NCBI GenBank assembly: GCA_041744215.1 | Contig: JBGTLG010000022.1 | Location: 14,247-78,246, forward strand | Length of the DNA stretch: 64,000 nucleotides | Source of the DNA: Fimbriimonadales bacterium | GTDB taxonomy: Bacteria > Armatimonadota > Fimbriimonadia > Fimbriimonadales > ATM1 | Direction: 5' to 3' | Shown: positions 1-64,000 of the stretch, in pieces | Layout: each line of letters starts with the position of its first letter | Numbering within the stretch: the stretch's first letter is position 1 | Program-made: the position numbers and the translations under genes | Notes under the pieces: generated by a model | What the model saw: the letters and a program-made list of their open reading frames with translations, nothing else | Told to the model about the DNA's origin: nothing | The model's database searches: none

Positions 1-2
1 CA

Positions 3-218
3 GGCGGCGACGAAGGCGGTCGAACCTACTGGCATGCCGGAATTGGTGCTGCCGTGACCGACTTCCAGCCAGCAGACCTGCTTTTCGCAGCTCGTGCAGG
101 GGTCGGCCGGGAGTTCGGCGAGCGGATGTTCGTCGAAGGCAACGTGATGTGGTCAGACGAAGACAAGGGAGGCAGAAGCGTCACTGGCGCATCCGCTTTC
201 GTCGGATTTCGGTTCTGA
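3..218 (+). CDS. C-terminal fragment of a probable outer-membrane beta-barrel protein (truncated by window edge)
   Basis: Open frame reads ...YWHAGIGAAV...FAARAGVGREF...FVEGN...ASAFVGFRF* with alternating amphipathic strands and terminal Phe (OMP signature); not in the ORF track. Confidence 0.6.
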   Translation, partial: GGDEGGRTYWHAGIGAAVTDFQPADLLFAARAGVGREFGERMFVEGNVMWSDEDKGGRSVTGASAFVGFRF

Positions 219-307
219 GAGGCTAAACGCCGAAATTGTGGGCCGGGCGAGGAATCTCGCTCGGCCTACGTATTTCTTTGGCCAACGCCCGTCTAAAGGA
301 GACACAC

Positions 308-883
308 GTGAGCACAGAAACGCCAGGAGTCAGATACGCGGAGATAGAGAGGGAGTCCGATTCGACGCGCGTTAGGGTCGTCCTTGACCTTGACGGAGGC
401 CAGAAGGCCACAGTCGACACCGGAATCGGATACTTCGACCAACTGCTCGCACTAATGGCCGGTGCGGGTCGGATAGACCTTGGGGTCTCAGCGGAAGGCG
501 ACCTCGCGGTGGATGACAGGAACACGATCGAAGAGGTTGGCTACTGCTTGGGACGGGCTGTTAGGCATGCACTCGGAGATGGACAGGGAATCATCGGGCG
601 GGCTTCCGAGGCTGCCGTCCACGAGGACGCCCTCGTGCTGGTCGCTCTCGATCTTGCGACGAGGCCGTACCTCGGCTATGAACTTGGCCTAACCTACGAG
701 CGGATTGGAGGCTTGACGGGTGAGTATGTCGAGACGTTCCTCCGATCATTCACGCTTCAGGCAGGCCTCAGTCTTCATGTGCGACGCCTCGACGGCCACA
801 ACAATCACCATCTGTGCGAGGCGACTTTCAAAGGTCTGGGGCGTGTGCTGGGTCGCGCGGCCCAAAAGACCGAACTCGTCTGA
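308..883 (+). CDS. hisB: Imidazoleglycerol-phosphate dehydratase-like protein with degenerate first metal motif
   Basis: GTG at 308 after AAGGAG; DTGIGYFD, GDLAVDD, GHNNHHLCEATFKGLG match IGPD; FDHML is FDQLL and DHHTVED is DRNTIEE. Confidence 0.8.
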   Translation: MSTETPGVRYAEIERESDSTRVRVVLDLDGGQKATVDTGIGYFDQLLALMAGAGRIDLGVSAEGDLAVDDRNTIEEVGYCLGRAVRHALGDGQGIIGRASEAAVHEDALVLVALDLATRPYLGYELGLTYERIGGLTGEYVETFLRSFTLQAGLSLHVRRLDGHNNHHLCEATFKGLGRVLGRAAQKTELV

Positions 884-885
884 CC

Positions 886-1428
886 GTGCGCTTGCTACCC
901 AAACTCGTTATTGGCGGCCGGGAGCCACCGGCTGACGCCCGCGAGCGGGCAATTCGCCTCGCTCAGGCAGGCTCGACTGAGGTGCTGGTCTATGACGAGG
1001 ACGGTGACAGGGCCGGCGCCCCACAGTGCGTTCAGGTTATCGCTGAGGTTATCTCGACCTTTCCCGGTGCGGTGATCGTCGATGCGGGGGTCCATCTTAT
1101 CCATGTCGCCGACTTGGTTTTGGGGCTGGGAGCGAGCCGGGTGGTGGTGAGCGTTTCGGCCGTCGCAACAGACCTTGCCCTTAAAAACTTCGCTACTCGC
1201 TTCGGCTCGTCGGTGATTTTCCGGGGCTCTGGGGCTGAACTTGGTTCTCTTCGCGAAGCAGGAGTTTCGGTAATCGTGCAGAATGCTAACCCGCGAGACA
1301 TTCAATCGGTTCACGCAAAGGAACTTCTGGCAGACCCCGATGATGCTTCTCGCAACCCTGGACTCTGGGCAAACGTATCTATTGCCGGCCTGGTCGTCCG
1401 AGAGAATGAATACGCCGAGATGTCATGA
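886..1428 (+). CDS. Shortened, divergent HisA/HisF-family TIM-barrel protein
   Basis: Follows hisB; LAQAGSTEVLVYDEDGDRAG...LGLGASRVVV...RFG parallels the HisA N-terminal half; ~180 aa. Confidence 0.65.
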   Translation: MRLLPKLVIGGREPPADARERAIRLAQAGSTEVLVYDEDGDRAGAPQCVQVIAEVISTFPGAVIVDAGVHLIHVADLVLGLGASRVVVSVSAVATDLALKNFATRFGSSVIFRGSGAELGSLREAGVSVIVQNANPRDIQSVHAKELLADPDDASRNPGLWANVSIAGLVVRENEYAEMS

Positions 1429-1736
1429 GTTGGCTTCAGTCACTATTGGGAAACTTCTTTGTGCAGATCTTCATTGGGATAGGCATCATGGTGTTGCTGA
1501 TCACGATCGGCGAGTCGATCAAGAGCCTGGTCTCAGGCAGGACATCCGGAAAAGCGATCCGAAAAGCCCGAGAGGAGTCGAGTAAGGAATTGGTCGGATT
1601 ACGGAATGAAATGCAAAGCATGAAGGAAATGTTGCTGGCACATTCGATGAGCCTTGACGAAAACGTGTCCCATCTCGCACGGCGTGTTGAGCACCTCGAG
1701 CGCCAGGTTGGAAATGTACACACAGGAGGCGGTTAA
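1425..1736 (+). CDS. Small membrane-anchored coiled-coil protein (paralog 1)
   Basis: ATGA overlap with upstream gene; N-terminal TM helix; C-terminal HSMSLDENVSHLARRVEHLE. Confidence 0.75.
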   Translation: MSWLQSLLGNFFVQIFIGIGIMVLLITIGESIKSLVSGRTSGKAIRKAREESSKELVGLRNEMQSMKEMLLAHSMSLDENVSHLARRVEHLERQVGNVHTGGG

Positions 1737-2024
1737 ATGGAATGGCTAATACCAATCGTAGCGATCTTCTGCGTTTTTGGATTGCCGATGATTATCGGTC
1801 TCGTTTCTATCATGCTCAAGCACCAGCGAACCATGGCGGAATTGATTCATAGCAACAAAGGCGTAAACATTGAGCAGGAACATGAGATAGCCGCGCTTAG
1901 ATCTGAGATCGAGAACCTTAAGTCAGCGCTTTACGATCACTCGTCGAGCATCGACGACAACGTTCGGGCGCTTGCAAGTCGCGTCGAGCGTGTGGAATCA
2001 GAATCGCGAATTCGGGAAGCGTGA
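1737..2024 (+). CDS. Small membrane-anchored coiled-coil protein (paralog 2)
   Basis: SD AGGAGG; TAA-ATG abutting; N-terminal TM helix; HSSSIDDNVRALASRVERVE resembles paralog 1. Confidence 0.75.
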   Translation: MEWLIPIVAIFCVFGLPMIIGLVSIMLKHQRTMAELIHSNKGVNIEQEHEIAALRSEIENLKSALYDHSSSIDDNVRALASRVERVESESRIREA

Positions 2025-2069
2025 TAGTTCGCGACTGCGACCGTTCGATCGTCGTTTTTTATTGAATTG

Positions 2070-2145
2070 TGGCGCCCCCGACAGGACTCGAACCTGTGGC
2101 CCACTGCTTAGAAGGCAGTTGCTCTATCCGCTGAGCTACGGGGGC
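2070..2145 (-). tRNA. tRNA-Arg(TCT)
   Basis: Reverse complement GCCCCCGTAGCTCAGCGGATAGAGCAACTGCC-TTCTAA-GCAG...GGTTCGAGTCC...GGGGGCGCCA; cloverleaf, encoded CCA. Confidence 0.95.
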
Positions 2146-2156
2146 ACACGGAGATT

Positions 2157-2939
2157 TTACCCGTGCAGGTTTTGCTGTTCTGCGTCCTCAGTAGGTTCCG
2201 TGATTGCAGTAACCGGCAGATCCAGCTCTTCGAGAGCTTGGTTTATCGAGTTGAGTTGCGCCCGAATGTCTGACATAGCCTCCAGAAAAACTTCCTTTTC
2301 TGCAGGCACTGTGTCGCCAACCAGTCGATGGCCGAGAATCTGAACACGCATCGAATCCAACGCACTGATAAACACGGCGCACTGTCCTTCTGTGCGCGTT
2401 ACTCGCGCTGTGATGCCCTGGAAGTGTCGGCGGTACTCCGCAACATTCTTGTCGGCCATAACATAAAGCTCGTTCGTCTCCATGTCCGGCGACTGAACGT
2501 GAAACGGAAACGCGGCGGTCGCAAGGTTTCCTTCGCTGCGCATTATTTCCCCACGCACTATGTCCGCCCTTCGAAGCGATTCGTAGAGCTGGTTCGCGGT
2601 GCGCTCTATTCGGTTTGGAAGATCGTTCATAGATCTGCGAATATGCTCTGGAGCGAGTTTGAGAGCAGCGCGCAAACGGTCTAACCGATCTTCGACTAAA
2701 CTCCAGAGGTGCTTGTGTTCAGAATTTTTAAATCGCCGATTGAGAAAGTCGTTTCTGACCGCGAGTGAGTAAATGCCTAACCCAACGCCGGTAATCGCAA
2801 GGCCAAAGCCGAAGGCGACGGCTCCCATTCCGGCAAGCAGATATGTCGCATAAACGCACGCGGACATTGCGAGCAGCCTGAAGGGGTGGAAGATTGCTGC
2901 CGCGTAAATCTTGCGATCTGCGCGCTTGATTTCGCTCAT
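2157..2939 (-). CDS. Hypothetical protein with two N-terminal TM helices and a helical/coiled-coil C-terminus
   Basis: ATG overlaps gatA stop (TAATG); hydrophobic hairpin then helical region. Confidence 0.7.
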   Translation of the reverse strand: MSEIKRADRKIYAAAIFHPFRLLAMSACVYATYLLAGMGAVAFGFGLAITGVGLGIYSLAVRNDFLNRRFKNSEHKHLWSLVEDRLDRLRAALKLAPEHIRRSMNDLPNRIERTANQLYESLRRADIVRGEIMRSEGNLATAAFPFHVQSPDMETNELYVMADKNVAEYRRHFQGITARVTRTEGQCAVFISALDSMRVQILGHRLVGDTVPAEKEVFLEAMSDIRAQLNSINQALEELDLPVTAITEPTEDAEQQNLHG

Positions 2940-4387
2940 TAGACGATGTTTGGTAATCCAATCTTCGGCAGAACCTCTTCTGCCGCGAGAGCAATAGAGA
3001 ACAGTTTCGCCTCGTCGAATCCGTTCGCAACGAGTTGCAGGCCGACAGGGAGGCCGTTTGCGAGCCCGCACGGCAAGCTGATCGCCGGAAAGCCGCCCAT
3101 GTTCGCGGGGATTGTGCAGAAGTCGGCGAGTTTCAAGGCCATTGGGTCATCCAGTTTGTCCCCAAGCGGAAAAGCCGTAGTTGGACTGGTTGGACAAACA
3201 ACCCCATCGTAATCTGCGAAGAGTGCTTCAATCTGGCGCTTCATCAGAGTGCGCGCTTGACAAGCCTTTGCATAAAACGCATCGTAGTATCCGGACGACA
3301 ACACATACGTGCCGATAACGATTCGCTCCTGAACTTCTTTACCGAATCCGCGAGAGCGTGTATGCGTCATCATTTTGATTGAATTGTCACCCTCCTCTCT
3401 CAAGCCGTATCGGACGCCATCAAATCGCGCTAAGTTGCTGCTCGCTTCGGCCGGCGCGATGATGTAATATGTCGATACGCCGTGTTCGATAACTGGGAGT
3501 GAAACTTCTTCGATGATCGCTCCGGCGTTAGACAGTGCGTCCATTGCAGCCAGCACACTTGCCCGAACTTCGGGCGCAACGTGACTCGAAAACATCTCTG
3601 TGGGAGCGGCGAGCTTCTTTCCTTTGATGCTTGGTGCACGCGCTAACTCTTGATCGTAGGGTCGGTCGACTGTGGTGGAGTCAGCTCGATCGATTCCAAC
3701 TACGGCTTCGAAAGCGTCGATCACATCGGAAACATTGCGAGCGAACGGCCCAATCTGATCGAGCGAACTCGCGAACGCCACAAGTCCGAAGCGGCTGACA
3801 CGTCCATACGTCGGCTTGAACCCGACAACGCCAGATAGTGCCGCTGGCTGCCGCACACTCCCTCCGGTGTCAGAGCCATAAGCGATTGGCGCCATGCAAG
3901 CGGCTACCGCTGCTGCGCTGCCACCGCTGCTTCCGCCTGGAACGCAATCGGTGTTCCAGGGATTTCGCGTCGGAAAGAATGCGCTGTACTCCGTACTCGT
4001 TCCCATCGCGAATTCATCCATGTTTGTCTTGCCGACGATAACCGATCCTGCATCTTCCAGGCTCTTTGCGGCAGTTCCTTGGTGCGCAGGAATGTAGTTT
4101 TCAAGAATCTTGGACGCGCAAGTCGTGCGCAATCCTTCTGTAATCATGTTGTCTTTCAGCGCAACTGGGATGCCAGTCAACGGATTCGATCTCCCATTGT
4201 CGAGCATCTCCTGCGCTCTGTCGGCACTGGAGAGCGCGCGCTCCGGATCGACAGTGATGAACGCACGAATTCTTGGATCGAGCTTGGTGATTTGAGTGAG
4301 ATGAGCTTCTGCGAGTTCGCGTGCCGAGAACGCCCTCTCTCGAAGACCGCTCCTCATTTCGCCAACGGAGAGCGATTCGAGACCCAT
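2939..4387 (-). CDS. gatA: Asp/Glu-tRNA amidotransferase subunit A
   Basis: Amidase signature GGSSGGSAAAVAA, GSDTGGSVRQPA, ASSNLARFDGVRYG. Confidence 0.97.
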   Translation of the reverse strand: MGLESLSVGEMRSGLRERAFSARELAEAHLTQITKLDPRIRAFITVDPERALSSADRAQEMLDNGRSNPLTGIPVALKDNMITEGLRTTCASKILENYIPAHQGTAAKSLEDAGSVIVGKTNMDEFAMGTSTEYSAFFPTRNPWNTDCVPGGSSGGSAAAVAACMAPIAYGSDTGGSVRQPAALSGVVGFKPTYGRVSRFGLVAFASSLDQIGPFARNVSDVIDAFEAVVGIDRADSTTVDRPYDQELARAPSIKGKKLAAPTEMFSSHVAPEVRASVLAAMDALSNAGAIIEEVSLPVIEHGVSTYYIIAPAEASSNLARFDGVRYGLREEGDNSIKMMTHTRSRGFGKEVQERIVIGTYVLSSGYYDAFYAKACQARTLMKRQIEALFADYDGVVCPTSPTTAFPLGDKLDDPMALKLADFCTIPANMGGFPAISLPCGLANGLPVGLQLVANGFDEAKLFSIALAAEEVLPKIGLPNIV

Positions 4388-4389
4388 CG

Positions 4390-4677
4390 CTACTCAATAA
4401 TCGTCGGGACCAGAAAGAGGCCGGCTTCCGACGAAGGGGCATTTGCGAGCGCCCGATCCCGAGGCATCCCGTCGGCGGCCTGATCTTCTTCCCAAACGCT
4501 CCTAGAATCGACGGCGTGGGCCGACACTTCGACACCAGCTAACTGTAATTCTTGCAGGTGTGTGAAATGCGTTAGCACTCGATTCAAGTCGGAGTGCATC
4601 GCTTCCAACTCGGCATCGGAAAGCCGGAGCCGCGCCAAGTCGGCGATCTGGCGCAATTCGTCCATCGATATCGGCAT
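4390..4677 (-). CDS. gatC: Asp/Glu-tRNA amidotransferase subunit C
   Basis: IADLARLRLS...LANAP...FLVP; directly upstream of gatA. Confidence 0.93.
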   Translation of the reverse strand: MPISMDELRQIADLARLRLSDAELEAMHSDLNRVLTHFTHLQELQLAGVEVSAHAVDSRSVWEEDQAADGMPRDRALANAPSSEAGLFLVPTIIE

Positions 4678-4717
4678 GGCGAGGTCACTATACCTTTGGG
4701 TGCGGCCATAATCCGAG

Positions 4718-6727
4718 TTGATGCCGGCGCATAGGCTGCGTCCCAGCTACCAAATCGTCGCGACCCTATTGCTCGTCATAGCGAGTTTGGGGCTTGCGTT
4801 CAAACTCCTCTCAAGATATCTTCCCGAGGCGCAGCCGAACCTTGTCGCCCGCGAATACTCCACATTTCTCCAAGTCGTCGGCAGGCAAAAAGTCGATTGG
4901 TTCCCCTACTCAGCGGAGGCGTTCGAACAGGCTCAATCACTTGATCGGCTCATATACATGGAAGTCGGCTCACTTTTCAGCCGTTACTCAAACATCGTCG
5001 CTGATCGATTCTATAACGATGAAGAGTTCGTTCGTTTGCTCAATAGCCACTTCATCTCAATAAGGGTCGACATTGATGAGTTGCCTGCCGTAGCGCTTGC
5101 GTTGGCGGCAAACACCTCGGTCTTCGTTGACGCCGGAGGCGCGCTTTTTGTGGTGCTGACGCCGGAAGGGTATACGGTCGAAGCGACTCAATATCGACAG
5201 CTGAGATCTTCGCGAGAGCCGTTGGGTATGTATGAGTGGCTCTCTGACCACGCGCGAAACTGGGTCGTGGAGAAGGGCGAAGTCCGAGAGTCCGCGAAGA
5301 ATCGACTCGAAAGACAGGCGTCGTTGATGGCAAGCTCTTTACAAGCAGGCGCAGTCTCGGTTGACACCCCAGAGGAGTTCGCGGCCCAGCTGGCGGTGGC
5401 GTTTGATTCGGGAACCGGACGAATCGGGCAGCGACCAGCGCCGCTCTGTCCAGCTGCACCAGCGCTGCTTCTGTCCGTGCGCCGGACCGCGGTCGAGGGT
5501 CGCCGCTGGGTCCAGGCCCTTCGCATCAGCGCTTCCTACGATCACCTCCGGGGTGGGTTCTTCGACGACTCTCCGAACGGATGGTGGTCGCCGACCTACG
5601 GGAAGCGGGTTGGGCGATCAGCGCAGCTTGCATCGGTCTTGGCGGCAGCATCATCGAATGGCGATCTGCTTTCTCAGGCGGCTCGGCAAACGACGAACTG
5701 GATTCGGGAATCAGCGGTTGGCGATGACGGCCAGTTGTACGGAGTAGGCCTGTCCACGGACGAACTCGTCCTCGAGGGGAGCCGATACTACGACTTCACG
5801 ACGGTCCAACTGCCGCCGAACTCGCCATTTCGTATTGGGGCGACTCGCTCGACCGGGCCGCCATATCTGACCGAATCACGGATGACGGACCCAGCGGACC
5901 TCATCGCCCAGGCAGCCGAGGTCCTGAATCGGGTCGCTGAGGGGCGGCAGCCGCCGATGTTCGATCCAGCGACCTATACGGACGACAACGCGCGCACGAT
6001 CTCAGGCTTGGCGCTCACGGGCATTATGCTCGGCGAGTCAGCGCTGTTGGCGGTCGCGGAGCTGCGATTGAGGCGGCTGCTGCTGACGCGAGTACACGGG
6101 CTTGGCGACGTCGATCACGCTCCCTCAGGGCGCGCCAAGACGACGGGATTCTCCGGCGACTACGTCTGGCTCGTTCGGGCGATCCTTGACGTTTATAGGG
6201 GAACTGGTGATCGCGATCTGTTGGAAATCGCGCGAAGGATTACGTCCCGCGCGCGGGAACTGTTCGCCACTGACACGGGTCTGCTCTTGACGCGCTTAAA
6301 GTCGGAGAAAGTCGGTGCGTTCGAGATTGACGTCGTAAATCTGGCGGATGATTGGCACGAAAGCATCAACTCCGTCTGGATAAGGAACTTGCAAGACCTC
6401 GCGGGCATCCTTGCAGACACAAGTCACCATGCGCTTGCGAGGAACGCCTTGCAGTCAATCGGGACGTCCGCACCACGGTTGGGTGTCGGCGGTGCTGGGC
6501 TAATGCGTGCGCTTTATGAACACTTTCGCCCAATTGTGCTTGTCTCAGCTCCGGATCCGACGCTCTTCTCTATCGAGCTGCAGCGACGCCGATTTGGGAT
6601 TCTTGTCGCGCCAAATCCCGTGCCGAACGACCCTGTGGGCTACCATTGGGTTGAGGCCGGTGTCAAACAAGGGCCGTTCACTCTGGCGGAGATTGAGGCG
6701 CGGTTACGCCTGTCTGAGGGCCGGTAG
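4718..6727 (+). CDS. YyaL/DUF255-like thioredoxin plus alpha/alpha-barrel protein, membrane-anchored, lacking CxxC
   Basis: VDWFPYSAEAFEQAQSLDRLIYMEVG...LLNSHFISIRVD, YDHLRGGFF, GDYVWL match the family; N-terminal TM. Confidence 0.75.
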   Translation: MMPAHRLRPSYQIVATLLLVIASLGLAFKLLSRYLPEAQPNLVAREYSTFLQVVGRQKVDWFPYSAEAFEQAQSLDRLIYMEVGSLFSRYSNIVADRFYNDEEFVRLLNSHFISIRVDIDELPAVALALAANTSVFVDAGGALFVVLTPEGYTVEATQYRQLRSSREPLGMYEWLSDHARNWVVEKGEVRESAKNRLERQASLMASSLQAGAVSVDTPEEFAAQLAVAFDSGTGRIGQRPAPLCPAAPALLLSVRRTAVEGRRWVQALRISASYDHLRGGFFDDSPNGWWSPTYGKRVGRSAQLASVLAAASSNGDLLSQAARQTTNWIRESAVGDDGQLYGVGLSTDELVLEGSRYYDFTTVQLPPNSPFRIGATRSTGPPYLTESRMTDPADLIAQAAEVLNRVAEGRQPPMFDPATYTDDNARTISGLALTGIMLGESALLAVAELRLRRLLLTRVHGLGDVDHAPSGRAKTTGFSGDYVWLVRAILDVYRGTGDRDLLEIARRITSRARELFATDTGLLLTRLKSEKVGAFEIDVVNLADDWHESINSVWIRNLQDLAGILADTSHHALARNALQSIGTSAPRLGVGGAGLMRALYEHFRPIVLVSAPDPTLFSIELQRRRFGILVAPNPVPNDPVGYHWVEAGVKQGPFTLAEIEARLRLSEGR

Positions 6728-7577
6728 GAGGCTTCTTAGTCAGAGCGAATGATGCCCAGACCGCAACCACGCAGACTGCAAGTAAGGCCGTCGTCATGAT
6801 CTTCTCTTCGCGCGACATTTTGAACTCCCGCCAATTGACCGCCAACACTAACAGCCCAATCGGAACGAGCGCGGGTAGCGCGCGCAACGGAACGCCCAGC
6901 ATTGTGGTATCGCCGAGAAAGAGAACAATTCCCAAGTAGATCAGCAGGCCGGGCACAATTGCGATCAACGTTTCTTTGGATCTCATCCCGAACTTGTGGA
7001 TAGCTACGAAGAACATCGATAAGAACAGAAAATCGGCGGGGCCAATCTGTGCCGCAGGGGTTACGCTTCCGAACTGTGGGACTTTGTAGGCGATCGTCTC
7101 GAAAGCCATTCGGCCCTTCTCGCTCTCCAGAGCGAGTTTCACCGTCCCGATCGGCGCAAAGACAGCGATTATGTCAACGGCTGCGAGAACGAAGCAGATC
7201 GGGAGTAGCAGGTTTTTGTCGCGGATGCCTGTCGCAATCAGCGCGCCCAAAGAAGATGCCCACGCCAGGACGCCTATCTGCAACAGCGCACCAAACACGC
7301 TCAACGCGAATGTGGGCCCCGACACTTGCCTCGCGAGCAGTGTGATCAGCACGAACATGATAATCGCCAAGATAAAGGAAGTGAGCGCTGATCTCCACGT
7401 CCACCCGAACTTGCTGGCAAAGAAGATCGCAAACACGGGGAGTGAAACAAAGAGGATCGAAGAAACCACGGTCCCGAGGGTGAGCCAACCAACCGGAATT
7501 GGTATCAGCGGCACAGCGACTCCGAGGACGAACAGCCCTCCGAGAAGGATACCGACCCACCAGACTGGTTCCCGCAC
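6678..7577 (-). CDS. Multi-pass membrane protein, presenilin/signal-peptide-peptidase-like aspartic protease candidate
   Basis: About 9 TM segments; AVD, IGPADF and LPAL motifs in the order expected for YD, GxGD and PAL. Confidence 0.6.
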   Translation of the reverse strand: MREPVWWVGILLGGLFVLGVAVPLIPIPVGWLTLGTVVSSILFVSLPVFAIFFASKFGWTWRSALTSFILAIIMFVLITLLARQVSGPTFALSVFGALLQIGVLAWASSLGALIATGIRDKNLLLPICFVLAAVDIIAVFAPIGTVKLALESEKGRMAFETIAYKVPQFGSVTPAAQIGPADFLFLSMFFVAIHKFGMRSKETLIAIVPGLLIYLGIVLFLGDTTMLGVPLRALPALVPIGLLVLAVNWREFKMSREEKIMTTALLAVCVVAVWASFALTKKPPTGPQTGVTAPQSPPE

Positions 7578-7673
7578 GCGAAGAGGCTACCTAACCCAAG
7601 ATCAGTAGAGTCTCGTCTACTATCTCGAAGCCGTCCACAAACTCAAAACGGAGCGCGTCCATAATGGGTTCTA

Positions 7674-8216
7674 ATGGCTGATCTTCGACTGGACGCTGGT
7701 GACATTCGCCGCACGCTCGGGCGCATGGCGCATGAAGTTTTAGAGACGCACGAGGGCGCCGAGAATCTTGTTGTGATTGGGATTCTCAATCGGGGATTCT
7801 ATGTTGCAAAAAGATTGGCATTTGCAATGACAAATATCGAAGGGACTACCGTCCCGTCAGGAAGTCTTGATATTCGCCCATTCCGCGATGACGTCGCAAG
7901 ATCAGAGGGCATTGCAGATGAATCCGAGATCCCTTTCGACCTCAATGGAAAGCGCGTCGTTCTCGTTGATGAGGTCATGCAAACCGGTCGCACGATTCGT
8001 GCCGCATTAGATGCCATGATGCACCATGGGCGACCCGCGCAGGTGCGATTGGCAATCCTGATAGACAGGGGCGGACGCGAGTTGCCGATCCAGCCGAACT
8101 ATGTGGGCAAACTGATTGAAGTCGCGCCAGAAGAGCGCATCGAAGTAAAGTTCGCAGAAACAGACGGAGAAGACGCCGTCTACATTCAGAAAGGAGCCAT
8201 ACCTTGCACCTCTTGA
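7674..8216 (+). CDS. pyrR: Bifunctional pyrimidine regulator/uracil phosphoribosyltransferase
   Basis: RMAHEV, SLDIRPFRDD, VDEVMQTGRTIRAALDA, DRGGRELPIQP. Confidence 0.95.
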   Translation: MADLRLDAGDIRRTLGRMAHEVLETHEGAENLVVIGILNRGFYVAKRLAFAMTNIEGTTVPSGSLDIRPFRDDVARSEGIADESEIPFDLNGKRVVLVDEVMQTGRTIRAALDAMMHHGRPAQVRLAILIDRGGRELPIQPNYVGKLIEVAPEERIEVKFAETDGEDAVYIQKGAIPCTS

Positions 8217-9148
8217 GCATTCGAGAAATGCACCCCGAAAAGATTGAGGAGACCCTTGCGCTTTCGTTGCAAATGAAGAAAACAAGTCGCGCTGGTGGCA
8301 AACTGCCATCTTTGGCTGGGCGTGTTGTTGGAATGCTGTTCCTTGAAAACAGCACCCGAACTCGCGTTAGCTTTGAGCAGGCGGCGAGGAAGCTCGAACT
8401 GGCTTGCTGCGTGTTCGGTGTTCAGGGAACCTCGATGGCGAAAGGCGAATCCTTGAAGGACACTGTTTTAACGCTCCGCTACGAAGGAATTGATAGCCTC
8501 GTTATGAGGCACAATTCAAGCGGTGCGCCGTATCTCGCAGCACGCTTCTTCGGCGGCCCAGTTATCAATGCAGGCGACGGTATGCACGAGCACCCAACAC
8601 AGGCGCTCGCTGATGCAATGACGATTCTCGAACACAAGGAGCGCATCAAGGGGCTGTCAGTGGCCATCGTTGGCGACGTGATGCACTCGCGAGTTGCTCG
8701 CAGCAACTTGTGGCTGCTTTCCAAACTTGGGGCAGACGTCAGACTCGTTGGTCCGCGAACGCTTTTGCCGCGTCACCCAGGGCACTTGCCGGTGTCGATA
8801 CACTACGATCTAGCATCAGGCATTGAGGGCGCGGACGTCGTGATGGCGCTTCGAATGCAAAAAGAGCGGATGGATGGCGGTCTGGTGTCGAGCATGAGTG
8901 AATATGCATTCATGTATCAGGTCAACGCGAAGTCGCTACGCGGTGCGCAGCCGGATTGCTTGGTGATGCATCCTGGACCGATCAACCGAGGACTTGAACT
9001 CGATGATTGGACTGCAGACGGCCCGAACTCAGTCATCAACGAACAAGTCGAAAACGGTGTCTATGTGAGAATGGCGGTCTTTGCTAACGCCTTCGAAGCA
9101 AGCAATGGAAAACCGAAGAAGACACAAAAGAAGGCGGTCAGCGCATGA
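8204..9148 (+). CDS. pyrB: Aspartate carbamoyltransferase catalytic subunit
   Basis: FLENSTRTRVSF, HEHPTQAL, MHPGPINRG. Confidence 0.97.
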   Translation: MHLLSIREMHPEKIEETLALSLQMKKTSRAGGKLPSLAGRVVGMLFLENSTRTRVSFEQAARKLELACCVFGVQGTSMAKGESLKDTVLTLRYEGIDSLVMRHNSSGAPYLAARFFGGPVINAGDGMHEHPTQALADAMTILEHKERIKGLSVAIVGDVMHSRVARSNLWLLSKLGADVRLVGPRTLLPRHPGHLPVSIHYDLASGIEGADVVMALRMQKERMDGGLVSSMSEYAFMYQVNAKSLRGAQPDCLVMHPGPINRGLELDDWTADGPNSVINEQVENGVYVRMAVFANAFEASNGKPKKTQKKAVSA

Positions 9149-10464
9149 AGTTAGTTCTCAAGAACGGAAGAATTCTCGACCCGAGCCAGGATCTCGATAT
9201 CGTTGGCAGCGTCACGATCGTTGATGACCAAATAGATGAAGTCGGCGAAACAGTCGATGAGCGCGGCGCATTCGAAGTCTACGACTGTGCTGGCATGTGG
9301 ATCACCCCTGGTCTGGTCGATCTTCATGTCCACCTGCGTGAGCCAGGCTTCTCGCATAAGGAGACGATCATCAGCGGCACGCAGTCGGCTGCAGCGGGCG
9401 GATACACCGTAATCTGCTGTATGCCGAACACCGATCCGCCGCTTGACGACCCTGCATTGATCGACTTCATATTGGATCGGAGCGCTTCGCCAGAAGCGGG
9501 CGGAGTGTTTGTACAGCCGATCGGCGCGCTTACGCGCGGCATGAAGGGTGAACAGCCTGCCAATCTTGCATCGCTCAAGCGCGCCGGCATCGTAGCGGCG
9601 AGCGACGACGCGTTTCCTGTACAAAACTCTCAGGTGATGATGCGCTGCATGGAGCTTTGTCGTCAGCTCGACTTGCCCGTCGCCGTCCATTGCGAGGACG
9701 AGTCCTTGACTCAAGGTTCGAGCATGAACGAGGGAGCTATGAGCGCGATGTTAGGGCTCAAGGGGATGCCAAGAACGGCAGAAGAGATCCAAGTCGCGCG
9801 TAACTGCATGCTCAGCCTTGAAACGGGATGTCCGCTGCACATTCTTCACGTAAGCACGTGGGGATCCGTCGAGATCATTAAGCAGGCGAAGTTCTTGGGC
9901 GCGCCCGTGACCGCAGAGGTATGCCCGCACCACTTCTCGATGACCGATGAAGACATGGTGCCCTTTGATACGAATTGGAAGATGAATCCGCCGCTCAGAA
10001 CGCAGGTCGATGTTGACATTTTGCTTGGTGCGATTGCTGATGGAACGATCGATTGCATCAGCACGGACCACGCGCCGCATGCGGCATATGAGAAAGACAG
10101 ACCGTTCGACGAAGCGCCATTCGGAATCGTCGGGCTGGAATCTGCCGTTGGTGTGACCTTGACTTACCTCACGCACAAGGGCGTTATCAGCCCCTTAGAG
10201 ACAATTCGCCGAATGAGCACTCGCGCCGCGGAAGTCTATCGACTTGATGCCGGGACGTTGAAGAAAGGTAGGACGCCGGTTGCGCAGATCACCGTCATCG
10301 ATCCTGATGTGGAGTGGACATTTGATGTAAACAAAACATTCAGCAAAGGTAAGAACTCGCTTTATCACGGCATGAAGCTGAAAGGGAAAGCGATGCTAAC
10401 TTTCAGCGGTGGAGAGGTTTATCGCGACGCCTTGTGGGCCGGTGGCGAGCGCGTGACGGCCTAA
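9145..10464 (+). CDS. pyrC: Dihydroorotase
   Basis: DLHVHLREPG, KMNPPLR, TDHAPH. Confidence 0.96.
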   Translation: MKLVLKNGRILDPSQDLDIVGSVTIVDDQIDEVGETVDERGAFEVYDCAGMWITPGLVDLHVHLREPGFSHKETIISGTQSAAAGGYTVICCMPNTDPPLDDPALIDFILDRSASPEAGGVFVQPIGALTRGMKGEQPANLASLKRAGIVAASDDAFPVQNSQVMMRCMELCRQLDLPVAVHCEDESLTQGSSMNEGAMSAMLGLKGMPRTAEEIQVARNCMLSLETGCPLHILHVSTWGSVEIIKQAKFLGAPVTAEVCPHHFSMTDEDMVPFDTNWKMNPPLRTQVDVDILLGAIADGTIDCISTDHAPHAAYEKDRPFDEAPFGIVGLESAVGVTLTYLTHKGVISPLETIRRMSTRAAEVYRLDAGTLKKGRTPVAQITVIDPDVEWTFDVNKTFSKGKNSLYHGMKLKGKAMLTFSGGEVYRDALWAGGERVTA

Positions 10465-11546
10465 ACCAGCAACCCTTCCACCTGTGATATCCTGCTCATC
10501 AACTCATCGCGGTCCTCGCAGACCAGCGTAACATGTCCGACCTTGCGCCCAGGTTTTGGCGACTTGTCATACGCATGAAGGTGTGCGCCGCGGATCGCAA
10601 GTATGTCTTCATGGCGAGGAATATCGCCAATCAGATTCACCATTCCTGCAAGCCCTCGTGCTGCAGTCGATCCCAGTGGTAAGCCGAGAATCGCACGGAG
10701 GTGGTTTTCGAACTGACTCGTCTCTGCTCCTTCGATCGTCCAGTGCCCTGAGTTGTGTACACGAGGAGCCATTTCGTTCGCGAGCAGTTTTTCGCCCAAT
10801 TGGAAGAATTCAATCGCCAGAACGCCCACATAACTCAGCCGCTCGAGGATGCGAGCCGCTATCGCTTCTGCATTGGCTTGAAGAGAGCTTGGTGCACTTG
10901 GGACTGGTGCTACGGATCTGCGGAGAATGCCGTCACGATGGAGATTCTCGATCAGGGGATAGAACGCAGTCTCCCCTCTCGCTGAACGTACCGCGATAAT
11001 CGACAGCTCGCGGTCGAATCGAACGAACGATTCAAGGATTAGTGGTCGGCCAGTACTCAGACCCCCCCCGTCGGCAACATCGCTCGACGATGAGAGCACG
11101 TATTGGCCCTTGCCGTCATAGCCGAAACGACGTGTCTTCAGCACAGCTGGGAATCCCGTCCGAGCAATTGCGTCGTGCAAATCGGTTAGCGAGTCCACCG
11201 CAAAGTAATCCGGCGTGTCAATGCCCAGTTCGCTAAACAAGGTCTTCTCGGCGAGACGGTCTTGCATCACGCGCAGGGCGGCTGTCGGTGGATAAACAGG
11301 AACGTCTCCGCATAGCCACGGCGAGTCAGAGTTTACATTTTCGAATTCGTACGTCACGACGTCCAACGATCGCAACGTGTCGGTAACCCGGGAAGGATCC
11401 AGATAGTCTTGATTCAGGAGCGGTGCGACTCGCCCAGCGCACGCCTCAGCAGAAGGGTCCACGATGACGAATCGGAGACCGAGCGGATAACCCGCAAGCG
11501 CAAGCATTCGGCCCAGCTGCCCTCCGCCCAAGATTCCAACGGTCAT
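10461..11546 (-). CDS. purK: N5-carboxyaminoimidazole ribonucleotide synthase
   Basis: [31 protein letters not shown]. Confidence 0.97.
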
Positions 11547-12034
11547 GACGAACTTGGGTCCGGGTTTTCCAAAACGGTTTTCGTTTGCCGCTTGCGATAA
11601 TCAATCACAGCCTTTTCAATTTGCGTGTTAGATCTTGAAAGGATTGACGCAGCGAGAAGCGCCGCATTGATCGCGCCAGCCTTTCCAATCGCGACGGTCG
11701 CAACAGGCACTCCAGCAGGCATCTGAACAATCGAAAGCAGCGAATCCAACCCTTTTAGGGACTTCGATTCCACCGGTACGCCGATGACCGGAAGATGCGT
11801 CTTGCTCGCCGTCATACCGGGCAGATGCGCCGCCCCGCCTGCTCCGGCGATGATCACCTCGATCCCTCGGCCCGCCGCCTCCTCTGCGTATTCGAAGAGC
11901 AAATCCGGCGTTCGATGCGCAGAAACGACTCGTTTCTCAAAAGGGACCTTAAGCGCCTCCAGGGTCTCCGCCGCGTGCTGCATCGTCTCCCAGTCCGATT
12001 TTGAACCCATGATCAGGCCGACAAGGGGCTGCAT
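11543..12034 (-). CDS. purE: N5-CAIR mutase
   Basis: [31 protein letters not shown]. Confidence 0.97.
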
Positions 12035-12043
12035 GGAACGAGT

Positions 12044-12628
12044 TTACCGGCGACGCGGCTTGCCTGTGATCCGATGACACTTTCGGCACCTTGCCTCGTA
12101 TGTTTCCGTAGCCCCGATCAGAATCACCGGATCGCTCCAGGCGGCTGGCTTTCCATCGATGATTCGCTGAGTGTGGCTCGCGGGCTCGCCACAAACCACA
12201 CAGATCGCGCGGAGCTTCACGATCTCATCCGCCAGAGATAAAAGCCTTGATATCGGCCCAAACGGCTCCCTTCGGAAATCCTGATCGAGTCCTGCCACGA
12301 TAACGTGGATGCCCCGGTCCGCGAGCTCAACGGCCAAGTCCGGCAGCGACTGGTCGAAGAACTGGGCCTCTTCGATCACCACTACCCGCGCATCAGGGTC
12401 GATCCGATCGCGGAGTTCGCTGACAGAAGCCACTGGCGTCGCTGCGTGAGTCACCCCCATGTGAGTCGCGACCATTGCCTGCTCGTATCTCTCATCGAGT
12501 TGGTGCTTAAACACCTGAACGCGCTGCTTCGCGAACATTGCGCGGCGGACCAGTCGGATGAGCTCCTCCGACTTTCCGGCAAACATGGAACCGCAAATCA
12601 CGGTGATCTGGCCGCGGCGCGACTTCAT
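12044..12628 (-). CDS. tdk: Thymidine kinase
   Basis: GSMFAGKSEEL, EEAQFF, AGLDQDF, zinc Cys pairs, YEARCR. Confidence 0.95.
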   Translation of the reverse strand: MKSRRGQITVICGSMFAGKSEELIRLVRRAMFAKQRVQVFKHQLDERYEQAMVATHMGVTHAATPVASVSELRDRIDPDARVVVIEEAQFFDQSLPDLAVELADRGIHVIVAGLDQDFRREPFGPISRLLSLADEIVKLRAICVVCGEPASHTQRIIDGKPAAWSDPVILIGATETYEARCRKCHRITGKPRRR

Positions 12629-12711
12629 TGCCTCATTCTGAAAGAAGGAAAGCCGCTGGTGACGGCGAACTTAATGGTCGACGTGCGCGAGCAACTATTG
12701 GGTGGGAAGCA

Positions 12712-13860
12712 GTGATCATCGGAGTACCCACCGAAACTACCCCCGGCGAAAGGCGAGTGGCGCTGACTCCTGACGGAGTGAAGGCGCTCGTCTCACGTGA
12801 TATCGCCGTCGCTGTCCAGTCCGGAGCGGGTCTTGGCGCAATGGTACAAGACCAGGAATACTCCGATGCTGGGGCTCAAATCGTCCGCGACGCAATCGAG
12901 GCGGCGGACTTGCTCGTGAAAGTGATCGGTCCCGAAGATGGCTCGTCCGACAGCGAGTTGATGCGACTCAAACCCGGCAGCGCGCTCGTCGCGCTCTTGT
13001 TTCCTCACACAAACGTCGATACGATCGCGTCGTTGGCAGAACGCAACATCACAGCTTTTGCGATGGACCTCATGCCCCGCATTTCCCGCGCACAGAGCAT
13101 GGACGCATTGACTTCGATGAGCACAATCGCCGGCTACCAGGCTGCGCTGATAGCTGCCGAGAAACTTCCAAAGTTTTTCCCCATGCTGATGACCGCAGCC
13201 GGCACGCTCGCCCCCGCGCGTGTGTTAGTGATCGGCGCAGGCGTTGCCGGCTTACAGGCGATCGCGACCTGTCGGCGCCTCGGCGCGATGGTCGAAGCAT
13301 TCGATGTCCGCCCAGCGGTCAAAGAGCAAATTCAAAGCCTCGGAGCAAAGTTCGTGGACCTCGGCCTATCAGCCGAAGAGTCGGAAGACGCGGGCGGCTA
13401 CGCAAAGGAAGTCAGCGGCACAACGCATGCGAAAGAACTCGAAGTCATTGCATCCCGGCTGCCAAAGTGTGATGTCGTCATCACCACAGCACTGATCCCA
13501 GGTCGGCACGCACCAACTCTTATCACAAGAGAGATGGTCAGGCTGATGCAGCGAGGGTCGCTGATAGTTGACCTCGCCGCAGTGAACGGCGGAAACTGCG
13601 AAGCGACCGTTCCCGGGGAGACAGTGGACTACGAGGGAGTGACCATCATGGCGCCACTGGATCTCCCATCAAAAATGGCCGTTCACGCTAGTCGAATGTA
13701 TTCGAAAAACATGACCGAGTTTCTCACTCACATTATCCGCGATCAGAAACTGGTGCTTGACCTCGAAGACGAAATCACACATGGCACGCTTGTGACACAC
13801 GAGGGAAGAGTGATCCACGAGCCGACGCGGCTAAAGATCGAGAGGACGAAAAAATCATGA
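12712..13860 (+). CDS. pntA: NAD(P) transhydrogenase alpha subunit part 1 (domain I)
   Basis: GVPTE..PGERRVALTP, RISRAQSMD, GAGVAGL, DLAAVNGGNC; start set at GTG 12712. Confidence 0.93.
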   Translation: MIIGVPTETTPGERRVALTPDGVKALVSRDIAVAVQSGAGLGAMVQDQEYSDAGAQIVRDAIEAADLLVKVIGPEDGSSDSELMRLKPGSALVALLFPHTNVDTIASLAERNITAFAMDLMPRISRAQSMDALTSMSTIAGYQAALIAAEKLPKFFPMLMTAAGTLAPARVLVIGAGVAGLQAIATCRRLGAMVEAFDVRPAVKEQIQSLGAKFVDLGLSAEESEDAGGYAKEVSGTTHAKELEVIASRLPKCDVVITTALIPGRHAPTLITREMVRLMQRGSLIVDLAAVNGGNCEATVPGETVDYEGVTIMAPLDLPSKMAVHASRMYSKNMTEFLTHIIRDQKLVLDLEDEITHGTLVTHEGRVIHEPTRLKIERTKKS

Positions 13861-14159
13861 CCCTGATTGTCGTAATCACCATTTTCGTGCTTGCCGTTTT
13901 TGTCGGCCTCGAGATCATCACCAAAGTTCCTCCGATTCTGCATACACCATTGATGTCCGCGACGAACGCAATCCATGGCGTCATCCTGGTTGGCGCATTG
14001 ATAGTTCTCGCACACGCTCATTCTACGGCGGAAATCGTGCTTGGCATGATCGCCGTCGTCTTCGCTACACTCAATGTTGTTGGCGGATTCGTTGTCACCG
14101 ATCGTATGCTTGAAATGTTTAAGAAACGACCCGATCCGCCGGAGAAGAAGCATGAATGA
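13857..14159 (+). CDS. NAD(P) transhydrogenase alpha subunit part 2
   Basis: LHTPLMSATNAIHG, NVVGGFVVTDRML. Confidence 0.93.
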   Translation: MTLIVVITIFVLAVFVGLEIITKVPPILHTPLMSATNAIHGVILVGALIVLAHAHSTAEIVLGMIAVVFATLNVVGGFVVTDRMLEMFKKRPDPPEKKHE

Positions 14160-15546
14160 TCACTGGCTGATCGAGCTTGGCTACCTGGTCGGCGCAGTCC
14201 TTTTCATCCTTGCTCTGAAGCTCCTCAATTCTCCCAAGACTGCAAGACGAGGAAACTGGTTGGCGGCCCTGGGCATGGCGATAGCGTTGGGAACTGTTGG
14301 GTTCAGCCTCGGCCATGTCGAAACGCAAAACTACATTTTCATTGCCGTCGCTGTGGTGGCTGGCACGATTATCGGCTCGATCTCCGCAAAGCGTGTCCAG
14401 ATGACCGCGATGCCGCAAATGGTTGCATTGTTCAATGGAGTCGGCGGTGGCGCGGTTGCGCTGGTCGCGATGATCGAGTTTATGGCCGAGCCAGGCGAAC
14501 GGCTCGCACCAGTTCCTTTAGTTACTGCTGTGCTCAGCGCAATAATTGGCTCGGTATCGTTCTCGGGCAGCATGATTGCGTTTGGAAAGCTGCAAGAGAT
14601 AATGCCAGGCAAGCCGATTCTGTATCCTGGCGACAAGGTAGTGACCGCGCTCGTGCTCGCTGCGGTTATCGCTCTTGCCGTACTGCCGATCTCCGGCTCC
14701 ACATCGATTGCGCTTTTCGCCGGGTTACTCGGTACTGCGACCCTTCTCGGAATCCTCATGGTGCTTCCGATTGGGGGAGCGGATATGCCCGTCGTAATTT
14801 CTCTGCTGAATTCATTCACTGGATTGGCGGCAGGTCTGGCCGGTTTCGTTCTCGGAAACACTGCGCTCCTGATCGGCGGTGGCCTTGTCGGTGCGAGCGG
14901 GCTAATTCTCACACTCCAAATGTGTTCCGCGATGAATCGGTCCCTCGAGAATGTGCTCTTTGGCGCGTTTGGGGCGGCGAAGTCAGGAGATCACACTACA
15001 GCCTCCGCGACTGGAAGAATCCGCAGCTACTCAGTCGAAGACGCTGCGATCATTTTCGCTAGCGCGAGGACTGTCATCGTTGTCCCGGGCTACGGGCTCG
15101 CCGTCGCCCAGGCCCAGCACGTAGTCAAGGAGCTGATGGAGAAACTCGAAGCGCGAGGAATTCAAGTCAAGTTTGCAGTTCATCCAGTCGCAGGTCGAAT
15201 GCCAGGTCATATGAATGTTCTTTTGGCTGAAGCTGATATCTCGTACGATCACCTCTTCGATCTGGATGAGATAAACTCCGATTTTCCAGAAACAGATGTC
15301 GCGTTGGTGATCGGCGCAAATGACGTTGTCAACCCGGCTGCGCGCACCGATAAATCTTCTCCGATCTACGGCATGCCGATACTTGACGTCGACAAAGCCA
15401 AAACAGTTATCGTTTCAAAGCGCGGTATGGGCGCAGGATTCGCAGGGATCGAAAATGAACTCTTCCTGCAAGAAAACACGGTCATGGTGTTTGGCGATGC
15501 AAAAGCAACAATGACCAAGCTAGTTGCTGCCCTCGACGAGTTCTAA
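14152..15546 (+). CDS. pntB: NAD(P) transhydrogenase beta subunit
   Basis: MPQMVA, IGGADMPVVISLLNS, HPVAGRMPGHMNVLLAEA; start set at ATG 14152. Confidence 0.96.
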   Translation: MNDHWLIELGYLVGAVLFILALKLLNSPKTARRGNWLAALGMAIALGTVGFSLGHVETQNYIFIAVAVVAGTIIGSISAKRVQMTAMPQMVALFNGVGGGAVALVAMIEFMAEPGERLAPVPLVTAVLSAIIGSVSFSGSMIAFGKLQEIMPGKPILYPGDKVVTALVLAAVIALAVLPISGSTSIALFAGLLGTATLLGILMVLPIGGADMPVVISLLNSFTGLAAGLAGFVLGNTALLIGGGLVGASGLILTLQMCSAMNRSLENVLFGAFGAAKSGDHTTASATGRIRSYSVEDAAIIFASARTVIVVPGYGLAVAQAQHVVKELMEKLEARGIQVKFAVHPVAGRMPGHMNVLLAEADISYDHLFDLDEINSDFPETDVALVIGANDVVNPAARTDKSSPIYGMPILDVDKAKTVIVSKRGMGAGFAGIENELFLQENTVMVFGDAKATMTKLVAALDEF

Positions 15547-15890
15547 ACGTGAACAAACTCGCCAATCATTGCGGGTAACTGCTCAATCGGCACGAATGCA
15601 GCGGACGGAAACTTCTGCCGAGCTGCCGCAACCTTGTCGGGTGTTCCGCCGACGAAGATGATCGGAATGTCTCGCCTCGACTCTGCTTCCCAAATCCACT
15701 CGGCGACGCTCCGCCCATGAGATGGCAAACGCTCCAGCGAGATGATCACCAGGTCGGGACGGTAGTCGCCCCAGCGATCAAACGAATCCGTGTTCCACTG
15801 GGTGCGAACTGCATGCCCTTCCCGCGAAAGAGGAATTGCAAGCGACTCGATCTCCTCTTGGTTCCAGTGGACAATATAGACATTCGCCAT
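15543..15890 (-). CDS. Atypical stand-alone receiver-like protein
   Basis: CheY-like layout (RPDLVIIS...DIPIIFV) without the acidic pocket or phospho-Asp. Confidence 0.6.
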   Translation of the reverse strand: MANVYIVHWNQEEIESLAIPLSREGHAVRTQWNTDSFDRWGDYRPDLVIISLERLPSHGRSVAEWIWEAESRRDIPIIFVGGTPDKVAAARQKFPSAAFVPIEQLPAMIGEFVHV

Positions 15891-15919
15891 AAGTATCTTC
15901 CTGTGGACAGCTGAGTGTT

Positions 15920-15996
15920 TGGTGGGCCCAGGTAGATTCGAACTACCGACCTCGCCCTTATCAGGGGCGCGCTCTAACCAACTGAGCTATGAGCCC
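15920..15996 (-). tRNA. tRNA-Ile(GAT)
   Basis: Reverse complement GGGCTCATAGCTCAGTTGGTTAGAGCGCGCCCCTGATAAGGGCG...GGGCCCACCA. Confidence 0.96.
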
Positions 15997-16053
15997 ACAG
16001 GCGAGCGCGGAGTATACCTTGGCAGCGATGGGCGCAGATATAATGTCCACAAA

Positions 16054-17175
16054 ATGAGGGTGCAGGTTGCGGTCTCGCTTTGTGCGCTTGGAGGCACGGT
16101 TTCGGCTTGCATTTGGGATTCGGATACCCTTGCTGCCGAAGCCAAAGGCTTGCCGGGAGTTATAGAAGTTATCTTGGGGAGAGTTGATCGCAATCCTCCG
16201 TTGTACTATGAGATGCGATTGGAAAGGGTATCTGCCGTTTTGTCCACCGATCCGAGAAACCTTGAAGCATACGATGACGCGGCAGTCGCCTGCGATCGCC
16301 TTGGAAAATCTGACGAAGCGATCGACTGGATGCGCAAGAAGAAGGCGACGCTCGACCTAATGCCAGACAGTCCGTCGAAGTCCGAGCACTTGTATCGTTA
16401 CTTCGCCAACCTCGGTACGTTCGAGGTCCATCGATGGTTTGGAGATCCCGCAAACTACGACGACGTGACGCTGCTCGAAAGCGGAATCAAAAATCTTAAA
16501 GAGGCGGTAGATATCAACCCGGACGCGCACTTCGGCCGCGAACGTGTTCAGATTCTGTTGTTGGAAATGTTTTTGGCCGACCGTAATGGCACCACCGATG
16601 AGATGCGGATGCGATGGCATTTGGAGCTGAGGGATGATGCTGATAGGCTTGTGGAAGGCTTGGTTGGCTTAATGGCACTGGGAAGTGCTTGGGAAAGCAT
16701 CGATGTCATATCCCTTCTTGGCAACGCGCTTCAAGATCAGGGGAATGGTGTGCTGAGTTTCTTTGCGCTCCTTCGAGTCGAAGAGCTTCAAAGCTCGGGA
16801 AGAAAATCGATCTTCTCAGATGTTCGCTCAATCGGAGTGGGTGGCTCGACAATCCGTGACAACAGGCAAGGATCGCTCAAGAAGTCGTTCAGAGATTTGA
16901 GGGATCGGATTGACGAAGTGAATCGATACCGCGAATCCTTCATGTTGAAACGCCTTGAATCCGGACGACATCCTGATACCGATCCGTCGTTTTGGAATGG
17001 CTACGAGCCTCCAGAACTGCCGGACCTCTCAATCTATAATGATCCAGAGAGGTTTCTGCACGACGGTATGTCTGCGACCGTCGGTGGCGTCATTATCTTC
17101 GTCGCTGTCGTCATGACCTTCGCACTTTTGTTGATAGGAATTCGAAAGCGACGAATGGCGGCGAAATCGCTCTGA
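16054..17175 (+). CDS. Exported TPR-like helical protein with C-terminal TM anchor
   Basis: Signal peptide ending VSA-CIWD; TPR-like EAYDDAAVACDRLG and AVDINPDAHFGRE; C-terminal TM plus RKRR. Confidence 0.7.
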   Translation: MRVQVAVSLCALGGTVSACIWDSDTLAAEAKGLPGVIEVILGRVDRNPPLYYEMRLERVSAVLSTDPRNLEAYDDAAVACDRLGKSDEAIDWMRKKKATLDLMPDSPSKSEHLYRYFANLGTFEVHRWFGDPANYDDVTLLESGIKNLKEAVDINPDAHFGRERVQILLLEMFLADRNGTTDEMRMRWHLELRDDADRLVEGLVGLMALGSAWESIDVISLLGNALQDQGNGVLSFFALLRVEELQSSGRKSIFSDVRSIGVGGSTIRDNRQGSLKKSFRDLRDRIDEVNRYRESFMLKRLESGRHPDTDPSFWNGYEPPELPDLSIYNDPERFLHDGMSATVGGVIIFVAVVMTFALLLIGIRKRRMAAKSL

Positions 17176-17198
17176 AAGGTAGAATCGTCCTCCCTCGT

Positions 17199-17274
17199 GG
17201 GGGCATAGCTCAGCTGGGAGAGCACCTGCTTTGCAAGCAGGGGGTCAGGGGTTCGAATCCCCTTGCCTCCACCA
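17199..17274 (+). tRNA. tRNA-Ala(TGC)
   Basis: GGGGGCATAGCTCAGCTGGGAGAGCACCTGCTTTGCAAGCAGG...TGCCTCCACCA; TAGAAT -10 upstream. Confidence 0.96.
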
Positions 17275-17320
17275 AGTTTCACCGAAGATTCCCATATTTG
17301 GATATCATTCCTAGACAATC

Positions 17321-19561
17321 ATGCTTGGAATGAAGCCGATCATATTATTTGCGTGTGTCGCGTGCTGTCTCGCGTCGGTCGCAAACGAGCCCTACACACC
17401 GTCTCGCGAGGAAGTAGCCCGCGCATACCAGCGCGCCTCTGAGATAACCCGTGCAAGGAATACGGTACTCAACTCCACTCTCACGCCCAACTGGATCGGA
17501 GGCGGCAGTGCGTTTTGGTACAAGAAGCAGCTATCAGGAGGCAGGCACGAGTACGTCCGAGTCAATTCCGAGACTGGAGGAAAGTCTCCGCTCTTTGATC
17601 ACGCAAAGATGGCCGAGTCGCTCACCAAGGCGTTTTCCACAAACATCGACGCGACGCGCCTGCCTCTCGATGAAATGCGAGTAGCGACCGACGAGAAGAC
17701 GCTGACCGTAACGCGTGAATCGCAAAACTGGCTTGTCAATCTCGAAACCTACGAGTGCACTCGTACGTCGAGCGAATCGCAAGGGCAGCAACAGCAAGGG
17801 GGCAGGTCTGGGCACTCGCCCGACGGCAAGCTTCGATACGAGTTGCGTGATGGCAAGATCCAAGTGTTCGAAATCGGAGCGACCACACCAAAGTTCGAGA
17901 CTACGTTAGCTGATTATGCATCCGCATCTTGGGCGCCGAACTCTAGGCATATAGCGGCGTTTCGAGTGATCCCCGGCGATCGAAAGCAGGTGTTTCTTAT
18001 CACGTCCTCTCCGCAAAGCGGCGGCCGAGCAACGTTCGTCGCTCGAGACTACGACTTGCCGGGAGACAAGCTGGATACGTACGAAACAATCGTCATCGAC
18101 GCACAGAGCGGATCCGAGACAAAGAGCGATCTCGAGCCGTTCTGGACCGGAGGAAGGCCCTGGGCAAGTCCTCCGCGCGCACAATGGCGCGGAAGCGAAA
18201 ACAGGTTCCTTCTCCAGTTCACAGAGCGAGGGTATCAAGCGGTTCGCATAGTTGCTGTCGATCTTGAATCAGCCAAAGCCACGACTCTTATAGATGAAAG
18301 ATCAAGCACCTTCGTCGACACCACTGCTCTGATTCGACGCGATCTAACGCGAACAAATGAAACGATCTGGCGATCGGAGCGTGACGGTTTCGGCAGACTT
18401 TATCTGCACGACCTACAAACAGGCGCGCTAAAGAACGTCATTACGCCAGCGGGGTGGGTCGTACGTTCGATCGAGAACATCGACGAGGGCTCACGCACGA
18501 TCACGTTTAGTGCGAACAACACGCGCCAAGATCAAGACCCGTACTTCATCCACTTCTTCCACGTTGATTTCGACGGAAAGAACCTCGTGCGCTTGACCGA
18601 TTCGAACGGTCAGCACCGCGTCAACTTTTCCCCGAATCGAAAGCGAATCGTCACGACGTGGTCACGTGTAGACTCCCCACCAGTTCACGAACTGCGCGAT
18701 GCTGAAACCGGCAAGCTGATTTCGATTGTCGATGAGGCGGATACAACTGCCTGGGCAGGGTTCGGGATCCGACTTCCCGAAGTTTTCGTGGCGAAGGGGC
18801 GTGATGGAGCAACGGACATTTGGGGCATCGTGTGCAGGCCCCGTGATTTCGACCCAGAAAAAAAGTATCCGATCATCGAAAACATCTATGCAGGGCCGCA
18901 CGACTCGTTCGTGCCAAAGACCTTCTCGCCGGTCATGCGCATGCAGGAGCTTGCTGAACTAGGGTTCATTGTCGTACAAATCGATGGTATGGGAACTCGC
19001 AATCGGGGCAAGAAGTTTCACGATATCTGTTGGCAGAACATAGCGGATGCAGGCTTTCCCGATCGAATTCTATGGATGAAAGCGCTTGCGGAGAAGTACT
19101 CGTATATCGATATCGAGCGAGTCGGCCTGTATGGAACGTCTGCGGGTGGTCAAAACGCGGCGGGCGCGCTGCTGTTTCACCCGGAGTTCTACAAAGTTGC
19201 GGTCTCGTCGTGCGGTTGCCATGACAATCGCATGGATAAGTTCTGGTGGAACGAGCAATGGATGGGTTATCCGGTTGGCAAACATTACGAGGAGCAATCG
19301 AACATCACGAACGCTTCAAAGCTCCGAGGGAAGCTGCTGCTGATAGTTGGCGAAGTTGACACGAATGTTCCACCCGAGTCGACCATTAGGTTTGTAGATG
19401 CGCTAGTCAAAGCGAACAGAGACTTCGATTTCCTATTGATCCCTAATGCCGGTCACACCGATGGAGGAGCGTACGGAGAGTCACGGCGTAGAGACTACTT
19501 CGTGCGTCACCTTCATGGAGCTGAACCTCCCGACAGGAACGCGAATCCAACTCGTGGCTAG
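17321..19561 (+). CDS. Secreted S9/DPP-IV family peptidase
   Basis: Signal peptide; beta-propeller region; GTSAGG nucleophile, DTNV Asp, AGH His. Confidence 0.92.
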   Translation: MLGMKPIILFACVACCLASVANEPYTPSREEVARAYQRASEITRARNTVLNSTLTPNWIGGGSAFWYKKQLSGGRHEYVRVNSETGGKSPLFDHAKMAESLTKAFSTNIDATRLPLDEMRVATDEKTLTVTRESQNWLVNLETYECTRTSSESQGQQQQGGRSGHSPDGKLRYELRDGKIQVFEIGATTPKFETTLADYASASWAPNSRHIAAFRVIPGDRKQVFLITSSPQSGGRATFVARDYDLPGDKLDTYETIVIDAQSGSETKSDLEPFWTGGRPWASPPRAQWRGSENRFLLQFTERGYQAVRIVAVDLESAKATTLIDERSSTFVDTTALIRRDLTRTNETIWRSERDGFGRLYLHDLQTGALKNVITPAGWVVRSIENIDEGSRTITFSANNTRQDQDPYFIHFFHVDFDGKNLVRLTDSNGQHRVNFSPNRKRIVTTWSRVDSPPVHELRDAETGKLISIVDEADTTAWAGFGIRLPEVFVAKGRDGATDIWGIVCRPRDFDPEKKYPIIENIYAGPHDSFVPKTFSPVMRMQELAELGFIVVQIDGMGTRNRGKKFHDICWQNIADAGFPDRILWMKALAEKYSYIDIERVGLYGTSAGGQNAAGALLFHPEFYKVAVSSCGCHDNRMDKFWWNEQWMGYPVGKHYEEQSNITNASKLRGKLLLIVGEVDTNVPPESTIRFVDALVKANRDFDFLLIPNAGHTDGGAYGESRRRDYFVRHLHGAEPPDRNANPTRG

Positions 19562-19575
19562 CGTAGCAGCCCCTG

Positions 19576-20223
19576 CTACACCTTCGGTTCCGTGAGGAGC
19601 GGGTTGATGGGATACGTACCCATCTTGAAGTGCGGTCCGTCCCCCGCTCGATTAATCGCGACAGGTCGCTGATCGAGCGTCTCCCAGATCGGAACGCCGA
19701 AGTGCTGCACCCACATCTCTCGATACTGCGGGTATCCACCTGTGTAGACCTTCCAAGCGAGTTGACGATCCACTGGATCGACCCCAACTTTGAAGGAGTA
19801 CCATTGAAGCCAATAAAGTATCTGCCCTGTGTCGTATAGCCACCACTCGTTGTCCTCGAAATACTCGAACTGTATGTTTTTCTTGATTCGTTCCAAATCG
19901 GCGCGCCAACCGCGATAAGTTGCTCCAGTAAAGTAACCCTTTTTATTCGAGTTGTCTAAGACGAGTTGGCCCCAGCTGAGAGCTTCGATCGCAACCTCTC
20001 GACCTTCGGCAGAATTCCAAGCGTCAACTCCACCGCGTGCCGACACGTCAATGTCAGTCGGCTTTGCGCCGACAACCGCGCCGCCTTGTGCGGTAGGCAC
20101 AGTTGCAGGCCGAGGACTAGCCGCTGCAGGCTGAGGAGTGACGGTTACCTCGGGTTCGCCGCAGCCCGCGGCGATAATCGCGGTGAACAGAAATAGGCTT
20201 GAGATCTTGTGAGTCGTATTGAT
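19576..20223 (-). CDS. Hypothetical lipoprotein (probable ATC start)
   Basis: NTTHKISSLFLFTAIIAAG-C lipobox; Pro/Ala linker; SD GAGGA 5 nt before an in-frame ATC. Confidence 0.6.
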   Translation of the reverse strand: MNTTHKISSLFLFTAIIAAGCGEPEVTVTPQPAAASPRPATVPTAQGGAVVGAKPTDIDVSARGGVDAWNSAEGREVAIEALSWGQLVLDNSNKKGYFTGATYRGWRADLERIKKNIQFEYFEDNEWWLYDTGQILYWLQWYSFKVGVDPVDRQLAWKVYTGGYPQYREMWVQHFGVPIWETLDQRPVAINRAGDGPHFKMGTYPINPLLTEPKV

Positions 20224-20333
20224 GACGATCCTCGTTCCAAACGGCGAATCTCGCCGCGTGTCAATACATTTAACTCCACAGCGTAAAGCACTGTTCGTTA
20301 CGGCCCACGGCGCGCCGCTAAAAGTGGCAGAGA

Positions 20334-20954
20334 TTACCGGGGCGATTCCATCTCTGTTTTCAGTGCGGCGAACGCATCCGACCAAGCTCGTCGAAGACCG
20401 TCGGCCTCTTCACGAGATAGTATGCGATTGTGGTTAAGCGTCAGCCCGGTCTTGCCGTTTCCCTTGTCAGCAAACAGAACGTCTACAGTCGTCTGGTCGC
20501 CCGCTCCGTTGGTCTTCCAGCTGAAGCGCAGATCCTTCTCTTCGCGAACCCGCGAGTACTCGCCACCGTTCCCATTAGCGTCGCTGATTTTCCCGCCCAC
20601 CTTGGGATCACTCTGCCCGGCGTCGCCGAACCATTTTGCGAAAGACTGCCCACCCCATGCTGAAAAAACTTGCGCCAACGGGGCGGCAATCGTCTTAGTC
20701 ACGCAGATGTTGTAGCCTTCGGCCCTCCCGTCCTTCTGAACAATGCCCTTCAGCTTCTCGTACTCGACCCAAACTGTCGTTGGCCACCAAGCGTCCTTCC
20801 CCATCGTGTCATACATCCACGCGATTGCATTCCTGCGCTGACCCGCAAAGCCGCGCTCCTCAATCGCCGATAACCACTCCTTGATGTACTTACCAGTCAT
20901 TCGAGCACACTCTGCGTCATCTATAACATGGTCTGATTTCAGATCGACTTTCAC
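20334..20954 (-). CDS. SRPBCC/AHSA1-type domain protein
   Basis: VTKTIAAPLAQVFSAW...LRFSW...LTLNH...RRAWSDAFAALK. Confidence 0.75.
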   Translation of the reverse strand: MKVDLKSDHVIDDAECARMTGKYIKEWLSAIEERGFAGQRRNAIAWMYDTMGKDAWWPTTVWVEYEKLKGIVQKDGRAEGYNICVTKTIAAPLAQVFSAWGGQSFAKWFGDAGQSDPKVGGKISDANGNGGEYSRVREEKDLRFSWKTNGAGDQTTVDVLFADKGNGKTGLTLNHNRILSREEADGLRRAWSDAFAALKTEMESPR

Positions 20955-21102
20955 AGCAGGAAACCTCCGTATCGAGATTGATTATCCCGAAAACGCTCGG
21001 CCGCTTGGGAAGTAAGACCCTAATTCCGCACAATCGGCAAGACCTAATCTTGTTACCGGTGGAAACCGTCCGTCGTCGAACGATGTATACCAGGCTAATT
21101 CT

Positions 21103-21933
21103 ATGGAAGAGACAGGAACTCACTTCAGTGGCACAGTTATTCGCGAGCGGACCGTCGGCGGCTTGCGGTTCATGGAAAGCTATCATTCCCCAGGCAGTCT
21201 GCGCGGTCGCCACGGCCACGGCGTCGCTTTCATTAACACGATGCTCGCTGGAGCCGCCGTCGAACGTGTCGCCAACGGACCCGAACATGTTTACCGCCCA
21301 TACCAACTGGTGTTTCACCCCGAGAACGAGGAGCACGCATGCCGAATCGGCCCCAAGGGATCAATCTCATTTGGAGTGATCATCCCGTCTGAACAGTTGC
21401 GCCTCATCAGCGAGTTCTGCGAAGTTGGGCGCATCCCCCTGGCCTTGACTGGTGAGCGATTCAACTGCCTATGCGGGCAGATGATTCAGGAGTTTCGTTC
21501 AGATGACCCGGCATCCGAGTTCGGATTGCAAGCGGCCTTCTTCGAACTTGCCGGCGAGATTGGACGCTTTTCGAGGTTCCAAAGGGATCTGCGACCCCAG
21601 CCGTGGCTTGAGAAGGCTCGCGAGATGCTGCACTCCAGACATGCAGAATCACTGTCGTTAGCAGAAATCGCAAAGGCTGTCGCGATACATCCGGTGCACC
21701 TGGCACAGGAGTTTCGCAGATTCTTCGGAATGCCCGTTGGGGAGTACGTCCGGTCGATCCGGGTGCAAGAGGCGAGGGTGATGCTGATCAAGTCGGAGCA
21801 CCCGCTAGCCGCAATTGCCGCGCACTCAGGATTCTATGATCAGGCCCACTTCTCGAAAGTGTTCAAGAAGCAAACAGGAGTGACGCCAGCGGGCTTCAGG
21901 AAGATGTTCGGCCGTACCGCGCACTGTCGCTAG
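21103..21933 (+). CDS. AraC family transcriptional regulator
   Basis: Cupin-like N-terminus; double HTH with HPVHLAQEFRR and GFYDQAHFSKVFK. Confidence 0.93.
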   Translation: MEETGTHFSGTVIRERTVGGLRFMESYHSPGSLRGRHGHGVAFINTMLAGAAVERVANGPEHVYRPYQLVFHPENEEHACRIGPKGSISFGVIIPSEQLRLISEFCEVGRIPLALTGERFNCLCGQMIQEFRSDDPASEFGLQAAFFELAGEIGRFSRFQRDLRPQPWLEKAREMLHSRHAESLSLAEIAKAVAIHPVHLAQEFRRFFGMPVGEYVRSIRVQEARVMLIKSEHPLAAIAAHSGFYDQAHFSKVFKKQTGVTPAGFRKMFGRTAHCR

Positions 21934-21947
21934 CGGTCCGCGCTCAG

Positions 21948-22583
21948 TTAGTGGCCGTGTCCCTCGTGGCCAGGCGTCTCCGGTTGTGCAGGCTGCGCTC
22001 CCGCTTCTCCTGGCTGCGTTGGCGGAGCTGCCTCGCCCGAACGCTCTCGCTCACGCTGCTTGAGTATCTCCTTCCAAGCAGGGTGGAACTCCTTGGGCAC
22101 GTAGGTAGTCGTCCCCACCGACATCCAAGGAAGCTCAGGTTCGTCGTCTACCACTACGGTGCCGGCTTTTCCGCTCTGAGGGTCGTACTCGCCGAATAGC
22201 CTCGCCATCCCAATCCCATTCCAAGTAGCTTTTAGGTCGCCCCCGAACCACTGCAGGTGCCGCCACTTGCCCTCGATGATCGCTTTCCCGGAACCAAACC
22301 AAACCGTTCGGCCATGCCCCTCGTATTCCTTGCGAACATTCCCCTCAAAGACAGGGGGCGCGCCCTCGAAATCGTTCAGAAGGACGGTCCCCCTGAATTC
22401 CATCTCGATCCGCCCCTCTCCCTGGAGCATGAACGAGCCTAAGCTGGATTCCATACGCATCACGCCCGGAGTTACGGGAGTGGGCTCGGCTGTAGGCTCT
22501 TGCCCACCTTGCGCAAAAACGGCCGCTGTCAATATCGCGGCTGAGGCGATCGCGCCAGCTCCAAACATCGAAAATCTGCTCAT
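21948..22583 (-). CDS. Secreted hypothetical protein with His-containing tail
   Basis: Signal peptide (AAVFA-Q), beta-rich core, Pro/Ala tail ending GHEGHGH. Confidence 0.65.
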   Translation of the reverse strand: MSRFSMFGAGAIASAAILTAAVFAQGGQEPTAEPTPVTPGVMRMESSLGSFMLQGEGRIEMEFRGTVLLNDFEGAPPVFEGNVRKEYEGHGRTVWFGSGKAIIEGKWRHLQWFGGDLKATWNGIGMARLFGEYDPQSGKAGTVVVDDEPELPWMSVGTTTYVPKEFHPAWKEILKQRERERSGEAAPPTQPGEAGAQPAQPETPGHEGHGH

Positions 22584-22665
22584 CGGGTTCTCCAAACGAA
22601 ACATCCCTGCACTCGGTTCCCCATTGTACCGGCGGCGAATCGCCAACGTATTCTAAAATAGAGAA

Positions 22666-23040
22666 GTGAAACCCGGGGCGATCATCGCCGCAACAGCCGC
22701 CGTCGCAGGAATCGGCGTCAGCATTTTTGCTTTCGTCGCTGGCGCGACACCCTATGTCTCCGCCAAGGAGGCGCAGTCTACGCCGGGGCGGAATGTCCAC
22801 GTCGCTGGCGAAATCCTTCACCAGACTGCCAGGCTCGACCTTCGGACTGGACACTTCTACTTCGAACTCGCGGACGACCACGGAACCCGACTTCCGGTCG
22901 AGTACCACAACGGCAAGCCAGGAAACTTCGACTCAGCGCCCAAGGCATCCGTGATCGGGGCGTACGACGACGGTCGCTTCGTGGCAACGCAGATCAAGAC
23001 TCAGTGCCCGAGTAAATACGAGAGCTCGCCTAAAGGCTAA
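22666..23040 (+). CDS. ccmE: Cytochrome c maturation heme chaperone (Cys variant)
   Basis: N-terminal TM, OB-fold, FVATQIKTQCPSKY; upstream of ccmF. Confidence 0.9.
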   Translation: MKPGAIIAATAAVAGIGVSIFAFVAGATPYVSAKEAQSTPGRNVHVAGEILHQTARLDLRTGHFYFELADDHGTRLPVEYHNGKPGNFDSAPKASVIGAYDDGRFVATQIKTQCPSKYESSPKG

Positions 23041-23049
23041 GCCACCTAA

Positions 23050-25395
23050 ATGCAAGATCATCTTCCTCTTGCCCCCCAGTGGGGTCTAACCGTCGGCTTG
23101 CTTGGCAAAGGGCTGATCTTCGCAGCAATCACGTTTTACGCTCTTGCCGCACTCATGTGGCTTTTGGGTCGGGGAAAGCTCGCGAAGCCCGCGTTTTGGC
23201 TAGCGACGGTCTGTACCGTTGGCGCGATGGCCGCTCTAATCTCCCTGCTCATGGGGAAGCAGTACGCCTTCCAGTACGTTTGGCGCAACACCCAAAACGA
23301 TATGCCCGAGGTCTACCGTTTCTCGGCAGCGTGGGCAGCGCAAGAGGGCAGCTTCTTGCTGTGGGCAATGATGAGCGCCGTGTTTGCCGCGCTCGCCGCG
23401 CCGTTCACTGGCCCCGACAGAAGATGGTTCACGGTGATAGCAAGCTCCGCCCTGATCTTCATGCTTGCGATCCTCGCCTACGAATCGCCCTTCAAGATTC
23501 ATCCAGAACTGCTTGAATCCGCGATCGCTGGCAAGATCGTGATGCCGCCGGACGGAAATGGCCTCAATCCAACCCTCATGAACTACTGGATGGCCATTCA
23601 CCCGTGGGTCATTTTCATCGGATTCGGCAGTCTCCTCACGCTCTTCGCATGGGCTGGCTCAGCGGCCTGCCGCCGCGACCCGAAGTCATGGGTTCCGCGG
23701 GCCCGTCCGTGGGCGCTCTTCTCGATGACGTTCCTCGGACTTGGCCTCACTATGGGCGGGCTGTGGGCATATGAGACTTTGGGTTGGGGCGGTTTCTGGG
23801 CGTGGGATCCCGTTGAAAACGTCAGTCTCGTCCCATTCCTCGCCGCAGTAGTCCTGATCCACGGCATGTATCTCCAGTCGAATCGTGGAGCATGGTCCAG
23901 GTGGAACATCTTTCTCGCGCTATTGCCCTTCGCGTGGTTTGTCTATGGCACTTACCTCACGCGTAGCGGCGCGCTTGTCAACGTTAGCGTCCACAGTTTT
24001 GCCGAGATGAACCAGGGTGCCCACGGAGTTTTGCTAGCCATGGTTTCGCTCGTCTGGTTGGCGACAATCGCTGGCGCAATCGTCGCTTTCACGTGTCGTC
24101 GGCTTGCTGTTCCCGAAGCGAAACCTGAAAGCCCTCGAGCAACAGGAATGGGCATTGGGATGTTCGTCCTCTACTCGATCGCGCTGATGGCGGCATTCGG
24201 GATGTCACTGCCCTTCTTCGCTTCCATGCTAAAGGCGGAATCAAAGATTGTCGAAGAGGCGCGTTACAATCAGATTGTTGTCTGGGCGTTCGTTCCCGCA
24301 ATGCTGCTTATGGCGGTTGTCCCGTTCTTGGGATGGGCGCGCAAACCGGCGCGGTCGAATGCGCTTGCAAACGCCCTCCTTCTTTCGGTTGCACTCACAG
24401 GAGCGGTGACCGGTTGGCTGGTTGTCAACGGAATGACCATCCACGATGGCGAGAAGCTGCCCTTCTTGCAGCTCATGATCTTCTTCTCGCTTGTGTGGGT
24501 CACGCTCTTCGCAATCTCGGGCAACCTGCTCCGCGCGTTCGAAAGAGTGCGGGCGAAGACCTGGAACATAGGTCCGTACATGACGCACGCGGGCGTTTCT
24601 ACACTGCTGCTTGGACTCATCATCTCTCGCGCTTTCGAAAAGGTAGACGACTCTCTCGTTTCGAGCAATCAGCCGGCAACGTTCAATCTCGCCCCTGGGA
24701 AAACCTACATCGCAATGCTCGACGAAAACTGGATGGAGCCGTTCCTGACCGAGTCGATTGCCGATCCCAATCACAGACTCCACTTCACGATGCTCCACAT
24801 CGATGATGCCAAGCAGGCCCAGTTCAATCCTATCTTCTACTTCAATCAGCGAGACAGCAACTTTGTTGTCCGACCGGAGATCATGCGTCGACCCCTATAT
24901 GATCTCTACTTCTACGTCCGCAGTCTCCTTGTAACCTATGGCGAGCCACTGAGTCTTGAGCCGGGGGACTCAAAAATGCTTGCCGGATTCAACGTCAAGT
25001 TTGTCAAGCCGACAATGACAGGTGAACCCGGTCAGCCTGGAACGACGTTCGGCGCAGAGCTCGAAATCGAACGCGAAGGAACAACCGCGATGGTCACACC
25101 GACGATGGAGCTTGACGAGCAAGGAAGAGTCAATCGCCCAATCACGCGAGTGTTCGACGACCTCAACGTCGTTCTTGAAGGCCTCGATGCCACAACAAAA
25201 ACCGCGACAGTTTCCCTCAACCTTCCTGAGCCCATGTTCTCGACGGAACTCTTCTACAAACCACTGACGATCCTCGTCTGGATCGGCACGGGTATGATGA
25301 CGTTCGGTGGCTTTATCACCATTAACCGGCGTCGAAAAGACGCTAAACAACTTCGAGCGGAAGCCGATGCGACTGATCCAACTCCTGAAAGCTAA
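23050..25395 (+). CDS. ccmF: Cytochrome c biogenesis heme lyase
   Basis: QEGSFLLW, MAIHP, WAYETLGWGGFWAWDPVEN (WWD domain), SVHSF. Confidence 0.95.
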   Translation: MQDHLPLAPQWGLTVGLLGKGLIFAAITFYALAALMWLLGRGKLAKPAFWLATVCTVGAMAALISLLMGKQYAFQYVWRNTQNDMPEVYRFSAAWAAQEGSFLLWAMMSAVFAALAAPFTGPDRRWFTVIASSALIFMLAILAYESPFKIHPELLESAIAGKIVMPPDGNGLNPTLMNYWMAIHPWVIFIGFGSLLTLFAWAGSAACRRDPKSWVPRARPWALFSMTFLGLGLTMGGLWAYETLGWGGFWAWDPVENVSLVPFLAAVVLIHGMYLQSNRGAWSRWNIFLALLPFAWFVYGTYLTRSGALVNVSVHSFAEMNQGAHGVLLAMVSLVWLATIAGAIVAFTCRRLAVPEAKPESPRATGMGIGMFVLYSIALMAAFGMSLPFFASMLKAESKIVEEARYNQIVVWAFVPAMLLMAVVPFLGWARKPARSNALANALLLSVALTGAVTGWLVVNGMTIHDGEKLPFLQLMIFFSLVWVTLFAISGNLLRAFERVRAKTWNIGPYMTHAGVSTLLLGLIISRAFEKVDDSLVSSNQPATFNLAPGKTYIAMLDENWMEPFLTESIADPNHRLHFTMLHIDDAKQAQFNPIFYFNQRDSNFVVRPEIMRRPLYDLYFYVRSLLVTYGEPLSLEPGDSKMLAGFNVKFVKPTMTGEPGQPGTTFGAELEIEREGTTAMVTPTMELDEQGRVNRPITRVFDDLNVVLEGLDATTKTATVSLNLPEPMFSTELFYKPLTILVWIGTGMMTFGGFITINRRRKDAKQLRAEADATDPTPES

Positions 25396-25729
25396 AGTCC
25401 ATCATGCGCGCGTTACCTACGCGAACCCTGACTACGTCGGAAGCATAGAGATGTGCCCCGACGTGATGGAGCGTGTCGGTTTGAAAAATGGAGAGTTTGT
25501 CAACATTTGGGACGTCGACAACGCCGAACGCTTCTCGACTTACTGCTTCGCAGGCGAGAAGAAAACGTTTGGAGTAAATGGAGCCGCCGCCCACAAAGTT
25601 CGCGTTGGCGACCGTCTCATCATCGCGGCGTTCACTTGGACCGACGAAGAGGTGATGCCCAAAATCGTCTTGCTCGACGAGACAAATGTCATCGTAAGAG
25701 ATATGGTTCCCTATGACCGAAATGGTTAA
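25367..25729 (+). CDS. panD: Aspartate 1-decarboxylase
   Basis: LKAKVHHARVT, YVGSI cleavage site, RFSTY, NGAAAH. Confidence 0.95.
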   Translation: MRLIQLLKAKVHHARVTYANPDYVGSIEMCPDVMERVGLKNGEFVNIWDVDNAERFSTYCFAGEKKTFGVNGAAAHKVRVGDRLIIAAFTWTDEEVMPKIVLLDETNVIVRDMVPYDRNG

Positions 25730-26288
25730 CCTCAAAGCGTTGCTCGAAGAAACCGGCGCGATCCTAAAAGGGCACTTCAAGCTCACATCAGGACGACACA
25801 GTGACACCTACTTCGAGAAGTTTCGCGTACTTGAGAGGCCAGATGTCATCGAAGCGGTCGCAAAGACGATCGCAGATAGGTTTAGAGAAAGCGGTGCGCA
25901 GGTCGTCGTGGGGCCGACCACAGGTGGAATCATCATCGCGTTTGAAGTTGCGAGGCAGATGGGGTTAGGTTCGTTGTATGTCGAGCGGGAAGACGGCAAG
26001 CGTATCTTGCGCCGTGGTGCCGATATCGCTCCTGGGACAAAGGTGCTCGTCGTCGATGACGTTCTGACTACAGGGGGCAGCGTTTGTGAGGTTATCGCGC
26101 TTCTCAGAGGGAAGGGAGCGGAAATTGTCGGCGTCGCCGTACTCGTCGATCGCAGCGAAAGCGTCATAGACTTTGGTGCGCCCTACTTCGCAGGAGTAAA
26201 GGTCGACGCCAAGAGTTTCGCGCCAGACGACGTCCCCGAGTCGCTTCGAGCGATTCCGATTCACCAACCCGGTACCCGGAACCTATAA
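25713..26288 (+). CDS. pyrE: Orotate phosphoribosyltransferase
   Basis: GHFKLTSGRHSDTY, VVDDVLTTGGS. Confidence 0.95.
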   Translation: MTEMVNLKALLEETGAILKGHFKLTSGRHSDTYFEKFRVLERPDVIEAVAKTIADRFRESGAQVVVGPTTGGIIIAFEVARQMGLGSLYVEREDGKRILRRGADIAPGTKVLVVDDVLTTGGSVCEVIALLRGKGAEIVGVAVLVDRSESVIDFGAPYFAGVKVDAKSFAPDDVPESLRAIPIHQPGTRNL

Positions 26289-26371
26289 AGGGAGCGGTCG
26301 CATTGATAACGACCGCCGGTATAATCCTGCGCTCAGGGAAGACGCGTCAGGGCGCGTCCAGCGCCCATCGT

Positions 26372-26457
26372 GCCGAAGTGGCGGAATGGCAGACGCAGCG
26401 GTCTCAAAAACCGCCGGGGGCAACCCCGTGCGAGTTCGACTCTCGCCTTCGGCACCA
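26372..26457 (+). tRNA. tRNA-Leu(CAA)
   Basis: GCCGAAGTGGCGGAATGGCAGACGC...GTCTCAAAAAC...long variable arm...TTCGGCACCA; TATAAT upstream. Confidence 0.95.
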
Positions 26458-26515
26458 ACCACTTAGACAAAAACGCTGAGCCCAACAATCGTCGGACCCA
26501 GCGCAAAAGCAAGCG

Positions 26516-27427
26516 TTACTTCACTTGGTAAACACGGACAAGGTTGTACTCGTTGATTGCAGCGAGAAGGGTGCTGCTGGAGTTCCATGCGATCCTCGAG
26601 CCGATCCATGACATGCCAGTCAACTTCACTTCCTGCTTGAGAGTACTCGCGTTCCACAACACGAGCGTGCTGTCGGAAGACGCGCTGGCAATCCACTTGC
26701 CGTTCGGACTGTAACGCACGAAGAGCACATAGTCGTCGTGGCCGTTGAGATACGAAACGCGGTTGCCCGTCTTCAAGTCCCAAACGGCGAGTCGCTTGTC
26801 ACGCCCCGCGGAGACTGCGCGTGTGTAAGTCGAGTTGGCTGATGCGTCTTGCGCACCACCGTAGTGCCCGCCGAATGTCTTCATCAGCTGACCATTCGAT
26901 GCGTTGTAGATCGCCATCCCTTTGCCAAGCGTCGCGGCCACGATCTTCGTGCCGTCCGAGCTGTACTCTGCGCCGAAAACATTGATGCCTTCACCTTTGA
27001 TCGACAGAATTGTCTTCCTCGCAGCTACATCCCAAACACGAACAGTATCGTCGTCCGATGTGCTCAGCAATCGCGTGCCGGCTTTGTTGAAAGCTAGATG
27101 ATTGACAGCACGCTGATGCCCCGTCAGAGACACCTGTGCGCCGGACTTCAAGTCCCATAGCACGATCCGGCCATTCTCTGCGCCGCCCGCGATGCTGCCA
27201 CCCTTTGGATTGTACGCGACAGATTGCAGAGGGAACGCGCGACCCTCTTGCGTCAAAGTCCTTTCGAGTTTCAATCCCGCTCCGTAAATGCGGAGTGTCA
27301 TGTCGCCGTGGCCGACGGCTAATTGGTTTCCAGTCGGGGCAAACGCCATACAATTGGCGTCAGGCCTGATTGTCCCGACAGACTGAAGTGAAACGGCCGC
27401 AAGGCCAATAGTAACGAGTGTCAACAT
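26516..27427 (-). CDS. Secreted WD40-repeat beta-propeller protein
   Basis: Repeated GH...WD/WN units; signal peptide; SD AAGGAGG. Confidence 0.9.
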   Translation of the reverse strand: MLTLVTIGLAAVSLQSVGTIRPDANCMAFAPTGNQLAVGHGDMTLRIYGAGLKLERTLTQEGRAFPLQSVAYNPKGGSIAGGAENGRIVLWDLKSGAQVSLTGHQRAVNHLAFNKAGTRLLSTSDDDTVRVWDVAARKTILSIKGEGINVFGAEYSSDGTKIVAATLGKGMAIYNASNGQLMKTFGGHYGGAQDASANSTYTRAVSAGRDKRLAVWDLKTGNRVSYLNGHDDYVLFVRYSPNGKWIASASSDSTLVLWNASTLKQEVKLTGMSWIGSRIAWNSSSTLLAAINEYNLVRVYQVK

Positions 27428-27490
27428 GTGTCAGATCCTCCTTGATCCAAGTACGTCCATTTCGACGTTTCTGTGACGGTGAAGTGTCGG

Positions 27491-30154
27491 CTAATTTGCC
27501 ACGATGTTGACGATCTTATCCGGTACGACTATGACTTTTCGCACCGTTTTGCCCTCAAGAAAAGGAAGGACTCGCTCGTGTTCAAGCGCGATTCCCTCAG
27601 CATCTTCAGGGCTTAGACCGGCGGGCGCATCGAAACTCGCTCTCATTTTTCCGTTCACCTGCACAACGAGAGTCACCGTTTGCTTTACGAGAAATCTAGG
27701 GTCACATTCTGGCCACTCTGCCTGATAGGTGAAGCCGTCGAAACCATACGACTCCCAGATCTCATCGGACGTGTGAGGTGCGATCGGCGCGAGAAGCAGG
27801 AGCAAAGTCTCTACAGCCTCAGACATCACCGAACGCGACTCCATCCGATCGTTATCCGCATGCTTCGCGAAATCCGCTACTGAGTTTCGAAACTCCATCA
27901 GCGAAGACACAGCAGTGTTGAAAGCGAAAGTTTCGATATCGTCGGTGATCTTTCGTATCGCGAAGTGAGTCGCTTGTCGCAGACCAAGCTCCGACTCGCT
28001 GAGCGATGAACTCCGCAATGCCGCTCGCCAGTTCGGCTCAAAGTTTTCTCGGAAGTCATCCGTCAGTTTGAAAACGCGATTAAGAAAATTGATTGCGCCG
28101 CCGACCCGCTCGTCCGACCACTGAATCGTCGCGCTGAAAGGCGCCTCAAAAAGCTCATAAACGCGCAGCGCGTCCGCACCGTACTTATCGACTGCTTCGT
28201 CTGGAGTGACGACATTCCCCTTCGACTTGCTCATCTTCTCCCACCGCCAAAACACTTGATCTTCCGGAAGCGATTGCGCTTCCTCATAAGTGATTTGAAT
28301 CCCCTCTTCTCCAACCTTAATCGTCTCGTTAGACCTCGGCTCGCGAAATGGCGTCGGAGCGAGCAGCATTCCCTGATTGCGCAACACCGCAAACGGCTCT
28401 TTGCACGAAACCAACCCCTCGTCATAGAGCACCTTCGTCCAAAAACGGGCATAGAGCAAGTGCATAACTGCGTGCTCCGCGCCACCGACGTAGCAATCTA
28501 CTGGCATCCAGTAGTCGGCCTTCTTCTTGTCCCATGCTTTCTCATCATTGTGCGGGTCGGCGAAGCGGAGGAAGTACCAAGATGAGCAAGCGAATCCGCC
28601 CATCGTGTCCGTCTCTCGCCTCGCGGGACGACCTTTCGAATCTGTTACATTGAGAAACTCGGGAATAGCAGCAAGCGGGCTTTCCCCAGTTTCTGTCGGT
28701 TCGTAGTGGTCGACATCCGGCAGCAAAACCGGCAGCTCGGCTTCTGGAACGAGCTCGATCTCGCCTGCTTCCGTGTGGATGACAGGAATCGGCGATCCCC
28801 AATAGCGCTGCCGGCTGATCAGCCAATCGCGCAGTCGGTAGTTAATCTTTCGTTCGCCTATGCCCTGAGATTCGACCCACTCGCCCATCCTCGATTGCGC
28901 TTCATCGCACGCGATCCCGGAGAAGTCGCCTGAAGAAACCAACACTCCAGCTTCGGACTCGAAAGGCAACTCGACTGCCGTCATGCTCTCCGGCGCGATG
29001 ACTTGCCGAATCTCGAGTTCGTTCTTCAACGCAAACTCATGGTCACGCTCGTCGTGCCCAGGAACGGCCATGATCGCTCCCGTCCCGTATCCCATCAAAA
29101 CGTAGTCCGCAATCCAAATGGGAACATGCTCGTTAGTAAAAGGATTCTTCGCGAACGCGCCAGAGAAGATGCCAGTCTTGACACGTCCCGTCGCCAGCCG
29201 GTCTTGCTCCGACATTCGCTTGGCATTCTCGATGTAGTCCGCAACTTCTGCGTGTCGATGGACGGGAACGATCGAATCGATCAGCGGATGTTCTGGCGCA
29301 AGTACGCAAAACGTCGCCCCGTAAACGGTGTCGATTCGGGTCGTAAAAACGCGGAATGAACGCCCGTCTACCGGCATGTACTCGGTGTGAGTGACAATCG
29401 CATTCTCGTTGTGCTCCGTTTTGGGCGCACCCAATTCCATGCGCGAGACTTGCCATTCGAACTCGACGCCCTCCGACCTGCCGATCCAGTTCCGCTGCAT
29501 CTGCTTGATTCCTTCCGGCCAGTCCAGGTCCTCCAAGTCATCAAGCAATCGCTGCGCGTAAGCAGTGATCTTGAAGAACCACTGCTTGAGCATGCGCTTT
29601 TCGACACGCGTGCCGCAGCGCCAGCACAGCCCGCCTTCAACCTCTTCATTCGCCAAAACTGTTTTATCTTTCGGACACCAATTCGCTGGATACTCACCGT
29701 GATAAGCGAGCCCTTTGCGATACAGCAGCTGAAAAATCCACTGAGTCCACCGATAGAACTCGGGCGACGAACTGTTGAGCTCGCGATGCCAATCGTAAGA
29801 GATGCCAACCAAATCCTCTTGACGCTTGTAGGTCTCCGCGTACTCCCGCACCATCGGGGCAGGATGTGACTTCTTTGCGATGGCCTCATTCTCAGCGGGT
29901 AGACCAAACGCATCCCACCCCATCGGATGCAGCACATTGCGTCCCTGCATATGTTTCATCCGACACAGGACATCCGTCGGTATGTAATTCCTCAGGTGAC
30001 CCACACTAAGCCCTGCGCCGCTTGGGTAAGGAAAGAAATCGAGGCCATAGAACTTCTGGCGATGCGGGTCTTCGCGCGTGCGAAACAAGTCGGCAGCTTT
30101 CCACCGCTTTCGCCATTTGGCTTCGAATTCCAGGGGCTCGTATCGAGAGGGCAT
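27491..30154 (-). CDS. leuS: Leucine--tRNA ligase
   Basis: FPYPSGAGLSVGH (HIGH variant), GTGAIMAVPGHD editing site, KMSKS; start set at ATG 30154. Confidence 0.97.
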   Translation of the reverse strand: MPSRYEPLEFEAKWRKRWKAADLFRTREDPHRQKFYGLDFFPYPSGAGLSVGHLRNYIPTDVLCRMKHMQGRNVLHPMGWDAFGLPAENEAIAKKSHPAPMVREYAETYKRQEDLVGISYDWHRELNSSSPEFYRWTQWIFQLLYRKGLAYHGEYPANWCPKDKTVLANEEVEGGLCWRCGTRVEKRMLKQWFFKITAYAQRLLDDLEDLDWPEGIKQMQRNWIGRSEGVEFEWQVSRMELGAPKTEHNENAIVTHTEYMPVDGRSFRVFTTRIDTVYGATFCVLAPEHPLIDSIVPVHRHAEVADYIENAKRMSEQDRLATGRVKTGIFSGAFAKNPFTNEHVPIWIADYVLMGYGTGAIMAVPGHDERDHEFALKNELEIRQVIAPESMTAVELPFESEAGVLVSSGDFSGIACDEAQSRMGEWVESQGIGERKINYRLRDWLISRQRYWGSPIPVIHTEAGEIELVPEAELPVLLPDVDHYEPTETGESPLAAIPEFLNVTDSKGRPARRETDTMGGFACSSWYFLRFADPHNDEKAWDKKKADYWMPVDCYVGGAEHAVMHLLYARFWTKVLYDEGLVSCKEPFAVLRNQGMLLAPTPFREPRSNETIKVGEEGIQITYEEAQSLPEDQVFWRWEKMSKSKGNVVTPDEAVDKYGADALRVYELFEAPFSATIQWSDERVGGAINFLNRVFKLTDDFRENFEPNWRAALRSSSLSESELGLRQATHFAIRKITDDIETFAFNTAVSSLMEFRNSVADFAKHADNDRMESRSVMSEAVETLLLLLAPIAPHTSDEIWESYGFDGFTYQAEWPECDPRFLVKQTVTLVVQVNGKMRASFDAPAGLSPEDAEGIALEHERVLPFLEGKTVRKVIVVPDKIVNIVAN

Positions 30155-30328
30155 GAGAGGTGGCAATTATGGACGCTTGAGCCAAGAGCGCGGCGAATGA
30201 ATCAGGTAAGTGACGGCCGCCGCTTGGATGAACCACCAGGAAACGCCAGCAATCCGATCGAATCCACGCTTGCAATCGTGGTTCCCCGGTATCCTCGAAT
30301 CCTCACTCCCAAAAAATCGGTAACTCAT

Positions 30329-31891
30329 ATGCCCATGCAGCCGCAAGAAGAAATCGAAGTCCACATACGCGCCAGCTACCCGATCCTCTACGTCGTCACC
30401 TGGGAAGAAGAGCGCGTCTCGAACGCGATCTCCGAAATCGCCGACAGGGTCAAGCGACCCCGCAGGTCGTGGTCGCTCACGCAAGGCCTCAAGCCATCAG
30501 GCATCGACTCAGGACTTGAAAACACGCGCCTTCCCGCAGAAATCCAGGTTCTCACGCACATCCTCGGCGTAAAGGAACCCGCAATCTTCCAACTGAAAGA
30601 CTTTCATGCATACATGAGCGACTCCCGCGTCATCAGACTCCTTCGCGATGCCGCAAGCAAGCTGCGCAGCAAAAACCAAACGATTGTCATTACCGCGCCA
30701 ATTCTAAAACTTCCCCCAGAGCTCGAGAAAGATATCACCGTAGTCGAGTATCCGCTCCCTGACGTCAGCGAAATCGGAGAAGTCGTCGATGTCGCACTCG
30801 AGGCATGGAAAGGAAAGGACAGCGTCGATACAAACTTGTCGAAAGAAGATCGGGAACGCATCGTACAATCCTGCCTCGGCCTCACTCTCGACGAAATCGA
30901 ATCGGTACTCGCTCGCAGCCTCGTCGAAAAGAAGAAGCTTGACGTAAACGTCATCCTCGAACAAAAAAAGCAGATCGTTCGAAAGTCCGGCCTGCTCGAA
31001 TACTATCCCCCGCAAGAGAGCATGAAAGACGTCGGTGGAATGGAATACCTCAAAGACTGGCTGAAAAAACGCGCGTCCAGCTTCACACAGAAAGCCCGCG
31101 ATTTCGGTCTGCCTGCCCCGAAAGGCGTCCTCCTCCTCGGCGTCCAAGGCTGCGGCAAATCCCTGATCGCCAAAGCGATCGCCAACTCCTGGAACCTCCC
31201 CATGCTCCGAATGGACGTCGGCCGAATCTTCGGCAGCCTCGTCGGTCAAAGCGAAGAGAACATCCGCCGAGCAATCCGCGTCGCAGAGTCCGTCGCACCC
31301 TGCATCCTCTGGGCCGACGAACTCGAAAAAGGATTCGCCGGAACGCAAAGCAGCGGAGTAAGCGACGGAGGAACCACAGCGCGCGTTTTCGCAACATTCC
31401 TAACCTGGATGCAAGAGAAAACCAAACCAGTCTTCATGATCGCAACAGCAAACGACGTCACAAAACTCCCACCAGAATTGCTCAGAAAAGGTCGCTTTGA
31501 TGAAATCTTCTTTATCGATCTCCCAGACACAGAAGAAAGAAAAGAGATTTTCGCAATCCACCTAAACAAACGCAAACGCGACCCGAAAAACTACGATCTT
31601 GGTGCTTTGGCAAAAGCGACTGCGGGGTTCAGCGGCGCAGAAATCGAACAAGCGGTTATCGCAAGTTTGTTCTCTGCATTCGATGCAGGACGCGAACTCG
31701 CACAAGAAGACATGATGGACGAAGCGAAAAACGCGGTGCCGCTTAGCAGAATGATGGAAGAAGATATTCAAGAACTTCGCGATTGGGCAAAACTCCGAGC
31801 GAGGCCCGCAGGACACAACGACGACGAGAATCCACGCACGCCTGTCTTGGTGGGCGATGAGGGACTTGAACCCCCGACATCCTCCTTGTAA
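30329..31891 (+). CDS. AAA+ ATPase, Ycf46-like
   Basis: YPILYVVTWEEER, GVQGCGKS Walker A, DELEK Walker B, LPPELLRKGRFDE; 3' end overlaps antisense tRNA-Val. Confidence 0.88.
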   Translation: MPMQPQEEIEVHIRASYPILYVVTWEEERVSNAISEIADRVKRPRRSWSLTQGLKPSGIDSGLENTRLPAEIQVLTHILGVKEPAIFQLKDFHAYMSDSRVIRLLRDAASKLRSKNQTIVITAPILKLPPELEKDITVVEYPLPDVSEIGEVVDVALEAWKGKDSVDTNLSKEDRERIVQSCLGLTLDEIESVLARSLVEKKKLDVNVILEQKKQIVRKSGLLEYYPPQESMKDVGGMEYLKDWLKKRASSFTQKARDFGLPAPKGVLLLGVQGCGKSLIAKAIANSWNLPMLRMDVGRIFGSLVGQSEENIRRAIRVAESVAPCILWADELEKGFAGTQSSGVSDGGTTARVFATFLTWMQEKTKPVFMIATANDVTKLPPELLRKGRFDEIFFIDLPDTEERKEIFAIHLNKRKRDPKNYDLGALAKATAGFSGAEIEQAVIASLFSAFDAGRELAQEDMMDEAKNAVPLSRMMEEDIQELRDWAKLRARPAGHNDDENPRTPVLVGDEGLEPPTSSL

Positions 31892-31922
31892 GGGAGGCGC
31901 TCTACCACTGAGCTAATCGCCC
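31848..31922 (-). tRNA. tRNA-Val(TAC)
   Basis: Reverse complement GGGCGATTAGCTCAGTGGTAGAGCGCCTCCCTTACAAGGAGG...TCGCCCACCA. Confidence 0.95.
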
Positions 31923-31935
31923 ACAAGCCGCAATT

Positions 31936-33885
31936 CTACCGCTCGTCGCTTGCCTGCCGAAACTCAGACGGATAAATCAGCCTGCCATCCGATCCCGTAA
32001 AGTAGATCGTCGTTGGCCCAATCGCCTGCTGGTTGCGTGTCAGTTTGACGAGAAATCTTGTCCAATCCCTCGGCAAGAAGCTGAAAGAGTAAGGCTCCTC
32101 CGGCCGAGGCGCAGGCCGGTGCGTATCCTGATACCAATTCCGCTTTTCGCCATCGACCCAAACCACCTGCCCAACAGGCGAAGCAACAACCATCTTCACC
32201 ATGTCATCCGTCTCAAAACGCGCTTCCGTAGCCAAGTAAATCACGCCGGGCGCATTCACAAAAAACGCCTCGATATCAAAAACACAGCCGTCAAACAATC
32301 GACGCTCCCAACGCATCGGCAGCGCTGATCGGCCCGAAAAAACCTCATCCGCATTCATCCCTCTTTCAGGAGCGTAAACTTTTTCGTAACCCTCTTGCTC
32401 GCGATTGTCAAAAGGTCCGACACTCCACCAAACTTGCGGACGCAAAATCGGCGCGCGAACTTCGCCTCCATCCATGCGCATCGAAACATAACCGTCATCG
32501 CCCGACGCAACCGCGGCGATGTTTGCAACGCCCATCGCCTCAACACGAATCCGCGAACCGCGATGCGAAACCGCAACGCCTTCAGATCCAGAAATCTCCG
32601 GAACAACTTCAACCGGCGTATCACCAGGATTCTCGATTCGAAAACCAATCGAAAGCGGCTGCCCAAAATCCGAAACCACGCCATCAGGAAAACGAAACCC
32701 CGCAACCAAATCTCCAATCGCTTGCAAAGAAAGCAGCATCGGTTGCCGATGCAGCCGCGCAATCGCATCCGTCGCGCGCAAAAACGAACGATCAACACTC
32801 GCCTCGACAGAAGGCGCGCCCTCGCCCCCCCCTACATCAGCGACCGACTCATCGCCCCCCTCCCCGCCAGCCAAACTCGAATCCGCAACAGTAGATCCCC
32901 CATCGGAAAAACCAGAACCCCCACCCGATGAACCACCGCCCTCACCAGCCAAATCCCCACCCGAAGAACCCCCAACCGAAGACACAACAGCCAGCCCATC
33001 CAAAAACGCCCGACCAAGCCCCTCAAACCGCCCCACCAGCTTCTCCTCAAAACCCCCAGAATCCAAAACCCAATCCTCAGGCACAGCCCCCGCCCCCGCA
33101 GCCAAAACCGCCCCAGCGCACCCTCCCGCCGATACCGACCGGCCCCCGCAGCCCGCCGCCAAACAAACCGTCCGCCCAAAATCCCCGTCACCAAACAAAC
33201 AACCGATCAGCGCAAAAGCGTGAGTCGCAACAGCCTCGTCCGGCAGCTTCCCGCCGTCCCACCGAAGCGCGATCTCCCGAGCCTCCTGCCACGTCCGGCC
33301 GTCCCCCCATGCCTTGATCATCGCCGGCGATACCTTCCTAAGCTCCGAATCCGCAGGCAAAACGCCCTCGCCAATCTGCAAACACTCCGAAATCGACCCC
33401 GCAAACGGCGCAGCCGCAGCAGCAGCCGCCCAAAAACAAGCCGCCCAAACCCCCTCGCCCGAATGGTCGATCGTCGCGTCGTGCCATGCCCATGCCGCCG
33501 CCAAATCCGGCCGCCCAGCGAAAAGCAATCCCCAAAAAGGCCCGCGCCCCATCGCCCCACCATCATAAGAAAATGGGTTCTCAAAACTCCCCGAAAGCGG
33601 CGCCCTTAGCCCCCGTGAAACGTTCCCCAAAGCAAACCGCTGCGCGTCCTCCTTTAGCGGAAGCTCGCCATAAAGATCGCAAAGCCCATACTGATCCTTC
33701 GCCTGACGCAGATAAACCCGCGCCGCCAAAAATGGAAGCGTCTCACTGACCCCGTCCGGTATCGGCGTGTAAAAGGCGATGTTTCGCCAATCCGGCTTCC
33801 CGTCAAATGGCGCACCCAGCGTCGTCCCCGCCAACCAACCCCGCGCCCCCGCACGAACCTTCGCCGATACCTGATCATAGGACAT
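31936..33885 (-). CDS. Divergent ADP-ribosylglycohydrolase-family protein with Gly/Ser linker and C-terminal beta-sandwich domains
   Basis: GTTLGAPFDG, DATIDHSGEGVWAA, GDGDFGRTVCLAAGCG; acidic metal motifs not recognisable. Confidence 0.65.
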   Translation of the reverse strand: MSYDQVSAKVRAGARGWLAGTTLGAPFDGKPDWRNIAFYTPIPDGVSETLPFLAARVYLRQAKDQYGLCDLYGELPLKEDAQRFALGNVSRGLRAPLSGSFENPFSYDGGAMGRGPFWGLLFAGRPDLAAAWAWHDATIDHSGEGVWAACFWAAAAAAAPFAGSISECLQIGEGVLPADSELRKVSPAMIKAWGDGRTWQEAREIALRWDGGKLPDEAVATHAFALIGCLFGDGDFGRTVCLAAGCGGRSVSAGGCAGAVLAAGAGAVPEDWVLDSGGFEEKLVGRFEGLGRAFLDGLAVVSSVGGSSGGDLAGEGGGSSGGGSGFSDGGSTVADSSLAGGEGGDESVADVGGGEGAPSVEASVDRSFLRATDAIARLHRQPMLLSLQAIGDLVAGFRFPDGVVSDFGQPLSIGFRIENPGDTPVEVVPEISGSEGVAVSHRGSRIRVEAMGVANIAAVASGDDGYVSMRMDGGEVRAPILRPQVWWSVGPFDNREQEGYEKVYAPERGMNADEVFSGRSALPMRWERRLFDGCVFDIEAFFVNAPGVIYLATEARFETDDMVKMVVASPVGQVVWVDGEKRNWYQDTHRPAPRPEEPYSFSFLPRDWTRFLVKLTRNQQAIGPTTIYFTGSDGRLIYPSEFRQASDER

Positions 33886-33943
33886 ACACGGATTCTACTG
33901 ATCCTGAGAGGTCGCGGTTACGAATCCGATCCGATCTAGATCG

Positions 33944-36499
33944 CTAATGGGGGGTGGCCCGTTCATCTGCCGAGCCGTCATTTGGATAGGGAGGCATGTT
34001 TTCGATCACTCGACTTGCGTCGGCACGGGTGATCACGGTGTCGTATAGCCCAATCCCCTCTCCCTCGTGCTTGTCAACTCCTGTGTAGCGCAGGCTCGAG
34101 TCCTCATACCGCTTGAACTTGTACACAGCGTCGTTCATCAAGGCGCTGTTGAACAACCCCAGACTGACGAGTAGCTCAAAATCCTCGACGCTCAGCCCTG
34201 TCACCTTCCGAAAGAGACCAGGTTCTAGCTTGGTGATCACGTCGCGCAGCGTCCGCTCCCGGTAGTCGGTCATGTACATGAACACGGGAATCCGGGTCGC
34301 AAACTTGATCAGCTTCTCCTGAATCTCTTTGCGTTTCGACTTGGCTTCCTTCTCCTCCTCGCTCAGTTCCTTCTTGGTCTTCGGGTCGACGGTCTCGTCA
34401 TTCGCCGCCTTCTTCGCTTTCTTCACAGCTTCGGACTTGTTTATGATTGTCTCGATCTCCTGGTTCAAGCTGCGAAACCCCTCGATGTTCATCAATGCCT
34501 TCATGGCCGCCTCGTTGTCCATCAATCGTTTTAGGGTCTCGTTGTCCACGTTCACAAGTAATGCGCTCTCCCATCGACGGGCGAGCAGCGTAGCGGTCGT
34601 CCCGCTCATCGCCATGTCCAGGATGCCTGCTGCGTCGATTTGCCTCATTGAACTCCCATCGTAGGCGAGGACGGGCAGAAAGTCGATGAACTCGGCGACC
34701 TTCTTCTCCGGACTCACCTTTTCGTCCACATTCAGCCGACAGGCGATCTCCGAAATCTGCCGCAAGGCGCGGTCCGGAGCGAAGTCGAAAACGCAGCACT
34801 CCTCCTTGAGGATCACTTCCTCGTTGGGGCTCAATCCATCGGGATTCCAAACCGTCCAAGGCGACTGCACCCGAAACGCGGCCTGGAAGTAGGTTTCGGG
34901 GCTCGAGGAGTTCCGAAGCATGAGAATGCCTGTCCAGGGCCGCACGGTCACGCCCGTCGTCAGCTTGCCGCAGGTCAGCGTGATCGTCTTGGTCCTCAAA
35001 GGGTCGTCCATCTCGCGCAGGACGGGCTCGAGGGCCCGCACCCCCAGACCGGCTTCCGTGCCGGCGGCGACGATCACCTTGTAGTGGTGATAGTATCGGT
35101 TCCCCCGCTTCTTCAAGAGGTTGCTCATCGCGTGGCACGCGGCGACGCTCGGTAAGAACCACACAGTGTGCGACAACACCTCTAGGAGCCGCACGTCCGA
35201 GAAGGGCATCGGCGGCTTCTCAGCCCCGAGCTTTAGGTTGTCCACCGTCGCCGCCGCGAACGAGCCACGGATGAGGTCGAGCCACTTCTGGACCTCCTCC
35301 TCGTAGTTAAAGGTCGCCGTTGCTCCCCGCCCGCTCGCCGAGAAGAAAGCGTTGAGGTCGAATCCGTCGAACTCACCCCGCATCGCCACGTCTCTGATTT
35401 CATCGGGTAGTTGGTAGGTCATCAGCACCATGCGAGGCAGCGAGGCATAGGGGTTGTTTTCGCCCTTTCACTCTGACTTGGCCCGTTGCTCGTCAGTGTA
35501 GGTCCAGTTGAAGATCTGATCCTCGATGAACTCTCCCGACGCAATCGCCCGGAACGGCGTCCCTGAAAGATATAGGTAAGCCCTGGTCGTGATCGGCATC
35601 AGTCCTTCGTCGAAGTACTCGATCCCTTCGCCTTCCTCGAATGCAAGCTGCCCCTGGTCTTCGCCTTCGAAGAGGTCTTTGGCGTTCTCTCGCCAGGCCC
35701 CATAGTGGTACTCGTCAAAGACCACCAAGTCCCAGTTGATCGCGTGCACCCACTCGTTCTGCGTCTTGATTCCGCCGGTGCTCGGGTTTCGGCCGAGGTA
35801 GTCCTGGAACGACCCGAAGCAGACGAACGGTTTGCTCTGGTCTGCATCCTCGTAGCTCAGCCCACCTCGGACGATGAACTGCCATCCCTCGAAGTCGGTG
35901 TGCGTCTTGATGTCTTCTTCCCACGCGCTCTGGACGGCGGGCTTGAAAGTAAGCACCAGCACTCGCTTGAAGCCCATTTCTTGGGCGAGCTTGTAGGCCG
36001 CGAACGTCTTGCCAAACCTCATCTTCGCATTCCATAAGAAGTGAGGGGTCTTATCGGGCCGCTCCGAGATTGCCCGATTGAAGTAGTCGGCCGTCATCTT
36101 GACCGCCCCGGCCTGTTCCGGCCGCATGGGGAACGACCGAGTTCGATTCTCCTCATTCTCCTTACCATCCACCAGAGCCAAGATGGCGGCCCGCACGTCC
36201 TCGACGGAGCATCGGAACCACTCGCCTTCTGGGTTGAACGCTTCCTTCTTGCGCAGCACACGGTGCACGTCGCGGTCGCTAAAGGCACCGCCGTCGTTCC
36301 GCATCGCGGACTCCTCGAGCACAATCCGATAGGGCGGCTCGCCGGGCATCACGATGCTATAGATCTGCTTGAGCCTGGCTTCCGCTCCGAGAGTCGTGTA
36401 CCCGACCTTCAGCAGGCCCGCGTACTGGGGGTTCGTGTCCTCGTACGCATATATCGTCGGAGTGGCGGCTGGACGGGGGGGGAAGAATTTCTCTGGCAT
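33944..36499 (-). pseudogene. T5orf172/GIY-YIG-like plus SF2 helicase restriction subunit interrupted by one in-frame TGA (35468-35470)
   Basis: LLKVGYT...GEWF N-domain; KMRFGKT, DEYH, LSGTP; frame continues DEQRAKSE*KGENNPYASLPRMVLMTYQ into the 33944..35431 ORF. Confidence 0.8.
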
Positions 36500-36548
36500 G
36501 TGGTCTGCGAAGGTGCTATCTCAAGAGTAGCTCCGTACGGGTGACTTT

Positions 36549-38057
36549 CTAGGCGATCCTGAGTTTGATGTATCCCCACTCGTCCTCCGTGATCCCCCAT
36601 CGTTCAATGAGAAGTTCATCGCTAAAGGTCTCGTCGTAACAGGTTAAGTCTGGAATGAACTCAAAGCATCCTCTCGTCACATTCTGGGACACAACCCGCT
36701 GAAGTAGCAAGAATCGTACAGTCTTTGTAAGCAAGTATGACAAAAAGTTCTCGGCCTCTCGCCTCGTTTCGAACGCGCCCGCTACTAAGTATGTTTCATT
36801 GCACGCTTCCCCCGGTTCAGCCAAAATGACATTTCCGGCGTAGTAGAACGCAACTGGTTTGGAAAAGTCGGTCTGCCCTGCTATCGGAGCAAAGGGAATG
36901 AGCACTTTGTGCTTGCTCAACAATCCCTCCTCGCATTCGGAAATGCTGCTAGGTTCACAGAACCGACGGCCCGCCCGCTGAGCAAACCAGCACGGCGTTC
37001 CGCTGTCCAGCGGCATGTAGGTTGAAGGGATGCCAAAAGGTTGCCTGACAGATACTCTGCTGCTCAACCTCTTGCCTCCATTCTCATTCATGGCTAGAAC
37101 CTTACGAACAATTGGCAGAGCCTCGCCGCTCCTGATCAGCGTATCGAATTCATTCAGACGACGCTCAACGGTAACTAGGGATTCGCCGCTGACAGTTGTG
37201 AACGCGCATGTTCCTCGTTCGTCTCGGCACCAAAGAAAGTAGCAGATACCGCCCGCTATGTCCACCCCTGGGAAGACCTTGTCGGCTGCTTCAAAGTCGT
37301 GGATAGCACGCAGCCGATCATCCTGTAGCATTTCCTTACGAAAGTCATCCAGGCCCTTCCCGCCCGCAAACCACCGAGATGGGATGACCATAGTCAAGTA
37401 TCTCGGTAACAGTTTTTTCGCCTGCGAAACGAACCGATGATATATTGGTATAGCGCTTCTACCTGTACCTCCTCCGTCATTCAGTTGATACGGCGGGTTG
37501 CTCACGATCACGTCGAATTGCATCTCAAAGATCTCCTTTGGGTCAGTGGTGTGTATGAATCGGTAGGCATGGGTCTCCAATTCTTCGCTTCGGTCGTACG
37601 CGCCCTCGCCCGCGCCGCAGAATGTACATCTGCCATTCTGCCACGTATGCTCCATGCGGTCGAAGCGGATGTTGCCTTGCTCGTCCTGGAAGGCGGTGCA
37701 GACCGAGTATCCGCCGTTCGCGGTCTTGGAACAGTACACCGAACGGCGAGCGAGCAGAGCGGTCAGGTCGGTGATCGCGAGTCCGAAAACCTGCTTCGTC
37801 AGGATGTGGTCGATCCGCTTCTGGTGGTCGGGTATCGCTTCTTCAAGCCCTTCCACCAAACGTCGCGTGATCTCGCGGAGGAAAACGCCCGACTTACAAG
37901 CCGGATCCAGGAAGGTTGCTTTCGGGTCGCGCCAAATCTCCACCGGGAGCAGGTCCAGCACTCGGTTTGCCACCTCCGGCGGCGTGAATACCTCGTCGCT
38001 GCTCAGGTTGGCCAGGCACGTAAGAACGTCGGGGTTGTAATTTTCAGTCGTAGCCAT
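36549..38057 (-). CDS. Eco57I-like N6-adenine DNA methyltransferase with C-terminal target-recognition region
   Basis: EVFTPP, FLDPACKSG (motif I), VIVSNPPY (motif IV), IPSRWF. Confidence 0.9.
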   Translation of the reverse strand: MATTENYNPDVLTCLANLSSDEVFTPPEVANRVLDLLPVEIWRDPKATFLDPACKSGVFLREITRRLVEGLEEAIPDHQKRIDHILTKQVFGLAITDLTALLARRSVYCSKTANGGYSVCTAFQDEQGNIRFDRMEHTWQNGRCTFCGAGEGAYDRSEELETHAYRFIHTTDPKEIFEMQFDVIVSNPPYQLNDGGGTGRSAIPIYHRFVSQAKKLLPRYLTMVIPSRWFAGGKGLDDFRKEMLQDDRLRAIHDFEAADKVFPGVDIAGGICYFLWCRDERGTCAFTTVSGESLVTVERRLNEFDTLIRSGEALPIVRKVLAMNENGGKRLSSRVSVRQPFGIPSTYMPLDSGTPCWFAQRAGRRFCEPSSISECEEGLLSKHKVLIPFAPIAGQTDFSKPVAFYYAGNVILAEPGEACNETYLVAGAFETRREAENFLSYLLTKTVRFLLLQRVVSQNVTRGCFEFIPDLTCYDETFSDELLIERWGITEDEWGYIKLRIA

Positions 38058-38907
38058 AGGCGATCTCAAGATAATGCACCAGGGGGTAATCGCGAACGGG
38101 CTTCGGAATGAAGACCCTCTGCCCGGTATCGGAGATCAGCGGGGGTTCCGGCTGCGCGAAAAGCGACGCCTGATCCTCGCCGAACAACGACTTCTGGAGG
38201 TTGTCCAACATGAAGCGGGCCCCTTGGGGCTGGTCCGAGAGCAGCTCGTGAAAGGCGTACTCGCGTCGCTTGATCAGACTGCCGTTCATTGGAGACCACT
38301 CCGAGAAGACGATCGGCCCGGGGTCCGACCCAACCGTCTTAAGCGTCAGCGCGTCTCCCCAAACGATATTCCGCTCCAGGATGTACCGAACGCTCGCCCG
38401 AAAGGTCTTCTGAATTTTTCGATCGAATAACCTCAAATATTCGGCGTCCAGGCCATCGAATAGCACTTGGCGGCACGTCCGAGCGTTGCGATCCTGAATG
38501 TCAATGCCGTAGAGCGACGCCATCGCGACGATGGCGTTCCGTTCCCATTCGAGTTGGCTCTTGCGATAGCGGGTGGCGACGGTCGTGAGTTTGCGCCGCA
38601 GGACTTCGACTAGGAAGTTGCCGGTGCCGCACGCGGGTTCGAGGAAGCGCGATTCAATCCGCTCGGTTTCTTGCTTCACCAAGTCGAGCATAGCGTTCAC
38701 CTCGCGTGGTGCCGTCAGCACCTCGCCATACTCAGCAACCCTTTGCTTGCACCCGATCTGCACAACTGCAACTTCACCTGGTGGTTGTTCCAATTCGGTC
38801 GGCAAGCCGATTGGCTTAACACGCTTCTTGCTCAATTGGCCCGCGCGGACGATCGTGCCCTCCAGTTCAGCTGCCTTCGTCTGCTTCTCCTTACCCTTTC
38901 GAGCCAT
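38044..38907 (-). CDS. SAM-binding methyltransferase-like subunit lacking NPPY
   Basis: GEVLTAP, FLEPACGTGNFL, YGIDI, NIVWGDAL; no motif IV; start ATG 38907 is 8 nt after TAGAAT. Confidence 0.8.
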   Translation of the reverse strand: MARKGKEKQTKAAELEGTIVRAGQLSKKRVKPIGLPTELEQPPGEVAVVQIGCKQRVAEYGEVLTAPREVNAMLDLVKQETERIESRFLEPACGTGNFLVEVLRRKLTTVATRYRKSQLEWERNAIVAMASLYGIDIQDRNARTCRQVLFDGLDAEYLRLFDRKIQKTFRASVRYILERNIVWGDALTLKTVGSDPGPIVFSEWSPMNGSLIKRREYAFHELLSDQPQGARFMLDNLQKSLFGEDQASLFAQPEPPLISDTGQRVFIPKPVRDYPLVHYLEIAYGYD

Positions 38908-38922
38908 ATCCACCGATTCTAT

Positions 38923-38940
38923 TCGACGCAAACGCGTCGA
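38923..38940. promoter_or_regulatory. Palindrome immediately upstream of the R-M operon -10 box (possible operator)
   Basis: TCGACGC-AAAC-GCGTCGA next to TAGAAT (38916-38921, minus strand). Confidence 0.4.
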
Positions 38941-38958
38941 TTCCTCCCGCCCACCACA

Positions 38959-39111
38959 AGGTTGACATTCCGCCCTCCCAAAGACTTAACCGACGGAGCC
39001 CTTGCGCCAAAGCGAACGGGCAGGGAAACACCAACCCGCGACGCGCCGCAAGCCCCATGAACTCAAGACGCCGCGTTAACAATTAAAAACAGTGATGAGT
39101 TTGATGAGTCC
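38959..39111 (+). repeat. Bipartite non-coding element, copy 1
   Basis: Block A AGGTTGACATTCCGCCCTCCCAAAGACTTAACCGACGGA, 73-bp spacer, block B CCGCGTTAACAATTAAAAACAGTGATGAGTTTGATGAGTCC; inverted homolog at 62556-62707. Confidence 0.9.
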
Positions 39112-39192
39112 AGTGACTCCGATGACTCCGATGAGCCGACAACAGTAGCCAATCAAAACCCGTCAACCATCCCGGCCAAGACTCACGAAGAC

Positions 39193-39230
39193 AAAAAGAA
39201 AGCGGCGATCCGAAAACCTCGGATCGCCGC
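39193..39230 (-). terminator. Intrinsic terminator of the ECF sigma gene
   Basis: Perfect 12-bp stem GCGGCGATCCGA/TCGGATCGCCGC followed by a U-rich tract on the minus strand. Confidence 0.85.
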
Positions 39231-39251
39231 CAGAATCTCAGCCGCGTCTGC

Positions 39252-39824
39252 CTAAGCCGCAGCCGCCGCGGGCTCGACCACGCCCGCCAATTCGCGCTTC
39301 AAGAGCGCCCGCGCACGAAACAGCCAGCTCTTGATCGTCCCTTCAGGAGCGCCGACCCGCTCGGCGATCTCCTCGACGTCCATCATCTCGTAGTGGCGCA
39401 TCACGATGATCCGCCGATACCGCTCAGGCAACTTGCGGATAGCCTTCCGGATCACGCCCGCGAGCTCGCCGCGGAACGCCTCGTCCTCCGGCCGGTCCCC
39501 GCTCTCCAGCATGTGCTCATGCTGCTCAAGCGAATCGTGCCCTCGGTGCTTGCTCCGAACGATGTCCGTGCAAACGTTCGTGCAGATCCGATACAGCCAC
39601 GGCCGGATCGGCCGCGTCGTGTCGAACTCCTTCATCGACCGATGCGCCTTGACAAAAGTCGTCTGCGTCGCATCCGCTGCGTCGTCGCCGTTGCCCAGCA
39701 TCCGCAGGGCATGAGCGTAAACCACTCGGTAGTTCCGCTCGACGATCTCGTCGAACGCGTCGCGGCAGCCGCGTGCCGCGGCCATCGTCAGGGTCCTCTC
39801 GTTTTTTAGTTTTTTTACAGTCAT
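39252..39824 (-). CDS. ECF sigma-70 factor (RpoE/SigW-like)
   Basis: DAADATQTTF, WLYRICTN (region 2); EEIAERVGAPEGTIKSWLFRAR (region 4). Confidence 0.92.
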   Translation of the reverse strand: MTVKKLKNERTLTMAAARGCRDAFDEIVERNYRVVYAHALRMLGNGDDAADATQTTFVKAHRSMKEFDTTRPIRPWLYRICTNVCTDIVRSKHRGHDSLEQHEHMLESGDRPEDEAFRGELAGVIRKAIRKLPERYRRIIVMRHYEMMDVEEIAERVGAPEGTIKSWLFRARALLKRELAGVVEPAAAAA

Positions 39825-39873
39825 CTCTTTTTCCTCCCACCCTCCCTGGGTGAGGGGTTGAAGATATTATGCA

Positions 39874-39959
39874 TAAGAATGTGAAGGTGTAGGTTAAGAA
39901 TCCTGATGGTTTGGGGCCAAAGTCCTTACGAGATCATAAGGTCTTGACTAAGAATCCTG
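39874..39959. promoter_or_regulatory. Direct repeats and palindrome in the divergent sigma/hmgA promoter region
   Basis: TAAGAATCCTG at 39895 and 39949, TAAGAAT at 39874, CCTTA-N8-TAAGG between them. Confidence 0.45.
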
Positions 39960-40007
39960 GCAAACTTGTCCTCTGCGATATAATCCGGAGGCCAAAGGAG
40001 CCAAAAA

Positions 40008-41165
40008 ATGCCTCGATACGTTCAACTCGGAAAAGTCCCCGGCAAGCGCCACACCGCCTTCCGTAAGCCCGACGGAGGTCTCTACTCGGAGCAACTCCTG
40101 GGCGTCCACGGTTTCTCCGGCCTCCAAAGCATCACCTACCACATCAACATGCCCACCCGCGTCGCCGGCTGGGAGCCGAAGGGACGGGTCGCGCCCGAAT
40201 TCCTCGCCCACGAACCCCTCCGCCACCGCCACCTGAAGACCCGCCTCATGAAGCCGTGCGGCGACCCAATCAGCGGCCGCATCGCTCTCATGGGCAACAG
40301 CGACGTCATCTGGCACCAGATTTTTCCCGCCGAGCAGATGGATTACTTCTTCAAGAACGCCGACGGCGACGAGCTTTACTTCATGCACGACGGCAGCGGC
40401 ATCCTCGAGTCGATGTACGGCGATGTTCCTTACAAGCCTGGCGACTACATCGTTGTTCCGAGAGGAACGGTTTACAAGATCCGGATGGACGAAACGCCGC
40501 AGCGAATGATCGTTCTTCAATCGGCCGGCCACATCGAGATTCCGAAGCGGTACCGCAACAACTATGGGCAGCTGCTTGAGCACGCTCCGTATTGCGAGCG
40601 GGATATCCATCCTCCGAGCGAGTTGAAAACCCACGACGAGAAGGGCGATTTCCGCGTGCTCGTTCGGGCGCGGGGCGACTTGACGGAGTACCACTACGAC
40701 TATCATCCATTCGATGTTGTCGGATGGGACGGCTATGTTTATCCGTGGACGTTCAACATAAGCGACTTCATGCCGATCACGGGAAAGGTGCATATGCCGC
40801 CACCCATCCACCAGACCTTCGAAGCAAACAACTACGTCGTTTGCTCATTCTGTCCGCGAATGCTCGACTATCACCCCGACGCAATCCCGGTGCCATACGT
40901 CCACTCGAATATCGACAGCGATGAGGTTTTGTATTACGTGAATGGCAATTTCGGCTCCCGAAAAGGAATCGAAGAAGGCTCGATCACGCTCCATCCCCTT
41001 GGTATTCCGCATGGCCCGCAACCCGGCATCGCCGAAGCATCGCTTGGCGCGACCAAGACGGAAGAACTGGCTGTCATGGTTGACACTTTCCATCCGCTCA
41101 TGCTCACAAAGGAGGCCGTTTCGCTCGAAGACGACACCTATTGGAAGAGCTGGAAACCCGAGTAA
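40008..41165 (+). CDS. hmgA: Homogentisate 1,2-dioxygenase
   Basis: NADGDEL, HPFDVVGWDG, HMPPPIH, HSNIDSDEVLYY, HPLGIPHGP. Confidence 0.93.
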   Translation: MPRYVQLGKVPGKRHTAFRKPDGGLYSEQLLGVHGFSGLQSITYHINMPTRVAGWEPKGRVAPEFLAHEPLRHRHLKTRLMKPCGDPISGRIALMGNSDVIWHQIFPAEQMDYFFKNADGDELYFMHDGSGILESMYGDVPYKPGDYIVVPRGTVYKIRMDETPQRMIVLQSAGHIEIPKRYRNNYGQLLEHAPYCERDIHPPSELKTHDEKGDFRVLVRARGDLTEYHYDYHPFDVVGWDGYVYPWTFNISDFMPITGKVHMPPPIHQTFEANNYVVCSFCPRMLDYHPDAIPVPYVHSNIDSDEVLYYVNGNFGSRKGIEEGSITLHPLGIPHGPQPGIAEASLGATKTEELAVMVDTFHPLMLTKEAVSLEDDTYWKSWKPE

Positions 41166-41216
41166 GTCGCACAAAACGGATATAATCGGCGGTCGGTTCC
41201 CCGTAAGGAAAAACTA

Positions 41217-41663
41217 ATGGCCGCACCCTATCGCCTGCTGATCGTCGATGACGAAGAAGACGTCCGGATTGCCGTCAAGCGCCGCCTCGAACGCCAAGGC
41301 TTCGAGGTGGATACCGCTGACAGCGCCGAGGCGGGGATTGAGTGCATCCAAACGGTAGAGGAGCCCTACGACGTCATCGTCACCGACATGAGCATGGAAG
41401 ACCCGGAAGCAGGGGTCCAGATACTCCAAGCTGCCTTTGGTCGTGATGTGTTCGCGGAAGTCATCGTCATGACTGCGTATGGCAACGTCAAAAACGCTGT
41501 CGAATGTATGAAGCGCGGTGCGTTCGATTACATCGAAAAGAACATCCCGGGTGTCGACGTTTACGAACTGTTGACGATTAAGATCGAACAGGCTCTCGAC
41601 CGCAGGCGCCAAAGCGTTAGCGCAGTTAAGTCTTGGGATCGAACGACGGGAGCGAGGACGTAG
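41217..41663 (+). CDS. Single-domain response regulator
   Basis: [25 protein letters not shown]. Confidence 0.92.
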
Positions 41664-41727
41664 CTCGGTTGACTGCTGGCGATTGACGAGGCTCGACAAT
41701 CGGCAGCCGTCAAACGCGAATCGAATC

Positions 41728-43560
41728 ATGGACCAATCTCTGATCCGCAATTTTTGCATCGTGGCGCATATCGATCACGGCAAATCGACGCTTGCGGATC
41801 GCATTCTCGAAATCACCGGCACTATTCGGGGAACAGCCAAAGAGCAGATGCTCGACAGCATGGACCTCGAGCGCGAGCGCGGCATTACGATCAAGATGAC
41901 GGCCGTTCGATTGCGTCACACCGCAAACGACGGCAAAGAGTATGAGTTCAATCTGATCGACACGCCAGGGCACGTCGACTTTACCTACGAAGTGTCGCGA
42001 TCACTCGCAGCCTGCGAAGGTGCGCTCTTGGTTGTCGATGCGACTCAGGGGGTCGAGGCCCAGACGATAGCGAACGCCTCGATGGCGATGACTCAAGGGC
42101 TAGAAATCGTCCCGGTCATCAACAAGATCGATTTGCCGCATGCGGACGTCGCGAGAGCAAGAGAGGAGATTGAGTCCGCGCTCGCGATCGATGCTTCAGA
42201 TGCAATTCTTGTGAGCGCAAAAACAGGCGAAGGCGTTCCAGAACTTTTGGAAGCGATTGTGAAGCGTATTCCCCCCCCTTCATTGCCGAAGCCGGGCATC
42301 TTTCGTGATGGAGAGTTTCCAGGCAGCGACAATCCCCTTCGTGCGCTGATTTTTGATTCGCATTTCGATCCGTATCGCGGAGTTGTCGCTTATGTTCGCG
42401 TCGTCGACGGGATGATCAAGAAGGGCCAGATGATCAAAATGATGTCAACGGGTTCGACATTCGATGTCGATACAATCGGTTACTTCGCACCAGAGCCGAT
42501 GCCGGCTGAAGAACTAAGTACGGGTGAGGTCGGCTTCTTCACGGCTGGCATGAAAGAAATTGGCGACGCTGGGGTCGGCGATACGGTAACAAGCGCAGAC
42601 ACTCCAGCAACAGATTCGCTGACGGGCTATCGAAGGGCGAAGCCAATGGTCTTTTGCGGGCTCTATCCCATTAATGGTGAGCAGTATCAGGAACTCCGCG
42701 ACGCAATTGAAAGATTGCAGCTCAATGACGCAGCGCTCACCTTCGAGCCAGAAACTTCCGACGCTCTCGGTTTTGGGTTTAGGTGCGGTTTCCTTGGGCT
42801 GTTACACATGGACATTGCGCGTGAAAGACTCGAGCGCGAGTTCAAACTTGAGCTAATCCTGACGAGCCCGAGTGTCAACTATGTTGTATTCAAAACCGAC
42901 GGGACAATGGAGCAAATCTCAAACCCGAGTCGGTTTCCGCCTCCGCAGCAGATCGCGCATATTGAAGAGCCGGCGGTGAAGGCGACGGTGATGGTTCCGC
43001 AGGAGTATGTCGGTACCGTCATGAATCTCTGCAAGATTCGGCGCGGCGTTTTTAGCAAAATGGAGTACCCATCGCCTACGCGTGTGATCCTCTACTACAC
43101 GTTGCCGCTTTCAGAAATCTTGCTCGACTTCTTTGACAAGCTCAAATCACAAACGCGCGGGTACGCCAGTTTTGACTACGACTTTTCTGATTACATAAGG
43201 GCTGATCTTGTGAAGGTCGATGTTATGCTCAATGGCGATAAGGTTGACGCGCTTTCATTCATTGTTCATAAGGATGAGTCTTACGTTCGGGGTCGTGCGG
43301 TGACGGAGCAGTTGAAGAAGGTCGTGCCCCGGCAGCAGTATGAGGTGCGAATTCAAGCTGCAATCGGCGCGAAGGTGATCGCCGCTGAATCGATCAAGCC
43401 CTTCAGGAAAGACGTCACGGCCAAATGCTATGGAGGTGACATCACTCGTAAGCGGAAACTGCTCGAGAAACAAAAAGAGGGCAAGAAGCGGATGAAGAAC
43501 ATCGGGGCGATCGAGGTTCCGCAGGAAGCATTTTTGTCTGTGCTGAAGGTCACTGAGTAG
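41728..43560 (+). CDS. lepA: Translation elongation factor 4
   Basis: [42 protein letters not shown]; start set at ATG 41728. Confidence 0.97.
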
Positions 43561-43602
43561 CGACCTCCAGATCAGGGATTACTCTCAGACGCAGCCGGAA
43601 TT

Positions 43603-43629
43603 GGGCGAATTGGAAACCAATTGCCCTTT
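43603..43629 (+). terminator. Possible terminator hairpin after lepA
   Basis: GGGCGAATTGG-AAA-CCAATTGCCC followed by TTT. Confidence 0.5.
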
Positions 43630-43713
43630 GCCGGGTGTATAGTCGGGAGGTCTTCAGTCCCACACTCCAGGCATATCTGTCCTGGAAACGGGTATTCCAT
43701 TTCACACAGGGCT

Positions 43714-44997
43714 ATGTCTCAGTTCATCCGCATCGTCACGGTCGCCAGCGTTGTCGCGCTGGCCCTCTCGGGGTTCGCCGACACGCTTTCACTTCGCGAG
43801 GCCATCGAGCTCGCTAAGCGGAACAATGGGCTCGTCGCGGCTGCCTTCAAGGATTACGAATCGGCTCGCTCGGCGGTCCGAGAGGCGCGGTCGGCGTTCT
43901 TTCCGACGGTCACACCGGCCTACTCCTGGTTTGACGGAGACGATGGGACTGGCTTTGCTCGGCGCACGAGCGGATTCTCACTCAACGACCTATCGATTGA
44001 CACTCGATGGCTTTTGCTAGACGCGGGCCAGAGGCAATACAATCTCGCGCGGGCGCGTAATCTGGCGGACGCCTCCGAGCAGTCAACTCTTTGGACCCTT
44101 CGGCAAACACTGTTTTCCGTAACTCAGCAGTATTACGACGTCCTTCGCGCGACTGAATTGATGCGCGTTGCCGCTTCGGAAATCGAGAGGACAAAGCAGA
44201 TTCTCGACAGCATTAAGAAACGAGTTGAGGTCGGCGACCTTGCAGCCAAAGAGATTCTGCAGGCCGAGGCCGACTACGCGAACGCGATTGTGAACCAAAT
44301 AGTCCGGAAAAACCAGGTCAGCACGAGCACCGCAGCTTTGAAAGCGGTGATCGGTTGGCCCTCAGACGAGCCGATGCTGGAGCTCGTGCCACCCGAGTCC
44401 TTCGAACCGACCCTATCTGACCTCACCCTGACAGACGCCGTGGCGCGAGGGCTTGAGTCGCGACCTGACCTCGAGGACTCACGCAAGCGCCAGCAGGCGA
44501 GCAGATACAGCCTTCTCACCGCCGAGCAGAACGCGTCGATCGATTGGACGCTGTCGCTCAGTTACGCGAAGAACTTCGAACCCGGAGACACGTACGGGCG
44601 CGCGCTGACTTTCCTCATATCGTTCCCCCTGTTTGATGGTGGGTTCTCGAGGGAGCGTGTTCGACAGACAAAACTCGGCTATGAGGCCGGAAACCTCCGA
44701 TTGGATCAGCAGGCACGGAATGTCCGCAGCGAGATTGAGTCGGTTTACTTGAGCTGGCAACAGAACCATGAGCGACTGACTGCGAGCCAAGCGGCCCTTC
44801 GTGCCGCAGAGCTGAACTTCAAAGCCGCCACCGAGAGCCAGGCCGCGGGAGCTGGCACGATTTTGGAAGTCACCAATGCTCGTTCAGCGCTGGTTACCGC
44901 TGAAACGAACTATGTTCAGGCCGTGTACGACTATCTAATCAGCGAAGTGCAGCTCAAGCTGGTTATGGGTGCGCCTGTGCCCGGGGAGGCTCCATGA
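43714..44997 (+). CDS. TolC family outer-membrane efflux protein
   Basis: Signal peptide, [17 protein letters not shown], two OEP-type repeats. Confidence 0.9.
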
Positions 44998-45734
44998 GCG
45001 ACGTCCCTCTGATCGAGACCCGCGGCTTGTGCAAGGACTACGTTATGGGGTCGGTCGTTGTGCATGCATTGCGGGGCGTCGACACAAAAATCTATCCTGG
45101 GGAGTTTGTCGCAATCATGGGGCCCTCCGGCTCCGGAAAATCGACTTACATGAACTCGCTCGGGTGCTTGGACAGACCCACAAGCGGTGAATATCTGCTG
45201 AACGGAGTTCAGGTCAATACGCTGAGCGAGAACGAGTTGGCTGAGATTCGCAATAAGCAGATCGGTTTCGTCTTCCAAACATTCAACCTTCTTCCCCGGA
45301 CGAGCGCACTGAAAAACGTGGAACTGCCGCTGGTTTATGCGGGCGCAAAGGACCGAACAACCACCGCGAAGGCGGCGCTCGACAGGGTAGGGCTATCGCA
45401 GCGGATGGACCACAAGCCCAACGAGCTGTCCGGCGGGCAGCAGCAGAGGGTCGCGATCGCGAGAGCCATCGTGAATGATCCCTTGCTGATTCTCGCAGAC
45501 GAGCCGACCGGCAACCTGGACAGCCGAACCGGCGAGGAAATCTTGGCGCTGTTCCAAGAGCTCAACCGCGAAGGTCGAACAGTCATCATGGTGACTCATG
45601 AAGAGGACGTGGCCGAGCATTGCAAGCGGATTGTTCGTTTTAGGGACGGAAAGCTCTATAAGGACGAGGCAGTCGCGAACCCTATCGACGCGAGGGATAT
45701 GCTCGCCAAGATGATTCCTGTCGAAGCCGACTGA
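44994..45734 (+). CDS. ABC transporter ATP-binding protein (MacB/LolD type)
   Basis: [34 protein letters not shown]. Confidence 0.95.
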
Positions 45735-45741
45735 AGTCCGG

Positions 45742-45769
45742 TCAAAACCGAGCCTCAACCAGCCGATAA
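45742..45769 (+). promoter_or_regulatory. Sigma-28 (FliA) promoter
   Basis: Perfect GCCGATAA -10 at 45762-45769 with TCAAA 15-16 nt upstream, ahead of fliS. Confidence 0.7.
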
Positions 45770-45803
45770 TCCTAACGGAAGCTATCGTCGAGGTGGAGTT
45801 CAA

Positions 45804-46199
45804 ATAGGCGCGAGAGGGATAGACGAGTACCGAAAGCAGTCAGTCTCGTCGGCGAGCCCGGTCCAATTGGTGATCATGCTCTACGACGCGGCTATCCGCC
45901 ACTGCGAATTGGGGCAGGCGGCGATTCTCGCGGGCCGAATCGAGTCCCAGAACGACCACCTGACGAAGGCGCAACGGATCATCTCGGAGCTGATGTGCAG
46001 CTTGGACATGGAGAACGGGGGCGAGATCGCTCAAAACCTGCTCGGGCTCTACACCTACTGCAACAACGAGCTCGTCAACGCCAACGTCGACGATCGGGCC
46101 GAAAGCGTCGACAATGCGATCCGTGTGCTCAATGAGCTTCGCGACGCTTGGAGAACGATCTGCGTACAGATCGAGCCGGAGGAAAGAATTGCAGCCTGA
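45804..46199 (+). CDS. fliS: Flagellin export chaperone (probable ATA start)
   Basis: YRKQSVSSASPVQLVIMLYD...KAQRIISEL..SLD...IAQNL..LY.Y...LRDAW; SD GAGGTGGAG 5 nt before ATA 45804. Confidence 0.88.
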   Translation: MGARGIDEYRKQSVSSASPVQLVIMLYDAAIRHCELGQAAILAGRIESQNDHLTKAQRIISELMCSLDMENGGEIAQNLLGLYTYCNNELVNANVDDRAESVDNAIRVLNELRDAWRTICVQIEPEERIAA

Positions 46200-46527
46200 T
46201 ACCAGACCAGTCGCCATAGCCGAGTCTCTGCTTGCAACAACGCTTAGCGCGGAAGCCTCCATTGCCTCCGGCGACTGGGAGACTGCTGGGCACCTCCTAC
46301 GTCGGCGCGAGCAGTTGCTGACGCAGTTGGAGCGGGAGAGGGATTTAAGTGACGCGCAAGCCGTGCTGTTAGAAGTTCAACAAGCTGAGAAATCTCTGCT
46401 ATCGCTTATGGAGCGATCAACGCGCGACATCTCTGAAGAATTGGGCAAGATCGCCAGTTTTCGGACGCGAAAGAATCCGTTTTCCCGAACCGCGGAAACG
46501 GGAACCGTTCTCGAACGTTACGGGTAG
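46189..46527 (+). CDS. FliT-like flagellar chaperone
   Basis: Overlaps fliS end; helical, with GDWE...LLRRREQLL pattern. Confidence 0.6.
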   Translation: MQPDTRPVAIAESLLATTLSAEASIASGDWETAGHLLRRREQLLTQLERERDLSDAQAVLLEVQQAEKSLLSLMERSTRDISEELGKIASFRTRKNPFSRTAETGTVLERYG

Positions 46528-46572
46528 CCTCCGGGTGTGGGTTTTGCGGTCGATTCCACGCGGCAAAGTGAA

Positions 46573-47427
46573 GTGCCGCAAGTTATCCTACTCGACGGAG
46601 CAATGGGAACGGAGTTGAAGCGGAGAGGATCGCGCCTCGAGATGCCGCTGTGGTCTGCGCAGTCGCTCATCGAGAATCCGGATCTCGTGTTTCAGATCCA
46701 CCGCGATTACAGGGATGCGGGCGCTAACATCTTAACGACGAACACATTTCGTACACATCGTAGGTCGCTTGACAAAGCCGGGATTGGGGAACGGGCACCC
46801 GCTCTCACGATGTTGGCGGTCAGATTGGCGATCGAAGCCTCCGATGGAAAGTGTACGATCGCAGGCTCTGTCTCTCCACTCGAAGACTGTTTTCGCCCCG
46901 ACCTCTCTCCAGGAAGCTCAGTCGATGAGTTCTTAGAAATTGGTTCTTGGCTTTTGGAATCAGGGTGCGACCTTCTGATCATTGAAACGATGAACAACAT
47001 CGCGGAGATGCGATCAGCGCTGACAGCGGCGCAGCGACTTAGCGCAAGGTGTTATGTGAGTGTCAACCCATCGACTGCAAATCCCCGCAAGCTGCTGAGC
47101 GGTGAGGAAGTTCGCGAAGCGCTACGTGTCGCCGACGGAGAAAGTGCTGCCGCATTTCTTCTCAACTGCGCGCCAATGTCCGTAGTAGAGCGAACGATGG
47201 CGGAAGTTGCCGAGGTTTCGCCATTGCCGTTCGGCGCCTATGCCAACAACGGAACGGATGCAGGTGAAGGGCGTTGGCGATTCGATCAGGACATCGGCGC
47301 TGCCAAGTTTATTGAGCATTCGGCGAAGCTGAGGGAGATGGGAGCACGAATCGTTGGCGGATGCTGCGGCACGACGCCAAGCCACATCGCGGCGATTGCC
47401 GAGTTTCTCGCATCTCAGCGTGGGTAA
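46573..47427 (+). CDS. Homocysteine S-methyltransferase family protein
   Basis: LLDGAMGTEL, LNC, GGCCGTTPSHI zinc ligands. Confidence 0.9.
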   Translation: MPQVILLDGAMGTELKRRGSRLEMPLWSAQSLIENPDLVFQIHRDYRDAGANILTTNTFRTHRRSLDKAGIGERAPALTMLAVRLAIEASDGKCTIAGSVSPLEDCFRPDLSPGSSVDEFLEIGSWLLESGCDLLIIETMNNIAEMRSALTAAQRLSARCYVSVNPSTANPRKLLSGEEVREALRVADGESAAAFLLNCAPMSVVERTMAEVAEVSPLPFGAYANNGTDAGEGRWRFDQDIGAAKFIEHSAKLREMGARIVGGCCGTTPSHIAAIAEFLASQRG

Positions 47428-47436
47428 AGTCGCTGA

Positions 47437-48483
47437 GTGACGATTCGACGCACAACGATTGCCATCATTCCTTTGCTGGTTGTTGCTCTGTTTGCGCTTG
47501 CCACCGTCACATGTGGTGGCCAATCCGGGGCGAAAGCGAAAGTTGGACTACGAATTGTCACTTGGAACATCGCGTGGTTTGGTGAAGATGCTCATCCTGA
47601 ACGGCTTGTAAACATTAACTCTGTGTTATCGAAAATCGATGCCGACGTGATCGCTTTGCAAGAAATTGCAAGTAGGAAAGCGCTTGAGCAGGTGTTTAAG
47701 GACGAGTGGGAGATTGGGATCATCGATGATCGCTCGGAGCCGCAAGAAACTGCGATAGTCGTTAGAAAGCCGCTTCGGATCGAAAGTGTTGAACTCATTT
47801 TTGAATCCGGTCACTTCGATGATCCTTTCCCCGGGAAACGCGACGTGCTGAGGGCGGTCGTTGCGACGCCGGGAGGCAATCGCATTTCGTTTTATGTAGT
47901 TCATCTGAAGAGCCGAAGTGGCGGGAGGATTAACACGGACCCGCGTCGGATATTCGCCTGTGCCTTATTGGCGGCGTACATTCGCGGCAAGAATGAAGAT
48001 TTCGTTGTTGCATTAGGCGACTTCAACGATACGCCTGATGATGAGAGTGTGAACATTCTCGAATCCGGCGATCTAAGAGCGAAGGGCGGTATGCACCGAA
48101 CAGAGAACCCATTCATGCATAACATTACTGAGCCGCTTTGGGAGAAGGATTACGTAACTCTTGAGTTGCGCGATCGATTTCGCGGCAGCGACATGATCGC
48201 GCAGGCGAAGGGTGCGAGGAGAGAGAACGACCGGCTTCGAGGGGTCAACTATCGCTTCCCGCAGGATGTGAGCGTTCGAGAGATTATGTTCGATCAGATC
48301 CTTGTGAGCCCGAAGATGAATCTGCTGTTTACAGGCCATGCAGATATCTATGCTGGCGCGGATGCATTGCGAGGTCGTCCGCCGCGCGTCCGCCGCGGTG
48401 ACAGCGGAGCCACGGCCTATGAGGACAAGGGAACGCTGGCGTCGGATCACCTGCCCGTCATCGCGGACTTCCGCATTCCGTAA
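47437..48483 (+). CDS. Exported endonuclease/exonuclease/phosphatase family protein
   Basis: TWNI, ALQEI, HLKS, GDFND, ASDHLPV; N-terminal signal with Cys. Confidence 0.9.
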   Translation: MTIRRTTIAIIPLLVVALFALATVTCGGQSGAKAKVGLRIVTWNIAWFGEDAHPERLVNINSVLSKIDADVIALQEIASRKALEQVFKDEWEIGIIDDRSEPQETAIVVRKPLRIESVELIFESGHFDDPFPGKRDVLRAVVATPGGNRISFYVVHLKSRSGGRINTDPRRIFACALLAAYIRGKNEDFVVALGDFNDTPDDESVNILESGDLRAKGGMHRTENPFMHNITEPLWEKDYVTLELRDRFRGSDMIAQAKGARRENDRLRGVNYRFPQDVSVREIMFDQILVSPKMNLLFTGHADIYAGADALRGRPPRVRRGDSGATAYEDKGTLASDHLPVIADFRIP

Positions 48484-48485
48484 GG

Positions 48486-48929
48486 TTAGCGGCGAATCTT
48501 TGCGCGGCGCTCTAACCAAAAGTTTCCGCTATGCGCAGAGAGGATAAGAAAGCCGCCGAGACCAACCAAAATGTATGAAGCCAACGGCGCATCGTGGGCG
48601 TGACCATCTTTTATCCCGCAACACAACGGCTCTCCGCCAGTAAGAACCCAGTTTCCTAGAACAAGCGCCACCATGCCCACTCCGAACGCCCAAGCAGGCC
48701 AGCGAAAGAGGTGGGCACGATAGCCATGGGTGAGCGCGAGCGAACCGAGAACCAATGCGCCGAGCATCATGCCGCCTTCAAACCAGATGTTGCCGACGAA
48801 AGTTGCGACGAGAGGCAGGGCGATGGGAAGAAGCAGGCAGTGTATGGCGCACAGGATCGACAGTGCGCCGCCAACCGCGTCGAGGCGGGAGGAGCGGTTG
48901 CAGCGTGCCTGGGAAGTCTCAACATTCAT
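48486..48929 (-). CDS. MerC-domain membrane protein
   Basis: LDAVG..LSILCAIHCLLLP; His/Cys loop CCGIKDGHAHD. Confidence 0.82.
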   Translation of the reverse strand: MNVETSQARCNRSSRLDAVGGALSILCAIHCLLLPIALPLVATFVGNIWFEGGMMLGALVLGSLALTHGYRAHLFRWPAWAFGVGMVALVLGNWVLTGGEPLCCGIKDGHAHDAPLASYILVGLGGFLILSAHSGNFWLERRAKIRR

Positions 48930-48940
48930 CGAGTCGGATT

Positions 48941-48970
48941 AGTATATCAACATTATTGCGTTTCTGTCAA
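48941..48970 (-). promoter_or_regulatory. Sigma-70 promoter of the MerC-like gene with dyad in the spacer
   Basis: TTGACA-N18-TATACT; spacer contains GCAAT-AAT-GTTGA. Confidence 0.65.
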
Positions 48971-48996
48971 TGGCCGGCGTGAGGGAAAATGCCTTT

Positions 48997-51102
48997 GTGA
49001 GCCGTGATAATCGATCTCCGGGGTTCTTGGATTCCCAATTCCTGCGCGAAACTTACTCGCTGCCGCTCAGTTACGGCGTCGAGCCTGCCGAAATCACTTG
49101 GTCGCCAGATGGAATGCGCTTCGCGTTTCTCTGGAATGATCAGGGCGATCTCTGGAAGGATGTGTACGTTAGCGACGCAGATCTTTCCCTGCGCAAGCTG
49201 ACGTGCGCGGCTGATTCTCGGGAGGTCTTCGACGAAGATGACGAGCGAGAGGCCGCCGATGTGGATTACGCGGAGCGCATGGAGTCGGGATTCACGGAGA
49301 TTGCGTGGCTGCCGGATGGGGGGGGCTTGGCAGCGATCGCACGTGGGCGAGTTTTGAAAGTTGCGACAGAAGGGGGCTCAATCGCTTTGTGGTCGGCTGG
49401 GAAAGCGTCACATCTTCGGATACCGCGACGTGGGGAAGGAATCTTCTTTTTGCATGGAGGAAATGTCCATGTGATTCTTGGCGAGTCGGTGGTGCAGGTT
49501 ACCGCATTCAGCAAGAAAGACCGTAAGGTGAAGGACTTTCAGCCGAGTCCGGACGGGAAGTGGGTTGCACTCTTCGTTGAGGATGAGTCGGAGGTCGAAA
49601 AAGTACGAATGCCAGATTACGTTTCCACGAAGGAGGTTAAGATCAACGAGCTGCGTCGCCACAATGCAGGGGAACGGCCCGCGATGCGCCATTACGGGCT
49701 TGCGCTTTCCGATGGTTCAGCGAAGGCAACGTTGCACTCATACGAAAATGAAGAAACCTTCTGGCCGTATGCGATTCGGTGGCTGCCGAATGGTGAGTCT
49801 GCAGTGTTTGCAGTGGCTTCGCGCAACCACAAGACGTTTCAGATTCGAAGGGTTGATGTTTCCGGAGAAACGAGGACGATTTACGAGGAAGACTGTGCGC
49901 CTTGGTTCGCGTTCCGAGGAGTGGCGATTTCCTCTTGCTCAAGCTTCGTACAGTTCTTGAGTTTTCGATCTGGGTGGAGCCAGATTTGGAGGGTTCCTGT
50001 TGATGGCGGTGATGCGTCTCCGATGATGTCGGAAGAGTTTGATATTGACGAGTTTTGCTCTCCCTTAAGAACAGACGACGTCTTCTTCACAGCGTACGCC
50101 AGATCGACCGTCGATCGGGCGGTTTTTCGCATGCAGCCGGGATCCAAGCCAGAGGAGATCGCAGTGAAACCCGGTTGTTTCCGTGTGTTTCCCAATGAGG
50201 ACGGTGAGTCCATCGTGTATGTTCACTCGGCGGCGTGTATTCCACCCAAACTGCTGCGTGGCGATGGCCCGAAGATGCACACCGTGGTTTCGTGTGGCGA
50301 CAGCATAAGAGGCTACTTATCGTCGGTTCAAATCGAGACAACGGAGTTCGTGGCGCGCGATGGCAAGCGGTTGTCCGCGAGGCTTATCAAACCTCGGGAC
50401 TTCGACCCGAAGAACCGATATCCAGTCGTGTTGAGCTGCGTGTATGCAGGTCAGGCAAAGAATCAATTCACTCGATATCATCCGCTCGACGCTTTCATGG
50501 CGAACGAGTTAGGGTACATCGTCGTGGGCGTCGATCTGCGTGCGAGCATCGGCTACGGGCGTGAGTTCTTTTTCGGATACCATGAGTCGTTAGGCATTGT
50601 GGACAGCGACGAACTGGCTGAGGTTGCGTCGGGATTGCGTCAGCTCTCCTATGTCGATGGAGATCGGATTGGAGTATGGGGAGGTAGCTACGGTGGATTT
50701 CTTACGCTGATGGCAATGTCGCGGCATCCCGGCGTGTTTCATACGGGGATAGCGTGGAAATCTGTGACAGATTGGCGAAACTACTATGAGTCGTACACAA
50801 CGCAGCGCCTCGGAAGCCCAAAAGAAAACGCTGAGAAGTATGAGTTGACATCGCCATTGACGCACATCGAGAATCTGCAAGGGAATCTCCTGCTCGTTGC
50901 GGGCATGCAGGACGATAATGTGCTGTTCCAAGACACTGTATGGGTGATGCAAAGGCTGATCGAAAGCGGTAAGTTCTTTGAACTCATGGTGTATCCGCGA
51001 GATGATCACGGCCTTACTCTTCGTCACGAAAGCTTGCCCGACTTAATGGAAAGAATCGCCGCTTACTTTGAGGACAAGATGGGTCGAGGCCCTACATCTT
51101 AA
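48997..51102 (+). CDS. S9/DPP-IV family peptidase (no signal peptide seen)
   Basis: GGSYGG nucleophile, DDNV, DDHG; start ambiguous (48970 or 48997). Confidence 0.9.
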   Translation: MSRDNRSPGFLDSQFLRETYSLPLSYGVEPAEITWSPDGMRFAFLWNDQGDLWKDVYVSDADLSLRKLTCAADSREVFDEDDEREAADVDYAERMESGFTEIAWLPDGGGLAAIARGRVLKVATEGGSIALWSAGKASHLRIPRRGEGIFFLHGGNVHVILGESVVQVTAFSKKDRKVKDFQPSPDGKWVALFVEDESEVEKVRMPDYVSTKEVKINELRRHNAGERPAMRHYGLALSDGSAKATLHSYENEETFWPYAIRWLPNGESAVFAVASRNHKTFQIRRVDVSGETRTIYEEDCAPWFAFRGVAISSCSSFVQFLSFRSGWSQIWRVPVDGGDASPMMSEEFDIDEFCSPLRTDDVFFTAYARSTVDRAVFRMQPGSKPEEIAVKPGCFRVFPNEDGESIVYVHSAACIPPKLLRGDGPKMHTVVSCGDSIRGYLSSVQIETTEFVARDGKRLSARLIKPRDFDPKNRYPVVLSCVYAGQAKNQFTRYHPLDAFMANELGYIVVGVDLRASIGYGREFFFGYHESLGIVDSDELAEVASGLRQLSYVDGDRIGVWGGSYGGFLTLMAMSRHPGVFHTGIAWKSVTDWRNYYESYTTQRLGSPKENAEKYELTSPLTHIENLQGNLLLVAGMQDDNVLFQDTVWVMQRLIESGKFFELMVYPRDDHGLTLRHESLPDLMERIAAYFEDKMGRGPTS

Positions 51103-52279
51103 TCTTGGCGGACACAGCCTCGAGAAGCGCGACTGCTGCATTGAACTTCGAAGTTCGATCGACTTTTCTCGATTCTCCGTCCGCGAACAAGAGCGTGAGC
51201 TCGTTTTCGGGCGAGTCAAAACCAATATCGTCTCGGGAGACGTCATTGACCGCAATCGCGAGGAGACCTTTGTGCAGGAGCTTTGCGCCAGCGTTAGCGA
51301 GATGTTGTTCGGTTTCTGCGGCAAAGCCGACGATCGGAAGCGATGGTGCGGCTTGATGTGCCTCAGCCAGGATGTCGGGGTTCTCTACCAAATGTAGATT
51401 CACCGGGCCGCTACGCTTCATCTTTTCTGCAGCAGGATTCTCGACGCGATAATCGCCGACTGCCGCAGCGCCAATCAGAATATCTGCATTGTTGATTGCG
51501 GACAGCACCGCGTCGCGCATTTGGCACGCAGTAGAAACGCGGACCAGCGTCGCTCCCGCCGGTGGGGCGAGGAGTGCTGGCCCAGAGATCAGCGTGACGA
51601 CTGCACCCATTTGCACCGCCGCCCTTGCAATCTCATATCCCATGCGCCCGCTTGATCGGTTCGATAGGAAGCGGACCGGGTCAATGGGCTCGTGAGTCGG
51701 GCCTGCGGTGACAACAACTCGCAGTCCGGAGAGGAGGTCGCTGCGATACGCCGCAGCACGCGCCGCCGCGACGATCTGGTCGATAGATGCAAGTTTTCCC
51801 TGCCCCTGCTCGCCACATGCGACAACCCCTTCGTCTGGCTCCACAATGATCGCGCCGCGCGATCTGAGGCGATCAAGATTGTCTTGATTGCTTGCGCACG
51901 AGTACATGTCTGGATTCATTGCGGGCGCAATAACAAGCGGCGCGCGAGTTGCCTGCACGATTGTCGTAAACATATCTTCAGACTCGCCTCTCGCGAGGAT
52001 TGCAATCGCGTTGGCGGTTGCAGGACACACCAACACCGCTTTCGCGTCCCGCGCCCAGTCTATGTGCGCCATCCGGCCTCGCACCGGTTCGTCGAAGACG
52101 TTTGTCAAGACGGGCTGACCGGTGAGCGCCTCGAAAAGTGAAGCAGTCACAAACTCAGAGGCTGAATGAGACAGGCACGCGCGAACCTCGAGGCCGCTTC
52201 GCATCAACTCGCGGGCTACATCGCACGCACGATACGCTGCAACGCTGCCTGTAACTCCTAACACGATGACCGGTTTCAT
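51092..52279 (-). CDS. coaBC: Phosphopantothenoylcysteine decarboxylase/synthase
   Basis: LGVTGSVAAY, PAMN, TAGPTHEPIDPVRFLSNRSSGRMG. Confidence 0.96.
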   Translation of the reverse strand: MKPVIVLGVTGSVAAYRACDVARELMRSGLEVRACLSHSASEFVTASLFEALTGQPVLTNVFDEPVRGRMAHIDWARDAKAVLVCPATANAIAILARGESEDMFTTIVQATRAPLVIAPAMNPDMYSCASNQDNLDRLRSRGAIIVEPDEGVVACGEQGQGKLASIDQIVAAARAAAYRSDLLSGLRVVVTAGPTHEPIDPVRFLSNRSSGRMGYEIARAAVQMGAVVTLISGPALLAPPAGATLVRVSTACQMRDAVLSAINNADILIGAAAVGDYRVENPAAEKMKRSGPVNLHLVENPDILAEAHQAAPSLPIVGFAAETEQHLANAGAKLLHKGLLAIAVNDVSRDDIGFDSPENELTLLFADGESRKVDRTSKFNAAVALLEAVSAKIKM

Positions 52280-52833
52280 GCTTCACCAAACACGATTAGA
52301 TCGATCTCCTCCACACACCGATCGACATCGTCGTTTACAACCCTGAAGTGATATTGGTTTGCGTAGTCCATTTCATGTCGAGCGTTCTCGAGGCGCAGTC
52401 GAATCGTCTCCTCGTCGTCTGTTTTGCGTCCTCGGATACGCCGCTCCAACTCTTCCCAGGATGGAGGCAATAAGAAGATTGAGATCGCGTCCTTACGCGC
52501 CTCCATCGCTGCAAGCGCGCCTTGAACGTCGATCTTCAAGATTGCAATCTTCCCATCATCCAGCAGCGTCTGCATGTCTTTGAGTGGCGTCGCATAGAAA
52601 TTTGCGTGCACCTGCTTCCATTCTAAGAACTCGCCGTCAGCTGCCATGCGTTTGAACTCATCGACAGATACGAAGTGATAGTCGATCCCCGGCTGTTCTC
52701 CTGATCGAGGATCGCGGGTTGTGTAAGCAACAACTCGAACGACCTCCGGGCGAACAGCTCGCCATGCGTTGATCACGGTGTCTTTGCCAACTCCACTTGG
52801 GCCAGAAAGGATGACAAGCTTTCCCTTCGTCAC
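52276..52833 (-). CDS. gmk: Guanylate kinase
   Basis: SGPSGVGKDT, TTRDPR, DYHFV, IDVQGA. Confidence 0.96.
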   Translation of the reverse strand: MTKGKLVILSGPSGVGKDTVINAWRAVRPEVVRVVAYTTRDPRSGEQPGIDYHFVSVDEFKRMAADGEFLEWKQVHANFYATPLKDMQTLLDDGKIAILKIDVQGALAAMEARKDAISIFLLPPSWEELERRIRGRKTDDEETIRLRLENARHEMDYANQYHFRVVNDDVDRCVEEIDLIVFGEA

Positions 52834-54134
52834 TTCGCCACCCGCACGATCGCCTCGGCGATGCGCATTGGATCGTGCCGGACCAAATCCGTCTCAGAGA
52901 TTAGATTAGCGGCGATTGCCTTCAGTCCCATTGCTCGAATTCGCTCGACGTCTGGATCGACGAATTGCTGCCCGAACTCGGCGTAACGATCCAGCAAGTA
53001 CTGTCCCGGCCGGGCCTTGTTCACTAAAATGTAGTCGAATACTCTCTGGCCGACGTTTCCTTCGATCGCATGTACGTGCTCGCTCGCCGTGAGGCCATCG
53101 GTTTCCCCTGGCTGCGTCATTACATTGCAAACGTACACCTTGATTGCAGGCGATTCCGCGATTGCGCTCGCAACCCCTGGGACTAGCAGGGGCGGAATCA
53201 CGCTCGTGAAAACGGAGCCTGGTCCAATCACAATAATGTCGGCATCAGTAATCGACTGGAGAACCTCGGCTAACGGTGTAACCTCGCCTGGGTCCAGGAA
53301 CACTCGGCGAATTCGCAGCCTTGAGTTCACTATTTGCGTCTCGCCGCAAAGCACCGATCCGTCTTCCATTTCCGCGCGCAGCTTGACGTGGTCGAGAGTC
53401 GCCGGCAACACGCGCCCGCGAATCGCCAAGACGCGGCTGATCTCAGTTATTGCGCGATCAAAATCCCCCGTGATATCCACCATCGCTGCAATCAGCAGGT
53501 TCCCAACGCTGTGCCCACTAAGCGTGCCAGACGCGCCTTCGAATCGGTGCTGAAACAGGTCCGTCATGCTCTTTTCAGCATCAGCCAGTGCCACGAGGCA
53601 GTTTCGAATGTCCCCCGGCGGGAGCATGCCCTTGTCAGTGATCAGACGTCCGCTCGACCCGCCGTCATCAGTCACCGTCACGACGGCAGTGATTCTGTTC
53701 GTGCGGTGTTTGAGGCCTCGCAAGAGAGTGGACAATCCGGTTCCCCCACCGATCGCAACGATGTTTGGACCGGTCGAGAGTGCGCGCTGCCGAACCCACG
53801 CGCCGACACTTTTCCCTTCGAAGCTCGGGTTGGTAAACTTCACGAATTCGCGTGCAAGATTCCTAATGCCGAGCCATCCCAGATAGATTCCAAGAAACAG
53901 CAATGCTCCCGCAACCGCCCACTTCACGTCGGCAGCGGTACGTTCGTCGAGGAACATCTGGAAAAACCACGTTGCCTGTGCGTCGATCCAACCTAGCGCT
54001 GGCGCGAGCAACATCTTGTAACTCAAGGCCAGTCCCGCGATCACTACGGCGAGTGCAACTGCGACGAGAACCGCGGCGCGCCGCAACTTCAGCGCGCCCA
54101 TCAGCCAGGGACGGATTCGTCTACTTCGGTGCAT
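52830..54134 (-). CDS. YvcK/GlmR (UPF0052) family protein with N-terminal TM segments
   Basis: IGGGTGLS, DDGGSSG, PPGDIRNC, GPGSVFTS. Confidence 0.92.
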   Translation of the reverse strand: MHRSRRIRPWLMGALKLRRAAVLVAVALAVVIAGLALSYKMLLAPALGWIDAQATWFFQMFLDERTAADVKWAVAGALLFLGIYLGWLGIRNLAREFVKFTNPSFEGKSVGAWVRQRALSTGPNIVAIGGGTGLSTLLRGLKHRTNRITAVVTVTDDGGSSGRLITDKGMLPPGDIRNCLVALADAEKSMTDLFQHRFEGASGTLSGHSVGNLLIAAMVDITGDFDRAITEISRVLAIRGRVLPATLDHVKLRAEMEDGSVLCGETQIVNSRLRIRRVFLDPGEVTPLAEVLQSITDADIIVIGPGSVFTSVIPPLLVPGVASAIAESPAIKVYVCNVMTQPGETDGLTASEHVHAIEGNVGQRVFDYILVNKARPGQYLLDRYAEFGQQFVDPDVERIRAMGLKAIAANLISETDLVRHDPMRIAEAIVRVAK

Positions 54135-54489
54135 TCGGCCCAACTATCCGCCGGAGCAAGCCGAGAACCAGGCCCATGAGCAAGCTTCCGACCAGGGCGC
54201 CCCAGAAGTCTCCTACCTGATAGCCTAGCTCCCACGTACCGACTAGCCAGAACAGCAGCGCATTGATGAGGACCCAGGCGAGGCCGAAGGTAAGGCATGC
54301 AAGCGGCGCAGTCAGGAGCCGCAGCACACTGCCGAGTGTAGCGTTGATGAGGCCAAGCACAGCCGTGCCCAACAGAACTTTGAGCGGCTCGTCCGTGTGA
54401 ACCTGGACGTCAAAACCGAGTGCTGCGGCGATGAGCGCAGAGACGACGAGGCTGATTGCGCTTATGATCCAGTAGATGAGCAGGCGCAT
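54121..54489 (-). CDS. YvlD-like four-TM membrane protein (phage holin family IV-like)
   Basis: LGLINA...LLTAPL..LTFGL...INALLF; adjacent to yvcK. Confidence 0.8.
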   Translation of the reverse strand: MRLLIYWIISAISLVVSALIAAALGFDVQVHTDEPLKVLLGTAVLGLINATLGSVLRLLTAPLACLTFGLAWVLINALLFWLVGTWELGYQVGDFWGALVGSLLMGLVLGLLRRIVGPNAPK

Positions 54490-54552
54490 TACCCACCATT
54501 GTATTCCCGAATACGCTTGACTTGCAGGTGCCTCCGGGCTAAACTCCCCTCT

Positions 54553-57132
54553 GTGAAGCCGCACACGCCCATGCTGAGGCAGTACTTTGCCACTAAGGAG
54601 AGGTACCCAGGCGTGCTGATTGCGATGCGGGTCGGGGACTTTTATGAGTTTTACGGCGAAGATGCCGAGACGGCGTCGAAGGCACTCGAAATCACTCTGA
54701 CCGGCAGGGAGGATGGGCCGAACGGTCGTGTCGCCATGGCTGGTGTGCCTTATCACTCGGTTGAGAAGTACCTCGCCCGACTGATCCAAAAGGGAATCAA
54801 AGTTGCGCTCTGCGATCAGGTCGAGGATCCCAAGTTAGCCAAAGGTCTCGTGAAGCGGGAGGTGACGAGGGTCATGACGCCGGGGACGATCGTCGAGGAC
54901 GCGATTTTAGAGAGCGCGTCGAACAATTTTCTCGCATCGGCCGCGCCAGGCAAGGAGGGCGCAGGCATCTCATTCCTCGACCTCTCGACCGGTGAGTTCC
55001 TGGTCACAGAAGTTTCCGGGCCCGACTCAGCAGAGAAGACCATCCAGGAGATCGCTCGACTTAACCCATCCGAGTGCCTGCTGCCACAAGAAGCTGAGGA
55101 ACTTTACGAGCTCATTGGCAAGCTGGCCAAGACAATGGTGACGCGCACGTCGTTCCTGAAACCAAGAGATGCGAAATCTCGCTTGATGCGTCAGTTTGGA
55201 ACCCAATCGTTATCGCCGTTTGGACTCGAGGACTTGGATGAAGGGTCAGTTGCGGCAGGCGCGATTCTCGATTACTTGGATAAGAATGAGATCGAGTCTA
55301 AGCACATCGATCATGTCACCACCTATTCGCTCGAAGATCAGATGCGTCTCGATGGGCCGACGCTTCGCAGTCTCGAACTCACTCAAAACATGGCGGATGG
55401 CGGCAGAAGGTTCACGCTATTAGAAACTCTCGACGAAACTAAAACTCCGATGGGATCGAGACTCCTCAAGCGGTGGCTGGAAGAGCCACTCTTGGACATC
55501 GAGGCGATTCGTGCGCGGCACGATGCTGTGGAAGCGCTGTCAGGGAACGGCATTGCCCGAAGCTCGGTCCGCGATACTCTTGGCAAGCTGTATGACATAC
55601 AAAGGCTCGTCGGGCGCGCGGCGACCGGCATGGCGAACCCTCGAGACTTGGTTTCACTTCGGACTTCGATTGCGCTGCTGCCGTCACTTTTGGAGGTAAC
55701 GCTTCCTGTTGATTCGGGGCGGATCGCAATCGCCCGACGAGATATAGATCCTTGTGAGGACCTGCTTCAAGAACTGAATGTTGCGCTCACGGAGGAACCA
55801 CCGATCACCGTCAGAGAAGGCGGGATGATTCGCGCTGGATATGACCCCGAACTTGATGAACTTAGAAAGCTCGGGAGCGAAGGCAAGTCGTATATCGCAT
55901 CGCTGGAAGAACAGGAGCGATCATCGACGGGGATTGAGAAACTCAAGGTTGGCTACAACTCTGTGTTCGGCTACTATCTTGAAGTGCCAAGGGCGCAGAT
56001 AGCGAAGGCGCCAGATAGATACATCCGAAAACAGACGACTGCAAACACAGAGAGATACATTACTGCCGAGCTCAAGGAGTACGAAGCAAAAGTGCTCGGA
56101 AGCGAAGAAAAAGCGCACGAGCTTGAATACCGCCTGTTCAATGACTTGCGCAATCGGGTTGCAGTTAACGCATCAAGATTGCTCAAGGGTTCTCGCGCAG
56201 TCGCAGAGATTGACGCGCTTCAGTCGCTTGCAGAGTGCGCCGCGATGCGGGGCTACGTGCGTCCGCGCATGTCTGAGGCGAACGCGATCAAGATCGTTGG
56301 TGGACGACATCCCGTCGTCGAAGCGCATGCTGGGATGGGCGTCTTCGTCCCGAACGACACTTTTCTTGGAACAGAGACGACGCTCATAGTGTTGACCGGG
56401 CCAAACATGAGCGGAAAGTCAACATTTTTGCGGCAGACTGCGCTGATCGTCTTGATGGCTCAAGCTGGCTCGTTTGTGCCGGCCGACGAGGCGGACCTCG
56501 GAGTGATTGATCGGGTCTTCGCACGCATCGGCGCACGAGACGAACTCGCGAGCGGTCAGAGCACATTCATGGTGGAGATGACGGAGGCAGCCAACATTCT
56601 TCATCATGCTACCGATCGAAGCCTGGTGATCCTCGATGAGATTGGTCGCGGAACCAGCACATTTGATGGACTTGCTATCGCTTGGGCGGTTGTTGAACGC
56701 CTCGTTGATGTTGGCGCGCTGACGCTTTTTGCGACGCACTATCATCAACTGAATGCTCTCGCAGATCAACTCGATACTGTAGCTAACTTTCGCGTCGCGG
56801 TGAGGGAGGATGAGGACAAAGTCGTCTGGCTCCACAAAGTCCTCCAAGGAGGCACCGATCGCAGCTACGGAATCCAAGTTGCACGAATGGCCGGGCTGCC
56901 GAAGACGGTTCTGGAACGCGCCACGGAAGTTCTATCCGACTTGGAAGGAAGCGAATCGGTCCCCGGAGCGGCGCAGGTTCGCGAACGATCTCTTCAATTG
57001 ACGCTGTTCCATCAAGAGGAACCCGCAGTCTTAAAGCGATTGCGGGACTTGGATCCGAACACGCTCACACCCGTCGAGGCGCTGGTGGTGCTCAACAACC
57101 TCAAACGCGAGTGCGCGGAAAAGAATGGCTGA
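54553..57132 (+). CDS. mutS: DNA mismatch repair protein MutS
   Basis: TPMLRQY, GDFYEF, TGPNMSGKST, STFMVEM, DEIGRGT; start GTG 54553. Confidence 0.97.
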   Translation: MKPHTPMLRQYFATKERYPGVLIAMRVGDFYEFYGEDAETASKALEITLTGREDGPNGRVAMAGVPYHSVEKYLARLIQKGIKVALCDQVEDPKLAKGLVKREVTRVMTPGTIVEDAILESASNNFLASAAPGKEGAGISFLDLSTGEFLVTEVSGPDSAEKTIQEIARLNPSECLLPQEAEELYELIGKLAKTMVTRTSFLKPRDAKSRLMRQFGTQSLSPFGLEDLDEGSVAAGAILDYLDKNEIESKHIDHVTTYSLEDQMRLDGPTLRSLELTQNMADGGRRFTLLETLDETKTPMGSRLLKRWLEEPLLDIEAIRARHDAVEALSGNGIARSSVRDTLGKLYDIQRLVGRAATGMANPRDLVSLRTSIALLPSLLEVTLPVDSGRIAIARRDIDPCEDLLQELNVALTEEPPITVREGGMIRAGYDPELDELRKLGSEGKSYIASLEEQERSSTGIEKLKVGYNSVFGYYLEVPRAQIAKAPDRYIRKQTTANTERYITAELKEYEAKVLGSEEKAHELEYRLFNDLRNRVAVNASRLLKGSRAVAEIDALQSLAECAAMRGYVRPRMSEANAIKIVGGRHPVVEAHAGMGVFVPNDTFLGTETTLIVLTGPNMSGKSTFLRQTALIVLMAQAGSFVPADEADLGVIDRVFARIGARDELASGQSTFMVEMTEAANILHHATDRSLVILDEIGRGTSTFDGLAIAWAVVERLVDVGALTLFATHYHQLNALADQLDTVANFRVAVREDEDKVVWLHKVLQGGTDRSYGIQVARMAGLPKTVLERATEVLSDLEGSESVPGAAQVRERSLQLTLFHQEEPAVLKRLRDLDPNTLTPVEALVVLNNLKRECAEKNG

Positions 57133-59521
57133 GCGAATCCACGTCGCGGAGGTCGCGCCGGACGTAACCACGCAGGTGATCGACTCCACCTATACGTACT
57201 TGATTCCGAACGGAATTGAATTGGCGGCAGGTGACGCTGTTCTGGTCCCATTTGGCTCGCAAGTTCTTGCAGGCTATGTTATGAACACGAGCGAGATTAA
57301 CCCACTCGAGTTGCCGTTTGATCCGAGTCAATTGCGGCGTGTTCAGTCGCGAATCGATGGCATGTCGATGCCCAGTGACCTCTTGGAAACGCTTAGGTTC
57401 ATCTCTGAGGAGTATCTGGCTTCGATGGGATCAGTTGTCTCTACCGCGATGCCGCCCGGCATCCGGTCTCGCGTCGTGACTCACTACTCTCTCATAGAGC
57501 CAGCTCCGGATGTCCGGCTCACTCCTGCGCAGCGCGAGACGCTAAAGTTTATAGAAGAGAATGGGAGAGTCGTTACCGATCAAAAACTCGCAAGAGCGAA
57601 GCAACTTGCTAAGTCGTCGGTGCGGGCACTTTTGAAAGCGGGCTGCCTAACAAAGCAGGTTTCAATGGCGCAGAGTCGCACTGTTCGGTCGGTCATGCTG
57701 CGGTTAGGAGATCAGGCTGCGATCGAAGAGTTTTTGGCGACGTCGAAGAGAAAGCCCGCGCAGGCTGCCTGTTTGATCGCACTTCAGTCTGCTGAAAGCG
57801 CTTCCTTCTCTCCAGGTGAAATCCGCGCGCTCGCGAATACTACTGACAGCATCATTAGCAAGCTTACCGACGCTGGCCTGCTAGTCGAGACTACAGAGGA
57901 GACTGCAAACCCCAAGGCTCCTCCTAAGCTGACAAGTGAGCAGAACTCTGCCTTTACTAAAATCAGGACGTCAATCAAAGAGTCCGCTGGCAGGAGATTC
58001 TTGCTTTTCGGCATAACGGGCAGCGGAAAGACTGAAGTCTATCTGCGCGCTGTTGCAGAAACGCTGGCGATCGGAAAGCAAGCTCTGTACCTTGTCCCAG
58101 AGATAGCGCTGACGGCGCAAGTCGTTTCGCAGCTGCGTTCCAGATTCGGACCCGTTGTCGCTGTAATGCACAGTGGATTATCAGAGGGTGAGAGATTGCA
58201 GAATTGGCGAAAGATTCGCAATGGCGAGTCGCCGATAGTGCTCGGCGCGCGGAGTGCGATCTTTGCTCCTCTGACGAATCTCGGGTTGGTCGTCATCGAC
58301 GAGGAGCACGAAGCGAGCTACAAGCAAGACAATGTCCCACGTTATCATCTGCGCCGAGTTGCGGAGCATCGCGCGTTGATTACCGGCGCAACGATCGTTC
58401 TTGGATCTGCAACTCCTTCGGTTGAGACGTTTCATCGAGCCGAGTCGGGCCAGATACACCTTCTATCGTTGACCGAGCGAGCAACGAAGGAGCGATTGCC
58501 AGACGTGACTATCTCCGATCTGCGTGAGGTCTTTCAGGCGAAGCAGCCCTCGATTCTCGGTCCGGAGCTGAAAGCTGCGATGTGCGAGGTGATGGAGAGA
58601 GGCGAACAAACAATCCTGTTTATAAACCGGAGGGCTTACGCGTCATCGCTCCTATGCCGTGATTGCGGACACGTGCCGATGTGTCCGAAGTGCTCCGTTT
58701 CTTTGACCTTTCACCGTGGGATTCGAAGGTTGCGATGCCATCACTGCGGGCACGAATCAGTTGCGCCAGATACGTGTCCGTCTTGTAGAGGCAGTCGAAT
58801 AAGAACACTTGGGCTCGGTACCGAGAAGGTAGAAGAGACTGTAAGCAAAGAGTTTCCGGACGCCAAAGTAGTTCGGCTCGACAGAGATGTCGCGAAGCGG
58901 AAGGGCGCTCTCGAGCAAATCTTGGCGGACTTTCACGAAGGGCGAGCATCGGTTCTCGTTGGGACACAAATGGTCGCGAAGGGGCTTGACTTTCCTGGAG
59001 TGAGTTTGGTTGGAGTGATAGCCGCAGACACAGGATTGTTCATCCCGGATTTTCGCGCAACGGAGAGAACTTTCCAACTCTTGACGCAGGTCGCTGGTCG
59101 TTCTGGGCGTCATCGCCCTGGACGCGTCGTAGTGCAGACTTTTCAGCCGGAACACCCTGCGATCGTTTTCGCCGCGAATCAGGATTATCCAGACTTTTGG
59201 AAGGCGGAGGTGGCGGAGAGGCAGGAAGCGAAGTATCCTCCGTTCGTCCGTTTGGTCAATGTCGTCGTTGCCAGCGAAGATCGGGCGGCTGCCGACTCTG
59301 CAATCGCTGAAATCGCTGAACATCTGCGGTCGGTCTCCGGCGTTGAAGTGGTGGGCCCAGCTGACTGCGCCATCGAACGACTCAGATCTCGGTGGCGAAG
59401 GCACCTGCTCGTCAAGCTACCGCTTCATGAAAGCCCGTCGGTCGTCGCTCTCCCTCAGGATCTTGTCTCGCGGAAAGGTGTCTCTGTGACAATCGATGTC
59501 GATCCCGGCTCGCTAATGTAA
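57125..59521 (+). CDS. priA: Primosomal protein N' helicase
   Basis: GITGSGKTEVY, DEEH, Cys-rich zinc region, QVAGRSGR. Confidence 0.96.
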   Translation: MAERIHVAEVAPDVTTQVIDSTYTYLIPNGIELAAGDAVLVPFGSQVLAGYVMNTSEINPLELPFDPSQLRRVQSRIDGMSMPSDLLETLRFISEEYLASMGSVVSTAMPPGIRSRVVTHYSLIEPAPDVRLTPAQRETLKFIEENGRVVTDQKLARAKQLAKSSVRALLKAGCLTKQVSMAQSRTVRSVMLRLGDQAAIEEFLATSKRKPAQAACLIALQSAESASFSPGEIRALANTTDSIISKLTDAGLLVETTEETANPKAPPKLTSEQNSAFTKIRTSIKESAGRRFLLFGITGSGKTEVYLRAVAETLAIGKQALYLVPEIALTAQVVSQLRSRFGPVVAVMHSGLSEGERLQNWRKIRNGESPIVLGARSAIFAPLTNLGLVVIDEEHEASYKQDNVPRYHLRRVAEHRALITGATIVLGSATPSVETFHRAESGQIHLLSLTERATKERLPDVTISDLREVFQAKQPSILGPELKAAMCEVMERGEQTILFINRRAYASSLLCRDCGHVPMCPKCSVSLTFHRGIRRLRCHHCGHESVAPDTCPSCRGSRIRTLGLGTEKVEETVSKEFPDAKVVRLDRDVAKRKGALEQILADFHEGRASVLVGTQMVAKGLDFPGVSLVGVIAADTGLFIPDFRATERTFQLLTQVAGRSGRHRPGRVVVQTFQPEHPAIVFAANQDYPDFWKAEVAERQEAKYPPFVRLVNVVVASEDRAAADSAIAEIAEHLRSVSGVEVVGPADCAIERLRSRWRRHLLVKLPLHESPSVVALPQDLVSRKGVSVTIDVDPGSLM

Positions 59522-59536
59522 ACTTTTGACTTCAGT

Positions 59537-60067
59537 ATGGAAATCGTCGTACCCGCAGAGTATCAGGTCCTTTGGGAGACCAATGACCAACGGCCGGTTG
59601 TGAAGTATCCGGCCGACGTCTTGCGTCAGGTCGCATCGCCCGTCGAGCGTGTGAACAAAGATACGCGCCGATTGATTGAGCGGATGTCGAAGATCATCAA
59701 GCAGGCTAATGGAGTTGGACTTGCGGCGCCACAGGTGGGTGTTGCTGAGCGGGTGATTCTCGTTTCGCCGAGCGGGCGCGAGGCTTTCGCTTTAGTCAAC
59801 CCGGAGATCACTCTCCGCGAAGGCGAGGTCGTCGCCCAAGAAGGCTGCCTAAGTTTGCCGGGTTTGTACGGCGATGTGAAGCGCAGTGCGATTGTCGAGG
59901 TCAGAGCCCTTGATCCGGAAGGGAAATCTGTAAAGTACCGATTTGAAGGCTTGGGCTCTCGAGTTGTGCAACATGAAATCGATCACCTCGACGGCGTGCT
60001 GTTCATAGACAAAGTGGATGTGGCAACTCTGCACTGGGCATGGCCGATGGGGAGCGACGCAGACTAG
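59537..60067 (+). CDS. def: Peptide deformylase
   Basis: GVGLAAPQ, EGCLS, QHEIDHLDG. Confidence 0.97.
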   Translation: MEIVVPAEYQVLWETNDQRPVVKYPADVLRQVASPVERVNKDTRRLIERMSKIIKQANGVGLAAPQVGVAERVILVSPSGREAFALVNPEITLREGEVVAQEGCLSLPGLYGDVKRSAIVEVRALDPEGKSVKYRFEGLGSRVVQHEIDHLDGVLFIDKVDVATLHWAWPMGSDAD

Positions 60068-60990
60068 TGCGTCTTGTTTACTTCGGCACGAGCGAGTTCG
60101 CGGTGCCCGCGCTCAAGTTGCTCGCGGACGACATCGTTCTCGTGGTGACTCAGCCAGATCGTCCCGCAGGGCGAGGACGGAAGATGCGTGCTTCTCCAGT
60201 GAAACAAGCTGCGCAAGCGCTGGGCCTGGTTATCGAGTCACCAGAATCTGCGAAAGATCCCGCGTTCATTGCGCGCGTTCAATTGACGAGCTCGGACGCG
60301 CTTGTCGTTGCGAGCTACGGACAAATTCTCAAGGAGTCTTTGTTGAGTGCCGCGGTGCGCGGCGGAATCAATTTGCATGCATCGATCCTGCCAAAGTATC
60401 GTGGCGCGGCACCGGTGCAGCGCGCGGTGCTGGCAGGTGAGCAGGAGACAGGGGTGACGCTCATGCAGATGGACAAAGGGATGGACACGGGAGACATCAT
60501 CGCAATTGAGAGAACTCGAATTGACCCGGATGAGAGCGCAGGCGAGTTGGAAGCGCGCCTCGCTGTGATTGGAGCGAACATGACTAAACACTGGCTGCCG
60601 CTGATCGTTGCGGGCGGTTACGAGCGCACACCGCAGAACAACAGCGAAGCTACGCTTGCGCCGAAAATGACGCGAGACGACGGTGAACTGCGCTTCGACA
60701 CTGACGCTGTGGCTGCTTACAACCGATTTCGAGCCGCCACGCCAAGGCCTGGAGCATGGATGGACACGCGGTTCGGGCCCGTCCGAACACACAGTGCGCG
60801 ACTCGCGGCCGACTTGATCGGACATCCCGGCGAGGTCATCGCTGTAGACGACTCGGGGCTTGTTGTTGCGTTCATAGCTGGTTCACTCCGACTCATCGAA
60901 GTTCAGCCTGGTGGAAAGTCGCGAATGTCGGCGCTTGACTTTGCGAATGGGCATCGAATCGAGCCAGGAAGCACACTTGCTGCGAAATGA
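60067..60990 (+). CDS. fmt: Methionyl-tRNA formyltransferase
   Basis: FGTSEFA, VVTQPDRPAGRG, NLHASILPKYRGAAP; GTG overlaps def stop. Confidence 0.96.
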   Translation: MRLVYFGTSEFAVPALKLLADDIVLVVTQPDRPAGRGRKMRASPVKQAAQALGLVIESPESAKDPAFIARVQLTSSDALVVASYGQILKESLLSAAVRGGINLHASILPKYRGAAPVQRAVLAGEQETGVTLMQMDKGMDTGDIIAIERTRIDPDESAGELEARLAVIGANMTKHWLPLIVAGGYERTPQNNSEATLAPKMTRDDGELRFDTDAVAAYNRFRAATPRPGAWMDTRFGPVRTHSARLAADLIGHPGEVIAVDDSGLVVAFIAGSLRLIEVQPGGKSRMSALDFANGHRIEPGSTLAAK

Positions 60991-61199
60991 AGCGGGCTTT
61001 GGAACCGGATGTGCTAAAAAAGTACGCATCCACAATCGCCTGCTGAATCCGGTTTGTTCAAGAAGTGGGAAGTAATCAAAAAAAGAAGAAATTTTTTTTT
61101 CTTTTTGTAGCCAGGTCTCCAGGAACTTGATTTTTGGCAATTCTGTTTACCAAAGGTTGCAGTTGCGCCAGGATTGATGCGGGGATTCTTGTCGAAAAT

Positions 61200-61240
61200 T
61201 GTCAACCCCCTTGACAGTTGGTTAGCATAGTCGGTACATT
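61200..61240 (+). promoter_or_regulatory. Sigma-70 promoter with perfect palindrome over the -35
   Basis: TGTCAA-CCCCC-TTGACA; TTGACA-N18-TACATT; AT-rich tract upstream. Confidence 0.65.
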
Positions 61241-61246
61241 GACTCT

Positions 61247-61395
61247 CGTACCCCGCCGTACACCGAATACAACTAAGTGAGCAAGTGAGGAGGCGACGTA
61301 CCTCGGTGACAACGGCAACGCATTTCATCCCTCCTCACCGCATGCCCCGGCGCGACCCCTCATCCCGACCTCCCCAGCGCCGGGGCGCTTACTTT
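61247..61395 (+). ncRNA. Candidate small RNA (~150 nt)
   Basis: Between the promoter and a 10-bp GC hairpin with T-rich tail; second stem GTGAGGAGG/CCTCCTCAC; no convincing ORF. Confidence 0.55.
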
Positions 61396-61436
61396 AAGCC
61401 CCTTGTGCTGATCCGCTTTCAGGGATAATCCTCGAT

Positions 61437-62477
61437 ATGTTCGCGGTTTGCGCTCTGCTCGCTATGCTGGTTCCGGCGCAAGCGCCTGAAGGCGCTTTGT
61501 TTCCCGTCGTCTCGGGCCAGAAATGGGGATTCATCGATGCGCGTGGCGAGGTGGTGATTGCTCCGCAGTTTGAGGCGGCGCGGGAGTTTCGCGGTAGCTT
61601 GGCGCCGGCGATGAAGGGAAGCCGGTGGGGCTTCGTGAACCGGTCGGGCGCGTGGGTTGTTCCTCCCAGCTACAGCAATGTCGGAGACTTTCGCGAGGGG
61701 CTGGCGGCCGTGGTTCAGGGGGAACAGGTCGGCTTCGTCAATACCTCCGGTCAGGTCGCTATCCGCCCGATTTTGCCGTGGCCGGTGGCGGATCCCCCTT
61801 ACATTCCGTCGTTCTCGGAAGGCCTTGCCGGAGTTGTCGTTGAGGCCGGGGATCAGCGGTTCGCTTGGGGTTACATCGACAAGGCGGGAAACCGAGCATT
61901 CGACGGTACTTTCACTTATGGGGGCGAGTTCTCAGAAGGTCTTGCGGCCGTGGCGGTTGGTCCGGAGTCTTGGGGGTACGTGGATCGGACCGGAAAGATC
62001 GTGATCGAGCCCAAGTTCAGCTACGCGGGCACATTCCAGAATGGGCTTGCGCCGGTGGTCGTCGCGTCGAAGTTTGGCTACATCGACAAGACCGGGACTC
62101 TCGTGATCCCGAACCGTTATTCGGACGCGCTGGAGTTCAGCGAAGGGTTTGCCCTTGTGTTGGAGGGCGAGAAGTATAAAGTTATCGATACGCAAGGCAA
62201 GCAGGCGTTTGCGAAGTCCTTCGCAGAGGTCGACCCTTTGGCGCTTGAGTTGTTTAGGTTTTCTGAAGGGATGCTTGTTTTTGTTGAAGAGAGCGCAGAT
62301 GGGGAATACCTTTGGGGTTATGTCGATCGAACTGGCAGGGTAGCGATTCCTGCGAAGTTTCAGTACGCTGGGCGATTCCACGGCGGCCTCGCGGCGGTGA
62401 CGGTCCGCCGGGGGGACGACTACTTGGATGGGTACATCGATCGGACCGGTCGGTACGTTTGGCAGCCGAGCAAGTAG
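61437..62477 (+). CDS. Secreted WG-repeat (KWG-type) protein
   Basis: Repeated WGY/FID..G...I.P.F......FSEGLA units; signal peptide. Confidence 0.92.
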   Translation: MFAVCALLAMLVPAQAPEGALFPVVSGQKWGFIDARGEVVIAPQFEAAREFRGSLAPAMKGSRWGFVNRSGAWVVPPSYSNVGDFREGLAAVVQGEQVGFVNTSGQVAIRPILPWPVADPPYIPSFSEGLAGVVVEAGDQRFAWGYIDKAGNRAFDGTFTYGGEFSEGLAAVAVGPESWGYVDRTGKIVIEPKFSYAGTFQNGLAPVVVASKFGYIDKTGTLVIPNRYSDALEFSEGFALVLEGEKYKVIDTQGKQAFAKSFAEVDPLALELFRFSEGMLVFVEESADGEYLWGYVDRTGRVAIPAKFQYAGRFHGGLAAVTVRRGDDYLDGYIDRTGRYVWQPSK

Positions 62478-62555
62478 TGACTCACGTGGGTCTTGCGATT
62501 TGATGCGCTGAATTGGTGGCCATGTTGCTTGACCTGGTTCGTGGCGAATTGTTAG

Positions 62556-62707
62556 GGACTCATCGAACTCATCACTGTTTATTATTGTTAACGCGGTCTT
62601 TTGAACTCGCTGGATTAGATGGGTGATGCGGTGCGAGTGGCTCGGGCGCGTTCCGTTATGCATGAGAGTTCCGTCGGTTAAGTCTTTGGAGAGCCGAAAG
62701 TCAACCT
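62556..62707 (-). repeat. Bipartite non-coding element, copy 2 (inverted relative to copy 1)
   Basis: Block B matches copy 1 at 38/41; block A core CCAAAGACTTAACCGACGGA matches 20/20; 73-bp spacer. Confidence 0.9.
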
Positions 62708-62761
62708 GTTGTTAGATTGCGAGCCAGATCGGCCGTCTTGGCTGAGATGGGATGCTGCCCT

Positions 62762-62832
62762 GTGCCGTTCACGGTCAGATTCTTCTGGCGTATCACGTCT
62801 CTGGAAGGAACTGAAGAACCTGTCCGTGGCAC
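62762..62832. repeat. Imperfect intergenic hairpin (REP-like)
   Basis: GTGCC(GTTC)ACGGTCAGATTCTTC ... GAAGAACCTGTCCGTGGCAC. Confidence 0.4.
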
Positions 62833-62863
62833 CCGGCGAACCAACTGTTCGACCTTTCCTGGG

Positions 62864-63373
62864 TTAGTGTTCGTGGCGGGAGAAAACCACGAGGTCGCCG
62901 CTGTGGACGGTGCCATCGAACGTGAAGGTCTGGTTGTGCTTGTCCACGAAACTGACGCGGATTAAGTCCGGCGGGTTGTGGGGCGTGTGATGCGGATTGC
63001 GCCGATCGACCACTCTGGCGGTGACAGTCCCGTGCACTGTTTGGAGGTGGCCGTCGACCTGTCTAGTTAGGGAGCCAGGGCCGGAGAAATCGCAAACGCC
63101 GCCTTTGGTGCCGCTAACGAAGGAGGGACGGCCCATCTCGACGAGTACCCATGGCCCGTGGTGATTGTGGTGCTGCTCAAGCCGAAGGGAGCCCTCGAAT
63201 GCCGGGTGGTGACCGTCAGCGGTGCGCTTGACGACGGAGAAGTGGAACGAACCGTTGCGCCCATCGTGGGTGGTGGCGGTCCCGGTCCCGTGAGATCCGA
63301 TGGCGAGGATATGGTTAGCAGCCGCCAGGGCGGCAAAGCAAAAGACCGAAAGGAAACAGAGTTTTTTGAGCAT
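62864..63373 (-). CDS. Secreted His-rich beta-strand protein of unknown function
   Basis: Signal peptide MLKKLCFLSVFCFAALAAA; His clusters QHHNHHG, NPHHTPHN, RHEH. Confidence 0.7.
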   Translation of the reverse strand: MLKKLCFLSVFCFAALAAANHILAIGSHGTGTATTHDGRNGSFHFSVVKRTADGHHPAFEGSLRLEQHHNHHGPWVLVEMGRPSFVSGTKGGVCDFSGPGSLTRQVDGHLQTVHGTVTARVVDRRNPHHTPHNPPDLIRVSFVDKHNQTFTFDGTVHSGDLVVFSRHEH

Positions 63374-63593
63374 GTTCAACCCTCTTGCCATTTTGACACC
63401 AATAAACCCGTCGGGGTTCCAGCTAGTGCTGGAGAGAGCAGCAAGGGCAATGAAGCGGACAATCTGGTTCGCGTTTTCAGGGTTGCTCGCCGTGGTCCTC
63501 GGCGGGTGCCCCGGGTGGGAACGAGGAGCTTTCGTTCGGGGTGGCCGGGGCAAATCTCGCGGCAGATAACGTCGCGTTGCGCAAGACTCCCAA

Positions 63594-63837
63594 CGCGGAT
63601 TTGCCCCTGAATGTCATCGCGTTCTCATTAGAGGGCAGGTATCAACTCGCAGCACGAAGTCGCGCGTTCCGTGATACCATCGCGTACTTCAAAGTTGACC
63701 ACGAATCTTGCGTGATGACGTCTGTTTGATGCGCCTCATGATGTTGGGGTTGTCGTAAACGTCCGCGCGTGACCCGGTTCATTGAATCGCACATCCGCCC
63801 ATGATACGAGGCGGAAGAACTCAGGGGCAAGTCCGCG
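63594..63837. mobile_element. Miniature element/IS remnant with terminal inverted repeats
   Basis: CGCGGATTTGCCCCTGA ... TCAGGGGCAAGTCCGCG (16/17 match); no transposase inside. Confidence 0.5.
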
Positions 63838-64000
63838 ATAGGAGACAATCGTACATCGGAGCTAATCCCCACGAGACTTGAAGGCTGTCGCGCGGGGATG
63901 CTTGTTTGGGTGTGATTTCGTCTCTATTTCATGGCACGTCACAATCGAAGATCTGTCGCTGCTTTTTTGAGCGGTCCCGGATCAACTGCCGTTCAGCCGC

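Follow-up and report, generated by a model that had tools for sequence, protein, structure and literature searches.

The closest known kind of sequence to the skewed DNA considered here is GRINS, described in 2021 in a paper that, in the parts drawn on here, gives no mechanism for them (PMC8256042). By definition a GRINS is duplicated, with a second copy at >80% identity, and it spreads by gene conversion; according to the same parts of that paper, skew thresholds are >0.15, GC and TA skews are correlated (r = 0.70 versus 0.09), signs flip abruptly within 1 kb, glycine, valine, cysteine and tryptophan are enriched on the G/T side, and single-copy regions of intense skew are mentioned in passing (PMC8256042). 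A literature search on GRINS found no later mechanistic work, and its matches all concerned polyketide or peptide synthases. Strand-biased base composition is otherwise familiar from leading- and lagging-strand replication and from the mitochondrial heavy strand, where G and T are in excess on the strand that is single-stranded for longer; skew of this replication type acts on third codon positions irrespective of gene orientation. Break-induced replication and kataegis produce one-strand, clustered and directional damage beside a DNA end or junction, with the polarity of the nascent or displaced strand leaving the start point, as single events of tens of mutations.

The window analysed here, a 64,000-nucleotide stretch of a 2.68-Mb Fimbriimonadales genome from a hot-spring metagenome (G000; its sister genome is G001), contains the strongest amino/keto skew of that genome, in about 3.6 kb of ordinary genes changed at silent sites (Table 1). 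The peak ranks first of 17,772 windows of 300 bp and of 5,286 windows of 1 kb, with (A+C-G-T)/length of 0.59 against a genome standard deviation of 0.082, which bears out the preliminary description of a + strand turning C/A-rich toward 33.9 kb. GC skew is -0.31 and AT skew +0.27 to +0.29 in 1-kb windows over 32001-34000, and the values reach -0.58 and +0.67 in the 300-bp window 32900-33199; in 150-nt windows over 30301-33900, GC skew averages -0.22 and TA skew -0.29, and inside the tract the two are correlated at r = 0.49. The boundary at 33921 is sharp and the skew fades toward 30.2 kb. The tract is one-sided, the far side of the adjoining island having no mirrored sign. C/A-richness had also been described for 38.95-40.4 kb, where it is present but mild (GC skew -0.10 to -0.23): the AT peak there is a repeat element itself, 1-kb values beyond the element are -0.09, and the genes that follow, for an ECF-type sigma factor (-) and a homogentisate-dioxygenase-like protein (+), have element-strand keto3 of -0.21 and -0.17. 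The G/T-rich + strand near the second element copy likewise exists but is weaker than claimed (GC +0.20, AT -0.17 over 62001-63000), amounting to about 3 standard deviations in an interval that takes in the element's own C/A-rich tail, and the WG-repeat gene region beside it lies below the scan criteria for a tract.

Table 1. Coordinates of the features of the window.
Feature	Position	Strand	Remarks
Intense-skew tract	30200..33921	.	+ strand C/A-rich, - strand G/T-rich
AAA+ ATPase gene	29927..31840	+	coding strand C/A-rich at third positions, keto3 -0.46
tRNA-Val(TAC)	31848..31922	-	between the tract's two convergent genes
ADP-ribosylglycohydrolase-domain gene, 649 aa	31936..33885	-	Pfam PF03747, E 9e-19; Gly/Ser-rich linker
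Strain-specific restriction-modification/defence island	33922..38955	-	skew flat
Island ORF, no family	33944-35431	-	
Island ORF, T5orf172	35468-36499	-	
Island ORF, Eco57I-type methylase	36549-38069	-	
Island ORF, MmeI-methylase-like piece	38044-38931	-	
Element copy 1	38956..39140	+	5'-truncated core, model positions 80-235
Mildly C/A-rich + strand past copy 1	39252..41165	.	
WG-repeat gene adjoining copy 2	61437..62477	+	+ strand moderately G/T-rich, keto3 +0.24
Element copy 2	62527..62890	-	full length, inverted relative to copy 1, 1.2 kb from contig end

No gene of the tract is more skewed than the ADP-ribosylglycohydrolase-domain gene, whose skew resides at codon positions 3 and 1 and is absent at position 2 (keto1/2/3 = 0.36/0.02/0.58), the genome reference for keto3 being 0.005 +/- 0.118 on the coding strand of 2,192 ORFs. 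A single DNA-strand sign is held across tract genes of either orientation: coding-strand keto3 is +0.58 in this - strand gene and -0.46 in the + strand AAA ATPase gene, both of which correspond to a C/A-rich + strand, and the earlier assertion that the pattern is not coding-strand bias was correct. Amino-acid composition, including the Gly/Ser linker, contributes to the peak at 32.8-33.1 kb without explaining it in full and was rejected as the cause because codon position 2 is unskewed and the AAA ATPase gene shares the DNA-strand sign. A repeated polar motif as driver was also rejected, as there is no enriched k-mer (maximum z about 4 for 4-mers, <3 for 6-mers). Chimeric assembly is ruled out by an independent contig covering 27500-41500 of the window with 0 differences, and a second-run contig bridges 33798-34048. 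Direct repeats were not found in the window, and Rfam at gathering score gave only five tRNAs there.

The genome holds about 14 intense-skew tracts of both signs, 1.2-3.6 kb long and composed of resident, mostly housekeeping-type genes, in which silent and conservative sites are shifted to G and T on one strand regardless of gene orientation, with keto3 of up to 0.7. Over all tracts |GC| skew averages 0.22 and |TA| skew 0.27; the two skews correlate at r = 0.73 in the 14 tracts versus -0.02 elsewhere, a pooled coefficient that is inflated by taking tracts of opposite signs together. Tract ORFs are intact and carry Pfam domains. Thirteen of the 14 tracts have no second copy, and BLAST of all 14 against the genome gave one non-self match, of 373 bp, in the C24 tract. 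The possibility of paralogous units was discarded, with no protein homology among the six element-linked loci, one sigma-factor pair excepted.

The two element copies of the window belong to an intergenic repeat of about 29 copies (39 nhmmer matches). Copy 1 runs from GGTTGACA through CGCGTTAACAAT into five 9-bp tandem units (GATGAGTYC-like); the alignment of copies shows a left hairpin with an 11-bp stem, a GGTTGAC...GTCAACC pair, no clear terminal inverted repeats, an A/T-rich stretch, and 4-6 tandem 9-bp units of iteron-like look. BLAST matched the element 22 times in G000 and once, weakly and partially, in G001; five of 31 genomes were matched in all, and in the three others BLAST aligned only some 37 nt at the start of the query, which are upstream flank and not element core. 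Copies are dispersed between unrelated genes, restricted in lineage and break the assembly, and near-restriction to G000 suggests that the element is mobile. Target duplications were not established, no transposase linked to the element was found, and none of HUH or Rep type is seen in the islands; the genome has three Y1 transposase genes, which do not adjoin elements. Structured RNA was rejected as its nature (RNAalifold on 27 copies, -1.9 sense and 0.0 antisense; no Rfam family), and nhmmer --max and short BLAST found no conserved second island end.

Six of the 14 tracts lie 5-8 kb upstream of an element copy, all six with the predicted sign. Over 20,000 trials of random placement, this rule of distance, side and orientation was obeyed by 0.35 tracts on average and never by more than 4, in a permutation test whose distance window was picked after the data were seen. 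The preliminary description had proposed that skew sign follows element orientation, and for the two copies of the window and the six tract-linked ones it does, but most of the 29 copies lack a strong tract. The sign agrees with orientation because the element sits at the opposite edge of the six islands, its 3' end facing outward to conserved DNA. Skew peaks do not centre on every element copy, as the immediate flanks are ordinary: 2-kb flanks, element sequence excluded, are unskewed upstream (n = 20, mean -0.014, p = 0.18), and those downstream have the same mean (n = 29, p = 0.17). Nor are strong patches uncommon away from the element, since eight of the 14 tracts are element-less, including the one at 55.8-58.0 kb of contig C16, which is among the strongest and has no element within reach; no extra degenerate copies were found near these tracts. 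The elements are moreover not the cause of the window's own tract, which recurs in G001 (-25, -33 and -18 x 0.01 in 500-bp windows) with no element found in the surrounding 32 kb. What survives of the proposal that polar sites expose one strand to mutation is its spirit, a strand-specific footprint with the polarity that preferential exposure or new synthesis of one strand would give, although not the elements as its source.

The edge of strain-specific DNA is the better correlate of the skew. Tracts open abruptly at such an edge and fade over 2-4 kb, and their G/T-rich strand runs 5'->3' outward from it; averaged, the profile stays between -0.23 and -0.31 over about 2 kb, with a tail to about 4 kb and a flat island side. 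All six element-linked tracts begin at a G000/G001 synteny or island boundary. In the window, synteny with G001 stops at 33921, and at the site of the island G001 carries another restriction-modification pair (ResIII and N6_N4 methylase). At the C15 locus, island and tract are both present in G000 and both absent from G001. Among the eight element-less tracts, the predicted side shows a breakpoint or island in five cases (C3, C6-18k, C35, C30 and, ambiguously, C24), two have neither (C16 and C6-62k), one is unclassed, and none has a breakpoint solely on the wrong side; breakpoints between G000 and G001 are frequent, and the looser of these adjacencies (within 1.3 kb) therefore count for less. 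The edge rule also holds at the NAD kinase tract of G003, a member of another genus.

Transcription could in principle generate such a pattern in units starting at the island edge, with the non-template strand being single-stranded, for instance in R-loops, and deaminated, and with read-through into convergent neighbours. Several observations are in keeping with this: the G/T-rich strand is the coding strand of 24 of the 29 tract genes, which are read outward from the edge; transcripts would fit a length of 2-4 kb; the C16 tract coincides with an NAD kinase/TPR gene pair; and the tract of the window begins just upstream of the ADP-ribosylglycohydrolase-domain gene, where a short stretch is conserved with G001 and carries a putative -10-like TAGAAT, part of a possible promoter. 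Genome-wide, though, the + strand keto3 of adjacent genes is correlated to a similar extent whether the two share an orientation (r = 0.42, n = 1339) or are opposed (r = 0.36, n = 807), which indicates that skew is a property of the DNA strand; for opposite-orientation neighbours the coefficient changes to -0.37 when the coding strand is used, and the sign is shared in 24 of 33 such pairs having one strongly skewed member. Coding-strand keto3 has a mean of only 0.005, the cluster of ribosomal-protein and elongation-factor genes, presumably the most transcribed, lies between -0.21 and +0.12, and three real genes within tracts have strongly C/A-rich coding strands (NERD helicase, -0.54; amidase, -0.47; AAA ATPase, -0.46). 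On balance we consider transcription an unlikely source of the tracts.

The tract is a mutational footprint and not a chromosomal origin. It had been suggested that the elements are polar sites or the two halves of a split origin, with the switch from C-rich to G-rich near 41 kb marking initiation. Within the window, cumulative GC skew indeed reaches its lowest point near 41 kb, the two element copies are mutually inverted, and the A/T-rich stretch and iteron-like units of the element recall an origin; the suggestion nevertheless appears extremely improbable. The gene dnaA is located on contig C40 (41.1 kb) and dnaN on C33, and the earlier remark that neither a dnaA gene nor a cluster of DnaA boxes is visible proved right for the window, which has 10 near-DnaA boxes versus 6.5 +/- 2.5 expected, none of them within 28.8-49.3 kb. 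A lasting switch of sign is likewise absent: the sign is unchanged across copy 1, and the switch at 41 kb is a switch of gene orientation too. A split origin is further contradicted by the one-sidedness of the tract, the ordinary element flanks, the tracts that have no element (that of G001 among them), and the number of tracts, as 14 cannot all be origins, with skew autocorrelation falling to zero by 40-60 kb. Local skew switches such as that at 41 kb are not origins in genomes like these.

Comparison of orthologues shows that the drift of tract genes is recent and lineage-specific. Keto3 of the AAA ATPase gene is -0.46 in G000 and -0.35 in G001, whereas seven other genomes of the family have values of -0.09 to -0.15; corresponding values in G000 and G001 are 0.61 and 0.31 for TatD and 0.60 and 0.33 for the M14 peptidase, with the others at about 0, and NAD kinase has +0.48 in G000, -0.04 in G001 and about 0 in the others save G003 (+0.54). 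Changes polarised to the G000 branch, read on the G/T-rich strand, comprise 30 C>T, 24 G>T and 12 C>G, with other types at most three each, a rough parsimony polarisation given third positions near saturation between G000 and G001. Asymmetries of 66 versus 23 for C>G and 26 versus 5 for A>T imply that simple deamination is insufficient. Identity between G000 and G001 is 80-82% in the tract of the window versus 74% in the neighbouring LeuRS region; tracts are no more diverged than their flanks, so that what is shown is a changed bias and no more than that as regards mutation rate.

The same identity values could also reflect import, in which donor DNA entered with successive islands by homologous recombination and the composition of the tract would stem from another lineage or from horizontal transfer of the same arm many times over. 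Recombination tracts are of similar length to the 2-4 kb seen here, edges are sharp at synteny and island boundaries, and the two genomes have different islands in one site. Import would however have to accommodate the presence of tract-gene orthologues, at graded identity, in all the genomes of the family that were tested (31 of 31 for AAA ATPase; five of five for NAD kinase, TatD and M14), as well as skew that climbs stepwise from other genera to G001 to G000, and alone it leaves strand polarity and one-sidedness unexplained. We therefore assign import a low probability, below that of transcription.

The reading that we favour, with slightly more confidence than doubt, is that the approximately 14 single-copy tracts of GRINS signature are directional mutational footprints of a one-way process at island edges. 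Such a process would be recurrent, would start at or pass the island edge and would move outward for a few kilobases, so that one strand is held single-stranded or is freshly made. It might be rolling-circle or transfer-type strand displacement, synthesis that depends on recombination as islands turn over, or R-loop-primed synthesis. Hot-spring heat might then favour deamination and depurination of the exposed strand, with C>T and A>G changes and the replacement of purines by T as the outcome. A process crossing the island ought to skew the island too, so that the flat islands would have to be assumed too young. A more specific and rather speculative version, which we hold to be improbable as it stands, is that islands repeatedly fire rolling-circle or transfer-type displacement, in six cases launched from the element at one end of the island, that crosses the island and spills over a few kilobases of the adjoining chromosome, leaving a heat-amplified 'exhaust trail' on the displaced strand. 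A PF03432 relaxase was not found in the genome (93% complete), and two weak TraG-D_C matches both lie away from tracts. Two other origins of the bias were set aside: a missing uracil-DNA glycosylase, as two UDG-family genes are present, and double-strand-break resection, which would probably give the wrong sign, the surviving 3'-ended strand running toward the break. If the speculative displacement version is right, GRINS-type skews in general would be marks of directional single-strand exposure at the edges of mobile DNA, and sequence by itself could reveal how active islands are and which way they run.

Set against the known systems, the tracts resemble GRINS in extending over more than 500 bp with |GC| and |TA| skew above 0.15, in the correlation of the two skews, and in a third-position maximum combined with functional-looking proteins, and they lack the duplication at >80% DNA identity. 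They are tied to mobile or defence DNA, as GRINS are in the parts of the source drawn on here, and the protein of the window's tract seems, as judged by eye, rich in glycine, valine, alanine, phenylalanine and tryptophan. In contrast to GRINS, they are single-copy, keep one sign over 1.2-3.6 kb and span several unrelated genes in both orientations; they also begin at island edges and decay, and no such rule of edge and polarity was seen in those parts of the GRINS paper (PMC8256042).

With replication-type skew the tracts have the base signature in common but are far stronger (keto3 to 0.7), the skew of this genome over 10-kb windows being a few percent; unlike replichore skew, they are confined to 1.2-3.6 kb at about 14 loci, take either sign and are unrelated to dnaA. 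Intensified replichore skew was rejected, as the sign matches the contig scale in C25 and C15 and not in C16 and C4. The tracts differ from kataegis in that their silent sites are near a new equilibrium and partly common to the sister species, which calls for a recurrent or continuous process. The element itself is reminiscent of IS91/ISCR, MITE or REP-like sequences, with one conserved end, about 5-6 kb of variable cargo and many short solo copies, although its islands, unlike IS91/ISCR, are without a HUH or Rep transposase. What this genome adds is the anatomical rule of single-copy tracts that start at an island edge, decay over 2-4 kb and have fixed polarity. The skew builds between sister species, recurs in another genus and points to a directional single-strand process at island turnover, and the silent sites of flanking housekeeping genes can be reshaped so strongly that predictions of codon usage and of horizontal transfer would be distorted.

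The window carries a strong C/A excess on its + strand at 30.2-33.9 kb. Across 32001-34000 (1-kb windows), GC skew is -0.31 and AT skew +0.27 to +0.29, and at 32900-33199 (300-bp window) they reach -0.58 and +0.67. In the whole draft genome (2.68 Mb in 42 contigs, with the window at C22:14247-78246), this tract ranks first of 17,772 300-bp windows in amino/keto skew, with (A+C-G-T)/length of 0.59 vs a standard deviation of 0.082, and also first of 5,286 at the 1-kb scale. The C/A-richness toward 33.9 kb reported in the preliminary description is therefore real and striking. A second C/A-rich stretch named there, at 38.95-40.4 kb, is present but far weaker and mostly the sequence of the element itself, an intergenic repeat with two copies in the window. 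Around copy 2, the sign is G/T-rich as described (62001-63000, GC skew +0.20, AT skew -0.17), but the skew is much weaker than at 30.2-33.9 kb. An assembly artefact is excluded by an independent public-run contig, from a run that is possibly the source sample, spanning 27500-41500 with 0 differences, and by a low-depth contig of another run bridging the junction of the tract with the adjacent restriction-modification (R-M) island.

The peak falls in a gene with an ADP-ribosylglycohydrolase domain, whose Gly/Ser linker sharpens the peak without accounting for it. On its coding strand, (G+T-A-C)/n is 0.36, 0.02, and 0.58 at codon positions 1, 2, and 3; genome-wide, the third-position value (keto3) is 0.005 +/- 0.118 (2,192 ORFs). 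The convergent AAA ATPase gene has a keto3 of -0.46, i.e., the same DNA-strand sign, which bears out the earlier view that coding-strand bias is not involved. The AAA ATPase long ORF enters the opposite-strand tRNA-Val gene with its 3' part (31841-31891) and overlaps the LeuRS gene with its first ~130 codons; the true gene probably starts later and ends earlier, with the conserved part starting at about 30334. Genome-wide, + strand keto3 correlates between neighbouring genes of opposite (r=0.36, n=807) and same orientation (r=0.42, n=1339) alike and drops to zero by 40-60 kb. Consequently, the skew is a property of the DNA strand in short domains, neither of genes nor of replichores. A whole-genome scan in 400-bp windows identified 14 such tracts. 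Transcription is an unlikely cause. In its favour, the G/T-rich strand is the coding strand of 24 of 29 tract genes, and the window tract begins immediately upstream of the ADP-ribosylglycohydrolase gene, at a short stretch conserved with the sister genome G001 (a putative promoter, judging from sequence). Against it stand the similar correlations for both neighbour orientations, a cluster of ribosomal-protein and elongation-factor genes that lacks skew (keto3 -0.21 to +0.12) and three real tract genes with a strongly C/A-rich coding strand.

The preliminary description had suggested a split replication origin while seeing neither dnaA nor a DnaA-box cluster. The absence holds, and the origin does not: dnaA and dnaN lie on other contigs (C40 and C33), near-consensus DnaA boxes number 10 in the window vs 6.5 +/- 2.5 expected, with none at 28.8-49.3 kb, and the cumulative-skew minimum near 41 kb coincides with the switch in gene orientation from - to +. 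On C40, a moderate skew domain adjoins what is likely the true origin region: + strand keto3 is +0.33 and +0.36 in the two genes that directly precede dnaA.

The two inverted repeats of the window belong to one family with 39 nhmmer matches and about 29 genomic copies of about 270-400 nt, located between unrelated genes. As read from alignments, the element comprises a left hairpin (11-bp stem), GGTTGAC(T/A), CGCGTTAACAAT plus an A/T-rich stretch, 4-6 tandem 9-bp units, a second CGTTAACAAT and finally GTCAACC. No conserved RNA structure was found in the copy alignment, and there was no Rfam family match. BLAST yielded 22 matches in the studied genome (G000) and one partial match in G001; in three others only ~37 nt at the query start matched, corresponding to the upstream flank rather than the element core, which brings the total to 5 of 31 genomes. 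Copies lie at or near ends of contigs C14, C15, C21, C24, C25, C26, C32, and C37, mostly with their 5' end toward the contig end. The repeat probably breaks short-read assembly, so the number counted may be an underestimate. On C15, the gene of an AAA_25 (RepA/DnaB-like) protein ends inside a partial copy, the 9-bp units encoding its C-terminal Asp/Glu/Ser repeats; the tail of the element could have originated as the 3' end of a replication-type gene of this sort, or could be read as one. None of three Y1 (IS200/RAYT-type) transposase genes adjoins a copy; two are located at the ends of contigs, and an internal stop interrupts one. At two loci, a copy has an ECF-type sigma factor gene no more than a few kb away, the two genes being 31% identical. 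Directly upstream of copy 2 is a 229-aa ORF that matches no Pfam or NCBIfam family and has His-rich segments and a hydrophobic, signal-like stretch.

Coordinates of tracts, islands, elements and genes (window positions unless a contig or locus is named)
Feature	Position	Strand	Remarks
AAA ATPase long ORF	29927-31891	+
tRNA-Val gene			between AAA ATPase and ADP-ribosylglycohydrolase genes
ADP-ribosylglycohydrolase-domain gene	31936-33885	-	649 aa
R-M island	33944-38931
Element copy 1	38956-39140	+	5'-truncated
ECF-type sigma factor gene 1	39252-39824
ECF-type sigma factor gene 2	L004:356-886
Element copy 2	62527-62890	-	full length; 1.2 kb from C22 end
229-aa ORF	62864-63553
Tract boundary, window (C22)	33921		island: R-M genes
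Tract boundary, C25	86450
Tract boundary, C33	L004:9655		island: SLFN-type helicase, HNH nuclease, DUF2726
Tract boundary, C15	L005:11018		island: AAA_25 protein
Tract boundary, C6	L001:9107		island: DDE transposase
Tract boundary, C4	2279		island: MmeI-like enzyme
AAA_25 protein gene	L005:14189-15367 (G000:C15:92189-93370)
Y1 transposase genes	G000 C18:1147-1431; C15:48-371; C4:108247-108444
Genes upstream of dnaA	G000:C40:38478-40717		dnaA at 41.1 kb
Duplicated 373-bp piece	G000:C24:22826-23198; C15:228267-228639
G003 tract (L038)	G003:C3:58400-61200

Six of the 14 tracts have an element copy 5-8 kb downstream of them, as the element reads (C22, C4, C6, C15, C25, and C33), and in each the C/A-rich strand is that of the element. 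When 29 elements were placed at random, such cases averaged 0.35 and never exceeded 4 in 20,000 trials, with a distance window picked after the data were seen. At these tracts the skew sign follows element orientation, as had been proposed, but the copies' own 2-kb flanks, element sequence excluded, are unskewed (means -0.014, p=0.17-0.18). For the other eight tracts no copy was found, even when degenerate copies were included, and G001 carries the same window tract (500-bp values -0.25, -0.33, and -0.18) with no element found within 32 kb. Together these observations argue against the element as the cause of skew, and so against elements as polar sites exposing one strand; neither this reading nor that of an origin is supported.

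What the tracts follow is the edge of strain-specific DNA. In G001, the element together with about 5-6 kb is missing or replaced at each of the six element-linked loci, and each tract starts exactly at the boundary of that segment. In their predicted gene content these segments are island-like; at the window site, G001 holds another R-M pair. The window's R-M island is in pieces: a 495-aa ORF assigned to no family is accompanied by a T5orf172-domain ORF, by an Eco57I-type methylase and, overlapping the latter, by a 295-aa ORF that has just the beginning of an MmeI-type methylase domain. Together they may represent a type IIG-like system that has decayed or been split. The six boundary-aligned profiles are concordant, flat on the island side and -0.23 to -0.31 through the first ~2 kb, with a tail to about 4 kb. 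Five of the eight element-less tracts have an island or breakpoint in G001 comparison on the side predicted by their sign (C3, C6-18k, C35 with a 4.8-kb island, C30, and, ambiguously, C24); none was found for C16 and C6-62k, and the C37 tract lies at a contig end. Both full-length solo element copies checked have G000-specific DNA on their 5' side. The rule is that the G/T-rich strand runs 5'->3' outward from the island edge; no mirrored tract was found on the far side of islands.

Orthologues were compared by coding-strand keto3. NAD kinase has +0.48 in G000, -0.04 in G001, and -0.17, +0.09, -0.01, and +0.54 in the family genomes G006, G010, G005, and G003; TatD has 0.61 in G000, 0.31 in G001 and -0.06 to +0.10 in others; the M14 peptidase 0.60, 0.33 and -0.08 to +0.07; and the AAA ATPase -0.46, -0.35 and -0.09 to -0.15. 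The G003 NAD kinase lies inside a tract of its own, with an abrupt border at the point where its synteny to G000 and G001 stops; the phenomenon recurs independently within the family, G003 being another genus. G000, where the island is present, shows a strong C15 tract and G001 almost none. The C33 tract is common to both, each with a different island. Changes polarised to the G000 branch, read on the G/T-rich strand, comprise C>T (30), G>T (24), and C>G (12), with other types at most 3 each, and pairwise all changes toward G or T are favoured about 3:1; these counts are rough as third positions are near saturation. Tract divergence does not exceed that of flanks.

The substitution bias is specific to DNA strand and lineage and has an edge and a polarity. 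A recurrent one-way process may depart from the island edge, and the strand going out 5'->3' would then stay single-stranded or be freshly synthesised. The polarity fits a displaced strand, lagging-strand template, nascent strand or non-template strand, and does not fit double-strand-break resection. Runs holding the window DNA are labelled hot-springs metagenome. Heat accelerates deamination and depurination of single-stranded DNA, and such damage would suit C>T, A>G, G>T, and A>T changes. Any model crossing the island must assume islands too young to bear the skew mark.

Among known features, the tracts most directly compare with GRINS, a class of skewed regions (PMC8256042). They match its skew signature, GC and TA skew correlating inside the 14 tracts (r=0.73) vs outside (-0.02) at absolute magnitudes of 0.22 and 0.27, and their skew is likewise strongest at third codon positions. 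Unlike GRINS, which are defined by repeats, 13 of the 14 tracts are single-copy. The sole duplicated piece in any tract is 373 bp at 88% identity; about 100 nt separate its C15 counterpart from a full-length element copy downstream. The GRINS paper briefly mentions skewed regions that are single-copy and does not settle the mechanism (PMC8256042); the later papers found in a literature search did not appear to address mechanism. The window tract is thus akin to a known yet unexplained kind of feature, to which it adds an edge-and-polarity rule that merits testing in other genomes.
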